This document shows, one piece after another, positions 1 through 64,000 of a DNA stretch of 64,000 bases. Made by a program: the position numbers and the translations under genes. The notes below the pieces were generated by a model. The model worked only from the letters and a program-made list of their open reading frames with translations. It had not been told where the DNA came from and did no database searches. How positions within the stretch are numbered: the first letter of the stretch is position 1; every line of letters starts with the position of its first letter. Origin of the DNA: a virus; the IMG/VR virus record IMGVR_UViG_3300017917_001151, positions 18,852-82,851 of that record; one strand, written 5' to 3'.

Positions 1-2442
1 ACGAACAGCATCGTTAGCTAGGAATACGTCCATGTCTTGGTTTTCTTTAGGATAGTTTACACTTCCTGAACCGTCGATAACATCTTTTAGGGAAGTAATC
101 AGATCTGTTATAACAGCATCAGCACCGACTTCTGACTGATATGCTGGGTCAATAACCTGAGGATATATGTTATTTTTAGTATTAGTTATGGTTGCATTAT
201 TAATAACTTCCTGCATCAGATCTTCAAGATGTGTCAATACAGCTAGATATTCTGACAGTTGTGTAGTGATTGCTATTCTTGCACTATTGCTTTCATAATA
301 TTTTAAACCTGCAGAAATAGTCCTGTTATATCCTCCGTATTTCAAATCGAACACAAAAGAATCGACTAATAATCCAACGTCTCTTTTACATAGTGCTTGA
401 TTATAGACAAATGTAGGAGTAAACGGTGCTACAGAATTTTGTATATTATAATTCATCCATGCAACAATTTCTTCTGACAAGAATGATCGGTTTAGATCTA
501 TTAATGCAGCAGCGCCGGTAAACCCTCCTTTATTGTCTATCTTGGGATAAACCGGCTGACTTGGATTTTGTAAGTAATGATATCCAAATTCTCTAGAAGC
601 ATCGGTTACAGGTATTCCGTCTATGACTAAATCTCTGCGGAATTTTTGGAAGGCCCATGGAGAACTCGATGTTCCTGGTTTTGGTCTAAAAATAACTCTA
701 CGGAATTCATCACCAACGATAGACACGTTAGCTGGTACTCTTAGAGGATAGTTTTCATAGTACTCGCCACTTTCCACCAAAATAGAAATTTGTATATCTT
801 TAGAAATGTCACCGTATGAAATAGCTTCGCCTAATTCGAAAGTTCCTGATTTAATATCAACATCAAAAATTTCGTTACCGTTACTGTCTAATGCTCCTTG
901 GTGTGAAAGGATCTGAGCGAGAGCTCCTGAGTTTTCACCTCTTAGATATAGACCTTCTCGAATATCTCGACCTCTGGCAGCTTCTGCAGTATTAGTTGTT
1001 ACGTCGCCGGTGAAGTCAGTTCTTTGGCCTGCTGTATAAATTAAGAATCGAGGAAGGTCAACGTTTAGAGTAGGCAGGGTAGTAAATCCAGTACCTTTGT
1101 CAGTAATGGTAATACTAGTAATAACGCCTGCGGTAACAACAGCAGTACCAAACGCACCAGTTCCGCCACCGCCTGAAATTCTAACAGATACTAAAGAATA
1201 TCCTGTACCGCCATTGAGAATCGTTACAGAGTTGACTCTATAAGTAACATCAAATGTTGCCCCGTCTCCAATCGCTCCAATACCTGCCGGTGCAGCAGAT
1301 GTTGAGATTACAGTGGCAACAGCAGTCGATCCGGGTAATACTGTGTATGAACCTGAAGAAATGATCTTGTAAGTTAAGATAGCACCGGGTGTTGTTATGG
1401 TAGAAAGAACTTCAATGTAACATCTGCCCCCACCAGTAGGAACAGCACCGCCCTGTATTTCTAATATATCGCCTGGATAGTAGTTAGTACCAACACTGTT
1501 GATATTAACAGTGTCAACGCTCATTCTTAAGAAGCCATCGAATCCAGCACCGGAAGTTGGTGATGATTCAATAGCAGATAGGCTACATTCGTTAGCACCA
1601 TCGCCGTAGGTTAAGACTTTCTTATATGGGCCGATTTGTACTTTAGCATCTAAAACTAATTCTTCAGCTTTCTTTAAAGCTGCCTCTAACGTTCTATAAG
1701 CATAGGCTAGTGCTCGACCTTGAATAGCTTTTGATACTCCTGGTCTTGAATCCTGACCTGATAGCGAAACATATAAGTTTGCCACGCTACCGAAAGCAGA
1801 ACCGTCAACATATCGTTTGGTAACTGCAATCAATCCGTCGTAAACTTCGTCGTCACCTGGTTCGGGGTCTCTAGAAAGAATAAGTGGACCGCTCATGCGT
1901 CCAAAAGCAGAATCTGCCTGACCTGTTGCAGGATCTATAGCTTCAGTACCTGCTCTGGCAATTTTAGAATCTGCATAGGCTTTGTTTACTAATTCGTGTT
2001 TGTAAATAGGCTGCAACGGAGTGATAGTAGTACCTGCATCAATAACCCTCCATTGATTTCCGCCCGAACGTAAGGATAAATCGCCGCCTAGTTGTGGACT
2101 AGGATCAGAAGCGATAGAAGCGAAATCTGAATTGATTGTTATTTCGTTAGGATTTGAAATAAAATCAATGCTAATACCGTTACCTGGTACTAGTCTTTTA
2201 AATGTTAATCCGGATTCTGTATTGTTTACAGTTACAACAGGAGTACTACCGGTTGCTGGATCGTTTTGGCCAGTATAAGATGCGGGAGCATCGTCAAGTC
2301 CTATAAAGGTGAGCTTATCACCTAATCCTAAAGAACTGTATAGTTCGCGAAAGTTATCATTAACTTTACGGAAGGAATCTCTTATACTATCACCAGTACC
2401 ATCATTACCTACGGTACCAATATCAATTATTCTACGTGCCAT
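1..2442 (-). CDS. Baseplate wedge/tail-fibre-type virion protein (3' end outside window)
   Basis: Not in the ORF track. ATG at 2442 reads MARRIIDIGTVGNDGTGDSIRDSFRKVNDNFRELY, the T4 gp9/gp10-like N-terminal motif, followed by Gly/Ser/Thr-rich sequence. TAAATA motif upstream at about 2473-2478. Confidence 0.75.
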   Translation of the reverse strand, partial: MARRIIDIGTVGNDGTGDSIRDSFRKVNDNFRELYSSLGLGDKLTFIGLDDAPASYTGQNDPATGSTPVVTVNNTESGLTFKRLVPGNGISIDFISNPNEITINSDFASIASDPSPQLGGDLSLRSGGNQWRVIDAGTTITPLQPIYKHELVNKAYADSKIARAGTEAIDPATGQADSAFGRMSGPLILSRDPEPGDDEVYDGLIAVTKRYVDGSAFGSVANLYVSLSGQDSRPGVSKAIQGRALAYAYRTLEAALKKAEELVLDAKVQIGPYKKVLTYGDGANECSLSAIESSPTSGAGFDGFLRMSVDTVNINSVGTNYYPGDILEIQGGAVPTGGGRCYIEVLSTITTPGAILTYKIISSGSYTVLPGSTAVATVISTSAAPAGIGAIGDGATFDVTYRVNSVTILNGGTGYSLVSVRISGGGGTGAFGTAVVTAGVITSITITDKGTGFTTLPTLNVDLPRFLIYTAGQRTDFTGDVTTNTAEAARGRDIREGLYLRGENSGALAQILSHQGALDSNGNEIFDVDIKSGTFELGEAISYGDISKDIQISILVESGEYYENYPLRVPANVSIVGDEFRRVIFRPKPGTSSSPWAFQKFRRDLVIDGIPVTDASREFGYHYLQNPSQPVYPKIDNKGGFTGAAALIDLNRSFLSEEIVAWMNYNIQNSVAPFTPTFVYNQALCKRDVGLLVDSFVFDLKYGGYNRTISAGLKYYESNSARIAITTQLSEYLAVLTHLEDLMQEVINNATITNTKNNIYPQVIDPAYQSEVGADAVITDLITSLKDVIDGSGSVNYPKENQDMDVFLANDAVR

Positions 2443-2512
2443 ATTTTATCCTAGAATGAGCAAGTGCTCTAATATTTAGCCCAAAGTTTTATAAGCCTAA
2501 TGTAAATAACTT

Positions 2513-2800
2513 ATGTTCATGAAAATAGAAACACAAGAAAATCAATACACTAGGCTCAGTAAGTGCGGCCGTGAACATGTATACAAAAGAAAAAAGACCT
2601 TAGCGGTCTTTAGATGTGATAGTTGCGATAGTATTTTTACTAGAGATTTAAAACACGTTCAGAGAAAACGTTTGAGCAACAATTATTTTCACTGCTGTTC
2701 TAATTGTGATGCTAAGAGATTTGCTCAAAGAAAGGGAGTTGAGCAAAAGAAAATTTGGGATTTACCTGCTAGTACAGAACTACCAGTTGGAAAGTTTTAA
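2513..2800 (+). CDS. Small Cys-rich (Zn-ribbon-like) hypothetical protein
   Basis: CDSC and CCSNC motifs; TAAATA 4 nt before the ATG. Confidence 0.65.
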   Translation: MFMKIETQENQYTRLSKCGREHVYKRKKTLAVFRCDSCDSIFTRDLKHVQRKRLSNNYFHCCSNCDAKRFAQRKGVEQKKIWDLPASTELPVGKF

Positions 2801-3123
2801 ACTCTGAAACTTTCTCCGCAGCCGCAGCGATCGCGCTCGTTGGGATTTATAAATTCGAACCCTTCATTTAGACCGTTACGAACCCAGTCTACAGTAAGCC
2901 CGTGCATATAAACTAGAGATTTTTGATCAACTAAAACCACAAAATCTGGATGAGCAAAATTAGTAACTCCTGGTTCTGAAATGTACTCGTCTACATATTC
3001 AAGAGTATAGGCCAAACCACTGCACCCAGTGGTTTTTACACCTAGTCTTATGCCAACACCTTTACCTCGACGTTCAAGCAGTTGCTTGATCTTCAGTTGA
3101 GCTGTTTCGCTTACGGTAATCAT
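2797..3123 (-). CDS. iscA: Fe-S cluster assembly A-type carrier
   Basis: TTGCSGLAY and C-terminal CGCGESF signatures. Confidence 0.95.
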   Translation of the reverse strand: MITVSETAQLKIKQLLERRGKGVGIRLGVKTTGCSGLAYTLEYVDEYISEPGVTNFAHPDFVVLVDQKSLVYMHGLTVDWVRNGLNEGFEFINPNERDRCGCGESFRV

Positions 3124-3475
3124 CTATAGCAGCCTTAATGGCGTCCTCTGCAAGAATACTGCAATGTATCTTCACTGGCGGAAGGGCAAGTTCTTCAGCA
3201 ATTTCGCTATTTTTAATAGTACTCGCTTCGTCCAGCGTTTTTCCTTTAACCCACTCTGTAACGAGTGAACTAGAAGCGATTGCGGAACCACATCCGTATG
3301 TCTTGAAACGAGCATCTCTAATAATACCATCTTCAACCTTTATCTGTAATTTCATTACATCGCCGCAGGCAGGAGCTCCTACCATACCAGTACCAACACT
3401 GGTGTCGTTTTTGTCAAAGCTGCCTACGTTGCGGGGGTTTTCGTAATGATCTATAACTTTATCGGAATAAGCCAT
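3074..3475 (-). CDS. iscU: Fe-S cluster scaffold protein
   Basis: MAYSDKVIDHYENPRNVG, APACGDVM, YGCGSA and LPPVKIHC motifs. Confidence 0.97.
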   Translation of the reverse strand: MAYSDKVIDHYENPRNVGSFDKNDTSVGTGMVGAPACGDVMKLQIKVEDGIIRDARFKTYGCGSAIASSSLVTEWVKGKTLDEASTIKNSEIAEELALPPVKIHCSILAEDAIKAAIDDYRKRNSSTEDQATA

Positions 3476-4036
3476 TTAACCTCCTTGTAGTCTAATATCA
3501 ACAACTTCCCAATTAATGATACGCCAAATATTAGCAAGATATTTGGCCTTGTCCTGCTGATAGTCTAGGGCCCATGCGTGTTCCCAGGCATCTATCAATA
3601 GAGCAATTTTCATACCTTTGCGGTATTCGTGATTGTGAATAGTATGTAGTTTACTATCGTAGTCCATATAGATCCAATTAGAACCCTGTGCTGCCATGAA
3701 CTCTTTTTCAAAAGCTTCTTTGAATTTGTCAAAGCTGCCGTGTACATCATCTATCAAACTTTTACTGAGTCCCTCGGGTTTGTTAGCAGCTCTAGGTGGG
3801 GTCAAGTTTGCAAAGAAGATGTTGTGCAACATAGCACCACCGTAGTTAAAATCTGCATCACCCTCGCCTGCATTATAGCGATCAAAATACTTAGATGCTA
3901 GACCGTCGTAGTGATATTTGAGAGTAGCTTCACTCATAACAGGATCTAGCTCGTCTTTTTTGAATTTAAGACGATCTTGACGAATTTCGCGCTTATCAGC
4001 GGATTCAGTTAAACTTTTAATAAAATGTAGGGCCAT
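3476..4036 (-). CDS. sod: Fe/Mn superoxide dismutase (divergent)
   Basis: YHY, LHNIFF and DAWEHA metal-ligand motifs. Confidence 0.85.
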   Translation of the reverse strand: MALHFIKSLTESADKREIRQDRLKFKKDELDPVMSEATLKYHYDGLASKYFDRYNAGEGDADFNYGGAMLHNIFFANLTPPRAANKPEGLSKSLIDDVHGSFDKFKEAFEKEFMAAQGSNWIYMDYDSKLHTIHNHEYRKGMKIALLIDAWEHAWALDYQQDKAKYLANIWRIINWEVVDIRLQGG

Positions 4037-4079
4037 AACAATATTTACCGCTAAATAAAAGTCCTAAGGAGGATATTCC

Positions 4080-4325
4080 ATGTTAAAACTATTGGCAAAA
4101 CTTTTTGGTGTTAAGAAAGAGGAAACACCTCAAGCAGAAGCACCATACAAGGTAGAAACCCCTGCACCAGCAGCTGAACCAACACCAGTTGCAGTTCAAG
4201 CTACCGAAGCAGCGGTTAAATCTGTTGCTGCCAAAGCTCCGGCAAAAAAGGCTCCTGCCAAGAAGCCTGCTGCTCCTAAGAAAGAAGCAGCCCCGAAGCG
4301 TGGTCGTAAGCCAAAGGCGAATTAA
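4080..4325 (+). CDS. Ala/Lys/Pro-rich histone-like small protein
   Basis: AKKAPAKKPAAPKK tail; AAGGAGG RBS; TAAATA upstream. Confidence 0.7.
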   Translation: MLKLLAKLFGVKKEETPQAEAPYKVETPAPAAEPTPVAVQATEAAVKSVAAKAPAKKAPAKKPAAPKKEAAPKRGRKPKAN

Positions 4326-5340
4326 TCTTTTTCGCTTCTTCGTAGAGTGCAAAACTGGCTAGATTCTTAGCCTTGCTTTCGCACATGATATCGAAGTTAT
4401 CCCAGAAACTCAGAGCCCATTCGTTGACTGCTGTGTTCCAGTAGAAATCGGAGTGCGCTCTGAGTTTCGCTTTTTTATGTCCGGATTCTAAGAGGGTCGG
4501 AAGAGCGGGACGTAATCCGGTGGAATGGCCTCTGAGTATATCTTCGCGAGATACACTGTAGTGGCAAACAGGACGAACGCCGCGCCAACTATCAATAACC
4601 TTTTTAACACGATCGTCATTAGGGTCAATGTATTCGCCAGAGTTAATCCAGTGGTGATGGATGTCCATAACGATTGGAACCACATCAGCGAGTTCCAAAC
4701 AGGTTTCAAGGTTGTGTGTAATTTCTTCATTTTCGATTGTGAGTGTGTTTCTAGCTTCGGGGGTTAACCGGCCCAATACAGCACGTATGCCATTTGGTCC
4801 CCTACGTCCGGCAATGTGGACATTGATCTTAAAATCTTGGAAAGTTTTTCCGTAACCCATCCAACGAGCCATGTCCGCATGATATTCAAATTCTTCAATT
4901 GATCTGTTTACAATATCGTCGCTATCGCTAGCAAGGACAGTAAACTGGCCGGGATGAAAAGACAGGCGAACGCCACGCGAGCGAGCCACATCTCCGATCT
5001 GCTTAAATCCTCTTTCGCAATAGTTTCGTGTATCGGGAAGCCGCCAAAACCAGCTCCAAGTTGGCTCAGTGTAGACAGGGAGTATATCACTACTGAGTCG
5101 TACCATTCTAAGATTTTCATCGAGTTCTCCTACTCGTTCGACTAGCAAACGTGTGCTTTCGATATTTTGTTCCATTAAGGACCAAAGCTTCTCTACAGCC
5201 ACGTCTCTAGTTTGTCTATTTAACCAGGCTACAGTGGTAGCGCCGGTATTATATTTTTTACAGTCGTCCTTGGGTTTGATCCCATCTACTTGGTCGGGAC
5301 GGTCGATCCATTTGCAGGCGAAGCCGATTCGTTTAGTCAT
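4276..5340 (-). CDS. uvsE: UV damage endonuclease
   Basis: RIGFACK, RLSSD, HPGQF, TIENEE, DIHHH and HSD motifs; start set to ATG 5340, just below the promoter. Confidence 0.92.
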   Translation of the reverse strand: MTKRIGFACKWIDRPDQVDGIKPKDDCKKYNTGATTVAWLNRQTRDVAVEKLWSLMEQNIESTRLLVERVGELDENLRMVRLSSDILPVYTEPTWSWFWRLPDTRNYCERGFKQIGDVARSRGVRLSFHPGQFTVLASDSDDIVNRSIEEFEYHADMARWMGYGKTFQDFKINVHIAGRRGPNGIRAVLGRLTPEARNTLTIENEEITHNLETCLELADVVPIVMDIHHHWINSGEYIDPNDDRVKKVIDSWRGVRPVCHYSVSREDILRGHSTGLRPALPTLLESGHKKAKLRAHSDFYWNTAVNEWALSFWDNFDIMCESKAKNLASFALYEEAKKINSPLAYDHASGLLLS

Positions 5341-5346
5341 AGTATT

Positions 5347-5375
5347 ATTATATGACATTTAACGCCAGTTGTCAA
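5347..5375 (-). promoter_or_regulatory. Consensus sigma70 promoter for uvsE
   Basis: TTGACA(5375-5370)-N17-TATAAT(5352-5347); predicted start site falls on the ATG at 5340. Confidence 0.85.
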
Positions 5376-6156
5376 GTACGAATTTATCCTGAACATCTAA
5401 AGGATTGGGTTCACCGTGAAACACAGCCACAGCACAATTAGTAGGAATTTGGACATCGTCTCGAATCGTTCTAAATATTCTACGACCATTGTTTACAGTT
5501 AATTCGTCTCTAGATCTAAGTTCCCATTTGTAACTCATGATCCAATCCTTTGGCCAAAATTTTATTCGATCTCTGGCCAACTTCCAAATCCAATCTTGAT
5601 CACCCTGGAGGCGTTGTGCGTCTGCGGGTTTTTCTTTAAATTTATTCCAAATATAACTTTCCGATCCGTGATTCCATGCTAGAACCGAACTGTTAAGATA
5701 TTGCCAAGAGGGATAGAACTTCCTATTAAAATCGTGTATCCCCATAAAAGAATCTGTTTTGTGATATGCTAGTTTATCTATATTATTACAGATAACAACA
5801 TCGAGATCAAAATACAATATGCGTCCTGCTAAAGGTAAGTTAGGATCGAACATATGTACTTTGTGCCACCAACCTTTTTGATAGTTGGCATTAGACTGGT
5901 ATACAGTTCTTACACCGTCGATGGGGTGTTGATCGTCTGTAAGACAGGCAAATTCATAAGGAACAGTCATATGTCTAGCAACCATGTTGCGTAGACGTTC
6001 TACATATTCTCTGCCGTATTTGTTACCAAACCTTACACAAAGAACAGTAATTTTTTCATCAGTGATGATTGTTGGAATCTGTTCGATTCGAGAAGCTTCT
6101 TTGGCTGCACGTTTTTCTTCTTTGAGACGTTTACGTTCTTCTTTTGACAATTCCAT
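5359..6156 (-). CDS. GT-A-like (GT8-type) glycosyltransferase
   Basis: WWHKV, YFDLD (DxD), NSSVL, GDQDWI and VFHGEPNP motifs. Confidence 0.7.
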
Positions 6157-6961
6157 CTATAGCCACCAAATCTTCTAGTATTTCTTTTAATCCGTTTAAG
6201 GGTATCATGTTAGGGCCGTCGCTAGGTGCATTGTCGGGATCTTCGTGTGTTTCCATAAACACTCCTGCGACACAGCCAGTGGCTACAGCAGCCCTCGCCA
6301 GGTAGGGCACCATTTTGCGATCTCCGCCTGATTTTTCTCCCATGCCTCCAGGTTGCTGTACAGAATGTGTTGCATCAAAGATAACGGGATAACCAGTGCT
6401 TGCCATAATAGGTAGACTGCGCATGTCCACCACAAGATTATTGTATCCATGTGTATAACCTCTTTCACATAACATAACACGATTGTTACCTGTAGAAGCA
6501 ATCTTCTCGGCAACATTTTTCATATCGTGTGGTGCAAGGAATTGTCCTTTTTTAACATTAACGGCAAGACCTGTTTCTCCTGCGGCTAATAATAGATCAG
6601 TTTGTCTGCATAAGAATGCAGGAATTTGAATTACATCTATGCCTGCATCTGCAACTAAACTGGCTTGATAACTTTCGTGTATGTCGGTGAGTACCGGTAT
6701 TCCAAATTCGTGTTTAATAGAATTTAAAATTTTTAAACCTTCGTCTATGCCAACACCTCTTTTGGTTTTGATACTAGATCTATTGGCTTTGTCAAAACTA
6801 CTTTTATAAACTAAGTCAATGTCTAATTCATCGCAGATTTCTTTTATAGAACCTGCTACATGCTCGGCATGATCTTGGCTTTCGATCTGACAAGGTCCAG
6901 CTATAAGAAAGATTTTATTTTCGTTGCTGGCGACGATTCTGTTAATATTAAATGTACGCAT
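6131..6961 (-). CDS. kdsA: KDO-8-phosphate synthase
   Basis: [37 protein letters not shown] and SDG motifs. Confidence 0.95.
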
Positions 6962-6969
6962 ATTATTAT

Positions 6970-7128
6970 TTACCAGTGTCTTATAACACCAGCAATAATA
7001 AAACAATTTGTGATGATATAAGAAAGTACGATAAGAGTTCGGACTAGTGCCACCTTATCAGCTTCCTGACGAGTAGCACCAGCCTTTTCTCCTAGGGCCT
7101 TAGCCCAGATGCGCCATATCTTACGCAT
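6970..7128 (-). CDS. Small membrane protein
   Basis: [13 protein letters not shown] start; one C-terminal hydrophobic helix. Confidence 0.65.
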
Positions 7129-7651
7129 CGCCCTCATAGACTGCGGAATTACCAGCGTGTTCAAATACTTCAGCTGAACGTAGCTTTACGCCTTGGCCAA
7201 CTGGATAACGTGCTTCAAAAATACGACCATCTGGATGTGTCCATCCGCGGCTTTCTTGATAGGCTGTTAGTATTTCGTGCATCGTACGATAAGCTAGCTC
7301 AGCAAACTTTTCGCAGCCTACTGCTTCTACAAGACGAAGGTCAGCAACACCGCCCTGATCTTGTTTGCCTAGTGCAGCCATTTGTTTGAAAAGATCTAGA
7401 TGAGGATCATCTAGTGCGATACACAGTGTATGATCAAATTGCCATTCTGACCATTCTTTGAATGCTTTGAGTCCACCAAAATCCATGACCCAATTGCGAT
7501 CATCTAGTGTTTCTGATTCAAAGATTAGTTTGATACCGATGGAATAACCATGAAGTAATGAGCAATGGCTATGTGTAGAACGCCACTGTCTAAAGCAGCA
7601 ACTAAGTCCTCTGTCGTTGCCGTATGTTTTTGTTGAAAGATATTTCGCCAT
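7121..7651 (-). CDS. queD: 6-carboxytetrahydropterin / 6-pyruvoyl-tetrahydropterin synthase
   Basis: HCSLLHGY, WVMDFG, FDH and GCE motifs; AGGAGG RBS before ATG 7651. Confidence 0.85.
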   Translation of the reverse strand: MAKYLSTKTYGNDRGLSCCFRQWRSTHSHCSLLHGYSIGIKLIFESETLDDRNWVMDFGGLKAFKEWSEWQFDHTLCIALDDPHLDLFKQMAALGKQDQGGVADLRLVEAVGCEKFAELAYRTMHEILTAYQESRGWTHPDGRIFEARYPVGQGVKLRSAEVFEHAGNSAVYEGDA

Positions 7652-7685
7652 CTCTTGCCTCCTGTAAATCAAGCGAGTAAGTTTG

Positions 7686-7733
7686 ATGACATGCAGAATT
7701 TATAAAGCGGGTTGAATGCCATGTAAGACCGCT
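7686..7733 (-). ncRNA. Candidate preQ1-I-like pseudoknot riboswitch in the queD leader
   Basis: P1 AGCGG/CCGCU; loop begins UC and ends AAC; UUAUAAA tail; loop AUGGCAU can pair with downstream AUGUCAU. Confidence 0.5.
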
Positions 7734-7754
7734 GTGCCTCTGTGTGTATATGTA

Positions 7755-7783
7755 ATTATATTACAATGATATTTATAACGCAA
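7755..7783 (-). promoter_or_regulatory. sigma70-type promoter with a nested TATAAATA motif upstream of the queD leader
   Basis: TTGCGT-N17-TATAAT; TATAAATA at 7777-7770. Confidence 0.65.
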
Positions 7784-8366
7784 GGAAAGACACATTATTT
7801 TTTTGCCATTCCTCGGGCATTTCCCAATCTTGTCTATTACGTATTATAAATTGAGCTTTGGAATATTTGAATATCTGACCAATTTGATAAATCCAATAAC
7901 TGGGATCCACCGGTTTTGAATCTGATCTACTATAGTTAGCGGTACCTTTATAGACATTGTTTACAGATTGTCCCATAGGATAAAGATCAAAACCAACCAA
8001 TTCGATTTCTTTAAACTCTAGAACAGCGGCTAATAAAACAGCATACCCTCCGCTACCCCAATGATCAGGTTGATCTCTTTTCAGTTCTCCAGTATAAGGA
8101 AGTTCCGGTAAGTGTCTTATGTTTTTATTTTTTTGTATTTTTCTAAAATAGTGAAACCAATGATCTCTAACATAGATTAGTGTATCCTTGGTAAGAGGAT
8201 TTTCGGTTGCTTCGGCGGCCATACGCCTATCACAGCAGATTAGATGATCTACGATCATATCCCTGTGGATAGCGTTGCAGCCTATAAGTGTGTGAGTTTG
8301 TCTGTATTGTTCTAAATTAGTATCGCGACGACTTTCACCGTTACCAATTACCACGGCCTTGGACAT
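7773..8366 (-). CDS. Putative Maf/DUF115- or sialyltransferase-like Rossmann-fold protein
   Basis: VIGNGESR, GCNA, SG and LVGFD motifs. Confidence 0.5.
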   Translation of the reverse strand: MSKAVVIGNGESRRDTNLEQYRQTHTLIGCNAIHRDMIVDHLICCDRRMAAEATENPLTKDTLIYVRDHWFHYFRKIQKNKNIRHLPELPYTGELKRDQPDHWGSGGYAVLLAAVLEFKEIELVGFDLYPMGQSVNNVYKGTANYSRSDSKPVDPSYWIYQIGQIFKYSKAQFIIRNRQDWEMPEEWQKNNVSFLAL

Positions 8367-9196
8367 TATTCAATTCTTCCAAATCCGCTCCAAATGCCAG
8401 GACTACCTGACTGTGTACATACCCAACCTATAAATTTTCCAGGATGTGGATAGTTGTTCCAAACTATGTCGCCTTCGTTAAATGCACCACCGGATGGAGG
8501 TTCGTTGCCGCTAAGGTGTAATTTATCGTTAAATTTAAGAGCACCGTTAACGTGTAGTTTACTTCTAGGATCTGGATTTTGAACATTGATGCCTAGACTT
8601 CCTATAATAGAAACTTTTGAATCACCTGTAGCAGGATTTCCTAGAGTGATATTTCCACCTGCTGTAATAGATATTCTAGGCGTGTTATCAGTGGATAGTT
8701 CTAAGTCTGTATAATTGTAAGTGCCAATCCTTGCGGTGTTTATGTCAGAAGCGCCTATAACTAAATCTACATTTTGGTCGATAAGGTTAATGGTCGCTTT
8801 AGGTTGATCAGTCCCTATGCCTAGTCTATCAGTATTAGAATCATATATTAAGTATTGATTTACACTCAATCCACCGTCGACAATAAGACCTTTTAAGTGT
8901 CCAACTTCTCTAAGATTACTTTTTGTAACTGTTGGTCCTAGTTCTTGATCATCGAGTAATTTGATACCGTTTACAGAAATGCTTTTACCTTTTGCTAGGT
9001 CGAGATTTTCTGATAAAAATATTCTATCTGGTTTACTAAAGTAAACTAGTTGTTTATTATATCCTTGTCCGGCCCAAAGAATTCCTTTCCCTTCGATGTC
9101 GCCTTCGATTTTAATATAGGGAACACTTCCTGTAATGGAAGAACTTTCTTCGTGTAATTCTTTTATTAGTGTTGCTAATTGTTCAATTTTAGACAT
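8366..9196 (-). CDS. Tail-fibre-like beta-rich structural protein (paralog of 9198-10292)
   Basis: RLGIGT repeats; C-terminal GDIVWN..P..GWVC..G.PG.W domain. Confidence 0.6.
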   Translation of the reverse strand: MSKIEQLATLIKELHEESSSITGSVPYIKIEGDIEGKGILWAGQGYNKQLVYFSKPDRIFLSENLDLAKGKSISVNGIKLLDDQELGPTVTKSNLREVGHLKGLIVDGGLSVNQYLIYDSNTDRLGIGTDQPKATINLIDQNVDLVIGASDINTARIGTYNYTDLELSTDNTPRISITAGGNITLGNPATGDSKVSIIGSLGINVQNPDPRSKLHVNGALKFNDKLHLSGNEPPSGGAFNEGDIVWNNYPHPGKFIGWVCTQSGSPGIWSGFGRIE

Positions 9197-9197
9197 A

Positions 9198-10292
9198 TTA
9201 TGAGTTTCCAATCTTACCAAACGGTTCCCATAAGCCAGGAGCTCCTGCCTGTACACAAATCCAACCCACATACTGATTAATTCTCGGATTTGAATTCCAC
9301 ACTATATCGCCTGAATTATATGCTCCACTAGTAGGATATGTTTCTCCTACGGTTTGTAGTTTGTTACTGAATCTCACTGGACCGTTTACATGAAGGTCTA
9401 CTTCGGGATCCGGTGTTGAAACTCTTATAGATAATTTTCCGTGTACAGATACCTGCACAGGAGCTATCTTGGGATTACCTAAATTAATATTTCCGCTAGA
9501 GCTAATGATAATTCTAGCTGTGTTATCTGTGCCAATTTCTAAATTATGACTGGCATAGGTTCCGATAAATCCTTTTACTGTATCTTTAGATCCGAGTATA
9601 AGTTCTACATCGCCTTCTACAATACTGAGTGCGGCATTCGGATCTTCTGTACCTAGCCCTAGTCTGTTTGTATCTGATCTAAATGAAACGTATTGACTTA
9701 TAGATACATCACCGTCTACGATTAATCCTTGTAGTCTTCCTACCTGTTTTAGATTACTTTTTGTAATAGTAGGACCTAATTCTTGTTCATCTATGAGTTT
9801 AACATTATTGACGGTTATACTTTTGCCTTTGCCTAAATCTAAATTTTCAGACACAAAAATTCTATCTGGATTACTAAAATAAACTAATTGCTTGGTGTAA
9901 CCTTTTCCGGACCATAGCAGACCTTTGCCGTCGAGAACATCTCCGCCGAACGATATAGGAACATCTTTTTCAAACTTAATGTCGGCTTTGATTTCTTCTA
10001 CTTCTAATATCTTAGTTTTTAGGGTGCCGTTTACTGTTAGATTATCTAAGTTTTCTACAAAAAGATTTTTTGCGTGTACGCCAAATTCGTCTAAGGTTAA
10101 CTGTGTTTTTGATGCTGTATCTTTGATACCGGTACTGGCAAAATTAGTAATAGTACCGCCGTTGATATGATCTCCTGTTAGGGATCTAAGAGGTAATTTA
10201 CGTGCTATTTCTTTAGCATCGGGAGCACCTCGCTGGGCTATTCCTTGGATTTCGTCAGCTAATGCGGCTAGGATTTGGTTGATATTGCTCAT
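9198..10292 (-). CDS. Tail-fibre-like beta-rich structural protein
   Basis: Collinear similarity to 8366-9196 (GKG.LW.G.GY.KQLVYFS.PDRIF.SENLDL); TAAATA upstream. Confidence 0.6.
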   Translation of the reverse strand: MSNINQILAALADEIQGIAQRGAPDAKEIARKLPLRSLTGDHINGGTITNFASTGIKDTASKTQLTLDEFGVHAKNLFVENLDNLTVNGTLKTKILEVEEIKADIKFEKDVPISFGGDVLDGKGLLWSGKGYTKQLVYFSNPDRIFVSENLDLGKGKSITVNNVKLIDEQELGPTITKSNLKQVGRLQGLIVDGDVSISQYVSFRSDTNRLGLGTEDPNAALSIVEGDVELILGSKDTVKGFIGTYASHNLEIGTDNTARIIISSSGNINLGNPKIAPVQVSVHGKLSIRVSTPDPEVDLHVNGPVRFSNKLQTVGETYPTSGAYNSGDIVWNSNPRINQYVGWICVQAGAPGLWEPFGKIGNS

Positions 10293-10314
10293 AGTATTGT
10301 ATTTATCCGCCAAC

Positions 10315-10340
10315 AAAAAAGCAGGCCGAAGCCTGCTTTT
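10315..10340 (-). terminator. Intrinsic terminator (possibly bidirectional)
   Basis: AAAAGCAGGC-CGAA-GCCTGCTTTT (UUCG loop on the minus strand) with flanking A/T tracts. Confidence 0.85.
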
Positions 10341-10357
10341 ACTGAGTATTTACTTTG

Positions 10358-11530
10358 TTATTGTACTTTAAGTAGGATAGTATCTTCGTTGATACGTCCG
10401 TTGAGCTTAATATCTACTGCTTTAATGTCCTCTAGGAACTTACGCAGAGCAACTTTACCTGCATCTTTAAATGCTTTGAGTTGTTCTTCTGGCTTACGCA
10501 GAGTCTTTTGTACGCTCTTGATCGTGTCGTAGCCAGTGATCGTAGTACCTTTAACTCCGAGCTCGTTAAACTCACCAGCAACATATTTGCCCAACTTACG
10601 AGTTTTGGTATTGTAGATCCAAAGCTCTTTAGCACCAATAATGTCCGTAGGATTAATAGACACTAGTTTTAGAGTCTGCTCGGTTTTCATGTACTTGAGC
10701 TTGCCTACGATCTTCTCAGCAGGTACAGCTTTGCGAGCACGTGGCTTCTTGTTAACCTTAGCTTCCTGCATGAGCATGTCACAGGCAGTAAGAATATCAT
10801 TATAGAAAGCTACGATCTTCTTGACCTGTGCTTTGCTCAAATGGCTGTAACCTTCTTTGAGCTGATCGCACTTGCCTTCTTGAAGCTCAAGGTATTCATC
10901 ATACTGACGCTTGTAAACGTCTTTGATAATACGAGCGTGTGCGGCTTTAGCCTGTTTTCCTTTAAGAAGGTTAAGTACCTTAAATACTTTAGGATCAAAG
11001 GATTCTGGATCTGTAGCAAACGATTCGATAGCATCTTCGATTTCTTCAGTCATCTTATAAGAAGCTTCACGAACACGATCCTGGATGCTAGGCAGTTGGA
11101 CAGCGGGTTTAACTTCTTGACTGTCTTCGGGCTCTTGCTCGTCATCCTTGCCTTCTTCAATAATCTTAGCAATTGATTTGCTCAACCATTCTGCGGTACT
11201 ACGACCTTCGTTAAAGTCTGCACGTTGAGCAGGCATACCTTTAAGGAGATTGGCCGCAACTGCACCAACAGTTACAGAACAGCGATTATCTTTGGTATCC
11301 TTGAATGCTTTGATAACATCCTTAGGATAATTCTGGCTGCTCATCCAATTAATGACTTTGGGCTTGAGTTCTTTACCAGAGCTTTCCAAACGGTACCACT
11401 CCATAGAAACTCGGAAGTGTTTATTAAACTGTTCAGCAGTCATCGATTCGTGATCGTCCCACTTTGGACTTAGATCACGCCCTTTATTCTGACGAATAGC
11501 GATAGCTGCTTTTTTGAGTTTAGTTGCCAT
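10358..11530 (-). CDS. Lys-rich hypothetical protein, probably early-expressed
   Basis: 390-aa ORF with AGGAG RBS, its own consensus promoter and a terminator. Confidence 0.85.
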   Translation of the reverse strand: MATKLKKAAIAIRQNKGRDLSPKWDDHESMTAEQFNKHFRVSMEWYRLESSGKELKPKVINWMSSQNYPKDVIKAFKDTKDNRCSVTVGAVAANLLKGMPAQRADFNEGRSTAEWLSKSIAKIIEEGKDDEQEPEDSQEVKPAVQLPSIQDRVREASYKMTEEIEDAIESFATDPESFDPKVFKVLNLLKGKQAKAAHARIIKDVYKRQYDEYLELQEGKCDQLKEGYSHLSKAQVKKIVAFYNDILTACDMLMQEAKVNKKPRARKAVPAEKIVGKLKYMKTEQTLKLVSINPTDIIGAKELWIYNTKTRKLGKYVAGEFNELGVKGTTITGYDTIKSVQKTLRKPEEQLKAFKDAGKVALRKFLEDIKAVDIKLNGRINEDTILLKVQ

Positions 11531-11564
11531 TTAGATTCACTCCTAACTGTTTAACAATACTTAT

Positions 11565-11593
11565 ATTATACGGCCAAAAGATCATTTTGTCAA
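11565..11593 (-). promoter_or_regulatory. Consensus sigma70 promoter
   Basis: TTGACA-N17-TATAAT. Confidence 0.88.
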
Positions 11594-11784
11594 CCTTGTT
11601 CAAACCGATCTATCTCAACCAAATCGCCTTCTTCATTTTCTCTGTATACTATAGTTTGAAGATATCCTAGGCCTAAATTGGCTTCGGCAATTTCGTATGC
11701 TTCTTTCTTACTGCTGGTTGTTTCTAACAGCTCTTCGTGGAACGATTCGTCCACGCCCCAGACCTCGTAAAGTTCCCAGGTCAT
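11590..11784 (-). CDS. Small acidic hypothetical protein
   Basis: 64-aa ORF in a co-oriented run. Confidence 0.7.
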   Translation of the reverse strand: MTWELYEVWGVDESFHEELLETTSSKKEAYEIAEANLGLGYLQTIVYRENEEGDLVEIDRFEQG

Positions 11785-11806
11785 GATAAATTATTAATCT
11801 CCTAAG

Positions 11807-12343
11807 TTAAACAAATTTTTCCCAATCTCCACCGGGCGCCACTGCCCAGCCAAGACGTTGGAGATCATTCCGAATCTCGTCGGTGATGCAACCTTCTGGT
11901 ACTAGATCAACTGCAAGTTCTTCGTCGTAGCTCATACCGCCACGGATGCCAGAACAGTACCAATCTATATAGTCACCTTCCTGTCGCATGTCTGCGATTA
12001 TGCCTCCGGCATAGCGCCAAGAGCAACTCCATTCCTCTTGTTTAAGCACAGGAATAACTTCCAATCTAATAAATCCGTTATTACACATAGCCGCATATAA
12101 GTTTTGGGCATAGATTTCGGACGAACGAACTTTCTCCAAAACCCAATCAGTGGTTAGGAGATCGTACTCCATATTGTTTATTCTGCTTTCGGGATCATCA
12201 AATCTTTGATCGTATTGTTTGAGATGTTTCTCAAACATTTCTAGATAATCGGGATTAGGTTCTTCACCTTTTTCTTCGCACCGTTCAACATAACCCTCTT
12301 TTTGGAAAGTCATTCTTTCAGGACTCTTGCTGATCTTTTTCAT
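11807..12343 (-). CDS. Hypothetical protein
   Basis: 178-aa ORF with YAQNLYAAMCNN, WSCSWR and YIDWYCSG motifs. Confidence 0.8.
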   Translation of the reverse strand: MKKISKSPERMTFQKEGYVERCEEKGEEPNPDYLEMFEKHLKQYDQRFDDPESRINNMEYDLLTTDWVLEKVRSSEIYAQNLYAAMCNNGFIRLEVIPVLKQEEWSCSWRYAGGIIADMRQEGDYIDWYCSGIRGGMSYDEELAVDLVPEGCITDEIRNDLQRLGWAVAPGGDWEKFV

Positions 12344-12818
12344 GGTCGTAAGGTTCTACGTTTTCTTCTATAACAGCAGTATCACCGTAGCCGTTGGCAT
12401 CGACTAGATCGATCTTAACTGGTCCTAGGATAGCCACGTGATCGTCCTCAATTTCCCAATTGTGGTCTCCGTCGTAGAGCCACGCAGTGCCCCAACGTCC
12501 TTCGTCATCTTCCTTTTCGCCACGTAGTATAGCTTCGATATCTTCTTTTTCTTCTTCTGTAAATCCATCACCGAAGTTTACATAAACACCGCAGAGATCG
12601 TCTAGCTCACAGCCCCAACCTACCTGCGGATTACAATGCACACGATCTGTTTCAGTTTTCCATACAGGTTCGTCTTCTTCTCGGAAGGCCTGTCCCCATC
12701 GCCATATTTCAGTTACATCAAAACCTCGAATAGTTCCGTCGGGCATACGCTCGAATACGTCAACAAAATATTCAACAGATTTCTTTTCTAACGGAGTGAT
12801 GCGATAGAGCTTTTCCAT
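12318..12818 (-). CDS. Acidic hypothetical protein
   Basis: Shares KKS, RW and GP-V/I motifs with 12818-13312. Confidence 0.8.
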   Translation of the reverse strand: MEKLYRITPLEKKSVEYFVDVFERMPDGTIRGFDVTEIWRWGQAFREEDEPVWKTETDRVHCNPQVGWGCELDDLCGVYVNFGDGFTEEEKEDIEAILRGEKEDDEGRWGTAWLYDGDHNWEIEDDHVAILGPVKIDLVDANGYGDTAVIEENVEPYDHEKDQQES

Positions 12819-13312
12819 TATTCTTCCTTGAATTCTACACAGTTACCATCTTCGTCTGCAACAACAATCTTAACTTGATTGCCATCGGCATCTTCAATAA
12901 CAATAGGACCCCAGCACCAAGCTTCGCTTTCGTCGAGCATCCAACCTTCTTGGTCTTCTAGGACTTCGTAGGCACCTTCCTCGGCGATGAGTTCCTCTAG
13001 ACGTTCAATCTCTTCTTCGTCCATATCCTCGGGCCATTCCCAATCTTCCCAGCAGCCGTCATTCATGCCTTCTAGCTCTGAGCTCTCGATATTTGGTCCA
13101 GACAGGCTGTACATATTAACACTGTCTTTCTTACCATCGCCACCTGGAACGAATTCGAATTCAAACTCTGGCGGATTATCATCAGTGGTCTCTACATAAA
13201 AACTAGCCCAACGGAAACCAGTCTTGCGACGGATAGTCATGCCATCTTTGACATAGAGCTCGTGTTCTTCACAGGACTTTTTATAGTAGGTTGATACTTT
13301 CCAATTAGCCAT
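12818..13312 (-). CDS. Acidic hypothetical protein
   Basis: TAATG coupling to the next gene; likely paralog of 12318-12818. Confidence 0.8.
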   Translation of the reverse strand: MANWKVSTYYKKSCEEHELYVKDGMTIRRKTGFRWASFYVETTDDNPPEFEFEFVPGGDGKKDSVNMYSLSGPNIESSELEGMNDGCWEDWEWPEDMDEEEIERLEELIAEEGAYEVLEDQEGWMLDESEAWCWGPIVIEDADGNQVKIVVADEDGNCVEFKEE

Positions 13313-13655
13313 TTTTCTTCTCCAGACGTTGTTTACGGAATGCCTTTGAATCTTCGATTGCCTTTTTTAAAGTTTCTGCATAGTTAAGAGCTGTCTGCTC
13401 GTTCATTGTCAGAACTGTTTCATGCTGTAAGTAACCTTTGGTTAGCAATGTCCAAATTTGTTTAAACCGATTTATTGACCACCAAGGGCTTTTTACATCA
13501 GCATAAATTGTTACAGTGATGCCTGTGTCCTCTGCTTCTACCCACAGATTGTGTGAGTGATCGGGTTGTCCACAATCACATACAACGTGGTAAGACTTGG
13601 AATCTCCCCAGTCGTTGCTTTTTAGAATACCTTCTGCAGGTGTTTGCAATTTCAT
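13305..13655 (-). CDS. Hypothetical protein
   Basis: CDC..H motif; coupled overlaps with both neighbours. Confidence 0.75.
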   Translation of the reverse strand: MKLQTPAEGILKSNDWGDSKSYHVVCDCGQPDHSHNLWVEAEDTGITVTIYADVKSPWWSINRFKQIWTLLTKGYLQHETVLTMNEQTALNYAETLKKAIEDSKAFRKQRLEKKNG

Positions 13656-13915
13656 TGTAGAGTTCTACCTTTTGCGTTTTGTTCTTGTTGATCTAATCGT
13701 TCTAACATCTCGATGTCGTCTTCATCGAGATCATCTAGGTCCAGAGGACGAGCATTCTTTTGAAACTCGCCGCTTTGAAACATTTCTTTGATCTGTGCAA
13801 CTAGTTCGTCGAGTTCTTCTTGGGTACCTTCGAAATTGTCAAAGCAACCGGGAGCGAACTGGATCTTAAGTTCTTTAACTTCGTCTGCTGTAAGGTCTTG
13901 TAATTTTTTAGTCAT
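13652..13915 (-). CDS. Acidic hypothetical protein
   Basis: ATGA coupling; FAPGCFD motif. Confidence 0.75.
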   Translation of the reverse strand: MTKKLQDLTADEVKELKIQFAPGCFDNFEGTQEELDELVAQIKEMFQSGEFQKNARPLDLDDLDEDDIEMLERLDQQEQNAKGRTLQ

Positions 13916-14124
13916 AGTGTTTTTACCTGATCTCGTTTATCGTAGATGCTTTGGACTATCTTTTGATAATCTTCTTCGTCCATGATTGTTTTATAAAAAG
14001 TTAGTCCTTGGATTACTAGGATTGATGCTATTTCTAACGCACTGTGTTCTTCCAACATAATACGGTTAAAGGCCATATATTTTTCGTATAGGTCTTCTAC
14101 ACCTTTGCCTTCTTCAAACAGCAT
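13912..14124 (-). CDS. Hypothetical protein
   Basis: Start moved to ATG 14124 because the upstream part overlaps a separate ORF. Confidence 0.6.
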   Translation of the reverse strand: MLFEEGKGVEDLYEKYMAFNRIMLEEHSALEIASILVIQGLTFYKTIMDEEDYQKIVQSIYDKRDQVKTL

Positions 14125-14281
14125 CTCTGGTCCTTTGATGTTTATACTCTCTTTTAAGCCACCACTTAAATTTACTAAAATATTCTTCGTAGGTGTACTT
14201 AGGAATATTAGTTTGAAAATGTTCTTCACAATTTTCATACCAAAGTTCTCGAACCCAAGTTCTAAAAGCAGAAGATTTCAT
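14114..14281 (-). CDS. Small Trp-rich hypothetical protein (55 aa)
   Basis: Hand-translated MKSSAFRTWVRELWYENCEEH...KWWLKREY...; starts 1 nt after the upstream stop. Confidence 0.7.
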   Translation of the reverse strand: MKSSAFRTWVRELWYENCEEHFQTNIPKYTYEEYFSKFKWWLKREYKHQRTRDAV

Positions 14282-14282
14282 T

Positions 14283-15092
14283 TTATGTCCATAGTGATTG
14301 ACGAACCTTAATAAGACGAATCATCATTTCTTCGTCCTCTTTATCATATTGTGCTTCCAACTCACGGCTCTTGTCAAGAGCTGTGCGGCACATTTCGGCT
14401 TCTTCTGAAGTCTTATCTTCCATATCTAGAAGATGATAGCCCTTTTCTCTGCGCATATTGCAGTAGGCAGTCCACCCGCTGGCATCGTGTACATCGGGAC
14501 GATTTGGATAAACTTCTTTCCACCAAGTGTAGAGTTCTAGGATTTCTCGGGCAGCTTTGGCCTGATAGGTAGGTTCAGGAGTTTGACCTTCTTCGATAAA
14601 GTCTTTGTTGGTCAAAGTCATCGCCCATTTTAAGTGTTCGATGCCTGCTTCCGGACAACGCCATTGACGATACCAACGGCGCCACCAAGGGTAATTATAC
14701 TTTTTACGGGCAGCTTCGTCCCAAAGACAGTGATGCCACGCCTGTTCTATTTCAACGAATTCAACAAGTTCGTTAAAAAGGCATGGCAGGAATCGATTCC
14801 CAACATCGCACCAAGTGCCACGGTGGATATCGCGAGGGTGAGCAGAAAGACAATGAGTGCGAGTAATAAAGCGATTGTTGATATAATATCGAACATTATC
14901 GATCCTTTCTGGTATCCAACACCAAACGTTTTGGATATAATCCAATCCTTCTTCAGCCAGCCACCAACGAATGGGGTACTTGGCTTTAGCAGCCTTTTCC
15001 CATTCAGACCACTCCTTGCCTGTACCGCACTGAAGCTTAGTGGTGCCGCGGATCCAATCCGCAAATTTTGAACAAGTCCAATAATTTCTCAT
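14283..15092 (-). CDS. Trp-rich hypothetical protein
   Basis: 269-aa ORF directly below a consensus promoter. Confidence 0.8.
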   Translation of the reverse strand: MRNYWTCSKFADWIRGTTKLQCGTGKEWSEWEKAAKAKYPIRWWLAEEGLDYIQNVWCWIPERIDNVRYYINNRFITRTHCLSAHPRDIHRGTWCDVGNRFLPCLFNELVEFVEIEQAWHHCLWDEAARKKYNYPWWRRWYRQWRCPEAGIEHLKWAMTLTNKDFIEEGQTPEPTYQAKAAREILELYTWWKEVYPNRPDVHDASGWTAYCNMRREKGYHLLDMEDKTSEEAEMCRTALDKSRELEAQYDKEDEEMMIRLIKVRQSLWT

Positions 15093-15119
15093 ATAATTTT
15101 CTTTCTGTCGAACACTTTA

Positions 15120-15148
15120 ATTATACTAGAAATTTAAAAACCTGTCAA
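15120..15148 (-). promoter_or_regulatory. Consensus sigma70 promoter
   Basis: TTGACA-N17-TATAAT. Confidence 0.88.
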
Positions 15149-15165
15149 TATGATTCAAAAACGAC

Positions 15166-15549
15166 TCAAAATTTTCTTTGGTAGCCTGCTAGATTGAGCA
15201 TGATTGAATACTGCTCATAGGCTTTTTGGACAGCAGGATTTGTATTACGATAGTATGACTCTTCTCGTTCCTTTTCCATTAGGATTTGGAACATATCAAC
15301 TTCGCCCTGACTGTGCCGTTGCATCCTAAAGAAACGTCGTTCGAGTTCAATTAGAGCCCTTAGACGACCTTCAGGGATTTCCATAGTAAACACTCTTTCA
15401 GTTTCGTACTCAATAACATCGTTTCTTATGATATCAGCACGTTCTGGATCTGTAAAGAACTTAGGAGGATGATACCGTGCCCTACGCTTTTGATCGTTTA
15501 GGACACGGACCTCGTAGTTTTCACAAAAATCTTTTAGTTCTTCATTCAT
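15166..15549 (-). CDS. Hypothetical protein
   Basis: 127-aa ORF coupled to thyX. Confidence 0.75.
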   Translation of the reverse strand: MNEELKDFCENYEVRVLNDQKRRARYHPPKFFTDPERADIIRNDVIEYETERVFTMEIPEGRLRALIELERRFFRMQRHSQGEVDMFQILMEKEREESYYRNTNPAVQKAYEQYSIMLNLAGYQRKF

Positions 15550-16228
15550 GTGACACTAGACTTTCCGTCATAGGAAATATAGCAGCGATGGCCTTAGCAC
15601 AGGCTAGAGCAACTAGCTGATGTTCTTTTTGTGTACCGTTACCTGAACGTAGTTCAATGAAGTGTACCCACGAACGCAGTGTACCGTTCATATACAGTTT
15701 GCTTTCGATATTGCCTTCTGGTAGTACTGAGCGAGCCTGTTCTTTTGCTATGCCGTTCGTGACAGCCCAAGTGTAGGCTTCACGAGAGGCTCTAATAACA
15801 GCCTGTTGTTTTTCTTCCCATAAACGTGCAAGCTCTCTCTGCTCAGGGTCTGCCAGGTCCAATTCGACAGAATTCTGTCTGTTTTTTGTGTCCTGCAATC
15901 GTGCTTCTCTAGTGACGAAGTTAAGATCTTTTGTAGGGTCAGCGTATCGTTGACTAAATTCCTGGAAGGAAAAACTTCTGTGTCGAAGAATTTGTCTTGC
16001 GATATCTCTGGTGGTGGTGATTTCCACACACGCTGATACCATTTCAAGGGGGCTCCAGTGGGCGTGTTTGACCAGGTATCGAATAAGTTTCTCTGATGTT
16101 TCGGAGTTAAATTGATTGCTTGGATTGCTGACACGGGCGCAGTACGCGATGAGTTCCTGTGCATCATCGATGCCCAAGTCTGCAAATTCTTTTGTTGGTT
16201 GTGAATAGGATACGAGTCGAACATCCAT
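15542..16228 (-). CDS. thyX: FAD-dependent thymidylate synthase
   Basis: ARVS, HWSPLE and RHRSFSFQEFSQRY signature. Confidence 0.96.
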   Translation of the reverse strand: MDVRLVSYSQPTKEFADLGIDDAQELIAYCARVSNPSNQFNSETSEKLIRYLVKHAHWSPLEMVSACVEITTTRDIARQILRHRSFSFQEFSQRYADPTKDLNFVTREARLQDTKNRQNSVELDLADPEQRELARLWEEKQQAVIRASREAYTWAVTNGIAKEQARSVLPEGNIESKLYMNGTLRSWVHFIELRSGNGTQKEHQLVALACAKAIAAIFPMTESLVSHE

Positions 16229-16674
16229 TATGATTCCTTTAATATCTTCATTAACTTCTCTTTTTCGAGAAGATCTTTTTCTAGCTCTATATATTGTTGC
16301 CTAAGTTCTTTAAGTTTTTCCCAACGACCTTCTAGTTCGGGATTGGGTTTAAGAATGCCTAGACGCTCTTCGATTTTTTCTATAGCTTCGGTTAAACTTT
16401 TCCCGCCTATCTTTATATCAGCACCTTCTTTCATAGTCAGTCCGTCAGCATCAATATGTACATTAGAAGGTTGATAATATTGACTAGATGTCCAACTAAC
16501 AGTGCTAGAAGTTCCTGACGATAGTGTATAACCATTAGTAGGTAAGGTCACCGAACTAGTCGTCCATGTAGAAGGATCTAAAGTAATAGTATCAACGCCG
16601 GCACCACCTATAGAATAACTGGTGCCAGCGCCGTAACCTGAACCAAGAACAACTGTGTTGTCTTGATCGGACAT
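16228..16674 (-). CDS. Hypothetical protein (Ser/Thr-rich N-terminus, coiled-coil C-terminus)
   Basis: ATG 16674 lies 1 nt after the upstream stop; IEERLGIL.PNPELE..W motif. Confidence 0.75.
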   Translation of the reverse strand: MSDQDNTVVLGSGYGAGTSYSIGGAGVDTITLDPSTWTTSSVTLPTNGYTLSSGTSSTVSWTSSQYYQPSNVHIDADGLTMKEGADIKIGGKSLTEAIEKIEERLGILKPNPELEGRWEKLKELRQQYIELEKDLLEKEKLMKILKES

Positions 16675-16675
16675 A

Positions 16676-16873
16676 TTACTTGCCTGCTGCTTTGGCTTCT
16701 TTGCGGGCGTTCTTTTCTTCGGTGATTTCATTACGACGAGCCTTTACTAGTTTGGCTACCTCTTGTAATGCCTTACGAGCACGAGTACCTGCTGCGCCGT
16801 TGCCTGATGTAAATTTAGCATCTTCTGCTAGAAACTCTTCAAACTGTGATTTTAATTGTTCTACTGTTGACAT
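16676..16873 (-). CDS. Hc1-like small basic nucleoid protein
   Basis: GNGAAGTRARKAL motif. Confidence 0.7.
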   Translation of the reverse strand: MSTVEQLKSQFEEFLAEDAKFTSGNGAAGTRARKALQEVAKLVKARRNEITEEKNARKEAKAAGK

Positions 16874-16894
16874 ATATTATTTCCTTATAATAAT

Positions 16895-17006
16895 TGGTGT
16901 GGTCGGTAGGTTTCGAACCTACAAAGGCTGCGTCTAAGACTGCGCCCCATCACCAGCTTTTCCTTTCGGAAGAAGCGGCAGGTCTGCCAATTCCACTCAC
17001 GACCAC
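16895..17006 (-). ncRNA. Atypical 112-nt tRNA-like RNA
   Basis: Perfect 7-bp acceptor stem GTGGTCG/CGACCAC plus ACCA; T arm GTAGG-TTCGAAA-CCTAC; Leu-like D loop; two long hairpins replace the normal anticodon and variable arms. Confidence 0.75.
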
Positions 17007-17012
17007 AAGTGT

Positions 17013-17041
17013 ATTATATAACCTTGTTTGTTGAAACACAA
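17013..17041 (-). promoter_or_regulatory. sigma70-type promoter of the tRNA-like RNA
   Basis: TTGTGT-N17-TATAAT; predicted +1 is about 17006, the first acceptor-stem base. Confidence 0.6.
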
Positions 17042-17069
17042 CCCCTTAGTGATTAAATAGTAGCATATT

Positions 17070-18050
17070 ATGTCTACCAATTTTCAAGAAATTCCATTTC
17101 AAAACATAGTTCGATTTGGTCAACGAACAATGTTAACCAAACCCTTGTTTGCCGTAAGTTGGATCCTAGGTAGGTTCTGCAACTACAAATGTAGTTATTG
17201 TTGGCCATATGCAAGGTCAGACAAACCTGATCACGAAAGTTTAGAAACTTACAAATCTACTATCAACGAAATCAAAAGACAGGCTAGACAAAATGGATTC
17301 ACAGAATTCCACTGGAGCTTTAGTGGCGGCGAACCAACCGCTTACAAACATTTAAATGATCTCATCAAACACCTCGACGAACAGGAAAGTCCTTACCAAA
17401 GTGTTCACATGACTACTAATTTGAGTCCCGGTAGTAGTTGGTGGAAAACATGGTGTAACAATACTAGCTTATTGCAAAGAAGAAGTATTACTGCTAGTTT
17501 TCACGAGGAATTTGCCAAAGAGACAGAGTTTGGAGACAAGTGTCTGCAACTGTTAAATGAATATGTACACGTGACTATCAATCAGGTTATGGTTCCGGAA
17601 AAATTTTACGAAACATATGAACAGTGCCAACGATTTCATAAGAGGGGTATTAATGTTACTCTTAAACCACAAAGTGATCCTACAGCCAGTTTTATTGTAG
17701 ATGGCTACACAGAAGATATGATTAATCTTATGCAAACAGGATTTCCTCAGGAATCATTTGGAGAAGAAGTTTATCAAATAGCGTTATACGACACAGAAGG
17801 TAGAGAATATTTGTTTGACCAGGCAGAACGATTTAATACTTTTGGATTCAATAAATTTCAGGAATGGTCTTGTAATTCTGGATATCAAAGTGTTATAATA
17901 AGAGGCAACGAAGTTAAGCGTTCTTATAGCTGCCACGATCAGCCGTTAGGAAATATTTTAACAGGATTTAATTTGTTCGCTGAACCTAAAAAATGTATCA
18001 CACCTAGTTGTGTTAGTTCAGCAGACAGTAAGATACCAAAATGCAAATAG
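17070..18050 (+). CDS. Radical SAM protein, group A (C-terminal Cys-rich twitch/SPASM-like region)
   Basis: CNYKCSYC, GGEPT, C-terminal CNSG...C..C. Confidence 0.92.
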   Translation: MSTNFQEIPFQNIVRFGQRTMLTKPLFAVSWILGRFCNYKCSYCWPYARSDKPDHESLETYKSTINEIKRQARQNGFTEFHWSFSGGEPTAYKHLNDLIKHLDEQESPYQSVHMTTNLSPGSSWWKTWCNNTSLLQRRSITASFHEEFAKETEFGDKCLQLLNEYVHVTINQVMVPEKFYETYEQCQRFHKRGINVTLKPQSDPTASFIVDGYTEDMINLMQTGFPQESFGEEVYQIALYDTEGREYLFDQAERFNTFGFNKFQEWSCNSGYQSVIIRGNEVKRSYSCHDQPLGNILTGFNLFAEPKKCITPSCVSSADSKIPKCK

Positions 18051-18631
18051 ATACAGAACATTTACATCACTGGATGCAGGCAATACGCCAAAGTCCGGAT
18101 CCTATGCGTACTATGGACGCATTCTGGTCGGGGCAACTTAAAAGCAAAGAGTGGTTGATCACAAATCTACGTAAGCACGTTAACAAGTTTGTTACTGTAG
18201 ATATTCATGGAGGTTGGGTAGGAGTATTGGCTAGTATGCTGTTCCAGAGCGATGTTCCTATTCTTAATATTCGTAGCATAGACATAGATCCTAATTGCGA
18301 ACCAATCGCTATCAATATGAACAAGATAGAAGAGATGGTGGGAAAATTTCAGGCAGTAACATCTGATATGTGTACCGTTAGCAGTAATGCTGATGTTGTT
18401 ATCAATACTAGCTGCGAACACATAACACAAGAACAATATGATCTATGGCTGACTGGTCTTCCTCATGATAGGTTATTGGTACTACAGAGCAACAATTATA
18501 ACATTCCAGAGCACGTTAGAATAGCCAATGACCTAGAAGAATTTAAACAACAATGCCATGTTAGTGTGTTATGGGCAGGTGAACTAGAACTACCATTGTA
18601 TAAGCGGTTTATGATTATAGGAAAAAAATAA
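18041..18631 (+). CDS. Class I SAM-dependent methyltransferase-like protein
   Basis: DIHGGWVG, IDID and INTSCEH motifs. Confidence 0.7.
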   Translation: MQIDTEHLHHWMQAIRQSPDPMRTMDAFWSGQLKSKEWLITNLRKHVNKFVTVDIHGGWVGVLASMLFQSDVPILNIRSIDIDPNCEPIAINMNKIEEMVGKFQAVTSDMCTVSSNADVVINTSCEHITQEQYDLWLTGLPHDRLLVLQSNNYNIPEHVRIANDLEEFKQQCHVSVLWAGELELPLYKRFMIIGKK

Positions 18632-18654
18632 TATGTAATCATATTATTGATAAA

Positions 18655-19647
18655 ATGGAATTAATTGAAATAAAACAAGACGGATGGGATCCAGAAACAT
18701 TGTGGGTCGAACTAACTATCGGAAATATCTGCAATTTTAAATGTTGGTATTGTTTTCCGGGGTACAACGACGGCAGTATAAAGTGGCCGGACTACGATCT
18801 GTTGATTTCTAATCTTTCTCATTTGTTGGATTATTATCAAACACATACAGATAAGAAAAAATTTGCTATTCATTTATTAGGTGGCGAAATTATTTTTTGG
18901 AAGAGATTCGTCGACCTTTCTAAATTTTTAAAAGAAAATTATAACTGTGTAATCATATTAACAACAAATGCTTCTAAAAATATAGATTGGTGGGAAGAAT
19001 CTGTTGGATGGTTAGACATTGTTCATATAAGTGTTCATCATGAATTTTCAAATCCTAAACATATAATCGATGTAGCAGATTTTTTATACGACAAAAAAGT
19101 AGAAGTTGAGGTAAATGTATTCATGGATCCCTTTAAATGGGAAACATGCGCCGACATAGTTGAAGCGTTGAAAAACAGCAAAAATGTTTGGGATATAAAT
19201 TACAAAGAAATCCAATTTGATATACATAGAAGATATAACAAAGACCAAGATGAGTTACTCAATAAAGTAAACGCAAGGTCGTCAAACAAAGACAAAAAAT
19301 TTGTCATAGCACCGATGTCTCATAGACATTTTGTAAAAGGTGTTGATGTTAACGGAAAAGAACAATCCTACGGATTTAATGATTTACTTTCTCAAAGAAA
19401 CAACGAATTTAAAGGTTGGGACTGTAATGTTGGAGTAGATTGGATTGCCGTTCATGCAGACGGAACAGTTTCTGGAATTTGTAGAAATGGTTTATACAAA
19501 GATGGAAAAACTTATAATATTTTTGATCTAAATTTTAAAGAACAGTTCAACCCATCTATTACCAGTTCTATTTGTACAACTGATCGTTGTTGGTGTATAT
19601 TTGAAGTTAATATGCCTAAAAGAAAAATCATACCAATTTTATCATGA
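18655..19647 (+). CDS. Radical SAM protein, group A
   Basis: CNFKCWYC, GGE, CNVG...C..RCWC. Confidence 0.92.
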   Translation: MELIEIKQDGWDPETLWVELTIGNICNFKCWYCFPGYNDGSIKWPDYDLLISNLSHLLDYYQTHTDKKKFAIHLLGGEIIFWKRFVDLSKFLKENYNCVIILTTNASKNIDWWEESVGWLDIVHISVHHEFSNPKHIIDVADFLYDKKVEVEVNVFMDPFKWETCADIVEALKNSKNVWDINYKEIQFDIHRRYNKDQDELLNKVNARSSNKDKKFVIAPMSHRHFVKGVDVNGKEQSYGFNDLLSQRNNEFKGWDCNVGVDWIAVHADGTVSGICRNGLYKDGKTYNIFDLNFKEQFNPSITSSICTTDRCWCIFEVNMPKRKIIPILS

Positions 19648-21194
19648 AGCATCACGTTTTATTTTTTTCATTATCCGGTAAACGATGGGAACGAGCTCTA
19701 TGGTCTCATAGAGTCGCTACCTTTTTGCGAATGAACGATTGGGATGCCGAAGTAATTGATTTTGCTTCTTTTTGGAAACTAATAGAACTTCAAGAACTTG
19801 TTAGAAGTCGTGTCTCGAATAAAACTGTGATGTTTTGTTTTGGAACTGCATTTTTAAATCCGTGGAGCCCCTATATGAATGAATTTATAGCGTGGCTTAA
19901 AACAGAATATCCAACCATTCCTGTGGTAGTGGGTGGAAATAATGCATTGGTAACTCCTGCTGTTGGTGTAGATTATTGGGTTGACAGTTATGGAGAGAAC
20001 GCTGTTCTTTCTCTTTGCAGACACCTTATTGGAACATTAGGCGCACCTTTACTAACTGATCCCGCATTCTTCGGTTCAAAGAAAGTTATTAGAGGACTTT
20101 ATCATTATCCTAGTGCTCCGTTAGACAGTTATCTAGTAGATTACGAAGAACGTGATTTCATGAGTCCCTATGAATGTCCTCAGATAGAAACTGCACGTGG
20201 TTGTATGTTTAGTTGTTCTTACTGTAACTTTCCTATTATAGGACAAGCTAAAGACGTAAGTGTGAGCAAAGAAGAATTTAAACGTCAGATGCAGACAGGC
20301 TATGAAAAGTGGGGTATTAAGAATTGGCGGGTAATGGATGAAACATTTAATGACCGTCCAGAGAAATTGCAAAAGTATGCAGACGCAGTAGACGAGCTAG
20401 GATACAATCCGTGGATATGTGGTTTTGCTCGCGGCGACCTAGTTGTTAAACATCGAGAGCATTGGGACACTTATATTAGATTAGGATTCCTTGGCCACAG
20501 CATGGGCATTGAAACTTTTAACAAAGAAGCAGGTCGACTTGTACGCAAGGGCATGGATCCAGATAAACTTAAAGAAGGTCTGCTAGAATTTCAAGCATAC
20601 ACAGACATACATGCACCTAGACGTTATAGGGCAAACATACAAATGATCTGTGGTATCCCGGGTGAAAGTACCGAATCATGGAACGACTCGTTGCAATGGC
20701 TCAACACATATTGGTTAAGACAAAGCGCCAGCGCACATATACTAGAAGTTCCAGATTATGATGAAACATTAACTAACCAAAGTCGTTTTACTAAAGAATT
20801 AGTTAGCAATGGTCTAATTAAATTAGATTCTAGGCAGAATCCCGGATATGAAGTTTCTAAAGATAATAACGGAAATGTAATATTTAAATCTACAACCCCA
20901 CGTGGAGGCGGCGTTGGTTCGACTAGAAACGATGTTGTGATATGGAAACACAACAATATGGATTGGTATCAGGCTCAGCAACTAGTAAGTGATTTTTATT
21001 CTGAAAACGGATTTAAGGGTCTTAGAGGCTGTAACCCTTTTCTATCAGATAGGTTATTTCCGTATTACCAAACAGATGTCTATGAAGATGTATACGATAT
21101 TAGATTAAGTGATATTGATACAGCTGATCAAAAATATAATGACATTCTACAAAATTATATTAACAAAAAGTTAAGTTGGAGTCCCAGTGTTTAA
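19644..21194 (+). CDS. B12-binding-type radical SAM protein, group B
   Basis: N-terminal flavodoxin-like domain (VVVGG, YGE); ETARGCMFSCSYC; DETFN; GIET. Confidence 0.88.
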   Translation: MKHHVLFFSLSGKRWERALWSHRVATFLRMNDWDAEVIDFASFWKLIELQELVRSRVSNKTVMFCFGTAFLNPWSPYMNEFIAWLKTEYPTIPVVVGGNNALVTPAVGVDYWVDSYGENAVLSLCRHLIGTLGAPLLTDPAFFGSKKVIRGLYHYPSAPLDSYLVDYEERDFMSPYECPQIETARGCMFSCSYCNFPIIGQAKDVSVSKEEFKRQMQTGYEKWGIKNWRVMDETFNDRPEKLQKYADAVDELGYNPWICGFARGDLVVKHREHWDTYIRLGFLGHSMGIETFNKEAGRLVRKGMDPDKLKEGLLEFQAYTDIHAPRRYRANIQMICGIPGESTESWNDSLQWLNTYWLRQSASAHILEVPDYDETLTNQSRFTKELVSNGLIKLDSRQNPGYEVSKDNNGNVIFKSTTPRGGGVGSTRNDVVIWKHNNMDWYQAQQLVSDFYSENGFKGLRGCNPFLSDRLFPYYQTDVYEDVYDIRLSDIDTADQKYNDILQNYINKKLSWSPSV

Positions 21195-22239
21195 GTTTGA
21201 TCAATTAGAACAAATCCATTTAGAGATTACAAATAATTGTCAGGCGTCTTGTCCTATGTGTACAAGAAACATTAACAGCGGATTAGAGAATCCATTAATT
21301 AAAATACAGAATTGGACACTAGGCGACTTTAAGACCATAATGTCTGAAGAAGTATTGAAACAAATTAAGAGTTATTATTTCTGCGGAAACTTTGGTGATC
21401 CGATCATTAATAATGACCTTATTGAAATGTGTAGGTATACAACAGAAGTATCTCCAGATGTTCGAGTCGCTATTCATACAAACGGTGGCGCAAGAAGCAA
21501 AGCATGGTGGACACTATTAGCTCACGCACTTCCAAAAAATCATTCAGTGATGTTCGCCATAGACGGGTTAGAAGATACTCATCAGCTGTATAGGGTAGGA
21601 ACGACCTATGACGATGTTGTTGAAAATGCTCGTGCTTTTATTCTAGCAGGCGGTAATGCCGAATGGGTGTTTATTAAATTTAAACACAACGAACATCAGG
21701 TAGACGAAGCAAGACGTAGAGCTAACAAATTAGGGTTTTCTAAATTTACATTAAAAAATAGTAGACGTTTCATTGTAGAACCTTTTGTAAAAGTATTGGA
21801 TAGAAACGGAAACTTAACACACGTCATTGAACCTTCAACTGAAACTCCTCTGAAGTTTATCGATAGAAAAATAATAGATTCTTATAAACAGATAGTTGAT
21901 AGTTCTGTCATAAGTTGCGAAGTCCAAAAAAATAAAGAAGTGTATATAGATGCTTACAAAAATTTATATCCGTGTTGTTGGTTAGGCAATGTACCTTATA
22001 GTTCTGGAAATTTAGAATTCGAAGTACAGAAAGAAACTAAACAACAGCATCTAGAACTTGTAAAAAAATTAGGAAATACTAATACGATAGATAGATCTAT
22101 AAAAGACATTATCAACAGTAACGAATATCAAACTGTTTGGCATGATTATTGGAACATAAACAAACTAATTGTTTGTGCTAGAACCTGTAGTGTCAACACT
22201 AGTTTTTCTAAACCAAAGGATCAATTCGTATGCGAATAA
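21187..22239 (+). CDS. Radical SAM/SPASM protein, group C
   Basis: CQASCPMC, GNFGDP, PCC and C...C motifs. Confidence 0.92.
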   Translation: MFKFDQLEQIHLEITNNCQASCPMCTRNINSGLENPLIKIQNWTLGDFKTIMSEEVLKQIKSYYFCGNFGDPIINNDLIEMCRYTTEVSPDVRVAIHTNGGARSKAWWTLLAHALPKNHSVMFAIDGLEDTHQLYRVGTTYDDVVENARAFILAGGNAEWVFIKFKHNEHQVDEARRRANKLGFSKFTLKNSRRFIVEPFVKVLDRNGNLTHVIEPSTETPLKFIDRKIIDSYKQIVDSSVISCEVQKNKEVYIDAYKNLYPCCWLGNVPYSSGNLEFEVQKETKQQHLELVKKLGNTNTIDRSIKDIINSNEYQTVWHDYWNINKLIVCARTCSVNTSFSKPKDQFVCE

Positions 22240-23075
22240 AAATTGCTCCTGAATACTCTGCAGACTATTTAGAAATAGAACGACCACAACCATTGTCGGA
22301 CAATCTTTTAGAAAAGACAATACAAGATGTAATGTCTGGAAAAATTAATTCTAAGTTTGATTTAGTCTACGACGAATTTAAAAAAGAAATGCCAGGGTGG
22401 TTATTAAAAAGTAGAGTAAATCATTTAACCGGATTAGATACCTTTACACGTTTAGACATTATAAATGGTTGCACTCAGTTTATCGACAACCTGTATATGC
22501 AGGGACCTGTGCAAGTACTTCGCGGTGATTATAGATACCACCAAAGATTAGGATTAGCGTATGTTAAGGATGTGGGCTCGCTGATTCCAGATATTCCTTT
22601 AATCGTAGCAATGCCGTTTCCTAGCATTGGTGCTCCACATCAAGACATGGAGGAAATACTATATGAATGCAAACTTAAAAATATTAAAGTGCATATTGAT
22701 GGTGCTTGGATCAGTTGCTGCAGGGATATTAATTTTGATTTTAGTAATGAAGTTATTAGATCCGTTGGCATCAGCCTTAGTAAAGGTCTTGGTTTAGGTT
22801 GGAACAGAATAGGCTTACGTTGGACTAAAGACACTGAAGCAGATAGTATTACAATCATGAATGACTTTAACATGAACCTACGTGCTACTGCTATGATCGG
22901 TCTTCACTTTATTCGAAATATAGAAGTAGATTATCTTTGGAATACACACAAAGATAGATACTATAAAGTTTGTAAAGATTTTGAGCTAACACCTACTAAG
23001 GCTATATATCTAGCATTAAAAGATAATCAACCAGTCGGTGTTAGCCCATTAATAAGATATTTAGAAAATGAGTGA
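22230..23075 (+). CDS. PLP-dependent fold-type-I enzyme-like protein
   Basis: HIDGAW and SLSKG..GW.RIG motifs. Confidence 0.6.
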   Translation: MRIKIAPEYSADYLEIERPQPLSDNLLEKTIQDVMSGKINSKFDLVYDEFKKEMPGWLLKSRVNHLTGLDTFTRLDIINGCTQFIDNLYMQGPVQVLRGDYRYHQRLGLAYVKDVGSLIPDIPLIVAMPFPSIGAPHQDMEEILYECKLKNIKVHIDGAWISCCRDINFDFSNEVIRSVGISLSKGLGLGWNRIGLRWTKDTEADSITIMNDFNMNLRATAMIGLHFIRNIEVDYLWNTHKDRYYKVCKDFELTPTKAIYLALKDNQPVGVSPLIRYLENE

Positions 23076-24453
23076 AAAGATCAAAAGCTACATTAAGTTA
23101 ATTGAAGAACGTACAGGTTCTCCTACGTTCTGTGTTTTGCCATGGGTGCATATGGCTACCAGACCAAATGGAGATTGCAGATTATGCTGTGTAGCTAATG
23201 CCAGCGGTGCTCAAACGGGCGACCATGCAGTTGGCCTCGTTAGAAAAGAAAATGGACGACCAGCTAACTTCGGAGTAGATACACCCGTTGAAGCATTTAA
23301 TAATGAGTACATGAAGAATGTAAGATTAACGATGCTAGATGGAAAAGTTCCTGCAAGTTGTACAAAATGTTTTGAAGAAGAAAGCAACGGCGTTGTTAGT
23401 AAACGTTTGTGGGAAATGTACGATTGGAACAATGATGGCTTTGACTTTAATAAGGTCATCGATGAAACAGCAGAGGACGGAACAGTTCCTCCTGTAATTA
23501 GATACCTGGATCTAAGATTAGGTCATACCTGCAATTTGAAATGCGTTATGTGTAGTCCTCATGACAGCAGCCGTTGGGTACAAGATTATGACAAGGTTAT
23601 GTCATCAGTTAAAAGTCCTATCGTATTAAAACAAATTAATTGGGACGGAAACGAATTTAACAATTACTGGTATGAAAAGCCAGAATTCTGGGACGATATA
23701 TTTGCACAGATTCCAAACATAAAGAAACTATACTTTGCAGGCGGCGAGCCTTTGATGATTAAAGAACATCAAAGATTCTTAGAAGAAATTATTGCTAGAG
23801 GATATGCAAAAGAAATAAGTCTAAGATATAACTCTAATGGTATATTGTTAACAGAAAAAATGATAGAGTTGTGGACTAATTTTAAACACGTAAAGTTTAA
23901 TGTTAGCATTGATGCCGAGGGTGATCGTAATTACTATATTCGTTATCCTACAGAATGGAATGATGTAATCCGTGTGTTGAAACGCTTAGACGAAACACCC
24001 GATAATATTTCTTCTAGTATTGAAGTAGCAGTCCAGGCATTGAATGCAGAGCATTTACCTGACTTTGCTAAATTTGTTTTAGGACAAAATTTTAAAAAAG
24101 TCAATAAACATTATCTATCAGAGTATCAAGCAGGTGGCGGAATATTCAGTATGCACCTGTTATTCATTCCTACATTTTTATCTGCACGTATTCTTCCTAA
24201 GGAACATAAAGAACGTATTCGTAAAAAGTTTATGGAATTTAAACAATGGCTATGGGACAACTATAGACAAGACGATGACTTCTGGGTCAATAATCCTTAC
24301 GGCTGGGCACGTTGGGAAGCCATATTAAAATTTATCGAAGCAGAAGATCACAGTTATATGCTTCCAGACTTTAAAGATTATTTTAACAATTTAGATAATA
24401 TCAGAAGTTTAAATGCATCAACAACATTTCCGGAGTTAGGAGATATACTTTGA
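23068..24453 (+). CDS. Radical SAM protein with N-terminal twitch domain, group D
   Basis: FCVLPW, LCC and CTKC, then CNLKCVMC and GGEP. Confidence 0.92.
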   Translation: MSEKIKSYIKLIEERTGSPTFCVLPWVHMATRPNGDCRLCCVANASGAQTGDHAVGLVRKENGRPANFGVDTPVEAFNNEYMKNVRLTMLDGKVPASCTKCFEEESNGVVSKRLWEMYDWNNDGFDFNKVIDETAEDGTVPPVIRYLDLRLGHTCNLKCVMCSPHDSSRWVQDYDKVMSSVKSPIVLKQINWDGNEFNNYWYEKPEFWDDIFAQIPNIKKLYFAGGEPLMIKEHQRFLEEIIARGYAKEISLRYNSNGILLTEKMIELWTNFKHVKFNVSIDAEGDRNYYIRYPTEWNDVIRVLKRLDETPDNISSSIEVAVQALNAEHLPDFAKFVLGQNFKKVNKHYLSEYQAGGGIFSMHLLFIPTFLSARILPKEHKERIRKKFMEFKQWLWDNYRQDDDFWVNNPYGWARWEAILKFIEAEDHSYMLPDFKDYFNNLDNIRSLNASTTFPELGDIL

Positions 24454-25487
24454 AACCTATTAAGATAGTGTCAACTCAACGAGAAAACTTATTAGATATT
24501 CGTTGGACTCCTAACAATGTTTGCAATTTTAAATGCCGATATTGCTTTCCTAACAGTAATACAGGAGAGTATACTAGTCCAAAAGATCTTGATTTAATCG
24601 TTAACAATTTTAATTTTTTATTAAAAGAATACAAAGAAAAGTTAGGTAAGACCAGAACACATTTAAAAATTGCAGGAGGAGAGCCTACTCTATGGAAAGA
24701 TTTAGATGTGTTCATCGAACGTATTAAAAAAGAAAACGAAGTATATGTGTCTTTGATCACTAACGGTTCTAGAACACTTCGTTGGTGGAAAGAACACGGG
24801 CACATGTTTGATAATGTACATTTAACACATCATGTTGCACAGGGTAAATTAGATCATACGATAGCTGTTGCTGATACCATGTATGACTTTGGTAAGAAGA
24901 TTACTGTTAAGGTGTTAATGGATTTAGAATGTTGGGACGAATGTGTCGCCGCAGTTGAATATCTAAAAACAAATAGCAGAAACAGATTCTTAATAATGGT
25001 TGGTGAAGTTATCGAACCGGAAGTATCCGACCTAGCAGGCATTAGAGTTGTCAACGCAGAAGATTTAAAGTATACACAAGATCAAAAGAAGTATCTCAGT
25101 AAAGGTCTAAGACGGATTCCGGGACCGTGGTGGTTCTGGAAAAATAGACATTTGATCACCTCTGGTGAAATTAGATTGTATGAAAGCGTGGCTACCTTAG
25201 AAGATGGTACTACGATCAAAGCAAAATCAGAAACTTATATTAATAAAAATTGGAATAACTTTAAAGGTTGGAGTTGTAATATAGGCATTGAAGGTATCTT
25301 CATTGATTGGAAAGGAGATATCAAAGGTTCATGCAACGAACACCTATTTGGATTAGACTACGATTACAACATATTAGATTCTGACTTTTCAAAAAAATTT
25401 AATTTAAATCCTGTTCCTGCAATCTGCACAAAGTATAATTGTCTTTGCACACCAGAGACACATATATCAAAGGTTAAACTTAGTTAA
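24450..25487 (+). CDS. Radical SAM protein, group A
   Basis: CNFKCRYC, GGEPT, CNIG...C..NCLC. Confidence 0.92.
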   Translation: MKPIKIVSTQRENLLDIRWTPNNVCNFKCRYCFPNSNTGEYTSPKDLDLIVNNFNFLLKEYKEKLGKTRTHLKIAGGEPTLWKDLDVFIERIKKENEVYVSLITNGSRTLRWWKEHGHMFDNVHLTHHVAQGKLDHTIAVADTMYDFGKKITVKVLMDLECWDECVAAVEYLKTNSRNRFLIMVGEVIEPEVSDLAGIRVVNAEDLKYTQDQKKYLSKGLRRIPGPWWFWKNRHLITSGEIRLYESVATLEDGTTIKAKSETYINKNWNNFKGWSCNIGIEGIFIDWKGDIKGSCNEHLFGLDYDYNILDSDFSKKFNLNPVPAICTKYNCLCTPETHISKVKLS

Positions 25488-26372
25488 CGGTATATCAGCG
25501 GCACATGTACACCAGTCTCGTGTGCATATAACTGGATCGCTAGGAGCAACAAACGTACCTTGGTATATGTTGCCTAGGCTACCACCTACCCTACAGGTAG
25601 CACGATGCACTTCCCCATTCCAATTAATCATGAGGCTTTCGAGACCGGCGTTACATGTCCATCCCTTGAATTGATTTAGATGTTTCTTAATAACATCGTT
25701 GGCATGAAAATAAACAGGTTCTTCGTTATGATTATGAATCACAGTATTTGGTTTTGCGGTTGACTCATGATCTAATATCCATTGTAGATCTTTTCCGTCG
25801 TATCTAAGGTCGTCGAATACGTTATGATCTCCCTCGGTCCATCGTATTCTACGAACAGCATACTTAATACCTATTTCGTTAAATTTGTTAACCACAGTTT
25901 TTACCTTAGGCATATAACTGTGATGAGCCATTACATTAACAAAGAAATCACGTTCTGTGCTATCATAAAATTTTAATATCGTGTCGACGATTCTTGTGTA
26001 ATCGTGTTCAAAGTGTAGACTGAAAACGAGATGATTAAAATACATTTCGTTATCTAAATACCAACGATATCCCCTAGTGCCATTTGTTGTAACATTAACC
26101 CAGAACACATTTTTACGTTTTAGGTAATCAAACAAATCTTCGATGTCCGGATGTACACAGGGCTCACCTCCGGTTAGACTAATGCGTAAAGGTTTACCTA
26201 TTTCGCACAATCTGTCTACAGCAGATTCTAAAACATTGATGTTTGTATGAGGACTAAAATTATCATGAATACTGCTAGGACAATAACTGCAATCGTAGTT
26301 ACAACGTTTACCTAGATTCCATTCTATCTTAATTTGGTCTTGGTGCGGCCATGAACTTGTAACCTTATACAT
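25467..26372 (-). CDS. Radical SAM protein, group A
   Basis: CNYDCSYC, GGEP, CNAG...C..WCTC. Confidence 0.92.
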   Translation of the reverse strand: MYKVTSSWPHQDQIKIEWNLGKRCNYDCSYCPSSIHDNFSPHTNINVLESAVDRLCEIGKPLRISLTGGEPCVHPDIEDLFDYLKRKNVFWVNVTTNGTRGYRWYLDNEMYFNHLVFSLHFEHDYTRIVDTILKFYDSTERDFFVNVMAHHSYMPKVKTVVNKFNEIGIKYAVRRIRWTEGDHNVFDDLRYDGKDLQWILDHESTAKPNTVIHNHNEEPVYFHANDVIKKHLNQFKGWTCNAGLESLMINWNGEVHRATCRVGGSLGNIYQGTFVAPSDPVICTRDWCTCAADIPLTKFNL

Positions 26373-27630
26373 AGGGCCTAAACTCCGGTGTCACATCAAC
26401 AAATGATTGATCTCGAGTCATATCTAACCTGCGATTAAATTCAATACAGTCATGCCAGCGATGGCTTTCATTTTCTGAGTTTAAGAAATTAATAACTCCT
26501 TGTATTTGTCCGTAGGTTAAATTTTCTAACATAGGATGTTCTTTAACTAGTTTAAAATCTTTAACACGAGATTTAACTTTTTCTAATCTTTCTATGGCCA
26601 CTAGTTGAAGTTCTCGAGGCATCACTTGTATAGATAAAACATCGGGATATCTAACCATATTTGTATAGAATACTATTCCTAGATCATCTAAGAAATATTC
26701 TACCATTTTATCTAATATCATGATGTTGCTGACCTGAACAGCAACAGCACCTACTATACGACTGATGTTTGGTATAGTTTGTATTTGCTTGATGTTGTTG
26801 ATAAGTTCGGCCCAACTAGCATTTCCTCGTATGTATTCATAACTAGTACCGATACCGTCAATGCTTACATTAACTGCTACTGATTTAAATTTAGGCCAAT
26901 ATTGCCAAACAGTTCGATTATTTTTTCCTAGCATACTCAGGTTAGTAGCATACTTAATTTCAATTTGATGACCGTATGGTGCTAACATATCTAATATGCG
27001 ATAATGTTGCGGATCCATTAAAGGTTCACCGCCTGCAAATTCTACTCGACGAAAATGCGGTAAATTATTTTCTAAGCTAGACCACCAATTGGGATTATCT
27101 TCAAATTTATCTAATAGAGGCTTACGCTCTAAGTTATGGTCTTCTACTAGATTATAAATTACTTTACCTGTGTCTTTATAAAAATCTTTTACCTCTGACC
27201 AATCGTTCCAGCTCGTACTATCTCCTGGATGGCACATACGACACTTTAAATTACACAGGTTATTAAGTTTTAATTCCATTGTAGGAATTTCAAACGGCAT
27301 TGTGAAATCGCTGCGCATGGATTCTGTTGCTCGTGGATACAACTTAATACGTGCTTCTGGTATCTCGCCCTTAACGTGGCGCTGCCGTAGACTTTCTACT
27401 CCCTGATCCTCTAAACTAAAACATGGTTCGCACTCTGGCGGACGATATCCTGTAAGAACCTGCTTACGGATACGTTTCATATTATCTCCGTTCCAGATTT
27501 CTTCTAATGTTTCATTTTGTATCCATCCAATGGGATGACTGCGACAGCATACCTGAATGGCTCCGTCTTCTCTAGTTGCAAGACCAGTAAACGGATGCAT
27601 ACAGAATGTAGGAGGATTAATGTTGTTCAA
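26365..27630 (-). CDS. Radical SAM protein with N-terminal twitch domain, group D
   Basis: FCMHPF, VCC and CEPC, then CNLKCRMC. Confidence 0.92.
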   Translation of the reverse strand: MNNINPPTFCMHPFTGLATREDGAIQVCCRSHPIGWIQNETLEEIWNGDNMKRIRKQVLTGYRPPECEPCFSLEDQGVESLRQRHVKGEIPEARIKLYPRATESMRSDFTMPFEIPTMELKLNNLCNLKCRMCHPGDSTSWNDWSEVKDFYKDTGKVIYNLVEDHNLERKPLLDKFEDNPNWWSSLENNLPHFRRVEFAGGEPLMDPQHYRILDMLAPYGHQIEIKYATNLSMLGKNNRTVWQYWPKFKSVAVNVSIDGIGTSYEYIRGNASWAELINNIKQIQTIPNISRIVGAVAVQVSNIMILDKMVEYFLDDLGIVFYTNMVRYPDVLSIQVMPRELQLVAIERLEKVKSRVKDFKLVKEHPMLENLTYGQIQGVINFLNSENESHRWHDCIEFNRRLDMTRDQSFVDVTPEFRPYV

Positions 27631-28345
27631 TTGCCCACGCCCTCTCTTTACACCAAAAACATGTTCCGCAGATTGGAACTTCTTGACCTTTTGTATATGT
27701 CATATAATTTATATTATCTATCTCACCTTCGCAGCTTCGAGTAAGGTTGAATAGATCCATGATGTCAAGCCTTTTATATTGTTTCAATACCCAAGACTTA
27801 TCGACGAACCTAAAAGGATGACTCGCTACTACTCCCATATGTATCATATATTCTAAATGTCTATTGTTGTTATTAGGTTCTATATCTCTTTCAGACATTC
27901 CACCTAGATCAACTAAAGGATTTTTAGTTACAGCATTATAGTATGCATCTATATTTTGAGATTTACAAATATATTCAGCATAGGCACGTTGCTGTATATT
28001 ATCTCCACTTACATGTTTTCCGTATTCGTCAACTAGATTTGGCCCCATGTTAGCATATTCTAATTCCGGAGCAATAAAATTTGTATGCCTTTTAAATTTG
28101 GTATGATAGAATCTTTGAAACAGCCAACCGAATACTTTATCGGCATCGTGTTGTTGCCACGGTTTGGTTTTCCAACATCTAACATGATTCACGATATGAA
28201 TAGTAGTATCGGTTTCACGAGTTAGATCACACAGTAGATAGGCCAACAATGCAGAATCTGCACCACCACTAAGAGCGATGCCTATGTTTTTCCAATTACG
28301 ATTGTAAGGAATTTGGACGCCTTCTATGTCGTGGAAATAACTCAT
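27617..28345 (-). CDS. QueC-like PP-loop ATPase
   Basis: LSGGADS PP-loop; TRSC...CGTCFWCKER Zn motif. Confidence 0.7.
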   Translation of the reverse strand: MSYFHDIEGVQIPYNRNWKNIGIALSGGADSALLAYLLCDLTRETDTTIHIVNHVRCWKTKPWQQHDADKVFGWLFQRFYHTKFKRHTNFIAPELEYANMGPNLVDEYGKHVSGDNIQQRAYAEYICKSQNIDAYYNAVTKNPLVDLGGMSERDIEPNNNNRHLEYMIHMGVVASHPFRFVDKSWVLKQYKRLDIMDLFNLTRSCEGEIDNINYMTYTKGQEVPICGTCFWCKERAWAIEQH

Positions 28346-28349
28346 GAAA

Positions 28350-28379
28350 TATTTAACCTATAAACTACGCATATAAATA
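28350..28379. promoter_or_regulatory. Divergent pair of TAAATA late-promoter-like motifs
   Basis: TAAATA on minus 28355-28350 and TATAAATA on plus 28372-28379; 4 and 5 nt from their ATGs. Confidence 0.7.
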
Positions 28380-28384
28380 TTTTT

Positions 28385-29056
28385 ATGCTTACTAAACTCA
28401 ATTATACAGTATCTAGAGAATTAATACAAGAAGCACTTAGTAATATACCATCTGACGATTTTAGATTATCTATCAACGAGCCCACTGGTAGTTTTTTCTA
28501 CGACCCGTGGGAAGTTAAGCAGGAATTTAAAGATACTGTTTGGGACAGACTATTATCAACGTTACCTTTTGCAGTAGGCGAAGCAAGAATAATCATTTTA
28601 AAATACGGAACCTGTTATCAGAGCCACGGTGATATTGACGACAGATATCATCTTAATCTTAGCAGCCATTACGCATACCTAATAAATTTAGAAACCGAAA
28701 CAATGTATCCCTTGTCGGCCGACGGCAATTGGTACGAGATGAATGCAGGATCGAGACACAGTGCTGCAAATTTTGGATACACAAATAGAATTCAATTCGT
28801 TGTTAGAAAGCTATTGACTAGAAATAATTTGTCTAATCCTGTTAGCATTAAAATGTCATACGTGGGTTCGGATAAAGATAGTGTGAGGTTTATATTTGAT
28901 GACACAATAAGTCCTTGGTTAAACAAAGCAAACAAACAACAAATAATAACAGATTTTAATTTTGCACATAATGACGTGAGATTTAAAATAGAAAAAGAAA
29001 ATTTAACAGATATAGAAAAAATACTCCCAACAGACTTTAGGATTGAATTATTATGA
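28385..29056 (+). CDS. Asp/Asn beta-hydroxylase-like Fe(II)/2OG oxygenase
   Basis: HGD...HSAAN..R pattern. Confidence 0.7.
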   Translation: MLTKLNYTVSRELIQEALSNIPSDDFRLSINEPTGSFFYDPWEVKQEFKDTVWDRLLSTLPFAVGEARIIILKYGTCYQSHGDIDDRYHLNLSSHYAYLINLETETMYPLSADGNWYEMNAGSRHSAANFGYTNRIQFVVRKLLTRNNLSNPVSIKMSYVGSDKDSVRFIFDDTISPWLNKANKQQIITDFNFAHNDVRFKIEKENLTDIEKILPTDFRIELL

Positions 29057-29727
29057 GTGATTGGTCTTATTGCTACAAAATAAAAGATGGAGAGAAAGAA
29101 ACTACGAATCTGTTATACACTCCTATGAAAAATAATATAGGCGATACACTTTGCATGAAATGGGATCTAAGCGAACCTTATCAGACCAATGAAAGTTTAG
29201 ATGAAGAATTAATAGATTTCTTTTTTGAAAGAGAAGTAAAATATATCAACATTTTTAAAGACAAGCCCTGGACTCCGGAAATTAAAAAAATAGATTTAGA
29301 AAGTAAACACGTATTCTTAGAATGGAATAACGAATCTATAAACGCTATCATAAATGACCCTACTAGAAATTTAGATAACGAATGCCCGACTTGGAAAGAA
29401 CAAATTTTTAAAATTTTACAAGACATAGACGATATGGGCTACTACAAATTAGCATTGTATCCTCATTGCTTTTTTATTAACAAAAACGGAATCATAAAGA
29501 CTATTGATTTTTATTCGGTTATAGAAAAATCCAATCCTTTTATAGAAAGAAAATTAATACAAGGAATGATAGGCAAAGATTCTACCGGCAGATTTGATCA
29601 GGCAACTAACATAGGAGTAATTAATTTTAAAACATTTTTTGAAATAACAATGTTGAATCATCTCGGTAAAACATGGATAACTGATAATCCATTTCCAGAA
29701 TTTTACAGGAGATTAAACAATGATTGA
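29053..29727 (+). CDS. Kinase-fold-like protein
   Basis: REVKY, LYPHCF and KTIDF resemble kinase subdomains; paralog of 46859-47542. Confidence 0.5.
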   Translation: MSDWSYCYKIKDGEKETTNLLYTPMKNNIGDTLCMKWDLSEPYQTNESLDEELIDFFFEREVKYINIFKDKPWTPEIKKIDLESKHVFLEWNNESINAIINDPTRNLDNECPTWKEQIFKILQDIDDMGYYKLALYPHCFFINKNGIIKTIDFYSVIEKSNPFIERKLIQGMIGKDSTGRFDQATNIGVINFKTFFEITMLNHLGKTWITDNPFPEFYRRLNND

Positions 29728-30211
29728 TTGGAATTCAGTTATCGATAATTTAACAGATGGCAGTGTTGTTACTGTAGATCCTGCGAGATGGAAAATGTCT
29801 AATCCTGAATATACAGAAATGTTAAATCTTTGGGAATCGAATAACTTTAATACAGCCAGCGTGAAGTGGACAAACTATTATAGTTATGGAAATATAGAAT
29901 CGCAGATAGCAAACGAATTAAGTATTACTCCTTTACGCAGCTGGATCAGTTGTGTTGAGCCGGGATATATGACCGGATATCATTATGACATCGACGATAA
30001 CGAACAGGAATATTTAAAAAATGGACCTATTAAACGATATTCTGTATTCATAAGCGAACCGGAGGTAGGTCATGTTTTTATACTAGGAAAAGAATATTAC
30101 TATAATAAACCTCAAGGAACTATTCTTAAATGGGGACATTACAGAGATTGGCACAACGGAATCAATGGTGGATTTAAAAAGAAATATATGTTCCACATCT
30201 TAGGATATTAA
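29720..30211 (+). CDS. Fe(II)/2OG oxygenase-like protein
   Basis: PG...HYD, GHVF and WHNGIN motifs. Confidence 0.65.
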   Translation: MIDWNSVIDNLTDGSVVTVDPARWKMSNPEYTEMLNLWESNNFNTASVKWTNYYSYGNIESQIANELSITPLRSWISCVEPGYMTGYHYDIDDNEQEYLKNGPIKRYSVFISEPEVGHVFILGKEYYYNKPQGTILKWGHYRDWHNGINGGFKKKYMFHILGY

Positions 30212-30212
30212 T

Positions 30213-30896
30213 ATGCTAATTCCGTTGACTAACATAACCTATGATATCCAAGAAGCGATAGATTATTATGAAACTCTTAAGAGAGATCATAGTGATCTAA
30301 TGTGGACTAAAGATGAAATGACAGATTATTTGTCTCCCGAGGAGATGGTCATAACATCGAACAACAACAAAAATTTAGATACCCAATATCAAATGTTTCT
30401 AGCGGCAGTTGATTATAAAGAGCCTTTTACTAGTTGGACTAAAGAAAAATGTTTAGAAGTAAGCAATAATAGATTTAGGGAAATGACCAAGGGCGTCAAG
30501 ATGTGGAACATAAAATATTACGACAACGGAGTAGCCCATCCTAAACTAGATCGTCAACAGGAGTTGCAATTTGGAATAGCAAAAAAAATTATAGATATAT
30601 TTCCCGAAGTAGATGTATTTGAGTTATTAGTTAACCCTGTAGGAACGAAATATAACAGGCACACAGACGATAGCGATTCTATAAGAATTATTATTCCGAT
30701 AATATCTGATCAAGGAGCAGTATGGCATTTTGATGATGCAGATAACGTGACTCAGTATCCCGGAAATGCTTATCTTCTGTTAAAAGAATTTCCGCATGCC
30801 ACAGATGTATTTGGTCCTAATAAAAGAGTGTCTATGCATTTTTTAATAGATGCTAAACATAGGGACTGGGTACAATCTTTAAAATTGCATATCTAG
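30213..30896 (+). CDS. Asp/Asn beta-hydroxylase-like oxygenase
   Basis: HTD, RIIIPI and PHAT..RV motifs. Confidence 0.65.
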   Translation: MLIPLTNITYDIQEAIDYYETLKRDHSDLMWTKDEMTDYLSPEEMVITSNNNKNLDTQYQMFLAAVDYKEPFTSWTKEKCLEVSNNRFREMTKGVKMWNIKYYDNGVAHPKLDRQQELQFGIAKKIIDIFPEVDVFELLVNPVGTKYNRHTDDSDSIRIIIPIISDQGAVWHFDDADNVTQYPGNAYLLLKEFPHATDVFGPNKRVSMHFLIDAKHRDWVQSLKLHI

Positions 30897-30904
30897 GATA
30901 TCGA

Positions 30905-31993
30905 ATGTTTTCATTTAGCGAATTAGAACAAGTACAAATCGAAATTACAAATAGATGCCAGGCTAGCTGTCCCATGTGTCTAAGAAATATACATGGAGGA
31001 ATCGAAAATCCTTCATTGATTCCCAATGACTGGACCTTAGATCAATTTAAGAAAATTTTTAATTCAGAAGTTCTTGATCAAATTAAAAATGTAATTTTTT
31101 GTGGAGACTTTGGGGATCCTATTCTAAATAACGATCTAATTGACATGTGTCAATACGTAAAAGAAAATAGTACCGCAGGCATTCAGATCCATACCAACGG
31201 AAGTGCTAGAAATCTATCATGGTGGAAAGAACTTGCCGCTGCAATGCCAACTAATCATATAATAGAATTTGCCTTAGACGGGCTCGCCGATACTCATGCT
31301 TTGTATAGAATTGGCACAGATTATCATAAAATTATTCAGAATGCTAAAGCATTTATGGATGCCGGCGGCAAAGCACGTTGGATGTACATTAAATTTAAAC
31401 ACAACGAACATCAGGTCGACGAAGCTCGCAGTGTTGCTAACGAGCTAGGATTCGAATCATTCCTTGTTAAGACTAGTAAAAGATTTGGAAAGAAATTTCC
31501 TGTCCTTGATAAAACAGGAAACGTAACGCACTACATAGAACAACCTATCAGTAGTAATATTAAACCTGTTGAATTTGTCGATTTAAAAGATTATAAACAA
31601 TGGCAAATTGATGTTAGTTGTTTTGCACTAGAATCTAAAGAACTATACATAGATGCGAACGGTTACCTAATGCCCTGCTGTATAATAGGTTCTTTCCTTT
31701 ATGCAAATTATGATACGATGTTATATGAAAAATATAATCTCTTAGACAGCACAAGCATCACAGGCCTTGCTAGAGAAGTACAATTAGAAGTATTTGATTT
31801 AATCGAAGAATTTGGAGGCTTCGGTAAATTAGATGCAAACATTCATGGAATCAAACAAATAATGCAGCAACGTATCTGGCAAGAGTTAGTTCAAAAAAAG
31901 TGGAAAGAACGATCACTGTCACCCTGTAAAATTTTATGCGGGTCGAGCTCTCCGTTCATTAAAATACATGAACAGATAAACTATCAATCATAG
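30905..31993 (+). CDS. Radical SAM/SPASM protein, group C
   Basis: CQASCPMC; close paralog of 21187-22239. Confidence 0.92.
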   Translation: MFSFSELEQVQIEITNRCQASCPMCLRNIHGGIENPSLIPNDWTLDQFKKIFNSEVLDQIKNVIFCGDFGDPILNNDLIDMCQYVKENSTAGIQIHTNGSARNLSWWKELAAAMPTNHIIEFALDGLADTHALYRIGTDYHKIIQNAKAFMDAGGKARWMYIKFKHNEHQVDEARSVANELGFESFLVKTSKRFGKKFPVLDKTGNVTHYIEQPISSNIKPVEFVDLKDYKQWQIDVSCFALESKELYIDANGYLMPCCIIGSFLYANYDTMLYEKYNLLDSTSITGLAREVQLEVFDLIEEFGGFGKLDANIHGIKQIMQQRIWQELVQKKWKERSLSPCKILCGSSSPFIKIHEQINYQS

Positions 31994-32821
31994 ATAGTTA
32001 AATGTTGCTCGGTGAACTAGTCTAGAAGACATTTTTGAAAATGCTAGCCTTCTATGGACACCTAGCCATTGATCGCTAATTGATACATCGCCATCTTCCC
32101 AATCGTGGCGATAACAATATTTTTCCTGTGTGATAAACTTAAACAAAGGAATCGCGATTTCTAAACTTTCTTCTCTAGACATTCCTACAAATCGTTCAAA
32201 CTGATCTATACTCAGATGTATCCCAACTTTTCCGATATGATTTTTATAAACTAACGGAACCGGTTTGTCCTCATAAACAGTTCTGTTATCGAAACTTTCT
32301 TGAGATCGCATAACACTATGATTTACTCCGCCGTAAAATATACCTTGTAGATTATTAATTTTTTCTTTTGTAGAAGAATCTAAATCATTATAGGCCAACA
32401 CAGTATTATTCCATTCAGTTATAGATCCGCTAGTTCCTTGAACAGCATACAAATATGCTATGCTAGATTTTCCTCTAACATGAGGTGATTCGTTGTGCCA
32501 AAGTCCTTCTTCGTCGTGCCCGGCTACTCCCGGTTCTCCGGTTTCATTTTTTTCTCCGGTGACTCTTTGTATGTAACCTTCTTGATCTAGATTAAAACGT
32601 TTTGATAGAGGATGATTTGGTTCATATAATTTATGTGGATCGGGCCACATCTTTATAAATTTTATTTCATCTTCTATACTAAGATTTTGATTCTTTATTT
32701 TTACACAGGTATAATTTGCACAAAGGTTAGATAAGAGTTCGATGTCTGCAGGAGTGGCAGCTTTTACGTCAAAGTCTTCTACAATCACAGTCCATCCGTT
32801 GTTGTGTAATTTATATTTCAT
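31988..32821 (-). CDS. TauD/TfdA-family dioxygenase
   Basis: WHNE, HDWEDGD, VHRR and R.VHR motifs. Confidence 0.8.
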   Translation of the reverse strand: MKYKLHNNGWTVIVEDFDVKAATPADIELLSNLCANYTCVKIKNQNLSIEDEIKFIKMWPDPHKLYEPNHPLSKRFNLDQEGYIQRVTGEKNETGEPGVAGHDEEGLWHNESPHVRGKSSIAYLYAVQGTSGSITEWNNTVLAYNDLDSSTKEKINNLQGIFYGGVNHSVMRSQESFDNRTVYEDKPVPLVYKNHIGKVGIHLSIDQFERFVGMSREESLEIAIPLFKFITQEKYCYRHDWEDGDVSISDQWLGVHRRLAFSKMSSRLVHRATFNYL

Positions 32822-33338
32822 CGTAGTAGGTAATTTGTAATGTATATCGTATATTGTTTGAAGTATTAATTACTCCGTGAACGCACATAGGGTCTGACCA
32901 TTCATATACGTCTCCGGCTTTATAACCAGTAAGCATTGTGTTATCGTAGACAAATATGTGACCCGGTTCCCAGTCTTGTAAAAATAAAGAATACCTTACA
33001 GGATTGTTTACTTCAATTAAATGAGGATCTATGTGCATGGCCTGTTGTTCACCGGGAAGAAGTTTAACAAACCACCATGCTGTAACTTTTCTAGTTTTGG
33101 GAAGTACAGGAAGTGTAACTTCGAATCCCTGCATATCTTTACTCTTAGGATTGAACTGATGAAATACCGGACCATTATTTGAATACACAGGTCTTGCACG
33201 TTCTTTGTATTCTTCTAATAAAGGATGACCAGTCCAGCGTTCTGGTTGCCACACAGGAACCTGATCCCCATCATTTAAACTTAAATGATTTAATATTTCA
33301 GGAGTAATCCAAGAACGGTAGTTACCTATGTAATCCAT
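32811..33338 (-). CDS. Fe(II)/2OG oxygenase-like protein (GNY paralog family)
   Basis: HIDPH, FLQDWEPGHIF, HGVIN..RY. Confidence 0.7.
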   Translation of the reverse strand: MDYIGNYRSWITPEILNHLSLNDGDQVPVWQPERWTGHPLLEEYKERARPVYSNNGPVFHQFNPKSKDMQGFEVTLPVLPKTRKVTAWWFVKLLPGEQQAMHIDPHLIEVNNPVRYSLFLQDWEPGHIFVYDNTMLTGYKAGDVYEWSDPMCVHGVINTSNNIRYTLQITYYDEI

Positions 33339-33904
33339 TAATATCCTGCTTCCTTATTAGGAACTAAAAATTCACCGTCGATCTTATCTTGCATTGAGAT
33401 TTGTAATGAATAACGTATCACATGACTAGTATTAATAACAGCATGTTCCATCAACGGACTATCCCATTCGAAGAGATCACCTGCCTTATAATCAGAAATA
33501 GTTTTGTTATTGTAGATAAAAATATGTCCTGGTTGCCAATCTTGTAGGAACATTGTATATCTGACAGGTCTTATAGAAGTATACAGATGTGGATCTTGAT
33601 GGACTGTTTGATATTGCCCAGGTTTTAATTTAACAATCCACCAGAAAATTTCATTTCGAGTTTCTGGAAGCTCTGGTAAATCAATAGGATCATCTCTAAA
33701 AGGATCTGAAACTCTAAAGTATTGTTGAAAAGTATTGTCTTTGTGTTTTTCGTAGACTTTAATTTTTTCAATGTACTGACTTAGTGCAGGATGGCCTTCC
33801 CAGCGACCTGCGCTGTGTAATTTTGTAACTCCCGATTCGTCATGCTCCATCCTTGATAGTAGGTCAGGAGTAAACCACCAGCTATAATTTCCTTTAAATT
33901 TCAT
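33338..33904 (-). CDS. Fe(II)/2OG oxygenase-like protein (GNY paralog family)
   Basis: HQDPH, FLQDWQPGHIF, HAVIN..RY. Confidence 0.7.
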   Translation of the reverse strand: MKFKGNYSWWFTPDLLSRMEHDESGVTKLHSAGRWEGHPALSQYIEKIKVYEKHKDNTFQQYFRVSDPFRDDPIDLPELPETRNEIFWWIVKLKPGQYQTVHQDPHLYTSIRPVRYTMFLQDWQPGHIFIYNNKTISDYKAGDLFEWDSPLMEHAVINTSHVIRYSLQISMQDKIDGEFLVPNKEAGY

Positions 33905-34272
33905 AGTTGATCACCGTCGCATAGTCTAATTTCTAACATACTGGAAGTTGTATATCCTATGTTAGCACAACTGTAAATTACTTCAGGATCTTTATCTAGT
34001 TCGTAAAGATCTCCCGCTTTGTAATCAGCAAGCATAGAACTATTATAGGTAAAGATGTGTCCAATCTCCCAGTCAGTTAAAAACATAATATACTTTACAG
34101 GATTTGGCGAGTTGGAAATAAAAGAATCTTTATGTGTAAGTTCGTATCTGCCTGGCTCAAATGTGCTAATGACCCAAGAAGAACTTTGTCGAGTTTCGGG
34201 TAACGGGGGTAATTCTATATCGTTAACATCATCTTTTGGAATTAAATCTTTATAATTTCCAATATATTTCAT
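33901..34272 (-). CDS. Shortened, probably inactive GNY-family paralog
   Basis: About 50 aa missing internally; distal His replaced by Tyr (VIYSCAN). Confidence 0.6.
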   Translation of the reverse strand: MKYIGNYKDLIPKDDVNDIELPPLPETRQSSSWVISTFEPGRYELTHKDSFISNSPNPVKYIMFLTDWEIGHIFTYNSSMLADYKAGDLYELDKDPEVIYSCANIGYTTSSMLEIRLCDGDQL

Positions 34273-34299
34273 GATTAAGGTATCCTATTATCTACTTCA

Positions 34300-34309
34300 T
34301 AAATATTTA
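34300..34309. promoter_or_regulatory. Palindromic bidirectional late-promoter-like site TAAATATTTA
   Basis: Lies between divergent genes; same 10-mer at 40023-40032. Confidence 0.65.
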
Positions 34310-34337
34310 ACGTAGATATAATAAGGGATATGGTAAA

Positions 34338-34892
34338 GTGGAATCGATGTTTTATAAACTAAACATAGAAATAGATATTCAAAAAGCTCAAGACTATTAC
34401 CGAATATTAGAAGAACAACATCAAGATAAAAAATGGACCTCCCCACTCGGCGATAAAACTATCTACGGTTGGTCTCTACATATCATGAACGGAGAGAGTG
34501 GACCTTTTGGTTTTTATGATATGGAAACTGAACCCCTCGGAGTTGAAAACTATTATAGGTCTGAACTCTGCTTCGGGTGGGCAGAAGAAATATTAAATTT
34601 ATTTCCTTATGGTTACAGAGCAGGCCTTGGTGTTAGCCCTGCAGGTACCGTAGTTCCTCCGCATGTTGACTTCAACTGGGCAGATATGATGAGATTACAT
34701 ATTCCTATCCACACCAACGAAAAATATATCTGGCATACTCATGAACCAGATTTACATATGGAACTCGGCAGTGTGTATCTAGTTGATACATCTAATGTAC
34801 ACTCGACTACCAACGGCGGCGATACAGCGAGAGTACATTTAGGTATGAACATACCTAGAAAAAACTTCGACGATATTAAGAAGTTCTTATAG
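34338..34892 (+). CDS. Asp/Asn beta-hydroxylase-like oxygenase
   Basis: PHVD, RLHIPIHTN and HSTTNGG..RVHL motifs. Confidence 0.8.
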   Translation: MESMFYKLNIEIDIQKAQDYYRILEEQHQDKKWTSPLGDKTIYGWSLHIMNGESGPFGFYDMETEPLGVENYYRSELCFGWAEEILNLFPYGYRAGLGVSPAGTVVPPHVDFNWADMMRLHIPIHTNEKYIWHTHEPDLHMELGSVYLVDTSNVHSTTNGGDTARVHLGMNIPRKNFDDIKKFL

Positions 34893-35391
34893 TATAAGTG
34901 GAAAAATGAAAAGTTAGCCTAGTAGTATTTCCGATATTACAGGCACAGTGAATTGCCTGAGGATCTGGATAACAATAGATATCGCCTTTCTTATAATTTA
35001 CTAGGGTTTGATCTTCGTACATAAAAATATGTCCTGGCTCCCAATCTTGTAATGCCATCCAGTAACGTTTAACATCATAAAACTCCGGATCATAAGTATG
35101 TGGATCTCTATGAATAGGCATAAAGTTTCCAGGTTTCATTTTAATAAACCACCACATATGATCTTTGTCGTTATCAAACGGCAGTTCTAACGATAGAGGA
35201 AATGAATCATTATCGTTTGTATAATGATACCAATAGACCTGACTAAGGTCGTAGCCATGTTCTTTGGCTTTTCTAAATTCTTCTGAATCAGGATTATGAC
35301 CACCACCCGGTCTAGGTATGCCAGGATTGTTTAATACATATTCAAGATACTCGTCTTTGATCCAGTCTGCAAAGTTCCCAACGTACATCAT
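34876..35391 (-). CDS. Fe(II)/2OG oxygenase-like protein (GNY paralog family)
   Basis: HRDPH, LQDWEPGHIF, HCACN..R. Confidence 0.7.
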   Translation of the reverse strand: MMYVGNFADWIKDEYLEYVLNNPGIPRPGGGHNPDSEEFRKAKEHGYDLSQVYWYHYTNDNDSFPLSLELPFDNDKDHMWWFIKMKPGNFMPIHRDPHTYDPEFYDVKRYWMALQDWEPGHIFMYEDQTLVNYKKGDIYCYPDPQAIHCACNIGNTTRLTFHFSTYTIRTS

Positions 35392-35972
35392 TATTTTATT
35401 CTTCCTGTAATCTTTTTTGTAAGTTCAAAATCTGATCTTCTGATATCAAACACCATGCCAACACCGTCTTCACTGCCTTCATTTATAAATTCATGTTCTT
35501 CGCCGATGTCGATTATATAAACATTTCCGGGCTGTAAGTCTGCTACACCTTCTTTAGTGATCCATTTGATAGTAGGATTGTTTATGAAAGGTATCCATCC
35601 TCTCATAGCATCTCTTTCTTCGTTAGAATCAGCATGAGGAGGTGCATATACTCCGGGCGGTGTGACTCCAACAGCAAATCGATATGCCATAGGAAACAGG
35701 TCCATTAACGCTCTTCCGAAACCAAACGCTGCATCTGTATCGTGATAGTTTTCTTTGCCCATTAATTCAACACTTCTATATAGACCGTATGGCTTTTTAG
35801 GATCTTCGCTTTTCGGAATAGATAAAGACCAACCGTAAATGTCTTTGATAGTTTCAAAAGCAGGTTGATCCGGCATGTTCCATTTAAGATAGGGACATGT
35901 TTTTTCTACTTCTCTGTAATATCTAATTCCGTCCTCTGGATCAAATGTAACATCTAACTTAGTAACTATCAT
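35391..35972 (-). CDS. Asp/Asn beta-hydroxylase-like oxygenase
   Basis: PPHAD and HEFIN motifs; paralog of 34338-34892. Confidence 0.7.
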   Translation of the reverse strand: MIVTKLDVTFDPEDGIRYYREVEKTCPYLKWNMPDQPAFETIKDIYGWSLSIPKSEDPKKPYGLYRSVELMGKENYHDTDAAFGFGRALMDLFPMAYRFAVGVTPPGVYAPPHADSNEERDAMRGWIPFINNPTIKWITKEGVADLQPGNVYIIDIGEEHEFINEGSEDGVGMVFDIRRSDFELTKKITGRIK

Positions 35973-36592
35973 AATAAATCCTTATAGTCAAATAGTTCTT
36001 CTGGTGTATCGTAAATTTTCTTTTCTTCTTTTAATCTAACAATAAACACCATACGAGTATTTGGTCCGTAGTTCACAGAAGTATGATATATGTCTGATTT
36101 AATAAAAGTTATTTTATCAATTGTTGTAGAACCTATAGGTTCTAAATTTAATTCTGGATTGGCAAATGAAACCCAAAAATTATAAGGCGGCTCTGGACGA
36201 ATTCTATTAACAATTATTTCGTTATCGTCAGATACATCTTCATTTCTAAACCAATAATTAGTTGTTTCTTGAGTATTAGCTATAGGAATAACTATTACCC
36301 ATTGGTTAGCAATCATCCTATCTTCCGGTACCTTACCGTTATCTTTTTTAAGACCGTCGATGTGAGTCATTAGACTTTTATTTCCGGGCAAAAAACATGA
36401 ACTTGTTTCTACTACTTCAGTAAGGCATCTCGAAAAAACAAAATCATGCAAGGTTGGAAAATTAGAATAGTCCATTTGCACGAAATATTCTTCTTCTGCA
36501 TCCGGCCTAAGGATAGAATTTTTATCAATATATTCTAATACTTCTCGTTGTATTTGTTCGAGCTGAGGAACGTTTATTTTTTGATAAAGCAT
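35969..36592 (-). CDS. Cupin/2OG oxygenase-like protein
   Basis: HIDG and YHTSVN..R motifs. Confidence 0.6.
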   Translation of the reverse strand: MLYQKINVPQLEQIQREVLEYIDKNSILRPDAEEEYFVQMDYSNFPTLHDFVFSRCLTEVVETSSCFLPGNKSLMTHIDGLKKDNGKVPEDRMIANQWVIVIPIANTQETTNYWFRNEDVSDDNEIIVNRIRPEPPYNFWVSFANPELNLEPIGSTTIDKITFIKSDIYHTSVNYGPNTRMVFIVRLKEEKKIYDTPEELFDYKDLL

Positions 36593-37395
36593 TAGTATGT
36601 GTCCAAGTGATCTATGCCTAACTTTTTACGGAAATCTTCTGTAAATTTTCCATCAATGCGTAGACTGTAACTTTGTTCCATGATACGTTCTCCACCATGC
36701 CAGTCTACATCATTCCACCATGCAGCTCGTGTATTGAGATATGTTTTGTTTTTTGTTTCGGGATCCCACAGATAGAATGCTTTCTTAGTGTTAGGACGTA
36801 TGTGTATAAATTCGTTGCGATGAGGCGTAACAACATTAACACCATTCTTGGCATCTAAGTCTCGGTGTTCGAAAGGAATACCGTCTGCCTCGCAATGAAA
36901 GAATATAACACGGCCGATGTCTACAAAGATAGTACCTACTAGACTTTCAACCCACTTAACGACATTAGGAAAGTACTCCGCTTCGGGTGTAAGTTTACGT
37001 GGTGCAGTTCGATCATCCCACGAACCTTCTTCCCATAGGTAATAATAAATGTATGGATCATAAGACCCCATAGCCATCTTTAGATAGCGTGTAAAGACAT
37101 TGCGTTCTTGAAAGTTCTTAAAGTCTTTAGGCATAAGTTTCATGCCTGCTTCCTTTATAGGATCGCTGTCGGGCAGTGCCATGAACTCCTGCATGGCTTC
37201 GTAGATGGGCTTCCAGTGTACACGATAACTCATATCGTCGAAGGTAAATCCAGGAGCCATCCAAGTGCCTTCTTTGGCATGCTGTCTAGCTAATGCAAAA
37301 CCTGTAAGGATTTCCGGCTGCATTTTTTCAAAGGCAGACATGTCAATATACGGTTCCATGTCTATATATGTGTTGCCGTTAATTCCCTTAATCAT
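36592..37395 (-). CDS. Cupin/2OG oxygenase-like protein
   Basis: EHRD and DWHGG..YSLRIDG motifs. Confidence 0.6.
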   Translation of the reverse strand: MIKGINGNTYIDMEPYIDMSAFEKMQPEILTGFALARQHAKEGTWMAPGFTFDDMSYRVHWKPIYEAMQEFMALPDSDPIKEAGMKLMPKDFKNFQERNVFTRYLKMAMGSYDPYIYYYLWEEGSWDDRTAPRKLTPEAEYFPNVVKWVESLVGTIFVDIGRVIFFHCEADGIPFEHRDLDAKNGVNVVTPHRNEFIHIRPNTKKAFYLWDPETKNKTYLNTRAAWWNDVDWHGGERIMEQSYSLRIDGKFTEDFRKKLGIDHLDTY

Positions 37396-38944
37396 TATTT
37401 TTCCTATCTTCTAACATTTTTATAAGTCTTGGGTAATAATCTAATTCAACAATTTCATAAACTACTTGCTCAGGTATGTATGATTCTAGATTAAATTTAG
37501 TTCTCAATCTTGAAACCTGGAATCCCATAACTTTCATAAAATGTCCTAGGTATTGAGGTCCAAATATTTTCTTTTGTATTTCTACAATTTTTTCGTGATA
37601 CTCAACTGCTAGCCTTTCTGCTTGATTCCTATCACGGATATCTCCAGTATCTTTTTCAGTTTTCTCCCATAGGCCACCGTGAAAATCGATATGCTCGTCT
37701 GATAGCTCCTCGCTGGAAAATTTATATCCAAAATCGCTAATTCTATTATCCATATCTGATACGAATATTCTATATGGATCGTGTTTTCTATTTTCTAATG
37801 ACAAAAATAAAGGATTGATATTTGCGAAGTCTATGTAGTTGTGTCCTTCTTCTTCGTACCAAGAAATAAAGTTCTCAAAAGATTCAGTTGTATCGTTAGG
37901 TAGACCTACAATTAAATTTGCCACTACCATAACATCTTTGCCCCAACATTCTTTAGCGATTTTCAAAGCCTGAATCTTTCGATCTCTCGACCCGCCTTTT
38001 TTAATAATTTTAGCTGTTTCTGGGTTCCATGTTTCTAATCCGTACATCACATACTTAACACCAATCTTTTTCAATAGAGGCGCCATTTCAGGGTGGGCAC
38101 CTATTAGATCGATTCTTGTATACGCAGCGAAATCGGGTTGGAAAGGAAGTTTCTCTATAACTTCGCTGAGTAGTTGAAGTTTATATACACTGTCATTAAA
38201 GGTATCGTCAACAATGAAGTAGGTAGTTACTCCCCATTTTTCATAATTAGACAACAGTTCATTATAAACAACTTCTTGATATTTTAGATAATCTATTGTT
38301 TTAGATCCTATCATAGGAAATGAACAAAATGCGCACTTAAAAATACAGCCTCTAGCGAATTCAACTGACAGTAATTCCTCAGCGTGTATTAAATCGTATT
38401 CAGTATATTCAATAGAAGAAGCATTAAAGTTAAAGTCCTTGGCCTTAACATCATGACTAATGATTCTAGGCAGGTTAAAGAAAGGTATAGACATACTGTC
38501 TAAGTAAGTTTCAATTTGACCTTCACTATAGCCAATAAAAATGTTGTCAATTGATTCCTGATCTATATACTTGTGCGCAGTAAATCCACCTAAGATTATT
38601 TTTACATTAGGATTTATTGATTTAATATAATCTGCGAAGGGTTTTACGTTTTTATTTTTAAAATTAATGCTGACTGATTTTTCTTTCCAGTCGTCCGTAT
38701 CAGGAAATATATCTACCTGAGAATCAAACCAGTTGGCACTAAAACCAACAATTAAGGTTTCTTGGTCTACAGACAAATCGATAATGTTTTTAAACTTTTC
38801 CCAGTTCAGTGCAAACGAATAATTTACAACTAGTGTTTCATAGCCTTTATTTCTGATGGCCGAAGCAATACTGTATGTTCCGGCAGATCGTGTAAAGCCG
38901 AACCTTACTTCCGAGTCGCTGAATAAAATAACTTTAAATGTCAT
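37388..38944 (-). CDS. B12-binding-type radical SAM protein, group B
   Basis: IILGG, EFARGCIFKCAFC, DDTFND and GLET motifs. Confidence 0.88.
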   Translation of the reverse strand: MTFKVILFSDSEVRFGFTRSAGTYSIASAIRNKGYETLVVNYSFALNWEKFKNIIDLSVDQETLIVGFSANWFDSQVDIFPDTDDWKEKSVSINFKNKNVKPFADYIKSINPNVKIILGGFTAHKYIDQESIDNIFIGYSEGQIETYLDSMSIPFFNLPRIISHDVKAKDFNFNASSIEYTEYDLIHAEELLSVEFARGCIFKCAFCSFPMIGSKTIDYLKYQEVVYNELLSNYEKWGVTTYFIVDDTFNDSVYKLQLLSEVIEKLPFQPDFAAYTRIDLIGAHPEMAPLLKKIGVKYVMYGLETWNPETAKIIKKGGSRDRKIQALKIAKECWGKDVMVVANLIVGLPNDTTESFENFISWYEEEGHNYIDFANINPLFLSLENRKHDPYRIFVSDMDNRISDFGYKFSSEELSDEHIDFHGGLWEKTEKDTGDIRDRNQAERLAVEYHEKIVEIQKKIFGPQYLGHFMKVMGFQVSRLRTKFNLESYIPEQVVYEIVELDYYPRLIKMLEDRKNND

Positions 38945-40004
38945 CTTTTCTGTGTCCGTAGTTGTCTATATATTCTTGAGGAATAGTATCCCATAAATTT
39001 AAACCTTTATTCACTGCACAATCTCGAAGTATAACTTGGTGTACTAACGGAGATCTTGGTTTTCCTGGTAGTATATCAGCCATGGCTTCGGTCTGAACTT
39101 CTAGTAAGTCCAATGTTTTAGCATCAGGCCACTGAATTATTTTAACAAGGATTCCGTTAATTGTCATTGGATAGTGTGCCCTATTGCCGGTGTAGGGATC
39201 AAATCCCACCTGCCATTTATTTTTTTCAGCAATACGGTTAGCTTCCTTCACTAGATCAGATAAAAAGATTTTCGGACCTCCTGGATAACGACCAATGTCT
39301 GCTCCGCATCTTACTCTATATTGTTCACATATACCTGTACCGAATTGTTGTATTTCTTCTAAGCAATATTCCATCTGATCTAATGTTTCTAATGTATAAC
39401 TAACATTCTTAATACGAAGACCAACGTCTTGCATATTCTTAATGCCTTCCATCTGCTTCATACGAACAGTGCGTCCTTGGTAATCGGGGTGGTTAAGGCC
39501 GATAGTCCACATGACATTTTTTAAGTCTTTAAACTGTTCTACATATTCTCTTTCGGATAATCTAACTCCGTTGGTTAGAATCATGATGCCACGAGGCTTA
39601 CCGGGCAATGCTTGTATTGCTTTAATAAACTCAGGAAGGTCTTTTCTTACAGTCGGCTCTGCTCCACACAGGGCTACAGGAAAACCGTCATCTGGCCAAC
39701 TTTTAATAATGTTTAAAAAATAATCTATAGGCTTATCTTTGCTCATATTGTCCGGTTCTTGATAGCAGTTTGGACAATTTAAATTGCAACGATTGGTGAT
39801 ATCAATGAGATAACTTTGTAGTGCTTCTCTCGGATAGTTATAATTTAAATAAAAGTCTGCATCTGGTTCAACTAGATGTTCACTGTATCCGTGATGTTTG
39901 CAGGTTTTACCTAACCAAATTTGACCGTCGCGGTGAAACCTTGTAGCAGGTACATGCCTGTAACAATTCTCACATACTGATAATGTGTCTTCTAGTTTAA
40001 TCAT
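38934..40004 (-). CDS. Radical SAM protein with N-terminal CxxC..CxxHG domain, group E
   Basis: CENC...CKHHG, CNLNCPNC and GAEPT motifs. Confidence 0.9.
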   Translation of the reverse strand: MIKLEDTLSVCENCYRHVPATRFHRDGQIWLGKTCKHHGYSEHLVEPDADFYLNYNYPREALQSYLIDITNRCNLNCPNCYQEPDNMSKDKPIDYFLNIIKSWPDDGFPVALCGAEPTVRKDLPEFIKAIQALPGKPRGIMILTNGVRLSEREYVEQFKDLKNVMWTIGLNHPDYQGRTVRMKQMEGIKNMQDVGLRIKNVSYTLETLDQMEYCLEEIQQFGTGICEQYRVRCGADIGRYPGGPKIFLSDLVKEANRIAEKNKWQVGFDPYTGNRAHYPMTINGILVKIIQWPDAKTLDLLEVQTEAMADILPGKPRSPLVHQVILRDCAVNKGLNLWDTIPQEYIDNYGHRKDDI

Positions 40005-40022
40005 GTGGGTTCAAAAAATTCA

Positions 40023-40032
40023 TAAATATTTA
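40023..40032. promoter_or_regulatory. Palindromic bidirectional late-promoter-like site
   Basis: CATAAATATTTATG palindrome between divergent genes. Confidence 0.65.
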
Positions 40033-40060
40033 TGGTATAAAATATACTAAAGGAGCCTTT

Positions 40061-40624
40061 ATGAAAGTTGCTATAACAGGACATACCAGTGGTATTGGTT
40101 TGTCATTAGCTGAAAAGTTTTTAGAAAATAAATGTGAAGTTGTTGGATTTAGCCGATCTAACGGATTTGATATTGGAAACGAGGCTCACAGAATGGAAAT
40201 TCTTAACAAGATAGATGACTGTGATGCATTTATCAATAATGCCTTCCACGATGACGGACAATTAAAACTGTTAGAAGGTGTTATGAAAAGATGGGAAGGA
40301 GCCAATAAACACGTTGTTAACATCTCGAGCGTTATTGTTTTGATGCCCGAAAACAATTTTGTGCAATGGCCAAAGGTTCACAGTTATAGATCTGCGAAGT
40401 TAAATCTAAATAATTTTGCAAGAAATTATAAGGGTAGTGTTAGATTACTCAATGTTCTTCCCGGAATTGTAAAAACAAATTTTTATTTAATAGATGAGAA
40501 TCCAGAAGCAATGGTTAATGCTATGGATGTGTCTTTTGTTACAGATAAAATTATAAACGTTTTTTTCAATGAGGGTTATGCAACAAAACAGATCGTGATT
40601 TCAAAAGCAACTCAAGGATTATGA
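40061..40624 (+). CDS. Short-chain dehydrogenase/reductase
   Basis: TGHTSGIG, NNA, NISS and YRSAK motifs. Confidence 0.88.
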   Translation: MKVAITGHTSGIGLSLAEKFLENKCEVVGFSRSNGFDIGNEAHRMEILNKIDDCDAFINNAFHDDGQLKLLEGVMKRWEGANKHVVNISSVIVLMPENNFVQWPKVHSYRSAKLNLNNFARNYKGSVRLLNVLPGIVKTNFYLIDENPEAMVNAMDVSFVTDKIINVFFNEGYATKQIVISKATQGL

Positions 40625-42096
40625 TTAAAAATTTTCATTCTATAATTTTTAATATGGGGGCTTTGGGCGAATACATTAAAGGTAGAACGTCTGGAGCTTA
40701 TCGTATTGCCACAGAACTACGAACACAAGGTTGGGACGTGGAAGTTGTAGATTTCTTTTATTTTTGGAAATTAGAAGAATTAAAAGAATTATCCAGAAAT
40801 AGAATCAATAAGAACACGAAGTTTATAGGCTTTAGTCATATTTTCAGTGACTGGCCAGAACTAGCTGAAGATTATACTACATGGGTAAAAGAAAATTATC
40901 CCGATATTAAGATTATCTTTGGCTGCAATGCTTATAAAAATTTTAATACAAAAAACATAGATTATTATGTTGCCGGTTATGGAGAGTTGGCTTTACTTAC
41001 ATTATTAGAATATCTGTTTAGCAACGGAACTAGACCTATAATAACTCCCATCGACGGCAACAGAGTCATTGAAGCACAAAAATATTATACTGCAACTCCT
41101 TGGAGAGAACCAAGCATCTTCTATGAAGATAGAGATTTTATCAAAGATCACGAATGGCTTGGTATTGAGTTTAGTAGAGGATGTAAATTTAAATGTGCCT
41201 ATTGTAATTTCCCTGTACTAGGTGTGAGAGGAGATTACGGTAGAAACCTTGACGGTGCGAAACTTCAATTACAAGATGCATACGATAGATTCGGTACAAC
41301 GAAGTATCTAATCAGCGACGAAACATTTAACGATAGAACAGAAAAAATTACTAAGATTGCCGACATGATCGAAACCTTAGAGTTTCAACCGTTCTTTGCA
41401 TCGCATATTAGAGCAGATTTATTAATATCTAGGCCGCACGAAAAAGAAGAACTTCTGAGAATGAATACTTTATTCCATTTTTATGGAATAGAATCTTTTA
41501 ACTACGAGTCTGCCAGAGTATGTGGCAAAGGTATGAAGTCTGAAAGACTAAGAGAAGGTGTTATTAACATTAAAAATTTCTTTAAAAATAACGGCACAGG
41601 TTATTATAGAGGCACCATCGGCCTTATTGCAGGTCTTCCATACGAAACAGAAGAGTCAGTTATAGATACGATTAAGTTTTTGAACGAGCATTGGAAAGGC
41701 GAAAATGTGATGTTAAATCCTCTAGACATTTATAAGTCGTCTTTGGCCAACGTTTCTATATTTGAAGAGAAGTTTGACGAGTTTGGTTATCGAGTGATGA
41801 CTGAAGTTCCGGAAGAATATAGAAACGGATCTAGAGAGTTAGCGACCGGACCTCGATTTACTCCTAATTCTGTTATATGGGAAAATGATCACACCAACTA
41901 TTATAGGATTAGAGAAATCGTTTCTAAGTTAAGAGATACATTTGACGATGTATATAGACTTGCCTGCTTTGAATTGTCCAATGACTTTTCTGATAAAGGA
42001 CTGGAACATACACTAACTATACCATATAGTACATTTGGTGGCGAGTATCAAACAGCGTTTGTGGAAAATTATAAGAAACAAAAATTAGGATTATAA
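40621..42096 (+). CDS. B12-binding-type radical SAM protein, group B
   Basis: GYGE, EFSRGCKFKCAYC, DETFND and GIES motifs. Confidence 0.88.
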   Translation: MIKNFHSIIFNMGALGEYIKGRTSGAYRIATELRTQGWDVEVVDFFYFWKLEELKELSRNRINKNTKFIGFSHIFSDWPELAEDYTTWVKENYPDIKIIFGCNAYKNFNTKNIDYYVAGYGELALLTLLEYLFSNGTRPIITPIDGNRVIEAQKYYTATPWREPSIFYEDRDFIKDHEWLGIEFSRGCKFKCAYCNFPVLGVRGDYGRNLDGAKLQLQDAYDRFGTTKYLISDETFNDRTEKITKIADMIETLEFQPFFASHIRADLLISRPHEKEELLRMNTLFHFYGIESFNYESARVCGKGMKSERLREGVINIKNFFKNNGTGYYRGTIGLIAGLPYETEESVIDTIKFLNEHWKGENVMLNPLDIYKSSLANVSIFEEKFDEFGYRVMTEVPEEYRNGSRELATGPRFTPNSVIWENDHTNYYRIREIVSKLRDTFDDVYRLACFELSNDFSDKGLEHTLTIPYSTFGGEYQTAFVENYKKQKLGL

Positions 42097-43218
42097 AAGT
42101 CTTTTAGGTTTCTTTGCAGGACTTTCAAACTTGTATTCTAACTCGCTAATTTCTATAGGTCCGGACCAATTCTTTTTCCAATAGTTGCTTTCAAACTTTT
42201 CTTTTAGCACGTAGTGGTCCGGGACTATATCAAGACGTTTCATTTTATTATTTGTAAACGCATCTCTTAATATAACCTGATGAATGTAATTAGTAATCGG
42301 ACCTTCGTTAAACGCTGCCCAAGGTCCGTTGTTTAATTCTTCCATATCTGCACTTCTAACATCGGGCCATTGGATTACACGAATATTCATACCCTTCCAG
42401 TTGTACATATTATGATATAAATTTTCTTCTAGGGGTGTATGAACAAGCTCGTCGCCTAACAGTTTCTTCAATGCTTTAACTGTAGTGCTTAGATAATTCC
42501 TTCCGCCGGTGCTACGACCAATGCTGGCACCCATTCTAATTCTAACTAGATTAACTTTGTCTCTACCTATCTTATCTAATTCTTCTAATATCTCAGGTAG
42601 GTGATCTAGATCCTCGAGGGTATAACCTATACCATCTAGTCGGCCGTGTTCTTTAATGTTCTCTATACCGCGAAGTTGTTTTTCGTGTACTTTTTTACCT
42701 TGATATGTCCAATGATTTAAACCTACAGCCGGTAATATAGTACGTCCGGTGAGTAGTTCTTTTGCCCAGTCGTTGTCGGCAAATCTAAGACCGTTGGTTA
42801 ACATTCTAACTTTTCCAAAGTCATCTGCTAATTTGTGACTCAATGGAATAATTTCTGAATATAGAGATGCTTCTGCTCCGGCAAGAATAGGAATAAACCC
42901 TTCTGGAAACATTTCAGGTATTCTAATTAAACTACTCATAGGACTGTCTATGTATTTGTTATCCGGAAGTTGATAACAATGAGGACAGTTTAACTGACAC
43001 TTGTTTGTTACTTCAAACATAATCGAAACAAATTCACTTTCGTCGGTTTTAGAAAGACCGTAATAGTATTCCAAATCAATTTCAACTACTTCTTCCATGA
43101 TGCCGTGCTCTGGACATTTTTTAGATAACCAAATTTTATCATCTCTTTCAAAGACAACACCTGGAATGTGTCGATAACATTCATTGCAAAGACCGACTGT
43201 ATTGTGTATAAATTTCAT
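42091..43218 (-). CDS. Radical SAM protein, group E
   Basis: CNEC...CPEHG and CQLNCPHC motifs. Confidence 0.9.
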   Translation of the reverse strand: MKFIHNTVGLCNECYRHIPGVVFERDDKIWLSKKCPEHGIMEEVVEIDLEYYYGLSKTDESEFVSIMFEVTNKCQLNCPHCYQLPDNKYIDSPMSSLIRIPEMFPEGFIPILAGAEASLYSEIIPLSHKLADDFGKVRMLTNGLRFADNDWAKELLTGRTILPAVGLNHWTYQGKKVHEKQLRGIENIKEHGRLDGIGYTLEDLDHLPEILEELDKIGRDKVNLVRIRMGASIGRSTGGRNYLSTTVKALKKLLGDELVHTPLEENLYHNMYNWKGMNIRVIQWPDVRSADMEELNNGPWAAFNEGPITNYIHQVILRDAFTNNKMKRLDIVPDHYVLKEKFESNYWKKNWSGPIEISELEYKFESPAKKPKRLL

Positions 43219-43223
43219 AGCAT

Positions 43224-43242
43224 TATTTATGGCCTATAAATA
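43224..43242. promoter_or_regulatory. Divergent TAAATA motifs
   Basis: Minus 43229-43224 (5 nt to ATG) and plus TATAAATA 43235-43242 (4 nt to ATG 43247). Confidence 0.7.
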
Positions 43243-43246
43243 GTTG

Positions 43247-43993
43247 ATGTTTAAAATATTTGATAACTTTTTCACCGAAGAAGAGTGTAATACCGCTGCT
43301 GAATATGTAAAACAAAAAGAATCTTCATGGTATAAATGCCCGTGGACCGGTATGTATATTCTTGGAAATAGTTTGTTTCGTAAAATTACATTTACAGAAT
43401 CTGGAATAGACTACGGAAATTATTTTGAGATTGGATCTATAGATTCGCCTGCCTCACAAATTCTTAAAAATAAGTTAACAAATAATTTTAATAAAGTTGA
43501 ATTTGTGAATGGCCTTAGTAAGCCCGGATTTCAAATTATTAAATTAAACGAAAGCAAAGATCCTAGCGTCTGGCATTACGATGATATGATTACTTGTTTT
43601 CCTTTTGAAAAATATTTCAAAGACTACACAGGAAATTTTAATGAATATTTTGATCAAAAATTAATTTTTACAGTGCTGTTAAGCGATGGACACTATACTT
43701 TCGACTACTATCCCGAAACGTTATCAGAGTTTGGAAAAGATTATAAAGAAGCACGTAACACAAGTCCTATATGTCCCCAGCATCGAAATCTAATAGGAGA
43801 CGACTGTGCAAATCCGGATTGTACATTAAAGGAATTTAAAACACTTTATTATAAAAAGGGTATGATGTTATTGCAAGACGAAAGATATTTGCATCGAGTC
43901 GGACTAGTAGATTTAAATGGTACTAGTGATCTTAGAATAACTTTGCAGGGATACGGTCTTGTTAAGGACGATATTCTTTATTTGATATGGTGA
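43247..43993 (+). CDS. Fe(II)/2OG oxygenase-like protein
   Basis: FDNFFTEEEC, WHYD and LHRV...RITLQG motifs. Confidence 0.65.
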   Translation: MFKIFDNFFTEEECNTAAEYVKQKESSWYKCPWTGMYILGNSLFRKITFTESGIDYGNYFEIGSIDSPASQILKNKLTNNFNKVEFVNGLSKPGFQIIKLNESKDPSVWHYDDMITCFPFEKYFKDYTGNFNEYFDQKLIFTVLLSDGHYTFDYYPETLSEFGKDYKEARNTSPICPQHRNLIGDDCANPDCTLKEFKTLYYKKGMMLLQDERYLHRVGLVDLNGTSDLRITLQGYGLVKDDILYLIW

Positions 43994-44637
43994 ACAATCA
44001 ATTTGTTGTATCGGATGTTTTCATCAGGTCCGCAGCTCAAAGAAATAACATTATAATTATAATCTTTAGTTTGTTCTAAGACTTCATCTTTAGTATAAGA
44101 TGCCATAAATGATCGTTTTGTATCTGTAATATACTTTTCATCGAACATTGGCATCATTAGATTAAACAGATTATCTAAAGAAGAAATTTCATCGGGTCTT
44201 TCTAAGTCTACTACAAATACATTATCGCTGAGATTCTTAACAGTTTTCCAAAGGTTTTCGGTGTCGTTAATATGATGTAAAACTCTATTAATTAAAACAC
44301 CGTCGTAGTTCCCTGTTGCAGATAACAGATCACCTTTTATAATTTTTATTCTATCCGACAGGTTGTTATTTTTAATATTCTCCTCGGCTAGAGAAATCAT
44401 AATATCTGACATTTCATAGCAATCAAATGTAAGGTCGGGAAATTCTAAACACAATGCGATTACAAAATTACATGGGCCGGAGCCAAGGTCTGCAATTTTA
44501 CCAGCTGTCACATTAAAATAATTTTTATATAAGGTTATGTAGTCGACTAGATCGTATGAATTTATAAGAGATTGATTATAAAAGTTGCAACCTTCAATGT
44601 CGGTCATTAAATCATAATCTTCTGGAATGCGTTTCAT
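43978..44637 (-). CDS. Class I SAM-dependent methyltransferase
   Basis: ADLGSGP, VLHH and DLERP motifs. Confidence 0.88.
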   Translation of the reverse strand: MKRIPEDYDLMTDIEGCNFYNQSLINSYDLVDYITLYKNYFNVTAGKIADLGSGPCNFVIALCLEFPDLTFDCYEMSDIMISLAEENIKNNNLSDRIKIIKGDLLSATGNYDGVLINRVLHHINDTENLWKTVKNLSDNVFVVDLERPDEISSLDNLFNLMMPMFDEKYITDTKRSFMASYTKDEVLEQTKDYNYNVISLSCGPDENIRYNKLIVHHIK

Positions 44638-45683
44638 CTATATTTCTCCGGTAATGTATCGAATAAAAATTGCTGTTCATTAAACGATCTATCTCTTAAT
44701 ATAACCTGATGTAGTAAAGGACTCATTGGCTTTCCTGGAATCATATCAGCATAGGATTCAGAAAATGTTTCGTTAAAATCTATGGTCTTAACGTCGACCC
44801 ATTTGATTAGTCTATGAACTAAGCCGTTGATCCTTACTAAGAAGTGTGTTCGATTACCCTCTATAGGATCAACGTCCCACGTCCATCCTTTTATTTTACA
44901 GAGTTTCTCTGCTTCTTTTACTAGATCTGATAGGTATAACTCCGGACCGTGGTCTTCGGGAGTCCTTCCTATATCTACTCCGACCTGTATCCTTGCATTG
45001 TCACATATACCTTTTCGATTCCATTCTTGTATTTCTTCTAAAACAAAATCAAGTTGTTTAAGATCTCCGAGGGTGTATGTAAAATTTTTTATTTGCAGAC
45101 CTAATTCAACACAATTTTTAATACCTTGTTCTTGTTTGCTTCGAATAACACCGCCGTTATATTCGGGATGGTTAAGGCCTATGGTCCATTTAAGATTTTT
45201 AATGCCCTGGAACTGCTTTGCATAATCATACTTTCCTAGATTAATTCCGTTAGTTACGATCATTATCATTCTAGGCTTTCCTGGCAAAGATTGAATAGCA
45301 AGTACGATTTCTGCGAGGTCTTTTCTAGTAGTAGGTTCTGCCCCAACCAATGACACCGGCCAGCCGTTATCGGGCCACGACTTAACCTGTGATAAAATTA
45401 AATCTATTGCCGGATCTTTACTTTGATTGTCGGGCATTTGATAACAATGAGGACAGTCTAGATTACATCGATTGGTGATGTCTAGCCAATAAGATCCAGG
45501 TTTTCTCTTTTCATAGATTTGAGATTTGTAAAATTCCGAATCTACCTCTACGAGACATTCGTGGTATCCGTGTACCTTACAAGTTTTTCCTAACCAAATC
45601 GATCCTTCTTTCTCAAATTTAGTTGCAGGAACATGTCGGTAGCAATGTTCGCACATTGATAAGGTGTTGTCTAGAATAATCAT
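44634..45683 (-). CDS. Radical SAM protein, group E
   Basis: CEHC...CKVHG and CNLDCPHC; close paralog of 38934-40004. Confidence 0.9.
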   Translation of the reverse strand: MIILDNTLSMCEHCYRHVPATKFEKEGSIWLGKTCKVHGYHECLVEVDSEFYKSQIYEKRKPGSYWLDITNRCNLDCPHCYQMPDNQSKDPAIDLILSQVKSWPDNGWPVSLVGAEPTTRKDLAEIVLAIQSLPGKPRMIMIVTNGINLGKYDYAKQFQGIKNLKWTIGLNHPEYNGGVIRSKQEQGIKNCVELGLQIKNFTYTLGDLKQLDFVLEEIQEWNRKGICDNARIQVGVDIGRTPEDHGPELYLSDLVKEAEKLCKIKGWTWDVDPIEGNRTHFLVRINGLVHRLIKWVDVKTIDFNETFSESYADMIPGKPMSPLLHQVILRDRSFNEQQFLFDTLPEKYR

Positions 45684-45691
45684 TATGTGTG

Positions 45692-45707
45692 TATTTAACT
45701 ATAAATA
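45692..45707. promoter_or_regulatory. Divergent TAAATA motifs
   Basis: Minus 45697-45692 and plus TATAAATA 45700-45707. Confidence 0.7.
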
Positions 45708-45723
45708 GTTTGAGTTCAAAATT

Positions 45724-46314
45724 ATGGAGACCAAGTTGACTGATTATTATGATTACATCTATACAAAAGAATTAAGCATAGATCTCGTTTCTATTAAAAA
45801 TAGTTGTATGGAGATGCATAATATCATAATGGAAAATTTTTCCCATATGCCCGGAGGATATCCTCAAAAAGATCTTTCTTCGACTCATGTATTCAATCAA
45901 TATAATTTGCTAATGTATCCATTGGATCAATTTCATGAGTTGTATTTTGAAATACAAAAAATGTACAAAGAGATTGATAGATCGGATAATCAAATGTACA
46001 TTCAATGTTGGTTAAACTTTTATAATAAAGGGCAATATATAGATTGGCACGGTCACTGGGGTTCGGGGTCCGGAGCATATCATGGATTCTATTGTGTTGA
46101 CGTAGAACCTGACAGTTTTACAAGTTACAAATTCTATGACAAGGCTGTTGATGTGCATAGCAAAAATGGTCTATTGGTCATAGGCAAGACTGATGGTGAT
46201 CAACATAGATCGTCAGAGTGGCAACAAGACTATCCTCGAATAACAATAGCCTATGACATAGTACCAAAACATTATGTACCTTTACAAATGTTAAATCACT
46301 GGATGCCGATATGA
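45724..46314 (+). CDS. Putative Fe(II)/2OG oxygenase
   Basis: WLN, WHGH, GFY and HRS...RITIAYD motifs. Confidence 0.65.
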   Translation: METKLTDYYDYIYTKELSIDLVSIKNSCMEMHNIIMENFSHMPGGYPQKDLSSTHVFNQYNLLMYPLDQFHELYFEIQKMYKEIDRSDNQMYIQCWLNFYNKGQYIDWHGHWGSGSGAYHGFYCVDVEPDSFTSYKFYDKAVDVHSKNGLLVIGKTDGDQHRSSEWQQDYPRITIAYDIVPKHYVPLQMLNHWMPI

Positions 46315-46862
46315 ACCAATATCACTATTATTTGAATCTACCTGTTGAATTTAGACCTAATCCGGTCGATATGTCATCAACACATCATGCTTTATATCCT
46401 TTAGATAGATTAGAAAAAGAATTTGCTGAGTGGTTTTGGCAATTTGATATAGCAGTAGGACACGGAGAACAGTTTTTGTTAGCTCCGGGTCGTCAGGATT
46501 TTCATATCATACACACAGATGATTTTGGTACTGATCCCATAGTTAAACTAAACTATGTATACTGCGATACTCCGCATTATATGAATTGGTATAAATTAAA
46601 ACCTGGAGTTGAGTTAACACAAGCCTATTCTCCTGCAGGAACTCCGTACGGCACATGTACTCCGGAAGAATGTGATAAGGTATATTCGATACAATGCGGA
46701 CAACCTAGTTTGGTTAACGTTATGGAATTGCATGATGTTAGCAAAGTTTCTTCTCCCAGAACCTGCTATTCGTTAGTATTAATACATCGTAGATTGCCTC
46801 CTAACAGATTGTCGTGGAAAGAAGCTGTTGAAATATTCAAAGATTATATAGTTGAAGTATGA
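46311..46862 (+). CDS. Cupin/2OG oxygenase-like protein
   Basis: IHTD, KLNY and LVNV..LHDV..R motifs. Confidence 0.6.
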   Translation: MNQYHYYLNLPVEFRPNPVDMSSTHHALYPLDRLEKEFAEWFWQFDIAVGHGEQFLLAPGRQDFHIIHTDDFGTDPIVKLNYVYCDTPHYMNWYKLKPGVELTQAYSPAGTPYGTCTPEECDKVYSIQCGQPSLVNVMELHDVSKVSSPRTCYSLVLIHRRLPPNRLSWKEAVEIFKDYIVEV

Positions 46863-47542
46863 AATACGAATACTATTATAATAATGTTCCAGGACAAGGA
46901 TTATCTAGAAATAATTTAATCTATACGAGCCTAGTCAGCGAAGATAAAAAAGTTTTTGTTCAATGGTATTACAATGATGGAGTATATCATGCTGGCCAAA
47001 ACGAAGTTGTCGATCCAGAAAAAATGGAAGAAAAATGGCAGCGTGAAATTAAGTATCTTAAACTAATGAAAGGTGCCTATCCAGAATTAGTTCCTAACAT
47101 CTTAGATATCGATTATAGTCATAAAAAAATATACTTAGAAATAGACGGATTAGATTTTTGGAATAGAGCAAACTGCACAACAGAAAATTATGATTCAGTT
47201 TTACCCAATTGGCGAGAACAGATGTTAAACATAGTAAAAGCACACAAGAGTTTAGGACTTCACAAATACAGTATGCATCCTAGTAGCTACTTTGTAGTGA
47301 ATGGCGAATTAAAAAGCATCAATTATTTTTTTACATATCATAAATCAGAACCTATTATCAGTATTAAAGAAGTGGAAAGTCATATACACTCTAACCGCCA
47401 AACGGAAATGCGTAAACATCTAGAAACACTAGGAATAGAATGGAGTAAGCCGCAGCCCTGGAGCACCATGGATAAACTATGTTGGGAAAGTTTTAGAACC
47501 AACTACCCTTCAGACTTCATAAATATGGTAGGGGCCATTTAA
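46859..47542 (+). CDS. Kinase-fold-like protein
   Basis: REIKYL, MHPSSY and KSINY motifs; paralog of 29053-29727. Confidence 0.5.
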   Translation: MKYEYYYNNVPGQGLSRNNLIYTSLVSEDKKVFVQWYYNDGVYHAGQNEVVDPEKMEEKWQREIKYLKLMKGAYPELVPNILDIDYSHKKIYLEIDGLDFWNRANCTTENYDSVLPNWREQMLNIVKAHKSLGLHKYSMHPSSYFVVNGELKSINYFFTYHKSEPIISIKEVESHIHSNRQTEMRKHLETLGIEWSKPQPWSTMDKLCWESFRTNYPSDFINMVGAI

Positions 47543-47543
47543 A

Positions 47544-48122
47544 ATGTTTAAAGAAACTATCTATCTCAATGACGAATTGTTTAAAAATGTAAGGCTTAAT
47601 ATCCTTGATAATCCAGTAGCGAATTTAGAAGTTCCAGAAACATGGGATAACGTTACTGAATTTGGGGTATGGTGGGTTAAAGCAGGAATGCCTATTCGAT
47701 TCCCTAACGGAGCTGAGGTTTATAGAACAGACGATGCTACAGCAGTTGCACTATTTCGTCAGGGTAGATTTCAAATAGAGTTATATCTTATCCATCCTCA
47801 CCCTCAATTACAAGATCACGAACATCCGGGAGTAGAGGTTATTAAAGTTCGCATGGGCAATAATAACGAAACTGTAGGATTTACAGATGCATTAACTGAC
47901 GGAAGAGCGCACGGTGCTGGCGTAAGGTTAGAAGCAGAAACTATCGGGTTCCCATTGATTGCTATACAGCATTGGAAAACTAGAGATCCGATTACTATCT
48001 CTGCTATGTGGAAAGGGAAAACTGTTGGCCCTATGCAGGAAAAATTAATCAGACGTTTCCACCCAGATGCATATGTTATTGACGGATACGCGGACATTAC
48101 ACGAAAGATGACTGATGTATAA
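47544..48122 (+). CDS. Cupin-like protein
   Basis: HEHPGVE and AHG motifs. Confidence 0.55.
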   Translation: MFKETIYLNDELFKNVRLNILDNPVANLEVPETWDNVTEFGVWWVKAGMPIRFPNGAEVYRTDDATAVALFRQGRFQIELYLIHPHPQLQDHEHPGVEVIKVRMGNNNETVGFTDALTDGRAHGAGVRLEAETIGFPLIAIQHWKTRDPITISAMWKGKTVGPMQEKLIRRFHPDAYVIDGYADITRKMTDV

Positions 48123-48669
48123 AATGGTTAGATGGTCTAAAGATTTAGACCTTACAGAATTTTATAAAGATGCAGAACGCAGAGGGTTTGTAAATAACGC
48201 TAGTCAAAAAATGCTAGTAGACAGTCTAGCAAAAGAACGTGAATGGTGCGTATGGATTCTCTATTATAATGATGTAGCTGTGGGCAGTGTAGGAGCACAT
48301 TCATTTCCCGAGATGGGAGAGAATGCATATCGGATAGCTGTTCGTACCTGCATATTCACAGACAAACTACCATTAACTACATTACGTACACGTAACCAAA
48401 TAGTCACTCATCAACACGCCACAAGTCAATTCTTAATTCCTGCCTGTATTGACTGGGCACCAGCGAACTCATCACTATATATTACAAGTAATGAAAGCGA
48501 TACAGGTACCCAAAAATTGGTACACAGAATATTTGGACCAGCAATGGAAGAAACTGGCCAAATGAAACGCATTAAAGAAATTTTTTATCGAGGAACAGAG
48601 CAGACAGTTTGGCAGTTGTTTCCTGAAAAATTTTACGAAGAATTAAACAAATACAAAAGGTGGATTTAA
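48115..48669 (+). CDS. GNAT-like hypothetical protein
   Basis: VGSVGAH..YRI..R and LYITSN fit GNAT topology by eye. Confidence 0.45.
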   Translation: MYKMVRWSKDLDLTEFYKDAERRGFVNNASQKMLVDSLAKEREWCVWILYYNDVAVGSVGAHSFPEMGENAYRIAVRTCIFTDKLPLTTLRTRNQIVTHQHATSQFLIPACIDWAPANSSLYITSNESDTGTQKLVHRIFGPAMEETGQMKRIKEIFYRGTEQTVWQLFPEKFYEELNKYKRWI

Positions 48670-50109
48670 ATGAAATATCATAGTGGTGGGCAGCACAACA
48701 TTGCATGGTGCGTACTAGATGTATTAGACAAATGCGACAATCTAGTAGCCAAAGACATTTCTATCAACACTATTGATTTCTTAATTCGCGGATTAATGGT
48801 CAACGAGTATGATGTATTTGTGGGAAAGGATGAACAAGAATTATTGTTAGAAGCTGTAAAAGAAAACAAATATTCTCATGCTGTTATTATATCCACCGGA
48901 ACCTATTTAAGAACCAGTGAAAAATTATTTAAAGAAGTAGAAAATATTTGTCAGCAGGATTTTTTTATTGCAGGTCATGTTCTTAATAGAGGAGATTTTT
49001 ATTTAGAATTACACAAACAATTCTATATAATGAATTTAAAAGATTACCAAGAATTAGGATGTCCCGATATAGAGGAAGGTGCATGGTTTGTTGACGATCC
49101 CCACGAAGAATTTGAACCGAATATTACAGAATTTTCCGACGGCGGCGACGAAGTTATTGAATCAATGTCTATAGGCACAAATAAAAAAGTCTACACATCT
49201 AAATTGCACGGATGGAATATACTTAAACTAGCACTCGAAAACAATAAAAAGACCATAGATGTTGGACAAAGAATTCGTGTAGCAAAACATTATCTATATC
49301 ACGAATACGAGCATGTTTTTATTAACCAATATCCTAAGATCTTTCATCTACAATTATTTGCACACAACGTTGTAGCACCGTGGAACTCTGATCGTGTTTA
49401 TAAAACCCTTCCCTTTGATGGCCCAGTGGAACAATATATTACTCTAGGCACAGGCTTGAACTGGATTAGAAATTTAACGATGATCGGGTATACTGACGAT
49501 ACACGAGTAGTATTCACGGACATAAATCATAACTGTCTTAGATTTATGAAAGAATTAGTTACTACATGGGACGGTGTAGATTACGATCAGTTTTATCATT
49601 CTTTTGAACAATTTTTCCCTAACGGTGTTCCGGACTTTGTTTTTAAAACATTAACTGCTAAAGAAGAGTTTGAAGAATTTAAAAAGTTTTTTGATGACTG
49701 GCCGTCTACTTGGAATAAGGTTAAGAAATTAAATTTTGATTATAAACTAATTGACTACATGGCCGACTACGATCTAACATGGATAGATCCGAATAAGAAG
49801 ACCCTAATGAATTTTAGTGATCTGTTTAATCATTCGCCGTTGATTCCTTTCCAAAGTGTAAAATTTAGAATAGGTGCTGAAAACAGATTAATCAATAATC
49901 TTAATAATATCAATCCCGATATTGTTGCTATATTCACAACTAGATCTGCAACAGGATATAAGTCGTACGACGATACATGGAATGATGATTCTATTGCCTT
50001 TGTCGGAAAAATCAAAGATTTTAAATTGACAAATATCGGTGATTTAAAACCCTTACCGTGGCACGAACACGATTGGAAACCTTTTGGAAGAAGACCATTA
50101 GGTCTTTAA
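48670..50109 (+). CDS. Two-domain hypothetical protein (C-terminal part possibly SAM-binding fold)
   Basis: 479-aa ORF; YITLGTG..VVFTDIN motif. Confidence 0.6.
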   Translation: MKYHSGGQHNIAWCVLDVLDKCDNLVAKDISINTIDFLIRGLMVNEYDVFVGKDEQELLLEAVKENKYSHAVIISTGTYLRTSEKLFKEVENICQQDFFIAGHVLNRGDFYLELHKQFYIMNLKDYQELGCPDIEEGAWFVDDPHEEFEPNITEFSDGGDEVIESMSIGTNKKVYTSKLHGWNILKLALENNKKTIDVGQRIRVAKHYLYHEYEHVFINQYPKIFHLQLFAHNVVAPWNSDRVYKTLPFDGPVEQYITLGTGLNWIRNLTMIGYTDDTRVVFTDINHNCLRFMKELVTTWDGVDYDQFYHSFEQFFPNGVPDFVFKTLTAKEEFEEFKKFFDDWPSTWNKVKKLNFDYKLIDYMADYDLTWIDPNKKTLMNFSDLFNHSPLIPFQSVKFRIGAENRLINNLNNINPDIVAIFTTRSATGYKSYDDTWNDDSIAFVGKIKDFKLTNIGDLKPLPWHEHDWKPFGRRPLGL

Positions 50110-50750
50110 GGTAGATAATCGATAGTTACAAATTCGCCCTCGACTCCTTGACGTTCTGCTGCATCGAGCATTAGTTTTTTCCATTCGGGAAGCGAATCGT
50201 GTCTAGACATAATAACAAAATATCTATCTTCATCGCTGTTATTCCATAATCCGTGATAATAATGAATGTTCATAGCATAGGCATGTCCGGGCTCCATCTT
50301 TAAATCTGGACTGCCATCCTGCCACTTCCACACAAATCCTTCGGGACTATTTAGAACAAAAGAAATATTATCTATTAGGGGACCTTTGCTGTCGCTATGA
50401 TAGTTAATATGGCCGCCTGCTTCTAGTAACATGAATCGAATTCGTCCATACTTATTGCAGGGAAAATGATTTAAAAAATAATTTTTAGTAACTGGTGCGA
50501 GGTCAGATGCTTCAGTCCAGTGCATTAGTCTACTGGCTTCTTGAGGATCGGTAATTCCGTATTGTTTCCATGCTCCGGTCTTATGCTCATCAAGGCCGTG
50601 TAATACTAAACCATGCCATCCTTTACTTTCTGTATCTCTGTGCTGCGAAAATCTGTATCTAAGAGAACGTGCTTCTTCGAGCATTTCTTCGTAGGGAAAT
50701 TCGATGTTTAAATCTAAGTACTTGGCCTTTGATGCAAAATATTCTCTCAT
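50106..50750 (-). CDS. Asp/Asn beta-hydroxylase-like oxygenase
   Basis: RIRFMLL..GG.I.YHSD and HGLWNNSDEDR motifs. Confidence 0.8.
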   Translation of the reverse strand: MREYFASKAKYLDLNIEFPYEEMLEEARSLRYRFSQHRDTESKGWHGLVLHGLDEHKTGAWKQYGITDPQEASRLMHWTEASDLAPVTKNYFLNHFPCNKYGRIRFMLLEAGGHINYHSDSKGPLIDNISFVLNSPEGFVWKWQDGSPDLKMEPGHAYAMNIHYYHGLWNNSDEDRYFVIMSRHDSLPEWKKLMLDAAERQGVEGEFVTIDYLP

Positions 50751-50751
50751 A

Positions 50752-51510
50752 TTAATCCTTTAATGTTAGGGTTTCGATATCGTCCCAAATATCACCTTCT
50801 AACTCTTTAAATGCTGAAATAAAATTAAACACATTATCAACAGGCAATGTTTTTAAAATTTCTAATTTAACATTCCACCATCGTGTGGCTAACAATTCTT
50901 CTTTTATTTTATCAGGAAACCTATCTCTAATCTTTTTAGAAGTTACGCCACCTACTATTGTGTAAGGTTCTACATCTTTGGTAACAACAGCATTGGCAGC
51001 AACTACAGCCCCGTCGCCTATTTTTATGCCAGGCATAACAATAATACCATCGCCGAGATAAACATCGTTTCCAATAACAACAGGTTCGCTATTCATAGCT
51101 CTACTGCTAGTCCTATTTCTAGGAATATCTAAAATTTCAAGCTCGTAATCAGAATAATTTGATTCCCTGGCCATGATGGTATCTGGATTAATACTTACTC
51201 CGGAAAAGTTATGCATGCCTGCAGCGATAGTACAGCGATATCCTATACCGCTATGCCTACCCATAAAGACATTTGATCGCATATAACCACCACTTCGAAT
51301 GCTAGAATATGCACCGATAAAAATTCTATTTGGAGCATCTTGAAAACTCGGACTCCAATTCATAGAACCTTTTTCGAATAATGTTCCTTTTAGATGAGCA
51401 ATATCCTGACGCCTAATTTTGTAATCGTCTAATTGGTTCTCTACCAAATCGATATCTGCAGATATGGTCCTATTTAAAAATTCTTGGAGTTTATCTTCTA
51501 TGTGCTTCAT
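50752..51510 (-). CDS. Hexapeptide-repeat O-acetyltransferase (CatB/Vat-like)
   Basis: IGNDVYLG, IGDGAVVAANAVVTKDVEPYTIVGG and WWN motifs. Confidence 0.88.
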   Translation of the reverse strand: MKHIEDKLQEFLNRTISADIDLVENQLDDYKIRRQDIAHLKGTLFEKGSMNWSPSFQDAPNRIFIGAYSSIRSGGYMRSNVFMGRHSGIGYRCTIAAGMHNFSGVSINPDTIMARESNYSDYELEILDIPRNRTSSRAMNSEPVVIGNDVYLGDGIIVMPGIKIGDGAVVAANAVVTKDVEPYTIVGGVTSKKIRDRFPDKIKEELLATRWWNVKLEILKTLPVDNVFNFISAFKELEGDIWDDIETLTLKD

Positions 51511-51515
51511 GATGA

Positions 51516-51545
51516 TATTTATAGGGCAAACTGGATACATAAATA
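51516..51545. promoter_or_regulatory. Divergent TAAATA motifs
   Basis: Minus 51521-51516 and plus 51540-51545, each 5 nt from an ATG (51510, 51551). Confidence 0.7.
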
Positions 51546-51550
51546 GATTT

Positions 51551-52111
51551 ATGGATTTTACTGATATTAAAGCTGCGGCTGTAGATTTAGAAGTTAACGA
51601 TGATCAGTTAACCAACGAATTATTGTCAATACCAGACGACAAATGGAACACTGGTAAAGATCAATATTCTGGACACCTATGGAAAAATATTTTTTTAACA
51701 AAAAATAATAAAGAAGAATTTGATGATTTTAAATCTGCAAAGGCTATCCCTCATTCGGCATGGAAGTGGGACGATGATTTAAATATACCGTACATAAAAT
51801 CTCTAGTTGAGGCATTACCTGTTAAACATATTGGCATGGTTAGAGCATTTATTTTAGATGGACCTCTGGTAATGCATGTTGATAGTAACGAAACAACTCC
51901 AGAAGATATATCTTACAAATTGGGATTAACTATCGCTTCTAAGTTAGAGTCGCCTATGACAATGCCAGGTATAACTGTAGAAGAAAAATATGTGTTATTC
52001 AACGATAGTTTCCCTCACGGATTTCCAGACGGTCAAGGTCAGCAAATTAGTATACGTGTGTTTGGCGACTTTGACTACGACAAATTTAAAATTAAAAAAA
52101 TTTACAAATGA
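51551..52111 (+). CDS. Asp/Asn beta-hydroxylase-like oxygenase
   Basis: MHVD and FND..PHG motifs. Confidence 0.6.
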   Translation: MDFTDIKAAAVDLEVNDDQLTNELLSIPDDKWNTGKDQYSGHLWKNIFLTKNNKEEFDDFKSAKAIPHSAWKWDDDLNIPYIKSLVEALPVKHIGMVRAFILDGPLVMHVDSNETTPEDISYKLGLTIASKLESPMTMPGITVEEKYVLFNDSFPHGFPDGQGQQISIRVFGDFDYDKFKIKKIYK

Positions 52112-52563
52112 ACGTAGAATACTTAGACCTTCCAAAAATTCCTGAAAATTTAATAGTTGACATATATCAAACTATTAGAAATACAGAACCTAATCTACGT
52201 CACTCTGTTCCTGAAGGAACAGATGCTGAAAAACACAATGCCTGGAATAGTATAAAGGCCAGCGAACAGTTAAAAGAGTTTACACGTTCTATTTTTAATT
52301 TTGAACACGATGTACATATATTTGTATTATCGGGAGATCTTCCAATACATAAAGACAATACTAGAGATGTTGCCTATAATTATGTTCTGGAAACAGGAGG
52401 TGCGAGTACAAACTTCCATAATGAAAATAAAGAATTGATAGAAGAGCATAATATAGAAACTTTTAAGTGGCACAAATTAAATGTAAAAGAATTTCACAGT
52501 GTGTCTATTCCCCAGCCTCCCAGAGTGTTGGTTAGTGTATCTGTGTTTTGGAAAAATCAATGA
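52108..52563 (+). CDS. Cupin/2OG oxygenase-like protein
   Basis: IHKD, NY and FHSV...R motifs. Confidence 0.6.
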   Translation: MNVEYLDLPKIPENLIVDIYQTIRNTEPNLRHSVPEGTDAEKHNAWNSIKASEQLKEFTRSIFNFEHDVHIFVLSGDLPIHKDNTRDVAYNYVLETGGASTNFHNENKELIEEHNIETFKWHKLNVKEFHSVSIPQPPRVLVSVSVFWKNQ

Positions 52564-53711
52564 ACATTCCTATTAATTTTAGAATAAATCAATTTTCAAA
52601 TATTCAATCTGATATATTTGAAAATGCTATTAACAATGTGCATGGACAAATCCTTAAAGAAACTATCAGCATTTGTCATCAATGTCATTATCATATTCCT
52701 GCATATACATATGTTTTAAACAATCAACTATGGTTAGTTAAACATTGTAAGACTCACGGAATTTCTCATCATATGATCGAAAGAGATTATGACTTTTATT
52801 CTAAATTAGTTTACATCACCAAAGAAGATACAAAACAAGACCTGCAGATTATTACAGAGGTAACAGATAGATGTAATATCGATTGTCCTCATTGCTATCA
52901 TATTCCAGATAATAAAATTGTTGATACTCCCATTCCGGAATTGATAGAAAAATTTAGGTCATGGAATCTAGATATGGAGAGGGCGATATTTGTTCTTGCA
53001 GGAGCAGAACCAACCCTAAGAAAAGATTTTCCAGAACTAGTTAAGACATTAAAAGAAACGTGGCCTTCTCGTGTTGTTGTATTAACTAACGGCATTAGAT
53101 ATCATGATAGAGATTTAGTACAGGCGTCTATTGATGCAGGACTAGATTCAGTATGTGTTGGATTAAATCATCCTAGCTATATTAATAATCCGACGATACG
53201 AAAAAAACAAATAGATGGAATTAATAATTGTTTTGAAATGGGATTAACTGTAGAAACTATTTCTTATACAATGTCTAGTGTATCCGAGCTACATGATATC
53301 TTAGAAGAAATTATGTCTAGTAATTGGCCTGCAAGATTTTTTAGAATTAGATACGGCAGCGATATAGGTCGTTATCCTGAACAGGAAAGATTGTATCTCA
53401 GCGACACATATAAACTTGTAAAACAATGGTGTGCGGATCACGGAAAAGAATTTAACGATCTTCCAGGAGATAACAATTTATATCATACGATGGTCGCAGT
53501 TGATGGAAAAGTAATTAGACTAATACAGTGGTGTGACGAAACTGATATTAATATGGAAGAATTAGACTGTGGACCATACGCAGATTTTTCTTCAGATGGA
53601 ATCACTAACTTTTTACATTCAGTTATTAGAAGAGATGTAGAAAAGAATCAAAAAATTATGTTGCCTGATACTGTACCAGAGAAATATAAATTTAAGCAGT
53701 CTTCCATGTAG
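52560..53711 (+). CDS. Radical SAM protein, group E
   Basis: CHQC...CKTHG, CNIDCPHC and GAEPT motifs; ATGA coupling at 52560. Confidence 0.9.
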   Translation: MNIPINFRINQFSNIQSDIFENAINNVHGQILKETISICHQCHYHIPAYTYVLNNQLWLVKHCKTHGISHHMIERDYDFYSKLVYITKEDTKQDLQIITEVTDRCNIDCPHCYHIPDNKIVDTPIPELIEKFRSWNLDMERAIFVLAGAEPTLRKDFPELVKTLKETWPSRVVVLTNGIRYHDRDLVQASIDAGLDSVCVGLNHPSYINNPTIRKKQIDGINNCFEMGLTVETISYTMSSVSELHDILEEIMSSNWPARFFRIRYGSDIGRYPEQERLYLSDTYKLVKQWCADHGKEFNDLPGDNNLYHTMVAVDGKVIRLIQWCDETDINMEELDCGPYADFSSDGITNFLHSVIRRDVEKNQKIMLPDTVPEKYKFKQSSM

Positions 53712-54336
53712 ACCCTGTAGATTCTAATTTTCTTCTCAAGAATTTTTTAGATTTTATATCAAACAAATCACCTGTCGGGAATCCGTTGATAAGGCACTCT
53801 CCGTCATCTGCAAATTCTACGGTATATCCCTCTTTGGTAGTAAAGTCAAACTGTTCAGAATTATAACCTAAAAATACAGGAGGTGGTTGCTCAGTCATTC
53901 CGTACCAATTAGCAACTAATTGAACTCCTTTACTTAAGAAGTCATCTATCATGGTTTGAGGAACAGGCCCGCTTCCAGTTACCATATAGCGAACACAGCT
54001 CATATCCATGTTTGACCACATCGGATTTTCTTTTAATATTTCCCAATGCCTAGGAATGAGAGCAATATATGTAGGTCGATGTTGATTAAATCTTTGCAGA
54101 TAATCAATGGCTTCAAATTTGGCAGAAATAAGTTTAGCACCTGCTCTATATGCTGGCATAGCACTAACGGTATAATGTGCAATAGTGTTTCCGGGAAATA
54201 CATCTAAAACAACATCATTGGATGTTAGCCCAATCTCCTTAATCGATCTCTGGATTGATTGTTCGATAAATTTCCACGAATGCACAATTTCTTTTGGGGG
54301 TTTAGTTGTTCCTGATGTTAGTAATGTTAAACTCAT
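53692..54336 (-). CDS. Minimal AMP-binding (ANL superfamily) enzyme
   Basis: TSGTTKPPK, YGMTE and TGDL core motifs in only 214 aa; TAAATA 4 nt upstream. Confidence 0.8.
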   Translation of the reverse strand: MSLTLLTSGTTKPPKEIVHSWKFIEQSIQRSIKEIGLTSNDVVLDVFPGNTIAHYTVSAMPAYRAGAKLISAKFEAIDYLQRFNQHRPTYIALIPRHWEILKENPMWSNMDMSCVRYMVTGSGPVPQTMIDDFLSKGVQLVANWYGMTEQPPPVFLGYNSEQFDFTTKEGYTVEFADDGECLINGFPTGDLFDIKSKKFLRRKLESTGSTWKTA

Positions 54337-54354
54337 CACGTATTTAATAGCCAC

Positions 54355-54385
54355 AAAAAAAGCCCACCATAAAGGTGGGCTTTTT
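54355..54385. terminator. Intrinsic terminator (bidirectional-looking)
   Basis: AAAAAGCCCACC-ATAAA-GGTGGGCTTTTT. Confidence 0.88.
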
Positions 54386-54395
54386 CGATTATAAA

Positions 54396-55553
54396 TTAAC
54401 TTATATCAATCCAACCAGGTGTACTGTTAGATGGTCCGCCACCAGCGAGTCCTGTATCGGAAACATATCCTTTAAACTTCTTAGTCGTAGTGTCAAAAAT
54501 AATAAGTCCTTCAACTCCCGGAGGAACGGCAGGATATGATCCAGAACCAGCATATCCACCTGCTAAGAACATCGGAGCATAAAATGCTCCTGCAGCATTC
54601 AGAATTGCATAAGAATTAGTTCCTCCACTATTTACAATGAAATATAGATCGGAGCCTGGATTAGGATCATTAAAATCTGCTGTTGGATTCCATGCAGAAA
54701 CAATAGAAGCCATGTTTTGATAGTCACCGTCTCTCCAGCCTGCGAAAGAAAGTCTGGAAACAAAGTCACCGGCTACGGTATTTGTGGGAGAATTGATAGC
54801 TCCTTTACTTCCGTTGATCTCAACAGATGCATTGTTAGTACCTAAAGATCCGTCAGTAAGACCGTGCATTGAAAGACCTGCACTGTTAGAAGATTCAACG
54901 ATGAGCTGGAATGCTCCTGAATTAATTCTGTTACCAGAAATTGTAATACTTGATGTTCTTAATGCTCCGGAAGCCCCGTCAACTAAAATTGTACTATCGT
55001 CACCAACTACAGAACCTTTAACATCACCAGTATGATATCCGGTTGAATTACCAAACAACTCACCTGTAACATTACCAGTTACATCACCAGTTACATTGCC
55101 TGTAACATTTCCAGTTAAATTGCCTGTAACATTACCTGTAACATTACCTGTAACATTACCTGTAACATCTGCAAAAACTGGAGCAACAATTCTTCCGGAA
55201 ATACCATCAACTAAAAGGGTAGAATCATCTGCAAAAACAGAACCTTTTACTGAATTAGCAACAACTGGTCCTTGAAAGTTTGATAAATCTACATTAGCTG
55301 AAATAGTATTTGCTACGGTATTATAGGTAAAAGTAATACCGCTGTGGGTGCCTCCTGTAAAAATAGATGCGGCAGCATCTTTAGCATCGCCATCTGTATA
55401 ACCTGTGATCGGTACTCCGCCTAAAGTAGTTCCATTACCAATGTATAATTTTTCGGATCCCGGATTGGTAACGAATAATAGCTCGCCAACGGCAAGCGGT
55501 TGTATCATGGCATTTCTTTCTGCTTCAGTGCCTCTGCGAATCTGTAAGGGCAT
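54396..55553 (-). CDS. Tail-fibre-like structural protein
   Basis: MPLQIRRGT..GEL...LYIGNG N-terminus typical of phage fibre proteins; GNVT repeats; TAAATA upstream. Confidence 0.7.
   Translation of the reverse strand: MPLQIRRGTEAERNAMIQPLAVGELLFVTNPGSEKLYIGNGTTLGGVPITGYTDGDAKDAAASIFTGGTHSGITFTYNTVANTISANVDLSNFQGPVVANSVKGSVFADDSTLLVDGISGRIVAPVFADVTGNVTGNVTGNVTGNLTGNVTGNVTGDVTGNVTGELFGNSTGYHTGDVKGSVVGDDSTILVDGASGALRTSSITISGNRINSGAFQLIVESSNSAGLSMHGLTDGSLGTNNASVEINGSKGAINSPTNTVAGDFVSRLSFAGWRDGDYQNMASIVSAWNPTADFNDPNPGSDLYFIVNSGGTNSYAILNAAGAFYAPMFLAGGYAGSGSYPAVPPGVEGLIIFDTTTKKFKGYVSDTGLAGGGPSNSTPGWIDIS
55062..55169 (-). repeat. 12-bp coding tandem repeat (about 9 units, G-N/D-V/L-T)
   Basis: Degenerate ACCTGTAACATT units on the plus strand. 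Confidence 0.9.
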
Positions 55554-55600
55554 ATTAATAACTCCTGGAAATTTCCTAGCTCATTATATTTATGCCAGCC

Positions 55601-55628
55601 AAAAAAATAGGGCTCCGAAGAGCCCTAT
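55601..55628 (-). terminator. Intrinsic terminator
   Basis: ATAGGGCTC-TTCG-GAGCCCTAT followed by a T run on the minus strand. Confidence 0.88.
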
Positions 55629-55645
55629 AAAGTGCGTAGTTAATG

Positions 55646-56251
55646 TCACATAGTAGGACCGTTACCGTTCCTAAAACCCACTGAACCACCTTCTTCTTCT
55701 ATACGCTTTATAACGTCTTCGAACAAAATAGGTGCAAAGTCTGGTGTTTGTTCTACGCAAACGCAATGATATCTTGGATCAATTTCGTCACTGTACAATA
55801 CAGCGCCTGTCTTAGCATCCACACCACGAGCCTTCTTAACACGATTTGCGTGTAAGTGTCCGTGGATGTTAACACCAAAACGACCCAAACTTGCTTCGTG
55901 TACAGGAATATGACTCAATATCATACCGTTCATAACGTGGTAAGCACGTAACTCACGGAAGTATTGACGGTAGTCCTCGTCACGAAAAATGTCGTGGTTT
56001 CCGCGGATTAAAACCTTATCTCCGTTTAATCTACGCAACGTGGCCAAAGCCTTACGGTTAATAACAACGTCACCTAAGTGATAGACCTTGTCAGTAGGCT
56101 TAACCCTTTCGTTCCAAGCCTTGACCATAGCTTCGTCCATTTCTGCAGGATCGTCCCAGGGTCTCAATTTTGTAAAACCATCTTCTCGAGTGAAACGGCA
56201 CACGCCAGCGTGGCCGAAGTGCGTATCACTCACTAAAAATACGCTAGGCAT
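55646..56251 (-). CDS. Calcineurin-like metallophosphoesterase
   Basis: SDTHFGH, HLGD, GNHD and HGHLH motifs. Confidence 0.92.
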   Translation of the reverse strand: MPSVFLVSDTHFGHAGVCRFTREDGFTKLRPWDDPAEMDEAMVKAWNERVKPTDKVYHLGDVVINRKALATLRRLNGDKVLIRGNHDIFRDEDYRQYFRELRAYHVMNGMILSHIPVHEASLGRFGVNIHGHLHANRVKKARGVDAKTGAVLYSDEIDPRYHCVCVEQTPDFAPILFEDVIKRIEEEGGSVGFRNGNGPTM

Positions 56252-56266
56252 AGTGCCCTCCTTTCT

Positions 56267-56635
56267 TTACTTTTTTATTTCATCTAGGACAGAAAACAGT
56301 TCTGACCATTGTTTGCTAGGATTTGCGCCTTCATCTAACCCACGAAGGATCGTCAACAGCTTTTCATCCTCGGGCAGTTTAAAGTAGATGTTAGCATAAG
56401 TGCAGTCGAAATCGTCGTCTGCATCGTGGCTGTACCAAGGGTGTTCTGACATTTCATCAAAAACATCTTCATAGTCCTCACGATTGCCGCCACCGTTTCG
56501 TGTGTGAACAACAATGCAACCATCTTCCATATAAACATTGCGAAAGCGACCAAAGTCCTCTCGTGTTTTGCCCAAAATCTCTAACAGTTTGTCAGAGTCC
56601 GGATTCATACCAAAAACCAGATTGTACAATGACAT
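56267..56635 (-). CDS. Hypothetical protein
   Basis: GGAG RBS; GRFR, TRNGGGNRE and DDFDCTYA motifs. Confidence 0.8.
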   Translation of the reverse strand: MSLYNLVFGMNPDSDKLLEILGKTREDFGRFRNVYMEDGCIVVHTRNGGGNREDYEDVFDEMSEHPWYSHDADDDFDCTYANIYFKLPEDEKLLTILRGLDEGANPSKQWSELFSVLDEIKK

Positions 56636-56644
56636 ACCTACTCC

Positions 56645-56878
56645 TTACAACTTTAACAGCACCATTGTGGCTGTAGATTCGTTTTTCATTCCGACATAGT
56701 ATGGTCTACCTGTCGGTGTTTGCTTCCCCCAAAAGGTAGAATCCCAACGCCATCCTTCTAATTCTTTTACAGCCTGTTCAATCCTATGAGAATCTCTATC
56801 CCAACGATTTACACGAAAGGCATAGCGATAGCCTTTGTGATACAGATTGTGTCTGCGGTCTAATTTTATTAGCTTCAC
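56645..56878 (-). CDS. Hypothetical protein
   Basis: AGGAGG RBS before a GTG start. Confidence 0.7.
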   Translation of the reverse strand: MKLIKLDRRHNLYHKGYRYAFRVNRWDRDSHRIEQAVKELEGWRWDSTFWGKQTPTGRPYYVGMKNESTATMVLLKL

Positions 56879-56890
56879 TTTGCCCTCCTT

Positions 56891-57298
56891 TCATCGTTCA
56901 ACTACCTTTCTAAACAGTAGTTCTTGTTTCGAAAATGCTTCGATTTCCCACGGCATGTTCAAATACTTGTGGTTCTTGCGATAGCGTTTGCCTTTCCAAT
57001 AGCTCACTCCGTTAACCTGTTTCAGTGTGCCTTTAGCCAACTGTTTAACATGCACCATTTCGTGAGCTAGTGTAATACCCATGTCCTTGAGACTTTTAGG
57101 TTTGATTAGTACAACATAACTATCGATCACATCCAGCGGAGCAGTAGCACCTTCCATAGTGTCTAGATCTTGGTTAGTGACCTTGATCATAACTGTCTTA
57201 CGGCTACGGCTTAGTTTGAGTTCTTTGATCATCCTAGGGACGATAATATCAAAAAAAGCCTTAGTGCGTTTGCTTCGGGTTACGATGATATAGTCCAT
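56891..57298 (-). CDS. Zn metallopeptidase-like protein
   Basis: LAHEMVH (HExxH) and PWEIEA motifs. Confidence 0.75.
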   Translation of the reverse strand: MDYIIVTRSKRTKAFFDIIVPRMIKELKLSRSRKTVMIKVTNQDLDTMEGATAPLDVIDSYVVLIKPKSLKDMGITLAHEMVHVKQLAKGTLKQVNGVSYWKGKRYRKNHKYLNMPWEIEAFSKQELLFRKVVER

Positions 57299-57320
57299 GT
57301 CGCTCTCTCAGTATGTGTAT

Positions 57321-57349
57321 ATTATACACTCAATTGCTCAAATAGTCAA
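57321..57349 (-). promoter_or_regulatory. sigma70 promoter
   Basis: TTGACT-N17-TATAAT. Confidence 0.8.
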
Positions 57350-57626
57350 GGACCCTGTTTTTTTGGTGTTGCTCAAAAGCCACACCTCGATTGATCCAAT
57401 CTTGATAGAGATCAGGACTACCGTAGCTGCCTCTAGGCGCTTTGTGGATGATATATTCTACGATGTGTCCTAGTGCTTCTTTGTTCCAACGATCTGCCCT
57501 TCGAACAGCACCGTAGATATCACCGCATAGTAAACTGCTCAAAAAGCCTCCGGGACTGTAGCCGTGGGTCCAATATCTGTCCAACGCTTCTACAGTATGA
57601 CTAGGAACATTACTTTCATCATTCAT
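57330..57626 (-). CDS. Hypothetical protein
   Basis: HG..PGGFL, RAD and P..SYGS motifs; TAATG coupling. Confidence 0.75.
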   Translation of the reverse strand: MNDESNVPSHTVEALDRYWTHGYSPGGFLSSLLCGDIYGAVRRADRWNKEALGHIVEYIIHKAPRGSYGSPDLYQDWINRGVAFEQHQKNRVLDYLSN

Positions 57627-57817
57627 TACCAATCCTCCACGCCTGCAATATCAACCTTAACTTTAGCAGGTCGATCGTTAATATCCATGTCCATTGTGAG
57701 GGTTAGGATACTACCAATTCCGCTAGAGTTATCCGCTTCAAGTTTATAACTTCTAGCGTCATCAAATTCGTTCATAACTGCTAGAATCTTTTCGACATCT
57801 TTTTTAGTGATATACAT
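57626..57817 (-). CDS. Small hypothetical protein
   Basis: AGGAG RBS; SSGIG motif. Confidence 0.75.
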   Translation of the reverse strand: MYITKKDVEKILAVMNEFDDARSYKLEADNSSGIGSILTLTMDMDINDRPAKVKVDIAGVEDW

Positions 57818-58329
57818 CAGATATCTCCTTCACGTTGCGGCGGCACCCAAATCTTTTTGTTGCCTAATTCATCATATTCGAACGGCACACCGTTTATAGT
57901 GTGCGGTTCGTTTTCATCGTAGGTCCAACCCAAAACTTTCATCATCTTGTGTTTAACCATCAAGTTAGGGCTACGATATGTTTCTGTATCACGGAAGCCC
58001 ATCATGACTCCAACTTCACAGACCGCGCCCGAACGACATACACCAGCAACACAATGAACGATAACGTCCATTCTGTTATCCAATGCGTGTTGTAGCAAGC
58101 GAACCAGTTCTGCGGCCTGCTCGTCGGTAATCTTAAATTCCTCACCCCATTTGTCATCACGCTCAAGATCTAGAAATTCAAATTGATAAACTTCACGGAA
58201 TTGATGTTTCGGAGTAGGAAACTCCATAGCAGGATCTACAATTTGGATCAGCATAGAGTTTTCCTTAACAGCCACATGATGACCTTTAGGAATATCTGCC
58301 AGCGATACATTTTGGATCCACGGATTCAT
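57817..58329 (-). CDS. Cys-based (PTP/dual-specificity-like) phosphatase
   Basis: VHCVAGVCRS (CX5R) motif. Confidence 0.8.
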   Translation of the reverse strand: MNPWIQNVSLADIPKGHHVAVKENSMLIQIVDPAMEFPTPKHQFREVYQFEFLDLERDDKWGEEFKITDEQAAELVRLLQHALDNRMDVIVHCVAGVCRSGAVCEVGVMMGFRDTETYRSPNLMVKHKMMKVLGWTYDENEPHTINGVPFEYDELGNKKIWVPPQREGDI

Positions 58330-58330
58330 T

Positions 58331-58771
58331 TTAAATTCCTTTTCCAAGTTTTGAATATTCTTCTTTTAAAATTTTTAGAATCTCTTCTGACTGGTCAAAT
58401 TCTTGAATAACTTCAACGACATCAAGTTCTTTGCTTACCGGAAACTTTTTGTGCTTCTTCGGACTAGGCTTTTTAAGACCTAGCAGTTCTTTTTCTTCGT
58501 CAGTGAGTCGATCTAGTGCTTCTTGGCGAATTCTTGCTTTTCGTTCTTCTTCTGCTATACGAGCTTTTTCTGCTCGGTCTGCTTTAACGTGAGCTTCCCA
58601 CCAATCGCGGACTTCTTCGTTTTTAAGAACTAGGAAATCTGCTTTGCCTTGACGAACGAGTTCTTCCATAGCCGCACAAGCGATTCTAGCCATTTTGTCC
58701 AGTTCTGCTTTAAGTTTAGGAGCAGAACTGCTGACTCCCCAATCGTCGCTTTCATAGTGTCTGCAGGGCAT
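58331..58771 (-). CDS. Hypothetical protein
   Basis: MPC start; WW..H...D coiled region; AGGAG RBS. Confidence 0.75.
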   Translation of the reverse strand: MPCRHYESDDWGVSSSAPKLKAELDKMARIACAAMEELVRQGKADFLVLKNEEVRDWWEAHVKADRAEKARIAEEERKARIRQEALDRLTDEEKELLGLKKPSPKKHKKFPVSKELDVVEVIQEFDQSEEILKILKEEYSKLGKGI

Positions 58772-58781
58772 AACGATCTCC

Positions 58782-58886
58782 TTACATAATTGCTAGAATA
58801 AAGATGAATAGAGCAATGACAGGGCTACCGGTCATTAGAGCAAACATCGCTAGGATAGTTCCAAAGAATACTTTGTCATCGCTCAT
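58782..58886 (-). CDS. Small hydrophobic membrane peptide (34 aa)
   Basis: Hand-translated MSDDKVFFGTILAMFALMTGSPVIALFIFILAIM; AGGAG RBS; ATGA coupling. Confidence 0.6.
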   Translation of the reverse strand: MSDDKVFFGTILAMFALMTGSPVIALFIFILAIM

Positions 58887-59137
58887 TTCACTTCTCCTGC
58901 GTGTTTGATGATAAACATAGTTACTTCGGGGCCGTCGAGTTTAACACAATCCACAGGATATTTGTTTTTCTCTGAGCCCCAACCGTTTTTACCAATACGG
59001 CGAACGCCAATCATCTTAGGATTAATCTTACGAACAACTCCGATGACTAAACTATTGCTCTGAGGATAGGCAACACAGTCGCCCATGTTTAAGACACGAC
59101 CAAGTTGGTCTCGGTGTTCTGGGAGTTCTTTTGCCAT
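58883..59137 (-). CDS. Small SH3-like hypothetical protein
   Basis: D.LGR.L..GD.VAY motif. Confidence 0.7.
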   Translation of the reverse strand: MAKELPEHRDQLGRVLNMGDCVAYPQSNSLVIGVVRKINPKMIGVRRIGKNGWGSEKNKYPVDCVKLDGPEVTMFIIKHAGEVK

Positions 59138-59805
59138 AATAGATCTAGATTGCCTTTCAGAATCTGTGAGCAGGTTGCTCGTTTGCCTGTTACGTGATCT
59201 TGGACAGAATCATCTTGGAATCTATATGTGCGGATTTTGTCTCCACGCATACCCGATCCTACCTGACGCTTTCTATCGTTTGCTATGTTACTATTATACG
59301 ATCTTTTGACGGTTTCGTCAAGTTGATTTTGGATAGCAGACATAGCCTGATCTAGGCTATTTTGGCGACTACGGCATTCTGCTTTGGCTGTGATACCTGT
59401 GGGAAGGTGTGTGATACGGCAGCTATTTTGGTGCTTGTTCCGATATTGTCCACCAGCACCTGTACCGCTATACCATTCAATCTTTAGATCGTTTTTGGCA
59501 ACAGCAACAGATCCAATTTCTGTTGTGCGGTCTATGACGGCAACAGTAACGGTGCTAGTGTGGACTCGGCCCTTCCTTTCGGTCGGAGGCACTCGCTGGA
59601 TTCTATGACCACCGGGCTCATTGTCTAAGCCGGATAGATCTTTGCCCTCTACAAGTAAACTACACTCGCCAGGACGAACATCTATCAGGCGGGTAGTTCA
59701 ACCCTTTTTGGCTCCGAGTTTCTGATACGCACCCGCGAGATCAGACACAAACAGTTTACTATCTTCTCCGCCCTCTGCGGCACGGATTTCAATCACTCGT
59801 TTCAT
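59089..59805 (-). CDS. RF1-like class I peptide release factor lacking domain 1, with in-frame UGA at codon 36
   Basis: AGGAG RBS and ATG 59805 give MKRVIEIRAAEGGEDS..AKKG-TGA-TTRL..E.GGHRIQRVPPTE..GRVHTS..GAGGQ..RTY in one frame. Confidence 0.85.
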
Positions 59806-59814
59806 AGTTACTCC

Positions 59815-60033
59815 TTATAAACGATATGTAACACGACCTTTGGTTAGATCGTATGCACTAACTTCTACTCTTACTTTGTCACCTAAGATAATTTTAATCT
59901 TGTGCTGTTTAAGTTTGCCACCGGTATAGCAGGTAATTGTACTAGGCATCTCGTTGAGTTTTACCTTATACATACTGCCCGGAAGGACTTCTTCTACTGT
60001 GCCTGTGAGTTCAATTAAATCAGCTTTTGACAT
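59815..60033 (-). CDS. infA: Translation initiation factor IF-1
   Basis: 72 aa; MSKADLIE..G.V.E.LP, GK, GD.V.VE.S.YDLTKGR motifs. Confidence 0.93.
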   Translation of the reverse strand: MSKADLIELTGTVEEVLPGSMYKVKLNEMPSTITCYTGGKLKQHKIKIILGDKVRVEVSAYDLTKGRVTYRL

Positions 60034-60244
60034 ATCTTCTCTTGTACCAACTGTAAGTTTCTCCGTTTGGCAATTTGCCTTCTTTGATTTCGTCAGCGCC
60101 AAAGACACCAACTATTTCCATACCGCCACCGTTTATTGTGACCAGTATGCCCAATTCTTTTGCGAAAGCTAGAGCTTCCGATAGATCTTTTACTGCTTCC
60201 TCACAGCCTCTACCCGCTGTGTCTTTCCATTCTACTTTATACAT
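60020..60244 (-). CDS. Small hypothetical protein
   Basis: MYKVEWKD start at ATG 60244; G.FGAD..G.LPNG..Y.W.KRR motif. Confidence 0.7.
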   Translation of the reverse strand: MYKVEWKDTAGRGCEEAVKDLSEALAFAKELGILVTINGGGMEIVGVFGADEIKEGKLPNGETYSWYKRRYVKS

Positions 60245-60250
60245 TCTACT

Positions 60251-60279
60251 ATTATATATCCGTTTTGTCTGTGTGTCAA
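60251..60279 (-). promoter_or_regulatory. Consensus sigma70 promoter for the hypothetical-infA-RF operon
   Basis: TTGACA-N17-TATAAT; predicted +1 falls on ATG 60244. Confidence 0.88.
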
Positions 60280-60280
60280 G

Positions 60281-60354
60281 TGGTGCTCCAACCAAGAATT
60301 GAACTTGGATCTGCACTTTACCAAAGTGCTGTTCTACCATTTAACTATAGGAGC
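60281..60354 (-). tRNA. tRNA-Thr(GGT)
   Basis: Cloverleaf; GCACT-TTGGTAA-AGTGC; encoded CCA. Confidence 0.92.
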
Positions 60355-60358
60355 ATAT

Positions 60359-60433
60359 TGGCCCGGCTAGCAGGAATCGAACCCACATTCACTCTTTAGA
60401 AGAGAGTTGTATTCTCCATTATACGATAGCCAG
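60359..60433 (-). tRNA. tRNA-Arg(TCT)
   Basis: ACTCT-CTTCTAA-AGAGT; encoded CCA. Confidence 0.92.
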
Positions 60434-60434
60434 A

Positions 60435-60872
60435 TTATCTGTCGAACATTGTAAGACCGTTGAGGTGGTCTAGTTCGTGTTGGAAACATCTTGCGGCCCA
60501 ACCATCTAACCACTCTAGGGTTTCTTTGCCCTGTGCGGAATAGTAGCGGACTAAGATTTTCTTTGGCCTGTTTATTTCGCAGAACTGTCCCGAGAAGCTT
60601 AGACAACCTTCTGTGAGGTTTACCTGCTCTTCGCTGGATTCTACAATCTCAGGATTGAAGCAGTGATAAAACTTGTTGTCTACAAACATTACAAACAATC
60701 TAACATTTAAACCGCATTGATTAGCGGCCAAGCCCATGCCGCGTTCTTTCTGCATAGTGCGGATCATTTGATGTGCTAGTTCTAGATTCTTTTTAGGACG
60801 TTCAAAGGTTACTGGCGCACAGACGTCTTTTAATACTGAGCTATCTAGTTTTAAATTAGTAAACTTCAACAT
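60435..60872 (-). CDS. def: Peptide deformylase
   Basis: GMGLAANQ, EGCLS and QHELDHL motifs. Confidence 0.95.
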   Translation of the reverse strand: MLKFTNLKLDSSVLKDVCAPVTFERPKKNLELAHQMIRTMQKERGMGLAANQCGLNVRLFVMFVDNKFYHCFNPEIVESSEEQVNLTEGCLSFSGQFCEINRPKKILVRYYSAQGKETLEWLDGWAARCFQHELDHLNGLTMFDR

Positions 60873-61428
60873 CTGCGGCTAGAATAAACCTATATTGATT
60901 ACTTTGTACGATACCTGGTCTATGCCAGGTTTGGCTAGGATAGACGATCCAATGTCCGTCATTTGGACGAACGAAGAATTTACCATCGCCATCTACACCG
61001 TTGGGTGCTATTTCTGTTCCGCAGTAGTCTCGATCTTTTACATCATCGGGAATATGCAGATACCAAATACCACTGAACATACGAGCACCGGGCTGTGTTG
61101 GATGCCAGTGGTCATGCCATAGTTTTTCGCGATCTTCGGCACCCTCGAGATTGGTCATAAAAGACCAAGCCATCATATTACCAACTTTGGCTTCACGACC
61201 TAGGTACATGAATACGGAAAATAGAAAGCTCATACGATACTTTAACCAAACAGCTTCGGGTCTACCAAAAATATTTTCTTTGGTCTGATACTTAGGACTG
61301 TTAGTGAAGTAGTTGCCACCTTCGATTATTTGTTTGATTATTTCGCAGGCTTCAAAGTCATCCTGTTTAGTGATCAAAGAACTAAAATCGTATTTGCGAA
61401 CTAGAGCGTTTTCTTCTATAGCTATCAT
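60856..61428 (-). CDS. Putative Fe(II)/2OG oxygenase
   Basis: WHDH, SGIWYL and WHRP...RFILA motifs. Confidence 0.65.
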   Translation of the reverse strand: MIAIEENALVRKYDFSSLITKQDDFEACEIIKQIIEGGNYFTNSPKYQTKENIFGRPEAVWLKYRMSFLFSVFMYLGREAKVGNMMAWSFMTNLEGAEDREKLWHDHWHPTQPGARMFSGIWYLHIPDDVKDRDYCGTEIAPNGVDGDGKFFVRPNDGHWIVYPSQTWHRPGIVQSNQYRFILAADVEVY

Positions 61429-61433
61429 GAATT

Positions 61434-61506
61434 TGGAGCGGGTAGTCGGATTCGAACCGGCTTCATTAGCTTGGAAGGCTAAGTCCTCTCCCAGGAGAAT
61501 ACCCGC
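61434..61506 (-). tRNA. tRNA-Gly(TCC) with atypical D arm
   Basis: TTAGC-CTTCCAA-GCTAA; U73 and CCA; 73 nt. Confidence 0.85.
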
Positions 61507-61557
61507 ATTGTTTGTGACACAGTACTTATCCTATTATACGCCCGTGTCCGGCGAACC

Positions 61558-61631
61558 TGGTTGCGGGAGGCGGAATCGAACCACCATCTGAAGCTTATGA
61601 GACTTCTGAATTACCGTTACTCTATCCCGCG
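61558..61631 (-). tRNA. tRNA-Met(CAT), initiator-like
   Basis: C1:A72 mismatch; A11-U24; CTCATAA loop; CCA. Confidence 0.88.
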
Positions 61632-61638
61632 ATAGATA

Positions 61639-62211
61639 TTACAGTAGCTTCTCTGCGGTCAGAGTTGCTACTGTGTCTTCACTGAGAGGAATCTCAGTTT
61701 TGACATTGAACTCAAGGATTTCGTCGTTGAGTTTTTGTTTTTGCTTCTTAAGGTTAAGAACTTCGTTCTTGGCCTGTTCGATCTGCTCTTTGCTGAGCAC
61801 ACTGGTGCTCACTGTGTCGTTGTATCCGTATAGGCTACGACGACCTTCGCCTTTGTCGTTGCGGATCTTATCCAGCTTACCTTTGATGACTTCTAGTTCA
61901 GTCATTACCTGTGCGCTGGCCAACTGCTCTAGTTGTACGATACGCTTATCGATAAAAGCTGCCTTGGCCAGGCTAGTGCTGATACCGCTGGCTGCATTTG
62001 CTGTACCTATCAGGGCACGGATATTGTAGAGAGCCATGGTCAGGCGCTGACGACGACCATCGGCTTCGACGAGATCGTTATTGGCCTTGGCAATAACATC
62101 TTCAACTGTTTGGAACTCGTTGATCTCGACATTGAGATCTACTTTGATGCTTTTGATTACATCTTGGATGCTGTTCTGTAGTGCGTTTGCTTTTCTTAGT
62201 GTGATGTTCAT
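61639..62211 (-). CDS. Helical coiled-coil protein (190 aa)
   Basis: MNITLRKANALQ start after AGAGAG; heptad-rich; C-terminal L..N..TEI motif. Confidence 0.8.
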   Translation of the reverse strand: MNITLRKANALQNSIQDVIKSIKVDLNVEINEFQTVEDVIAKANNDLVEADGRRQRLTMALYNIRALIGTANAASGISTSLAKAAFIDKRIVQLEQLASAQVMTELEVIKGKLDKIRNDKGEGRRSLYGYNDTVSTSVLSKEQIEQAKNEVLNLKKQKQKLNDEILEFNVKTEIPLSEDTVATLTAEKLL

Positions 62212-62231
62212 TTGTGTCTCTCTTTTAAAAT

Positions 62232-62477
62232 AACGGTTTGGTAAAAGGTCAAGTAATAGACCGGACAATTGACAAGACCTATTGTACGACGTCGTCGGTC
62301 TAAGCAATGTGCAATAGACAGGCTACAGAGGCCTGAATATTTCCGATCGGCAATTGACAGGTATATAAGAATCGGTTCACTCAAGCACGGACAGTTTTCA
62401 AGACTGTTTGCCAGGATTAAGTCATTGGCATGAAGCCAATGTTGTCTACCCTCATCTACCTTTTACCTCGCCGGTTG
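62232..62477 (-). ncRNA. Structured, repeat-bearing leader RNA of the coiled-coil gene
   Basis: 10-bp closing helix GGUAAAAGGU/ACCUUUUACC; several internal hairpins; four GUCWAUU repeats. Confidence 0.65.
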
Positions 62478-62501
62478 TGCTATTGCTAACACAACAAAAC
62501 A

Positions 62502-62530
62502 ATTATACGATAAAAAAAGGTGTTTGTCAA
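62502..62530 (-). promoter_or_regulatory. Consensus sigma70 promoter
   Basis: TTGACA(62530-62525)-N17-TATAAT(62507-62502). Confidence 0.88.
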
Positions 62531-62538
62531 CACCTTTT
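62512..62538 (-). terminator. Intrinsic terminator of the tRNA transcript, overlapping the -35 box
   Basis: AAAAGGTGTT-GACA-AACACCTTTTTTT on the minus strand. Confidence 0.75.
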
Positions 62539-62546
62539 GGTAAACC

Positions 62547-62621
62547 TGGTGCTGGTTGTCGGATTTGAACTGACGACCTACTGCTTACAAGGCAGTTGCT
62601 CTACCACTGAGCTAAACCAGC
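62547..62621 (-). tRNA. tRNA-Thr(TGT)
   Basis: ACTGC-CTTGTAA-GCAGT; CCA. Confidence 0.93.
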
Positions 62622-62640
62622 ATACTACTATATATCTTCT

Positions 62641-62716
62641 TGGTGGAGGTAAACGGGATCGAACCGATGACCTTTAGCTTGCAAAGCTACTGCTCTCCCA
62701 GCTGAGCTATACCCCC
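62641..62716 (-). tRNA. tRNA-Ala(TGC)
   Basis: G3:U70 pair; TTTGCAA loop; CCA. Confidence 0.95.
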
Positions 62717-62725
62717 TCAGAATAT

Positions 62726-62926
62726 TTACACTTCTGAACGACCCGAAGTACAAGAATCTGACCACAGTGTCTGTGCCTGCTTCTTATATTCGTTTAATTC
62801 CCATTCAGCTTTTTTAGCCTGATACTGTTCTTCGTTTAGTCCGTGCCAACCGATGCAATCACCAGTCGGTGAACGACCGCAACCGCAGGTACCAATTTTA
62901 CCTTCTGGATTTGCTCTGACCTGCAT
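62726..62926 (-). CDS. CDGSH/NEET-like small Fe-S- or Zn-binding protein
   Basis: CGCGRSPTGDCIGWH resembles the C-x-C-x2-S-x3-P-x-C-D-G-S-H motif. Confidence 0.6.
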   Translation of the reverse strand: MQVRANPEGKIGTCGCGRSPTGDCIGWHGLNEEQYQAKKAEWELNEYKKQAQTLWSDSCTSGRSEV

Positions 62927-63105
62927 TATTCGCTCCTATCAGTCTTACGACCTTTTTCACGTTTAGGTTGAATAGCAGCGGCAAGCTCTGCACCGATCAT
63001 TGCACGTTTCCATGCATTACGATCATCTGCATTGCGATATTGACCTAACGCAAGACTGCGTTTAGTCTGAGCACTCATACGATAATTTGGACCTGGTTTT
63101 AACAT
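62926..63105 (-). CDS. Small basic hypothetical protein (59 aa)
   Basis: Hand-translated MLKPGPNYRMSAQTKRSLA...; GAGGA RBS; TAATG coupling. Confidence 0.7.
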   Translation of the reverse strand: MLKPGPNYRMSAQTKRSLALGQYRNADDRNAWKRAMIGAELAAAIQPKREKGRKTDRSE

Positions 63106-63127
63106 TTATTATCCTCTTTTTAAAATC

Positions 63128-63215
63128 TGGCGGAGAGTATAGGATTCGAACCTATGCGCCCATTTCTGAACGACGGTTTAGCAAACCGCTGCCTTAACCA
63201 CTCGGCCAACTCTCC
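63128..63215 (-). tRNA. tRNA-Ser(GCT)
   Basis: Long variable arm; TTGCTAA loop; G73 and CCA. Confidence 0.95.
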
Positions 63216-63220
63216 ATAAC

Positions 63221-63295
63221 TGGTGCATCGACAAGGGATTGAACCTTGGACCTTCGCCTTGTAAGGGCGTTGCTCTACCGCTGAGCTATCGATGC
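63221..63295 (-). tRNA. tRNA-Val(TAC)
   Basis: CTTACAA loop; CCA. Confidence 0.93.
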
Positions 63296-63303
63296 AAATT
63301 CTA

Positions 63304-63417
63304 TTAACTCGGTACTACATGCGGTATATAAGGCACTGCTCTAGGACCGCCATATAGTTGTTCAAAAAGTTTTTTAGCTTCTTGCGGTGTGCGTACTGTT
63401 GTTTCATACATTGGCAT
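63304..63417 (-). CDS. Small hypothetical protein (37 aa)
   Basis: AGGAG RBS; MPMYETTVRTPQEAKKLFEQLYGGPRAVPYIPHVVPS. Confidence 0.55.
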   Translation of the reverse strand: MPMYETTVRTPQEAKKLFEQLYGGPRAVPYIPHVVPS

Positions 63418-63432
63418 ACCGTACTCCTAATA

Positions 63433-63509
63433 TGGTCCGTGTGACACGATTCGAACATGCGACCACCTGGTCCCAAACCAGGAGCTCTACCAGGCTGAGC
63501 TACACACCG
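63433..63509 (-). tRNA. tRNA-Pro(TGG)
   Basis: CCTGG-TTTGGGA-CCAGG; CCA; G2:G71 mismatch. Confidence 0.92.
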
Positions 63510-63596
63510 TACTATTATGAAACACACTAATCTACCCTATGTAGCTATGTTGATCAGTCAAAACATCAAGCTCAACTAATGTGTTTTATAATAGTG

Positions 63597-64000
63597 CCTA
63601 AGGTTGAGATTACACCTTAAGCTAATAGTGCTTCTAGCATTATAGTCAGCCTTGCGAGCCAACCTTCTCTAGACATCCACTAAGACCCTTGCGGTATCCT
63701 AGTCCACTATCAGCATCGCCGTTTTTAAAGACAGGCAGTAGTCTTGTCGCCATATGCTATTCTACGCTTTCTTTTCCGTTGAGCTTGCGACCCATTAAGC
63801 CTTGCGGGCTACGAAACTTCCTGCATAAACAGATTTCACCTTGCGAGCTACGTCTGACTGTATTACCTTTCGGCTACAGTATTAGATGCTTTTCACATAC
63901 GACCGAGGCAGTCTTTGCGTTTTTGTTCGATAGTTGGAGTTGAACCAACAGTCAAATGCTTAAAAGGCATTCGCATTACCATTATGCTATATCAACCTAC
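63597..64000 (-). ncRNA. Large structured ncRNA, GOLLD-like 3' domain (5' part outside window)
   Basis: Five GCAA and one GAAA tetraloop hairpins on the minus strand; terminal AAGGU-GUAAUCUCA-ACCUU hairpin; located in a tRNA cluster. Confidence 0.65.
63925..63996 (-). tRNA. tRNA-Lys(TTT) without encoded CCA, apparently embedded in the large ncRNA
   Basis: AATGC-CTTTTAA-GCATT; T arm GTTGG-TTCAACT-CCAAC; imperfect acceptor end. Confidence 0.75.

Follow-up and report, generated by a model that had tools for sequence, protein, structure and literature searches.

A radical SAM- and oxygenase-rich enzyme island next to the tail-fibre gene of uncultured freshwater T4-like phages

In the window analysed here (64,000 nt of viral DNA), 45 genes for soluble enzymes make up a genuine phage island; their ORFs stand back to back over 37,285 bp (17070-54354). 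The island is an expanded version of a conserved, roughly 20-kb core, the carriers of which are an abundant, uncultured lineage of freshwater T4-like phages. We tentatively propose that it encodes a late-acting cytoplasmic pathway that would build or edit a decoration on a component of the virion surface, diversified by gain and loss of paralogs.

Layout, core and borders

A sequence-only reading had described about 45 contiguous genes with tiny gaps, almost wholly for tailoring enzymes, and both points stand: 34 of the 44 junctions overlap or abut, the widest gap is 65 nt and the strand switches 13 times. The GC content is 33-37% in the island versus 40-44% in the flanks. That NRPS/PKS synthases, transporters and precursors are missing also holds within the island. 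The Pfam profile search returned no NRPS or PKS among the 45 proteins, neither a scaffold former (NRPS, PKS, cyclase or sugar-nucleotidyltransferase) nor an exporter was found in the island, and no gap between its ORFs is of precursor size. The contig spans only 83 kb of the genome, so that a precursor or further partners could be encoded beyond it. No membrane segment (a 19-residue stretch at Kyte-Doolittle 1.6) is predicted in any of the 45 proteins, of which only two, both N_Twi_rSAM, reach a curated family cut-off.

The idea of a one-off "supercluster" has to be abandoned, because the core, with roughly 21 genes and a median of nine radical SAM (rSAM) genes, is widespread in the lineage. 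In the synteny comparison that had been suggested, 37 of the 39 IMG/VR loci of at least 20 kb contain 15 or more island-like genes, the number of rSAM genes per locus being 5-12, and the core gene order is kept in 37 of the 39. The lineage keeps this core at a single site, between the ThyX side and a tail-fibre gene. Relatives carry a UDP-glucose/GDP-mannose dehydrogenase inside their island and show weak GDSL-like matches.

The island is phage-encoded, as had been supposed, given its phage flanks and the recurrence of its junctions in independent viral contigs. The left junction is seen again in L020, and the right one in L001/L003/L005, L164, L167, L169, L170, L176, L178, L180 and L181. The flank genes include a gp9-like giant fibre, ThyX, the Mtd_N fibre, a tRNA array (10 genes on the contig) and a PTPS/QueD-like gene, with a gene of the KDO8P/DAHP synthase family and another that is weakly GT8-like on the left. 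The fibre-like gene at the right border (Table 1) also adjoins the island in related contigs, and in L006/L007 two fibre-like copies lie inside the island; we regard this gene as a candidate target of the enzymes.

Boxes matching the T4 late-promoter consensus stand ahead of the transcription units of the island and are present at all five of its divergent junctions, which makes them putative late promoters by sequence match. The heptamer ATAAATA is rarer than chance in this DNA (13 observed versus 30.8 expected), and each of the 13 copies is found at the start of a gene on its own strand or a short way upstream; 10 belong to the island and one precedes the fibre gene (55587). Moreover, 42 of 67 related loci have it close to where g12 starts, as compared with 0.76% of random 110-nt stretches. 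The real starts of g41 and g42 probably lie downstream of the boxes at 51516 and 51539, respectively.

Table 1. Window coordinates of the island genes, the late-promoter-like boxes and the right border
Feature	Position	Strand or context	Basis
g01, rSAM group A (paralog of g03/g08/g09)	17070..18050	+	PF04055 43.6 bits
g02, core protein	18041..18631	+	32/39 long loci
g03, rSAM group A	18655..19647	+	PF04055 33.4 bits; 30% identity with g08
g04, class-B-like (B12-type) rSAM	19644..21194	+	PF04055 52 bits
g05, rSAM, paired with g16	21187..22239	+	PF04055 31.7 bits; weak SPASM match
g06, conserved core protein	22230..23075	+	no Pfam or PDB-profile match
g07, N-terminal twitch rSAM	23068..24453	+	NF033640 N_Twi_rSAM 388.6 bits, cut-off 170
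g08, rSAM group A	24450..25487	+	PF04055 49.8 bits
g09, rSAM group A	25467..26372	-	PF04055 48.2 bits; 39/39 long loci
g10, N-terminal twitch rSAM	26365..27630	-	NF033640 336.2 bits, cut-off 170; 39/39 long loci
g11, PP-loop ATPase-like	27617..28345	-	PF01171 19.8 bits, under cut-off 27
Boxes, junction g11/g12	28350..28379	paired	TATAAATA at 28372 (+); TAAATA, minus strand, at 28350
g12, Fe/2OG beta-hydroxylase, Cpz10-like	28385..29056	+	family profile vs PDB 7v4f, E 1.6e-14
g13, protein-kinase-like, paired with g36	29053..29727	+	hhalign g13-g36 probability 100
g14, small cupin/oxygenase-like, family II	29720..30211	+	hhalign vs g22, probability 99.9; HxD invariant
g15, AspH-like oxygenase, family I	30213..30896	+	hhalign: g21/g23 probability 100, g40 92.9
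g16, rSAM, paired with g05	30905..31993	+	PF04055 33.7 bits
g17, TauD-family Fe/2OG dioxygenase	31988..32821	-	PF02668 94 bits, cut-off 27
g18, g19, g20, tandem family II cupin/oxygenase-like paralogs	32811..34272	-	mutual identity 39-44%
Boxes, junction g20/g21	34299..34309	paired	
g21, Asp/Arg beta-hydroxylase family	34338..34892	+	PF05118 37.1 bits, cut-off 22.6
g22, family II cupin/oxygenase-like	34876..35391	-	34% identity with g18
g23, AspH-like oxygenase, family I	35391..35972	-	35% identity with g21; hhalign vs g40 95.7
g24, HxD..H motif only	35969..36592	-	no Pfam match
g25, Fe/2OG oxygenase fold	36592..37395	-	AF2 model, pLDDT 77.5
g26, class-B-like rSAM	37388..38944	-	PF04055 74.2 bits; B12-binding 18.7 bits, sub-cut-off
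g27, zinc-ribbon rSAM, N-terminal half Tes/GDGT-MAS-like	38934..40004	-	PF23545 50.8, PF04055 52.5 bits
Boxes, junction g27/g28	40022..40033	paired	
g28, short-chain dehydrogenase-like, N-terminal NAD motif only	40061..40624	+	PF00106 32.8 bits, residues 3-34
g29, class-B-like rSAM	40621..42096	+	PF04055 41 bits; B12-binding 19.1 bits, sub-cut-off
g30, zinc-ribbon rSAM	42091..43218	-	PF23545 54.4 bits; PF04055 28.8, cut-off 29.5
Boxes, junction g30/g31	43224..43242	paired	
g31, HxD motif only	43244..43993	+	no Pfam match
g32, class I SAM methyltransferase	43978..44637	-	Methyltransf_12 38.8 bits
g33, zinc-ribbon rSAM	44634..45683	-	PF23545 46.2, PF04055 46.2 bits
Boxes, junction g33/g34	45692..45707	paired	
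g34 and g35, His-motif only	45724..46862	+	no Pfam match
g36, protein-kinase-like, paired with g13	46859..47542	+	hhalign
g37, His-rich cupin-like motif only	47544..48122	+	no Pfam match
g38, core protein, weak GNAT-fold (FeeM-like) lead	48115..48669	+	PF21926 in homologues
g39, GT-A-like fold + class I methyltransferase fold	48670..50109	+	AF2 model, pLDDT 77.7
g40, Asp/Arg beta-hydroxylase family	50106..50750	-	PF05118 40.7 bits, cut-off 22.6
g41, hexapeptide-repeat acyltransferase, Vat/CatB-like	50752..51540	-	Hexapep 35.5 bits
g42 and g43, HxD motif only	51464..52563	+	no Pfam match
g44, zinc-ribbon rSAM	52548..53711	+	PF04055 55.5, PF23545 41.9 bits
g45, stand-alone middle fragment of AMP-binding (ANL) enzyme	53692..54354	-	PF00501 62.3 bits
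GC-rich hairpin, A/T runs on both sides, terminator-like	54355..54386	right island border	read from sequence by eye
Fibre-like gene, Mtd_N domain + ~12 (N)VTG repeats	54396..55553	-	PF18454 26.7 bits

Enzyme content

The count of 15 rSAM proteins was correct: PF04055 matches 15 of the 45 proteins, 14 of them at or above the gathering score and g30 just under it, and all 15 carry a single CxxxCxxC motif, which the other 30 lack. They form the same five paralog groups as had been listed (g01/g03/g08/g09; g04/g26/g29; g05/g16; g07/g10; g27/g30/g33/g44), and these groups are old, in agreement with the proposed diversification by paralog expansion. The g05/g16 pair shares 45% identity, while g27 is 34% identical to g30 and 55% to g33. 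The g27 family profile matches PDB 7tol with E 2e-29 over profile positions 3-196 of 351. Alignment of g04 with the PhpK-family and other B12 rSAM models is near full-length and sub-threshold, and the gene is found in 75 IMG/VR loci at 74-90% identity.

From the "about 19" oxygenases that had been proposed, 12 are supported by profile, fold or alignment and seven (g24, g31, g34, g35, g37, g42 and g43) are recognized by motif alone. The Asp/Asn-hydroxylase family PF05118 holds two island proteins, with up to eight more as kin. In the alignment of the g12 family, HxD, the distal H and R are invariant; in family II (g14/g18/g19/g20/g22) HxD is invariant and the distal His nearly so, and the relation of this family to cupins and AspH is weak. 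Its member g20 is short at the N-terminus and seems to lack the distal His. In the ESM Atlas, g18/g19/g20 fall in viral-only clusters, with PF05118 on 19-21% of the members of neighbouring clusters. The most conserved non-rSAM core protein is g25, with 947 homologue clusters (identity 79-88% among the matches listed, 120 of the 947); every named PDB match of its AF2 model by Foldseek is an Fe/2OG oxygenase.

The remaining labels had a mixed fate. Those of CatB-like, AMP-binding and SDR proteins were verified for g41 (as a hexapeptide acyltransferase), g45 (as a fragment) and g28 (N-terminus), respectively. The g41 protein scores 91-98 bits with the Vat and CatB models, under their cut-offs, and g45 covers positions 169-330 of 384 of the PF00501 profile and has a homologue with 64% identity in L219. 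Only one of the two supposed methyltransferases was verified, g32, for which five more methyltransferase models score above cut-off; g02 matches neither Pfam nor PDB profiles, and Ralstonia phage RsoM2USA has a homologue of it (32% identity) two genes away from an N-twitch rSAM. The kinase-like label of g13/g36 is weak (Ser/Thr kinase profiles, best E 6e-4), as is the GNAT-like label of g38, which has no PDB-profile match and 9 of whose 13 homologues match FeeM (PF21926) with a best E of 0.033. For the QueC-like g11, PP-loop scores stay under their cut-offs (TilS_N 26.8 bits versus 93.6) and the QueC models are unmatched. The PLP label of g06 found no support, as none of 13 homologues matches a PLP family.

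In the AF2 model of g39, a GT-A-like domain (approximately residues 6-221) is followed by a methyltransferase domain (approximately residues 220-450). The best structural match of the former by VIA-align is the PBCV-1 capsid glycosyltransferase A64R (Z 10.6, rmsd 3.4, 160 aligned residues); LH3 and a methyltransferase fold come next, with Z 9.2 for NNMT/PNMT. The acidic motif is at the expected place, D-E-Q here versus D-E-D in the homologue consensus. The model suggests GT-A at the fold level only, with a Z of about 10 where the stated background is 7-8.

Possible product and target

Judging from family kinship, the rSAM enzymes would functionalise unactivated carbons: the class-B members would C-methylate, oxidation or epimerisation would fall to the twitch members, and the zinc-ribbon members, being GDGT-MAS-like, would form C-C or C-X bonds. 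The AspH-, Cpz10- and TauD-like Fe/2OG enzymes would hydroxylate, the PP-loop, kinase-like and ANL-fragment proteins may activate groups, g39 could transfer a sugar, methylate one, or both, and the acyl- and methyltransferases might cap the product. The decoration may concern a fibre protein, a glycan that such a protein carries, or both, and as oxygenase and rSAM cassettes are gained, lost and duplicated, the product would come to differ between phages. The link between island and virion is adjacency to fibre genes only. Possible signs of sugar or protein chemistry are the glycosyltransferase match of g39, the PF05118 proteins with their kin, the UDP-glucose/GDP-mannose dehydrogenase of relatives, and the KDO8P/DAHP-synthase-family and GT8-like genes in the left flank.

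We think it unlikely that the enzymes modify instead, without sugar, a peptide or small protein whose gene lies outside the island, perhaps beyond the 83 kb, in a RiPP- or proteusin-like way. Polytheonamide biosynthesis does combine class-B rSAM C-methylases, an rSAM epimerase and an Fe/2OG hydroxylase, the island has AspH-family hydroxylases and protein-kinase-like proteins, and the sub-threshold rSAM matches include SkfB, PqqE, HxsB/C and ranthipeptide and sactipeptide maturases. However, no peptide-maturase model reaches its cut-off, gaps of at most 65 nt leave no precursor room, PqqD/RRE, peptidase and transporter domains are absent from all 45 proteins at E <= 0.01, and the 83-kb contig encodes no CH-x-S-tailed or Cys-rich-tailed protein.

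A free small molecule made during infection, whether a nucleoside- or aminoglycoside-like metabolite, a modified sugar nucleotide or a cofactor of pterin/PQQ type, is in our opinion unlikely too. Small molecules are the usual substrates of the TauD, Vat/CatB-like and ANL families, and the Cpz10-like g12, the SDR, PP-loop and methyltransferase proteins, the flanking PTPS/QueD-like gene and the name of the zinc-ribbon domain, taken from a pterin methylase, point the same way. Similar ideas appear in two articles: Iyer et al. suggested that the ten tandem dioxygenases of cyanophage Syn9 make secondary metabolites (PMC2938197), and Coutinho et al. read the rSAM genes of a T4-like Baikal methylotroph phage with 35% GC as PQQ synthesis (PMC7678222). 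Yet the island has no scaffold-forming enzyme or exporter, PqqE models give 22-27 bits versus a cut-off of 381, and neither QueC nor QueE models are reached. The late-type boxes and the fixed site by the fibre genes suit a structural role better.

Hypermodification of the phage's DNA bases or of its own tRNAs appears improbable. Thymidine hypermodification pathways include kinases, PLP enzymes, rSAM enzymes and acetyltransferases; ThyX, the PTPS/QueD-like gene and the tRNA array are at hand, g11 resembles PP-loop proteins and TilS_N, and AlkB, TET and thymine hydroxylases are likewise among the fold matches of g25. Against this, with the thresholds applied, none of the 45 proteins matches DpdA, FolE, QueC, QueE, DNA glycosyltransferase or TET/JBP models, g11 occurs in only 21 of the 39 long loci, g13/g36 resemble protein kinases rather than P-loop nucleotide kinases, and the g25 match is generic (TM 0.24-0.46 to all 2OG classes).

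That the enzymes remodel the envelope of the infected host (LPS, lipid A or other lipids) is slightly less probable still. It would agree with the presence of LpxO, which hydroxylates lipid A, in PF05118, the lipid-enzyme kinship of the zinc-ribbon rSAMs, the weak class-B matches to hopanoid and ladderane models, the flanking KDO8P-synthase-family and GT8-like genes, the weak GDSL-like matches of relatives and the LPS genes reported for the host recognition clusters of pelagimyophages (PMC7029224). Against it, no membrane segment is predicted in the 45 proteins, lipid-family matches are far under cut-off (Tes 74.9 versus 450 bits) and the GDGT-MAS match extends over part of the protein only.

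Returning to a virion decoration, we know of no glycan or protein-decoration pathway with anything like 9-15 rSAM enzymes. The nearest solved relative of g12 is Cpz10, whose substrate is a small nucleoside, and the four rSAMs with an N-terminal zinc ribbon (PF23545) are distantly related to GDGT-MAS, an archaeal lipid enzyme, in a match limited to the ribbon plus the first half of the rSAM core. Such enzyme arrays have appeared in published papers as glimpses only. The "host recognition clusters" of pelagimyophages reportedly combine tail fibres with glycosyltransferases and rSAM cassettes (PMC7029224).

Enzyme content of the island

The island comprises 45 ORFs (g01–g45, numbered in order) in 37,285 bp, from 17070 to 54354 of the window, with 13 strand switches. 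Genes overlap or abut at 34 of the 44 junctions, and the GC content is 33–37% against 40–44% in the flanks. The viral contig is a single sequence of 82,851 bp, of which the window is the right-hand 64 kb, and the complete phage genome is probably much larger than 83 kb. A sequence-only reading had seen in this region a supercluster of tailoring enzymes with 15 radical SAM (rSAM) proteins and no visible core synthase or precursor, and profile searches bear this out. PF04055 is matched by 15 of the 45 proteins, and CxxxCxxC occurs exactly once in each of them and in none of the other 30. The gathering score of the family (29.5 bits) is reached by 14 of these; the fifteenth, g30, scores 28.8 and is 34–37% identical to g27, g33 and g44 by all-against-all BLAST. 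The same comparison recovers the five rSAM paralog groups that had been proposed: g01/g03/g08/g09, g04/g26/g29, g05/g16, g07/g10 and g27/g30/g33/g44. Paralogs within the island are old, at 22–55% identity, and in several pairs each member has its own orthologues in related phages, so that these duplications are older than the lineage. The largest intergenic gap is not of precursor size (65 nt), Pfam finds no NRPS, PKS or exporter among the 45 proteins, and none of them has a predicted membrane segment.

Only the two rSAM proteins with an N-terminal twitch domain are full-length members of a defined family, N_Twi_rSAM (NF033640, cut-off 170 bits; g07 388.6 and g10 336.2 bits, the other 13 at most 48.6). 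That family is without described function, so the membership says nothing of their chemistry. The other 13 give sub-threshold, mostly N-terminal matches to viperin, MoaA, QueE, peptide maturases, PhpK, and hopanoid and ladderane methylases. For the class-B-like proteins g04, g26 and g29, the alignments to PhpK, ladderane and HpnR models include the N-terminal domain, with scores far below cut-off; the B12-binding family PF02310 (cut-off 32.1) gives sub-threshold scores for g26 (18.7 bits) and g29 (19.1 bits) and no match for g04. Assignment to PqqE and the PQQ pathway is not supported, the best TIGR02109 scores being 21.9–26.7 bits against a cut-off of 381.

The four proteins g27, g30, g33 and g44 have an N-terminal zinc ribbon (PF23545, 41.9–54.4 bits) in common with the pterin methylase MJ0619. 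Their profile also matches the tetraether lipid synthase GDGT-MAS/Tes (PDB 7tol, E 2e-29), but only within the ribbon and the first half of the core (profile positions 3–196 of 351), leaving the C-terminal half (about 150 residues) unmatched. Membership in Tes/GDGT-MAS (NF045702) is likewise not supported, as the scores are 58.6–74.9 bits against a cut-off of 450 and the C-terminal cluster domains are not covered; the phage-borne proteins are soluble and of about 350 aa, whereas the archaeal enzyme has 526 aa. A search of 185,579 species genomes gave, as the best relatives of the zinc-ribbon proteins, partial matches that are for the most part about 22–37% identical, the highest at 42%. No other island gene was found among the cellular neighbours in the best 80 of 277 loci, searched for one family, where co-matches at a second position (8 loci) were rSAM-to-rSAM only.

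About 19 oxygenases had been counted from their motifs. Of these, 12 are supported by profile, fold or alignment, and seven have the motif alone. Among the 12 is g17, a TauD/TfdA dioxygenase matching the whole of PF02668 (94 bits against 27). The Asp/Arg β-hydroxylase family (PF05118, cut-off 22.6, with an HxD..H iron triad) includes g21 (37.1 bits) and g40 (40.7 bits), to which g15 and g23 are joined through hhalign only. The family profile of g12 matches the caprazamycin β-hydroxylase Cpz10 (7v4f, E 1.6e-14), and the named fold matches of the predicted g25 model are all Fe/2OG oxygenases, though generic ones (TM 0.24–0.46); searched against PDB sequences, the g25 profile gave no meaningful match. 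In the small cupin/oxygenase-like family of g14, g18, g19, g20 and g22, HxD is invariant and the distal His nearly so, and judging from its sequence the short paralog g20 may be an inactive copy. The nearest look-alikes of this family are viral-only clusters, in some of which 19–21% of the members carry PF05118, which we take as a lead only. At an hhalign probability of at least 80, g12, g17, g24, g25, g31, g34, g35, g37, g42 and g43 were linked neither to each other nor to the g21/g40 group or the small cupin/oxygenase-like family.

Among the remaining proteins, g39 is modelled with two domains. Its N-terminal domain has a predicted GT-A-like fold whose best match is the capsid glycosyltransferase A064R of PBCV-1 (PDB 2p72/2p73, Z 10.6), followed by viral A197 and the LH3 accessory domain, and its second domain is modelled as a class I methyltransferase fold (Z 9.2); this two-domain description is new to the present analysis. 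At the acidic motif the consensus of 11 homologues has D-E-D and this copy D-E-Q, the column not being invariant. Against PDB sequences, the sole match of the g39 profile was a chance-looking stretch of DEPDC5. A search for longer fused forms found none, which is weak evidence, and the ESM Atlas holds a viral AspH-bearing look-alike of 688 aa (score 0.84), again a lead only. Weak similarity to Ser/Thr protein kinases (E 6e-4) is seen in g13 and g36, and a weak FeeM/GNAT lead in g38; g32 is a methyltransferase and g41 a hexapeptide acyltransferase. The profiles of g02, g06 and g38 had no meaningful matches among PDB sequences. Two previous labels find no support: g06 is not upheld as a PLP enzyme, since none of its 13 homologues matches a PLP family in Pfam, and g11, taken for QueC-like, is PP-loop-like (Pfam 19.8 bits against 27) but matches no QueC model, TilS_N being its only match at E <= 0.001 (26.8 bits against a cut-off of 93.6). 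The fragment-like g45 has a homologue 64% identical in another viral contig (L219), and is possibly a mini-protein that has been conserved, not a remnant.

Conserved core, flanks and predicted promoters

Searches of IMG/VR with g27 and g04 retrieved 7 and 75 loci, respectively, in related viral contigs, those for g04 at 74–90% identity. At least 15 island-like genes are present in 37 of the 39 loci that are 20 kb or longer, with 5–12 rSAM genes (median 9) and 1–12 oxygenase-like genes (median 6) per locus; these counts, like the island sizes of the relatives, are lower bounds, as the loci span about 21 kb (±10 kb around the match). A near-unchanged gene order recurs: g01 g05 g02 g16 g07 g08 g09< g10< (g11/g06)< g12> g04> g13> g14> g18< g25< g27< g33< g36> g38> g39> g40> g17<. 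Oxygenase, rSAM, methyltransferase, SGNH-like (weak) and UDP-glucose/GDP-mannose-dehydrogenase genes are inserted at various points of this core, of which the island in the window is an expanded version. Because the order is fixed across 40–88% protein identity, we think that the core is one functional unit with a flexible shell and not a set of unrelated auxiliary genes. The left junction is kept in L020, where ThyX and the gene at 16228–16731 precede g01, and the right junction, with the metallophosphatase and fibre genes, is kept in L001, L003 and L005 and, as an additional search using the fibre protein showed, in L164, L167, L169, L170, L176, L178, L180 and L181. Two fibre-like genes lie within the island in L006 and L007.

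The lineage is well represented in public metagenomes, in which g25 has 947 homologue clusters at 90% identity; the 120 homologues listed are 79–88% identical and come from contigs of up to 245 kb. In 50,697 phage records tblastn matched neither g25 nor g27. Among cultured phages these two are likewise without a match, and g07 has only weak ones, in RsoM2USA, Vibrio phages K566/K567 and one marine virus. In the 344-kb jumbo Ralstonia phage RsoM2USA (MG752970, 11797–14596, our locus L083) an N-twitch rSAM (23% identity to g07) and a homologue of g02 (32% identity) lie two genes apart, and the genes there are all annotated as hypothetical. No protein above the NF033640 cut-off was found in three genomes and 14 control genomes.

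Cellular or misassembled flanks had been named as a concern, and the fibre genes, the tRNA array and the junctions recurring in relatives settle it in favour of phage origin and a sound assembly. The left flank contains a fibre ORF (about 2,480 aa) that over its first 45 residues shares 56% identity with cyanophage gp9, together with two paralogous fibre-like genes and ThyX (151.7 bits). The open frame of this fibre ORF spans the left edge of the window (1–2442 and upstream); its N-terminus is similar to the T4-type gp9 baseplate connector, and further along it matches giant 'virion structural protein' PHROGs. The right flank has the fibre-like gene with the Mtd_N domain, the metallophosphatase, the ten tRNA genes and the GOLLD RNA. 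The closest cultured phages are remote, a neighbouring protein being 35% identical in PA5oct-like jumbo phages. For the pond metagenome that is the probable source run, the Logan assembly has one contig of 19,308 nt that covers 35472–54779 with a single difference, although it is not independent of the window sequence; runs of a second study gave short near-identical pieces of genes from the expanded half, bridging no junction.

Several flank genes (see the table) touch on the question of function. The roughly twelve repeats of the right-hand fibre protein make up a run of N-x-T sequons, and in other contigs its repeat region also matches the giant fibre proteins belonging to the left structural module. 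The protein preceding g01 is conceivably another target of the island. In the sugar-like and pterin-like set of the left flank, a 197-aa protein had no match in a Pfam search; its N-terminal motif is reminiscent of sialyltransferase/Maf-type proteins. A phage superoxide dismutase is also encoded near this island rich in oxygen-sensitive Fe-S enzymes.

Features of the window outside or within the island, with coordinates in the window
Feature	Position	Strand	Details
Fe/Mn superoxide dismutase	3476-4036	-	PF02777, 75.4 bits
Sugar-like and pterin-like gene set adjoining fibre genes, left flank	5359-8366	-	
KDO8P/DAHP-synthase-family gene	within 5359-8366	-	237 bits
Glycosyltransferase-like gene	within 5359-8366	-	PHROG 1962; GT8 match weak
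PTPS/QueD-like gene	within 5359-8366	-	TATAAATA before it at 7770
Protein preceding g01, 167 aa	16228-16731	-	Lys-rich start, Ser/Thr/Gly-rich middle, coiled-coil-like end
g20, short paralog of the small cupin/oxygenase-like family	33901-34272	-	distal iron-binding His apparently lost, as read from the sequence
g45, stand-alone middle third of an AMP-binding (ANL) enzyme	53692-54354	-	profile positions 169-330 of 384
Fibre-like protein	54396-55553	-	Mtd_N domain; about twelve tandem four-residue (N)VTG repeats
tRNA array, ten genes	60281-63997	-	Thr x2, Arg, Gly, Met, Ala, Ser, Val, Pro, Lys
GOLLD RNA, full-length, inside the tRNA array	63601-63987	-	Rfam RF02032, 179.6 bits against gathering 150

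The consensus of T4 late promoters is TATAAATA. In the window ATAAATA is depleted 2.4-fold (13 copies against 30.8 ± 6.5 expected), and each of the 13 copies coincides with the start of a same-strand gene or precedes it by no more than about 100 nt, this being true of three copies only if an internal ATG is taken as the start. Ten sites are in the island, one is before the fibre gene and one before the PTPS gene, and each of the five divergent junctions of the island has a box on each strand. Near the start of g12 the box is found in 42 of 67 related loci, as compared with 0.76% of random 110-nt stretches; near the internal genes g13 (0 of 48 loci) and g01 (0 of 37) it is absent. Such a pattern is what would be expected for a promoter element selected against stray copies, and by their match to the consensus the boxes are predicted late-type promoters. 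No riboswitch was detected in or before the island at Rfam gathering thresholds.

Possible roles of the pathway

In our opinion, the island may be a late cytoplasmic pathway that decorates a component of the virion surface, a reading which we put forward tentatively. It is suggested by the constant place of the island beside fibre genes, which in two loci lie inside it, and by the late-type boxes that the island and the fibre gene have in common. The solubility of all island proteins and the presence of many β-hydroxylase kin and kinase-like proteins point in the same direction, as do the fold of g39, the nucleotide-sugar dehydrogenase of the relatives and the sugar genes of the flank. To our knowledge, no glycan or protein-decoration route requires 9–15 rSAM enzymes, and this chief oddity of the island is left unexplained by virion decoration.

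A more specific proposal, which we consider rather unlikely as it stands, is that these freshwater phages mature their own particle by an rSAM-based pathway in which shuffled paralog cassettes re-code the fibre surface. In this scheme the tail-fibre protein or its glycan would receive C-methyl, hydroxyl, cross-link and sugar-derived groups from some ten to fifteen rSAMs and at least a dozen iron oxygenases. The shuffling of paralog cassettes would then let enzymatic chemistry, and not amino-acid change, diversify host recognition or evade host defences. If true, virion maturation of this kind would have no characterised precedent, and the phages would harbour a wealth of new rSAM chemistry.

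A RiPP-like pathway whose precursor is encoded elsewhere is an unlikely account of the same enzymes. The precursor gene has no room in the cluster, where gaps are of 65 nt at most, no small ORF that is Cys-rich or has a CH-x-S tail was found in the free frames of the 83-kb contig, and the 45 proteins, devoid of membrane segments, match no RRE/PqqD, leader peptidase or exporter Pfam family at E <= 0.01. We are distinctly doubtful that the product is a free small molecule or cofactor. Hypermodification of nucleic acids seems quite improbable. Among the Pfam and NCBIfam matches of the proteins scanned from the 83-kb contig there is no 5-hmdU DNA kinase, aGPT-pyrophosphorylase, DpdA or FolE/QueE/QueC, although these libraries may not model every hallmark. 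Remodelling of the envelope is very improbable.

Should decoration of the virion hold, the phage would be devoting 37 kb of an 83-kb fragment to biosynthesis, an investment comparable in scale to bacterial natural-product clusters, and running oxygen-sensitive radical chemistry beside oxygen-dependent hydroxylases in order to finish its particles. As the lineage is abundant, lakes and ponds would be sites of large-scale synthesis of the product. For 13 of the 15 rSAMs and the majority of the oxygenases no curated functional family is reached, which makes the island a compact store of unexplored enzyme chemistry. The island might also offer a way into the old puzzle of why T4-like aquatic phages hoard arrays of dioxygenases.

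Comparison with known systems

The A064R protein of PBCV-1 combines glycosyltransferase domains with a sugar methyltransferase domain, in a virus whose virion protein is decorated by virus-encoded enzymes. Its sequence identity to g39 is only 4–5% and the acidic motif is not kept in this copy of g39; besides, PBCV-1 uses no rSAM enzymes and its host is a eukaryotic alga.

In the literature searched, which did not extend to subscription journals and supplementary files, we found no paper describing the island or giving its function, and no occurrence of 'virus-encoded', 'phage-encoded', 'viral' or 'phage radical SAM' as a phrase; genes of this type may be listed in the supplements to PMC7029224, PMC2938197 and PMC7678222. 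An amoC-phage preprint and the S-SCSM2R paper were set aside, as they mention single rSAM genes of other kinds.

A further comparison is with the Lake Baikal viral population VP_139, for which the accessible part of the report gives a freshwater origin, T4-like affiliation, 35% GC, and rSAM proteins with several methyltransferases (Coutinho et al. 2020, PMC7678222). On that partial description VP_139 may be of the same lineage as the island phages. Its rSAM genes were interpreted by the authors as PQQ synthesis (PMC7678222, in the same part), a reading of genes of this type that PqqE scores of 22–27 bits against 381 do not support here.

The 'host recognition cluster' was named in pelagimyophages by Zaragoza-Solas et al. 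(2020, PMC7029224), who, in the portion of the text available, mention rSAM cassettes in passing and state that their freshwater group is without rSAM genes. As far as that portion goes, the clusters of pelagimyophages and cyanomyophages resemble the island in being large, variable and located in the structural region of T4-like aquatic phages. The island differs from them in being from freshwater, in its conserved core order and in the dominance of rSAM enzymes and oxygenases rather than glycosyltransferases.

The array of ten tandem dioxygenases in the T4-like cyanophage Syn9 was termed unprecedented, with a guess at secondary metabolism, and tail-collar or collagen-like proteins were proposed as substrates of bacterial β-hydroxylase operons, according to the accessible sections of Iyer, Abhiman, de Souza and Aravind (2010, PMC2938197). 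From those sections, the Syn9 array and the island are both found in T4-like aquatic phages, both bring together several unrelated small Fe/2OG dioxygenase families, β-hydroxylase types included, and both are without known substrate. The Syn9 array, so far as it is described there, consists of dioxygenases only, whereas the island interleaves them with 15 rSAMs and with kinase-like, PP-loop, GT-A/methyltransferase and acyltransferase proteins.

Follow-up and report, generated by a model that had tools for sequence, protein, structure and literature searches.

How can a gene yield a complete release factor when its thirty-sixth codon is a stop codon? This question is raised by a short gene for an RF1-like protein on the 64,000-nucleotide stretch of viral DNA analysed here as a whole (positions 18,852 to 82,851 of IMG/VR record IMGVR_UViG_3300017917_001151; hereafter the window). 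The source is a large freshwater phage. An earlier note, made from the sequence alone, had described a Shine-Dalgarno sequence, an ATG at 59805, 35 release factor-like codons, an in-frame TGA and release factor motifs downstream of it, and we found every one of these features in place. After the TGA, the same frame runs on through HRIQRVPPTE, GRVHTS and GGQ to a TAA at 59091-59089. The gene and its surroundings comprise the following elements:

60281..63997, minus strand: tRNA array of 10 tRNAs, extending to the contig end
60435..60872, minus strand: peptide deformylase, in the same translation-gene cluster as the release factor gene
59815..60111, minus strand: IF-1 homologue, directly upstream of the release factor gene
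59811..59816, minus strand: Shine-Dalgarno sequence AAGGAG, 5 nt upstream of the ATG (59805-59803)
59089..59805, minus strand: short RF1-like release factor gene, encoding domains 2-4 only, without domain 1; 238 amino acids when TGA is read as Trp
59701..59805, minus strand: first 35 codons, start of release factor domain 2, with EIRAAEGGED; sense codons MKRVIEIRAAEGGED...
59698..59700, minus strand: TGA lying in frame as codon 36, where RF1 has its conserved Trp; the next base is A
59659..59697, minus strand: hairpin ACUAC/GUAGU plus CGCC/GGCG; outer helix 59697-59693 with 59663-59659, inner helix 59691-59688 (CGCC) with 59670-59667 (GGCG)
59581..59589, minus strand: PPT tripeptide, RF1-type PxT codon-recognition motif, within HRIQRVPPTE
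59446..59454, minus strand: GGQ motif for peptidyl-tRNA hydrolysis

The IF-1 homologue and the release factor gene are probably co-transcribed, because the TAA of the former overlaps the Shine-Dalgarno region of the latter. A GGAG-type Shine-Dalgarno sequence is found in the majority of 28 distinct relatives.

When the TGA is translated as tryptophan, the product matches the Pfam families PCRF (profile positions 103-194 only) and RF-1. Alignments to the NCBIfam prfA profiles begin at profile position 107 or 115 and score 202.6 and 201.1 bits, below the equivalog cut-offs of 400 and 423.25 bits, and the alignment with RF1 from Thermotoga (1rq0) starts at residue 87 of the latter. Since the prfA match begins only at position 107-115, domain 1 (about 100 residues) is absent from the phage protein. 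PPT (residues 73-75) and GGQ (residues 118-120) are invariant in 37 aligned family members, and PPT pairs with PVT of the Thermotoga protein. An AlphaFold2 model of the read-through product (pLDDT 81.3) has ribosome-bound RF1 as its best Foldseek matches (TMq 0.84, rmsd 2.6 Å, 228 columns). Profiles, motif and fold thus agree with the earlier description of a domain-1-less release factor carrying a PxT motif, whereas nothing spoke in favor of the ribosome rescue function that had been considered: the codon-reading domain is complete, and the model fits stop-codon-bound RF1. Taken by itself, the PPT motif predicts specificity for UAA and UAG and not for UGA. Identity with PrfH was rejected, as the score for TIGR03072 (prfH) is 37 bits and the cut-off 166.65. 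In the GGxE motif, the phage protein has aspartate as its acidic residue (GGED). The reading as a whole, that of a phage-specific, domain-1-less class-I release factor of the RF1 type that is gated by readthrough, appears moderately probable to us.

The decisive question is whether the TGA is an accident. It occupies the identical codon in all 38 viral-contig relatives that cover it (60-89% amino acid identity) and aligns with the W of 'ERKGW' in Thermotoga RF1 (1rq0/2fvo), in line with the previous statement that RF1 commonly has Trp (the GW motif) at this position. Homologues with TGG, which had been named as the observation that would speak against recoding, were not encountered: a 26-nt pattern containing TGG retrieved no contig from either viral_contigs or metagenome_contigs, versus 31 and 55, respectively, when it contained TGA. 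Read support had been asked for as well; at the level of contigs, sequences from two DNA runs and one RNA-library run span the TGA, and no change to it is among the differences listed. The alignment of homologues that had been proposed gave a split result, conservation of the TGA on the one hand and no clear covariation in the hairpin on the other. Upstream of the TGA, the protein sequence of the 35 codons is kept despite up to six synonymous codons per site, and because the protein is conserved amid so many synonymous changes, these codons must be presumed to be translated in the release factor frame. The set of 28 sequences used for context analysis does not include the 5'-truncated L027 and L031, the first of which has the TGA while the second begins downstream of it. 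Another 23 more distant viral loci (L041-L063) encode stand-alone GGQ-domain proteins rather than short RF1s and are uninformative on the UGA.

A broken or split gene (a pseudogene, an artefact of faulty sequencing, or a frame whose C-terminal part is translated from its own internal start) could account for the 176-189-residue C-terminal fragments that gene callers report on long contigs. Such an explanation conflicts with purifying selection on the codons on both sides of the TGA, with both halves in frame in 38/38 relatives. In addition, the called start is the codon for Val43, which reads GTT, GTA or GTG across the relatives and is not preceded by a Shine-Dalgarno sequence; no conserved start or Shine-Dalgarno sequence was found downstream of the TGA across relatives, and the domain-2 fold in the model includes the first 35 residues. 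We consider a broken or split gene extremely improbable. The stop codon is also singular on a larger scale. In a tblastx comparison of the contig with the complete relative G001, it was the only internal stop in 96 HSPs with 10,702 aligned amino acids, and between genomes the release factor gene was the only strong best-frame match with a conserved stop that did not lie at a gene boundary. The only other case of a conserved stop, found against the second complete relative, G002, resolved into two adjacent genes; at the conserved internal TAA at 337.8-338.8 kb of G001, two adjacent genes share one frame. A stop-to-stop scan for further in-frame TGA or TAG candidates and the unfiltered tblastx listing were too noisy. 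Taken together, the alignments identify the TGA as a recoding site that is conserved under selection, rather than as the result of error or decay. Because it is conserved, sits at the Trp position of RF1 and is otherwise a stop in the phage, zero-frame readthrough would be the only route to the whole protein.

That TGA is otherwise a stop deserves closer inspection, as the codon could simply have a sense meaning if genetic code 4 applied, if the code were switched late, or if an opal suppressor tRNA had escaped detection. RF1 is indeed known to be encoded by recoded phages (Jade phages; bioRxiv 10.1101/2021.08.26.457843), and database proteins of the short RF1 family show W at residue 36. However, the example that was traced (P0005) is encoded with TGA, and its W therefore stems from the gene caller; on short contigs, gene callers give code-4-style calls. 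In the window, the 77 non-nested ORFs of at least 100 amino acids end in TAA (45), TGA (26) or TAG (6), and in nine of the 26 ORFs with TGA the stop overlaps the following start codon as ATGA, confirming that TGA is a normal stop elsewhere in this DNA. In three genomes, ORFs of at least 100 amino acids under table 11 cover fractions of 0.92, 0.89 and 0.82, and about 30% of the ORFs have TGA as their stop. When stop usage was followed in 20-kb bins, no TGA-free module and hence no avoidance of TGA in late genes emerged, and the release factor gene itself terminates with TGA in three relatives (L029, L030 and L034). No other conserved in-frame TGA occurs in the aligned amino acids mentioned above. 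The phages use the standard code. The search for a suppressor likewise remained negative: tRNA(UCA) was found neither in G001 and G002 nor among the 58 tRNAs that ARAGORN reported for each of the huge-phage genomes LR756501 and LR745206 (Rfam listed 66 and 61 tRNA matches, a few of them untyped), no opal suppressor tRNA was detected in the flanks of 39 loci, and none of the 10 tRNAs of the array in the window, which is a fragment, has the anticodon UCA, CUA or CCA. A sense meaning of TGA is thus very improbable. An adenine follows the UGA of the release factor gene, and +4 A is not distinctive as a leakiness signal because ordinary TGA stops of the phages have it in 31% of cases (73/233).

Does the RNA downstream of the UGA contribute? 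The hairpin noted right after the UGA is present, and its inner helix starts 6 nt past the stop codon. A stretch of 76 nt folds at -23.3 kcal/mol (z = -2.0), which is only modestly above chance for a single sequence because 8 of 200 shuffles do equally well. Support from the 28 distinct relatives is moderate: 65.7% of cells show pairing in the outer helix and 91% in the inner one, which is nearly invariant. RNAalifold did not recover the hairpin from these relatives, and convincing covariation was not seen; one short helix is kept, and the hairpin structure as such is not conserved in divergent members. Synonymous variation, on the other hand, falls to 0.51 of expectation in codons 37-48, a two-fold drop after the UGA, and mean folding z-scores lie between -1.7 and -2.0 in windows around the UGA versus about -0.5 elsewhere in the gene, although a second region of the gene equals this one in low synonymous variation and z-score. 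The second synonymous dip (alignment codons 164-176) falls where the sequence is variable and few pairs can be compared. The synonymous drop and the local excess of folding argue for some RNA-level constraint downstream of the UGA; a role of the short helix in readthrough is conceivable, and we would put it forward with considerable reserve.

A stem-loop starting at or next to a UGA, with loop codons that vary little synonymously, also calls to mind a bacterial SECIS element at which SelB of the host would insert selenocysteine. RF1 has Trp at this position, however, and no match to an Rfam family was obtained. SelB is encoded in none of five phage records and tRNA-Sec in neither of the two complete genomes. 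Moreover, the structure is not conserved in divergent members, and a strong hairpin is mostly absent after the UGAs in release factor genes of other phage lineages. Insertion of selenocysteine is accordingly given very little credence here. Tryptophan is likely to be the residue inserted.

Readthrough with tryptophan requires a tRNA, and the phages may supply it themselves. Both complete relatives and L025 encode a tRNA-Trp(CCA) in the tRNA array adjoining the release factor gene. Its 11:24 pair is a Watson-Crick U11-A24 in all three members of the clade and in two of three copies from other huge phages, one of the two copies of LR756501 having C-G instead. The corresponding pair in E. coli trpT is U11.G24 (taken by annotated coordinates); the comparison was made with E. 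coli only, and U11-A24 may be a common tRNA feature. With the phage tRNA-Trp as query, blastn gave no match in E. coli. By analogy, U11-A24 corresponds to the configuration of the Hirsh UGA suppressor. Exactly one gene with an RF-1 domain is present per record in five of five records. Both complete relatives also carry tRNA(CUA), which is found in three of the four larger genomes checked.

On this basis we propose that programmed UGA-to-Trp readthrough at codon 36 gates the supply of the factor, which we regard as somewhat more probable than its negation. Most ribosomes loaded at the strong Shine-Dalgarno sequence would meet RF2 at the UGA and release a dead-end peptide of 35 residues, and a fraction would accept Trp-tRNA(CCA), a near-cognate tRNA with third-base wobble and possibly the phage-encoded one with the U11-A24 pair in its D-stem, to complete the 238-residue factor with Trp at the RF1 position. 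The competition between RF2 and tRNA-Trp would set the yield, with the +4 A and the short helix possibly tuning it. A product that reads UAA and UAG could not directly close its own gate. An indirect loop through the UAA workload can be envisaged, in which the factor would take over UAA, the commonest phage stop, RF2 would be freed for UGA, and readthrough would decrease. Gating by RF2 activity, which would turn the gene into a sensor, is a tentative part of the proposal, possible but somewhat short of probable.

Two other forms of control are compatible with an early stop codon. The UGA might act as a feed-forward timer that is read efficiently only after the phage tRNA-Trp(CCA) with A24 has accumulated, whatever the level of RF2, so that the factor follows expression of the tRNA array; this is compatible with readthrough and differs in its control logic. 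The position of the tRNA-Trp gene next to the release factor gene would suit a timer, as would the similar pairing of a release factor UGA with a Hirsh-like tRNA-Trp in Mimivirus. In four other huge phages, the short RF1 gene has one or two early in-frame TGAs at other positions, and in LR745206 and LR756501 there are two UGAs in one release factor gene (LR745208, i.e., L096, seems frameshifted or broken and was left out). With two UGAs, the yield from mere leakiness would be very low, which hints at a stronger suppression mechanism and again favors efficient suppression. Such a tRNA would, however, also read the TGA ends of roughly 30% of the phage genes, and the C-G pair in LR756501 does not fit; we consider the timer unlikely. 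Pure attenuation is simpler still: UGA is the leakiest stop codon, and combined with a strong Shine-Dalgarno sequence it would fix the output of a potentially harmful factor at a few percent of that of the strongly translated IF-1/RF operon, with no sensing involved. Weak evidence for the hairpin is in keeping with this, yet a weak Shine-Dalgarno sequence or start codon would suffice for the purpose, and the sequence is strong in most relatives. Retention of the stop without exception over the whole range of identities, its recurrence elsewhere in other lineages and the synonymous constraint downstream also weigh against attenuation, which we rate as more unlikely still than the timer. Returning to readthrough gated by RF2, we offer a broader hypothesis with due caution, as it may well prove wrong: jumbo phages would run a cross-factor termination homeostat, in which an RF1-like factor is made in proportion to failed RF2 termination and restores RF2 capacity via UAA, and which would have arisen repeatedly, given that UGA positions differ among huge-phage lineages, and convergently with a giant-virus release factor gene, each time with a viral Hirsh-like tRNA-Trp. 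On this view, the tRNA(CUA) mentioned above suggests that the phages take charge of every one of the three stop codons in the cell they infect.

Recoding inside release factor genes is textbook translational autoregulation. Apart from bacterial RF2 (frameshift) and one eRF1-like gene of giant viruses, no such gene is to our knowledge known to use programmed recoding. If our reading is true, the phage gene would represent a third form, the first in which the supply of one termination factor reports the activity of the other. It would also be one of the rare examples in nature of a bacterial system in which stop-codon readthrough is obligatory, and as an element it is short and portable. Because such genes are split or mistranslated by gene callers, surveys of phages list too few of them or describe them wrongly. 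In prfB, a +1 frameshift at CUU UGA with an upstream Shine-Dalgarno-like stimulator lets RF2 sense its own level. The phage gene resembles prfB in that an early UGA lies in frame in a release factor gene and full-length synthesis would hinge on failed termination by RF2. Unlike in prfB, the frame would be unchanged (frame 0), the ancestral Trp restored and an RF1-like factor made, and any feedback would be indirect. With PrfH (RF-H) and ArfB, the protein shares its relationship to class-I release factors and the lack of domain 1; ArfB is devoid of the codon-reading domains 2/4, which the phage protein retains. Like the RF1 genes of TGA-recoded Jade phages (bioRxiv 10.1101/2021.08.26.457843) and the RF1/RF2 genes of huge phages (PMC7162821), it sits among tRNAs and translation genes. 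In the passages covered here, those genes are either described as standard-coded members of a module for code change or simply listed, with no mention of an internal stop, and our source phage is not TGA-recoded. In the literature we searched, no phage RF1 gene is described as having an internal stop, though the supplementary tables of the Borges preprint and of PMC7162821 may list such genes. The closest published analogue is the class-I release factor gene of Mimivirus (R726) and Megavirus (mg280), which has a conserved 5' in-frame UGA that needs readthrough, has no cognate tRNA and is accompanied by a viral tRNA-Trp with a D-arm adenine like that of the Hirsh suppressor, an arrangement read by its authors as autoregulatory (Jeudy et al. 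2012; PMC3521657). The phage case shares the conserved UGA, a cognate tRNA is missing here as well, and the tRNA-Trp is again virus-encoded and has A in the 11:24 pair. The giant-virus factor is of the eRF1/aRF1 type, belongs to a virus of eukaryotes, needs a frameshift as a second event and reads its own gate codon, whereas the phage factor is of the bacterial RF1 type, lacks domain 1, would require only one readthrough event and, judging from its PxT motif, is predicted not to read UGA.

The release factor (RF) gene of this virus is organized by the following elements:

59816-59811, minus strand: Shine-Dalgarno sequence AAGGAG, read from the sequence
59805, minus strand: start codon ATG
59700-59698, minus strand: in-frame TGA, the frame being unchanged beyond it
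59091-59089, minus strand: terminal stop TAA, in the same frame as the ATG at 59805

Thirty-five codons (MKRVIEIRAAEGGEDSKLFVSDLAGAYQKLGAKKG) lie between the ATG and the in-frame TGA, and the whole arrangement, including the continuation of the frame to the GGQ motif, was found just as an earlier note had described it. When the TGA is translated as tryptophan, the product comprises 238 aa, in which Pfam recognizes two domains, PCRF by its C-terminal half (profile positions 103-194) and RF-1. Among NCBIfam models, prfA (202.6 bits) ranks before prfB (120.7) and prfH (37), all with scores under their cut-offs, and the prfA alignment begins only at profile position 107, so that the product lacks domain 1. 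Alignment to solved structures lets it begin opposite residue 87 of the Thermotoga RF1 chain and places the TGA at the Trp of 'ERKGW', the usual RF1 tryptophan position named in the earlier note. An AlphaFold model calculated from an alignment of 37 family members (pLDDT 81.3, pTM 0.68) can be laid over the ribosome-bound RF1 of Thermus and of E. coli at a TMq of 0.84 and an rmsd of 2.6 Å. PPT, the RF1-type PxT motif, and GGQ do not vary across the family. The GGxE motif of cellular RF1 and RF2, the Glu of which touches the first base of the stop codon, is GG(E/D/N)D in the family (residues 12-15, window 59772-59761) and also in other short RFs of huge phages (loci L095-L100); this conserved exchange of Glu for Asp in a codon-reading element may affect specificity. 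In the source contig and two related loci (L002 and L006), the gene runs about 13 codons beyond the ...LLW end usual in relatives (225 aa), which indicates that the usual stop was lost or moved in the source contig; the extension (59089-59137) runs into the beginning of ORF 58883-59137, which comes next.

The family comprises 39 loci with 60-89% amino acid identity. Codon 36 is covered in 38 of them and is TGA in every one; the remaining locus, L031, begins 3' of this codon. In the 28 distinct sequences a GGY codon precedes the TGA, and the +4 position is occupied by A (26 sequences) or G (two). When viral and metagenome contig collections were searched with a degenerate 26-nt pattern across codon 36, the TGG version did not match in either collection, and the TGA version matched 31 viral and 55 metagenome contigs, some of them common to both. 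Database proteins of 222-237 aa with Trp at residue 36 all stem from contigs of at most 5.8 kb, and on long contigs the database entries are C-terminal fragments of 176-189 aa. One of the 73 full-length proteins, P0005, could be traced to its DNA (locus L176), where the codon is TGA; the tryptophan is therefore an artefact of gene calling with code 4 and does not reflect a TGG allele. In the first 35 codons the amino acids are retained despite many synonymous changes (Leu18 is encoded by six different codons), and thus both halves of the gene are translated in one frame. Where contigs from two DNA runs and one RNA-library run span 59698-59700, the rows listed include no difference at these positions, although differences do occur close by; drawn from contigs and from the rows listed, this is weak evidence. 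Judged by this comparison of relatives, the TGA at codon 36 is a conserved feature and not damage.

The window is the final 64 kb of an 82.9-kb IMG/VR virus contig (CheckV completeness 23%); public runs in which the window occurs are labelled pond, aquatic or freshwater metagenome. Two relatives are complete, G001 with 363,943 bp and G002 with 222,825 bp and terminal repeats; these viruses are jumbo phages. An IF-1 homologue is located upstream of the RF gene at a distance of 9 nt, a peptide deformylase gene is nearby, and an adjacent tRNA array extends to the contig end. Just downstream of this translation cluster, ORF 57817-58347 (minus strand) shows weak matches to dual-specificity/tyrosine phosphatases (E about 1e-5, under Pfam cut-offs). 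The central 40 kb of the window (16000-56000) are a compositionally distinct block with a G+C content of 0.34-0.37, compared to 0.40-0.44 in the flanks, and frequent strand switches.

The phages use the standard code and encode no cognate UGA suppressor. With table 11, ORFs of at least 100 aa cover 0.92 of the source contig, 0.89 of G001 and 0.82 of G002, and the gaps are mainly tRNA arrays. After nested ORFs had been dropped, the window contained 45 TAA, 26 TGA and six TAG stops; in nine cases the TGA overlaps the following start codon as ATGA, which bears out that TGA is an ordinary stop elsewhere. Stop usage in G001 and G002 is similar (TAG only 4-5%). In best-frame tblastx comparisons of the source contig with G001 (96 HSPs, 10,702 aa), a conserved stop deep inside an alignment appeared only in the RF gene, which was again the sole case between G001 and G002 once another candidate had proved to be two adjacent genes. 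Neither an anticodon UCA nor a tRNA-Sec is present among the 31 (G001) and 38 (G002) tRNAs detected by ARAGORN, SelB is absent from five phage records, and no Rfam family matched near the UGA. Each of the five records contains exactly one RF-1-domain gene, and hence no phage RF2.

Near-cognate tRNA-Trp is the established reader of UGA. A tRNA-Trp(CCA) is encoded in G001, in G002 and in the flank of a related locus (L025), and its D-stem 11:24 pair is U-A, where E. coli trpT (annotated K-12 record) has U.G. The G24-to-A exchange is described as the Hirsh UGA-suppressor change (PMC3521657). Compared with E. coli trpT only, the U11-A24 pair is a lead to a possible UGA-suppression feature. Further tRNAs have the anticodon CUA:

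G001 339529-339603, plus strand: tRNA with anticodon CUA (ARAGORN 'Pyl')
G002 130-204, plus strand: tRNA with anticodon CUA (ARAGORN 'Pyl')
LR756501 (735-kb phage), locus L195, 86-159 and 164-239: two copies of a tRNA with anticodon CUA

None lies inside the window, which is a genome fragment. They are potential amber suppressors, co-occurring with the phage's extra, predicted UAG-reading RF; within the clade, no more than 4-7% of ORFs have TAG as their stop. Permuted (two-piece) tmRNAs are encoded in G001 (298488-298862, minus strand, tag ANDNVYALAA) and G002 (113486-113987, plus strand, tag ANDSKFALAA), and would add ribosome rescue to the translation toolkit; they may also hint at the host group.

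The hairpin proposed in the earlier note (59697-59659) does fold in the window (-23.3 kcal/mol, z = -2.0, eight of 200 shuffles as good), but it did not fare as well across the 28 distinct relatives, where RNAalifold recovered neither helix (-2.19 kcal/mol). Pairing is seen in 65.7% of cells for the outer helix and in 91.1% for the inner CGCC/GGCG helix, which is almost invariant and has only one pair with a double change. Relatives folded singly reach a mean z of -0.95; most close ones have a stem, sometimes in a shifted register, as do only some divergent ones. With a swap of Ser49 between AGU and UCA, GUUCA pairs with UGAAC instead of GUAGU with ACUAC. Codons 37-48 show 0.51 of the expected synonymous variation, one of the gene's lowest values, with one other region equally low. 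In 63-nt windows that begin at -15, 0 and +15 relative to the UGA, z averages -1.68, -1.05 and -1.96, compared to about -0.5 elsewhere, apart from dips at +60 and +180. Synonymous dip and folding together suggest constraint at the RNA level. The inner helix begins 6 nt 3' of the UGA, and a helix at this distance would sit at the mRNA entrance when the UGA is in the A site. A stimulatory RNA structure is possible.

Searching GenBank phages by tblastn yielded huge phages of Al-Shayeb et al. with 34-38% identity, and six of their RF genes were inspected (LR745206, LR756501, LR756502, LR756504, LR756511 and LR745208). Four short RF1 genes carry in-frame TGAs:

LR745206 (L095): codons 46 and 54
LR756501 (L097): codons 39 and 52
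LR756502 (L098): codon 52
LR756504 (L099): codon 44

These four encode 224-232 aa with PPT, and their TGA codons, 39-54, differ from codon 36 of the clade. The gene of LR756511 has no internal stop, and that of LR745208 appears frameshifted or broken. In 40-kb samples of two huge-phage genomes, table 11 fits about as well as table 4, and TGA is the stop of 7 among 40 ORFs in one and of 3 among 48 in the other, so that the code call is less secure there. No tRNA(UCA) is found among the 58 ARAGORN-typed tRNAs each of LR756501 and LR745206, and position 11:24 of their tRNA-Trp copies is U-A, C-G and U-A. Behind these other UGAs, two hairpins are strong (z = -3.87 and -2.32), and four sites lack one. 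Since early UGAs occur at several positions in separate lineages, an early UGA in the gene, not a particular site, is the probable object of selection; genes with two UGAs further suggest that suppression can be efficient. Other viral contigs (L041-L063) encode stand-alone GGQ-domain proteins of roughly 100-140 aa that start with MKELLFS(V/I)TKKD..., share the SGTGAGGQYRNKHQNC motif with the RF product and have no codon-reading domains; these look ArfB-like.

Comparative evidence thus shows a conserved, selected UGA at the Trp codon of an otherwise intact RF1-type gene in standard-code phages that encode no cognate suppressor. The whole protein therefore requires zero-frame readthrough. We propose that competition between RF2 and tRNA-Trp at codon 36 would set RF output, that phage tRNA-Trp and local RNA may raise readthrough, and that the product could take over UAA stops, which end about 58-65% of phage genes, freeing RF2 and closing an indirect negative loop. 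A timer driven by the phage tRNA-Trp is a less probable alternative, and plain attenuation of RF yield by the UGA is less probable still. The observation in the earlier note is confirmed, and its interpretation is supported in part.

A UGA-gated phage RF1-type gene would add a further form to the recoding control known from release factor genes. Searches of full article texts yielded no published description of a phage RF1 gene with a stop inside it; as far as the excerpts go, huge-phage papers list RF1/RF2 genes (PMC7162821), and RF2 alone comes up, together with TAG recoding, in a jumbo-phage survey of 2026 (PMC13037316). In excerpts from Borges et al. (bioRxiv 10.1101/2021.08.26.457843), the Jade phages, which are TGA-recoded, have RF1 in a 'code change module' written in the standard code, whereas the phages described here use the standard code and carry the TGA inside the RF gene itself. 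The closest parallel is provided by Mimivirus and Megavirus, in which, according to the excerpted text of Jeudy et al. 2012, a tRNA-Trp with a Hirsh-like feature stands beside the virus's own UGA-gated RF gene (PMC3521657), a pairing also seen in these phages.

What the first reader, a model, noticed from the sequence alone, without database searches (positions are those of the whole stretch)
61639..62530. Self-contained unit: consensus promoter, roughly 280-nt multi-hairpin RNA with repeated GUCWAUU motifs, then a coiled-coil protein
Seen: a perfect sigma70 promoter at 62502-62530, then a leader closed by a perfect 10-bp long-range helix (62458-62467 with 62240-62249). It encloses hairpins such as CATTGGC/GCCAATG (62423-62441), ACAGT/ACTGT, CAGGC/GCCTG and AGACC/GGTCT. 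Four copies of (U/G)GUCWAUU occur at 62254-62261, 62266-62274, 62312-62320 and 62351-62359. Such a long non-coding stretch is exceptional in this compact genome. Inference: an RNA scaffold with repeated protein-binding sites for the downstream helical protein, either an RNP, an autoregulatory leader or an RNA-antitoxin-like pair. I do not recognise it as a known RNA family.
Basis: partly seen in the sequence, partly recalled or inferred. Interest (0 to 1): 0.8.

Follow-up and report, generated by a model that had tools for sequence, protein, structure and literature searches.

The report
New jumbo-phage RNA with partner protein
A folded RNA of about 260 bases that fits no described family is made from its own strong promoter and always lies beside the gene of one small helical protein in many giant bacteriophages, which points to an RNA-protein machine of unknown job.

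Summary
Real, and not ordinary. The consensus promoter (62530-62502), the closing helix and three of the four named hairpins are there. 69 distinct copies from uncultured jumbo-phage contigs share one multi-helix fold: 97% of cells paired, 33 of 57 pairs with double changes, 0 of 500 shuffles as good. No Rfam family matches. The 'GUCWAUU repeats' are better read as invariant (U)UG triplets spaced 7 nt apart (2+4+2) in single-stranded tracts; one copy is a helix strand. The RNA is tied to the 190-aa helical protein. 156 of 156 RNA copies with room have the gene downstream, 66 of them with an rpoZ-like ORF in between. In another metagenome lineage (L327) the related RNA lies after the gene. In Caulobacter and Brevundimonas phages a similarly built RNA (closing helix, five UG heptads) also follows the distant homologue. 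So it is a separate RNA gene partnered with the protein rather than a leader, probably a ribonucleoprotein; its function is unknown and binding is not shown. Metatranscriptome contigs cover the RNA in 4 of 4 runs. This scan had already found the same pair on other DNA, and two follow-ups gave the same reading.

The parts
62515..62538 (-). terminator-like hairpin that ends the upstream tRNA unit; its loop holds the -35 hexamer
   Evidence: 10 pairs, loop 4, T-run
62502..62530 (-). sigma70-type promoter, -35 at 62530-62525, -10 at 62507-62502
   Evidence: 12 of 12. The -10 is kept in the relatives
62231..62495 (-). structured non-coding RNA. The start near 62495 is inferred from the -10 distance; the conserved part ends near 62231
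   Evidence: The ends were not measured
62474..62495 (-). P0, 5' terminal hairpin (9 bp)
   Evidence: helix 1: 8 of 9 pairs with changes on both sides
62444..62473 (-). 5' strands of the closing helices: P1a (62473-62471), P1b (62466-62458) and P1c (62454-62444), with the invariant AGA bulge at 62457-62455
   Evidence: helices 2-4; for coordinates
62234..62261 (-). 3' strands of P1c (62261-62250), P1b (62249-62241) and P1a (62236-62234)
62423..62441 (-). P2 hairpin
   Evidence: every distinct P2 segment folds into a hairpin. helix 5
62410..62412 (-). 5' strand of the 3-bp long-range helix (PLR)
   Evidence: GGC:GCC, UAC:GUA, UCC:GGA and GGC:GCU in different clades. The register is shifted by one in the window's clade (helix 6: 74.9% paired)
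62391..62407 (-). P3 hairpin, 5-bp stem, 7-nt loop CUUGAAA
   Evidence: helices 7, 8
62331..62386 (-). P4 stem-loop: P4a 62386-62378 with 62339-62331; P4b 62375-62371 with 62347-62343; loop 62370-62348 holds two UG sites (G 62358, 62351)
   Evidence: helices 9, 10
62303..62328 (-). tract with four invariant (U)UG sites 7 nt apart (G 62326, 62319, 62312, 62305). It includes the PLR 3' strand at 62323-62321
62275..62301 (-). P5, a variable hairpin, absent in 6 of 69 copies
62262..62275 (-). tract with two invariant UUG sites (G 62273, 62266)
61639..62211 (-). gene of the 190-aa helical partner protein
61558..61631 (-). tRNA-Met (CAU), 7 nt after the stop codon. It follows the unit in the relatives looked at

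Best explanation
The stretch 62495 to about 62231 (- strand) is a gene for a stand-alone structured RNA of a new family. A strong promoter fires directly into a terminal hairpin (P0). A long three-part helix (P1a-c) then brings the two ends together and encloses four or five hairpins and a 3-bp long-range helix. On this scaffold, three single-stranded tracts display eight invariant (U)UG triplets at a fixed 7-nt spacing. The RNA works together with the neighbouring 190-aa helical-bundle protein. The most likely form is a ribonucleoprotein in which several copies of that protein, or another oligomeric factor, read the evenly spaced triplets. Shown: the fold, the strand, the family, the strict gene linkage in either gene order, and the RNA's presence in RNA libraries. 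Inferred: physical binding, the triplets as binding sites, and action in trans. The cellular job is unknown. The setting among tRNA, IF-1, deformylase and release-factor-like genes hints at translation take-over; the setting a few genes upstream of the capsid gene in one Brevundimonas phage (Kabachok) hints at virion assembly.
For: Fold: 69 distinct copies, 63-90% identical to the window. 97.2% of 3861 cells are paired against 86.4% in shuffles. 33 of 57 pairs have changes on both sides, 0 of 500 shuffles reach any measure, and slid controls reach 28-41%. The variable hairpins P2, P3 and P5 form in nearly all of the distinct sequences. Strand: invariant G-U pairs, for example 48:297 and 147:204 in 69 of 69 copies, would be A-C on the other strand. 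Triplets: G conserved in at least 97% of copies at 62358/62351, 62326/62319/62312/62305 and 62273/62266, with variable spacers. Linkage: 156 of 156 RNA hits with room downstream are followed by the gene (87 within 80 nt, 66 with an rpoZ-like ORF between, 3 at 80-400 nt). 79 of 79 gene copies with room have the RNA upstream (some contigs were fetched twice under different locus ids). The whole unit of RNA, gene and tRNA-Met is duplicated in L055. Either gene order: in L327 the RNA starts 2 nt after the stop of a homologue. It has the same 9-nt opening word, the same P0 and closing-helix layout and the same heptads. In 7 of 7 Dolichocephalovirinae phages examined, a 285-311-nt gap follows the homologue (hhalign probability 98.8 and 98.2). 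That gap holds a 5' hairpin, a 15-bp closing helix with compensatory changes, and five invariant UG sites 7 nt apart. Expression: contigs of 4 of 4 metatranscriptome runs from 4 studies cover the RNA. In X18 the summed depth is 150-2418 over 62199-62480 against 1-13 over the ORF. No run covers the promoter bin 62481-62527. Not coding. Not a known family.
Against: No experiment or computation here shows binding. The protein is not basic (pI 6.4; 27 K+R against 27 D+E), and its fold gives no RNA-binding relative. Sequence-level homology of the L327 and Dolichocephalovirinae RNAs to the window family is not significant (nhmmer E = 8 and 1.5). The case rests on shared layout and short motifs, and L327 is a single sequence. 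The loci were seeded either by the protein or by an RNA motif, so the sample is biased towards linked copies. Depths come from contigs and sum relatives, so they cannot rank genes strictly (tool note). In the window group nothing terminates transcription between the RNA and the gene, so here the RNA is also physically the 5' part of the mRNA.
Confidence: 0.6

Rival explanations
1. Cis-acting leader: the RNA is the 5' untranslated region of the protein's mRNA, and the protein (or a metabolite or tRNA) binds it to control translation or mRNA stability, as in ribosomal-protein and phage T4 gene 32 autoregulation (recalled).
For: In the window group the RNA is always directly upstream on the same strand, with no terminator between. 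One metatranscriptome contig bridges the RNA's 3' part and the start of the ORF (X15 record 2).
Against: The gene order is reversed in L327 and in 7 of 7 Dolichocephalovirinae phages. In 66 of 156 copies another gene (rpoZ-like) lies between the RNA and the protein gene. Conservation ends 25 nt or more before the ribosome-binding site, and no conserved helix covers it. Some relatives have a second TTGACC-17-TATAAT promoter formed by the RNA's own 3' end, which would make the mRNA without the RNA (for example L044 and L051).
Confidence: 0.12
2. Protein-independent ornate RNA: like GOLLD and ROOL, the RNA acts by itself (possibly as a self-assembling particle, a decoy or a sponge for a host factor), and the neighbouring gene is only a syntenic companion.
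For: It lies in the same tRNA island as a GOLLD RNA, both here and in L083. Many nucleotides in helices never vary (14 of 57 pairs), as expected for tertiary or intermolecular contacts. P3 has anticodon-arm geometry, with a 5-bp stem and a 7-nt loop.
Against: The linkage to one protein family persists down to about 25-30% protein identity and through a change of gene order. That is hard to explain by synteny alone.
Confidence: 0.12
3. RNA polymerase-directed element: a promoter-proximal RNA that, with the helical protein and (where present) the phage omega subunit, modifies the host polymerase. Examples would be processive antitermination through the structured tRNA array, as with lambda nut/N or HK022 put (recalled).
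For: The layout promoter, RNA, then protein gene mirrors pL-nutL-N. An rpoZ-like gene (Pfam RNA_pol_Rpb6, E 1.6e-13) sits between the RNA and the protein gene in 66 of 156 copies.
Against: No intrinsic terminator is predicted on this strand between 62500 and 55628. The window's own record has no omega gene (the record is about 23% complete). In the other lineages the RNA is not at the start of the unit.
Confidence: 0.08
4. Type III toxin-antitoxin-like pair or another defence/counter-defence pair, in which the repeated RNA neutralises the protein.
For: Repeated short motifs lie next to a small protein gene.
Against: There is no tandem repeat array. The repeats are 7-nt-spaced triplets inside a large fold. 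The protein has no toxin, nuclease or defence family (only a 14.8-bit PADLOC row). The pair is a core feature of a large lytic-phage-like lineage.
Confidence: 0.03
5. DNA-level element (iterons, origin or packaging site) rather than an RNA.
For: There are repeated short words and AT-rich surroundings.
Against: The pairs co-vary and include invariant G-U pairs that fit one strand only. The 7-nt period does not fit the DNA helix. The stretch is present in RNA libraries.
Confidence: 0.02

Closest known systems
GOLLD and ROOL RNAs (large ornate RNAs of phages and bacteria, often beside tRNA genes)
   Same: It is a large, highly structured non-coding RNA of unknown function in a phage tRNA island. 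A GOLLD RNA lies 1.1 kb upstream in this window and in L083.
   Different: It matches neither Rfam model. It is about 260 nt rather than 400-800 nt. It is strictly coupled to one protein gene, and it carries 7-nt-spaced UG triplets. What is known of GOLLD/ROOL assemblies I saw only as a search listing and the start of an abstract (10.1101/2024.12.08.627333).
HutP-binding hut leader and TRAP-binding trp leader of Bacillus (recalled from general knowledge)
   Same: Evenly spaced triplets in single-stranded RNA are read by an oligomeric protein. HutP sites are triplets with 4-nt spacers, which is the same 7-nt period.
   Different: Those are cis-acting attenuators with a terminator, their triplets are UAG or GAG, and their proteins are not helical bundles. 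Here there is no terminator, the triplets are (U)UG, the RNA lies on either side of the gene, and the partner is an all-helical bundle.
phi29 packaging RNA (pRNA) (recalled)
   Same: It is a phage-encoded structured RNA with its own promoter that would act with phage proteins as part of a particle. In the Brevundimonas phage Kabachok the unit lies four genes upstream of the major capsid gene.
   Different: No Rfam family, pRNA included if it is in release 15, matches at E up to 10. There is no evidence of a role in packaging. In this window the unit lies in a tRNA/translation-gene island under an early-type promoter.
PDB 3kdq, a protein of unknown function from Corynebacterium diphtheriae
   Same: It is the best structural match of the 190-aa protein: Z 11.1, rmsd 6.3, 142 residues aligned of 152; Foldseek E 0.032, TM 0.47/0.57.
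   Different: Sequence identity is 14%. The Z score is below the level the tool calls safe for helical bundles (about 13). No function is attached, and no sequence family links the two.
lambda nutL-N and HK022 put (recalled)
   Same: A promoter is followed by an RNA element and then the gene of a small protein.
   Different: There is no boxA/boxB-like hairpin set, and the RNA is about ten times larger. No terminators are predicted to be overcome downstream, and the gene order is not kept in other lineages.

Membership tests
GOLLD RNA (Rfam RF02032) | Match to the family's covariance model at or near its gathering score | tested here: not met
   the only GOLLD match is at 63601-63987; nothing at 62150-62560 at E up to 10
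Any Rfam 15 family (6S, tmRNA, RNase P, SRP, pRNA, riboswitches, T-box, ROOL and the rest) | Match to a covariance model | tested here: not met
   the best rows are 16.7 bits (a microRNA model) at E 1.3; none at the RNA's place in 9 of 9 relatives at E up to 1. ARAGORN finds no tmRNA
HutP/TRAP-type triplet-repeat RNA | Three or more identical triplets at a fixed short spacing in single-stranded RNA | tested here: met
   eight (U)UG sites with a 7-nt period in three tracts; five in the Dolichocephalovirinae RNA
HutP/TRAP-type triplet-repeat RNA | The triplets overlap a terminator/antiterminator switch upstream of the regulated gene | tested here: not met
   no terminator between the RNA and the gene; the RNA is downstream of the gene in other lineages
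HutP/TRAP-type triplet-repeat RNA | A HutP- or TRAP-family protein as reader | tested here: not met
   no Pfam family for the partner; all-helical model. A host-encoded reader cannot be excluded
Cis-regulatory leader / riboswitch | Always 5' of the regulated gene, with an expression platform (terminator or a helix that hides the ribosome-binding site) | tested here: not met
   (no platform; conservation ends before the ribosome-binding site). (downstream position)
Type III toxin-antitoxin (ToxIN-like) | A tandem array of RNA repeats followed by a toxin endoribonuclease gene | tested here: not met
   no tandem repeat; no toxin family
Ribonucleoprotein of RNA plus the 190-aa protein (proposed, not a described family) | Physical binding of the protein to the RNA | not testable with these tools
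   Only gene linkage is shown and its persistence in distant lineages
Bacterial RNA polymerase omega (for the ORF inserted in relatives) | Match to Pfam RNA_pol_Rpb6 above the curated cut-off | tested here: met
   50.9 bits against a cut-off of 26, E 1.6e-13, for L059:2774-3004. 23 distinct versions were aligned

The most novel reading that the evidence does not exclude
A new class of phage ribonucleoprotein. A rigid scaffold RNA of about 260 nt displays eight UG triplets at an exact 7-nt pitch and so loads a defined oligomer of a helical-bundle protein. The pair is conserved from uncultured freshwater jumbo phages to cultured Caulobacter and Brevundimonas phages. It would serve either the phage's take-over of translation and tRNA handling or virion assembly, as phi29's pRNA serves packaging.
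Probability: 0.4. Interest if true: 0.85.

Novelty: categorically new. Interest (0 to 1): 0.8.

Why it matters
Very few large structured RNAs with dedicated protein partners are known in bacteria and phages (ribosome, RNase P, SRP, tmRNA, 6S, phi29 pRNA). Each of them revealed a basic mechanism. This RNA is widespread: the partner protein family has 919 clusters at 50% identity with E up to 0.001. It is strongly constrained and present in RNA libraries, and a similarly built unit occurs in phages of Caulobacter crescentus, a laboratory organism. The question 'what do ornate phage RNAs do?' therefore becomes directly testable with genetics and cryo-EM. The evenly spaced triplets give a precise binding hypothesis that can be mutated.

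Tried and rejected
Complex prediction of the 190-aa protein with the rpoZ-like protein of L059 (alignments A5 and A4) gave no answer (score 0.00). It counts neither for nor against binding.

As a substitute I sent single distant homologues to the search for related loci. P0255 and P0204 found no relative in viral contigs (one search got no answer from the machine). P0269 in metagenome contigs gave one locus, L327.

The RNA-motif scan of genome contigs gave 120 stretches, of which only 1 (L218, a 7.5-kb contig binned with a Crocinitomicaceae MAG) holds the RNA. The rest are chance matches, so no host can be named. Of the 118 viral stretches read from the same motif scan, 39 also lack the RNA.

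tblastn of the window protein, P0255, P0269, CcrColossus gp272 and the L327 protein against cultured phages found only Caulobacter and Brevundimonas phages.

Protein families: Pfam, PHROGs, NCBIfam and PADLOC gave nothing consistent for 80 members. The PDB sequence search gave only E 0.012 to 1zhc. The protein atlas gave unnamed viral clusters and a DUF6847 lead on 19% of one cluster.

nhmmer with the window-family profile does not reach significance on the L327 or Dolichocephalovirinae RNAs. I did not try a covariance model of the whole RNA, because a model of about 264 positions exceeds the tool's stated time limit.

A k-turn reading of the AGA bulge was considered and dropped. It is flanked by U-G and G-U pairs, not by G-A pairs.

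An N-terminal extension of the protein (the 222-aa TTG ORF) was rejected. The crude non-coding-gap script was uninformative.

Literature: searches found no description of this RNA, and one search was badly aimed. PMC10690425 lists 8495 candidate structured RNAs from IMG/VR. I read only passages of its main text, which do not mention such a unit.
Full report
Setting. The window is the end of an 82,851-base IMG/VR virus record that CheckV rates about 23% complete. Related contigs reach 281,658 and 353,123 bases, so this is a jumbo phage. Runs labelled pond, freshwater and aquatic metagenome hold 0.23-0.69 of the stretch's words. On the - strand, the last 6 kb carry ten tRNA genes and a GOLLD RNA at 63601-63987 (179.6 bits). 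They also carry genes with Pfam matches to IF-1, peptide deformylase and the RF-1 domain.

What is at the coordinates. A 12-of-12 sigma70-type promoter lies at 62530-62502. Its -35 hexamer sits in the loop of a terminator-like hairpin at 62538-62515. Similar promoters occur at 60279 (12/12) and at 60445, 59321 and 57349 (11/12), so the promoter is one of a set. The 285-nt stretch folds at -80.1 kcal/mol, z -2.94. The 190-aa ORF runs from 62211 to 61639, and tRNA-Met follows 7 nt after its stop.

A family with one fold. The protein found 118 related stretches in viral contigs, of which 80 were kept, and 1798 proteins in the 90% clusters. The non-coding stretch is conserved at 67-88% identity, starting at the -10 box. 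With a profile of the first alignment I found the full RNA in 79 of 118 viral stretches that share an 18-letter motif, and in 1 of 120 genome stretches. That gave 69 distinct full-length copies, 63-90% identical to the window (alignment A2). The structure I propose has these parts:
- a 5' terminal hairpin, P0;
- a three-part closing helix, P1a-c, with an invariant AGA bulge;
- hairpins P2 and P3;
- a two-part stem-loop, P4;
- a 3-bp long-range helix that encloses P3 and P4;
- a variable hairpin, P5.

On A2, 97.2% of 3861 cells are paired (shuffles 86.4%). 33 of 57 pairs show changes on both sides, and no shuffle of 500 reaches any of the five measures. Structures slid by 1-3 columns pair at only 28-41%. 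P2, P3 and P5 align poorly, but P2 and P5 fold as hairpins in every distinct version that has them, and all but one P3 version do too. P5 is missing in 6 of 69 copies. The 3-bp helix reads GGC:GCC, UAC:GUA, UCC:GGA or GGC:GCU in different clades, with a one-base register shift in the window's clade. That shift lowers its score to 74.9%. Invariant G-U pairs fix the strand.

The repeats. KGTCWATT occurs 15 times in the window (13.7 expected), but four copies lie within 105 nt. Across the family the invariant part is (U)UG and the four bases between are free. The G is kept in at least 97% of copies at 62358 and 62351 (P4b loop), at 62326, 62319, 62312 and 62305 (after P4), and at 62273 and 62266 (after P5). 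The spacing is always 7 nt. The fourth 'repeat' (62255-62262) is the 3' strand of P1c.

Not coding, not known. The frame of the ORF is closed within 30 codons upstream in 72 of 78 distinct upstream regions. No Rfam 15 family matches at E up to 10 here, or at E up to 1 at the RNA's place in nine relatives. ARAGORN finds no tmRNA.

Linkage. Of 161 RNA hits, 156 have room downstream, and all 156 are followed by the gene. 87 are within 80 nt, 66 have an ORF between, and 3 are at 80-400 nt. Four lack room and one is truncated. 79 of 79 gene copies with room have the RNA upstream (some contigs are present twice). The inserted ORF is an RNA polymerase omega homologue (Pfam RNA_pol_Rpb6, 50.9 bits; 23 distinct versions). 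Its stop overlaps the start of the protein gene. The window's own record has none. In L055 the whole unit of RNA, gene and tRNA-Met is present twice.

The protein. No Pfam, PHROG, NCBIfam or PADLOC family fits it or 80 relatives. The family has 919 clusters at 50% identity with E up to 0.001, nearly all of 183-193 residues among the 150 listed. AlphaFold2 on 80 sequences gives a confident helical bundle closed by two short terminal strands (pLDDT 95.6). The best solved match is 3kdq, of unknown function (Z 11.1; Foldseek E 0.032). Among viral models it matches uncharacterised proteins of uncultured phages, CcrColossus, Vibrio phage Vp_R1, Erwinia phage pEa_SNUABM_47 and two giant viruses. The pI is 6.4.

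Distant lineages. Cultured relatives are Caulobacter phages CcrColossus and CcrPW and seven Brevundimonas phages. hhalign gives full-length probabilities of 98.8 and 98.2. There the gene has only about 30-60 nt upstream, but a 285-311-nt unannotated gap downstream in 7 of 7 phages examined. These proteins are only about 30% identical between the three phage groups. Even so, the gaps share three features: a 5' hairpin, a 15-bp closing helix with compensatory changes (9 of its 15 pairs changed on both sides), and five invariant UG sites exactly 7 nt apart. G-U pairs place this RNA on the gene's strand. Rfam has no match in the Kabachok locus. A third lineage, L327, has a protein 65% identical to P0269, which is itself 36% identical to the window protein. 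In L327 the RNA starts 2 nt after the stop codon. It has the same nine-letter opening word, a P0 hairpin, the same closing-helix layout and the heptad words. Profile searches do not reach significance for either group, so homology of the RNAs is argued from layout and motifs, not shown.

Expression. All four metatranscriptome runs laid (four studies, contigs only) have contigs on the RNA with few differences: 62309-62462, 62346-62477 and 62325-66 ranges in X15-X17 (the last being 62325-62466), and high-depth pieces in X18. In X18 the summed depth is 150-2418 over 62199-62480, 6 in the next bin and 1-13 over the ORF. No run covers 62481-62527. This fits a start near 62495 and an end near 62230, and an RNA far more abundant than the mRNA. 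Contig depths sum relatives, however, and cannot rank genes strictly. One contig bridges into the ORF (X15 record 2).

Reading. The RNA has its own promoter, a terminal hairpin and paired ends. It has no expression platform, and it lies on either side of its partner gene. That makes a stand-alone RNA partnered with the protein the best reading (0.6), with the evenly spaced triplets as the likely reading frame for an oligomer. The rivals are a leader (0.12), a protein-independent ornate RNA or decoy (0.12), a polymerase-directed element (0.08), a toxin-antitoxin-like pair (0.03) and a DNA element (0.02).

Comparison and novelty. It works most like a triplet-repeat RNA read by an oligomeric protein (HutP, TRAP; recalled), mounted on a scaffold. 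It shares its niche with GOLLD and ROOL. It is a member of none of these (see the membership table). I found no description in print. The IMG/VR catalogue of PMC10690425 may list it without a name in supplements I could not open. Earlier notes of this scan, read after my own analysis, report the same RNA-protein pair on other genomes, with the same reading.

Limits. Binding, RNA ends, strand-specific expression and function are untested. The sampling is seeded by the pair itself. One tool for fetching distant neighbourhoods was closed.

Noticed in passing
window 63601-63987 (-), with tRNA-Lys at 63924-63997: GOLLD RNA (Rfam RF02032, 179.6 bits against a gathering score of 150). Its 5' end overlaps a tRNA-Lys gene, and the window and contig end there, so any upstream part is missing. 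A GOLLD RNA also lies in relative L083 (201.7 bits).
   Followed up: partly
L059:2774-3004 and 22 other distinct versions (alignment A4): A phage-encoded RNA polymerase omega homologue (Pfam RNA_pol_Rpb6, E 1.6e-13) lies between the RNA and the protein gene in 66 of 156 copies, and its stop overlaps the next start. None is in the window's own incomplete record.
   Followed up: partly
window 61558-61631 (-): The tRNA-Met that follows the unit has a C1-A72 mismatch at the top of the acceptor stem, as bacterial initiator tRNAs do, but it lacks the three G-C pairs of the initiator anticodon stem. These criteria are recalled. IF-1 and deformylase genes lie nearby.
   Followed up: no
L044:~770-800, L051, L057, L048 (alignment A1, columns 309-345): In some relatives the invariant TTGACC of the RNA's closing helix, 17 nt and a TATAAT form a second consensus promoter at the RNA's 3' end. 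It would transcribe the downstream genes without the RNA. The window has only TTTAAA at that place.
   Followed up: no
window 62391-62407 (-) and relatives: Hairpin P3 has anticodon-arm geometry: a 5-bp stem and a 7-nt loop that starts CU. The loop reads CUUGAAA, CUGAACA, CUGAAAA or CUCGAAA in different copies, and a UGAA-containing loop recurs in the Brevundimonas RNAs. The 'anticodon' is not constant, so a specific tRNA mimic is doubtful.
   Followed up: partly
L109:2323-2641 (-): One copy of the RNA has an internal partial duplication: profile positions 1-197 are followed by 139-263.
   Followed up: no
L055:536-1526 and 3100-4058 (also L164): The whole unit of RNA, 190-aa gene and tRNA-Met is duplicated 2.5 kb apart. 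A 133-aa cysteine-rich ORF lies just before the second copy.
   Followed up: partly
window 60279-60251, 60445-60418, 59321-59293, 57349-57321 (-): Further perfect or near-perfect sigma70 consensus promoters lie in the same tRNA/translation-gene stretch. This suggests strong host-polymerase-dependent (early-type) transcription of the island.
   Followed up: no
L218 (JBDNIA010000359.1, 7552 nt): The only copy of the RNA among 120 genome contigs motif matches lies on a short contig binned with a Crocinitomicaceae MAG. This is probably phage DNA in the bin, and at best a weak host hint.
   Followed up: no
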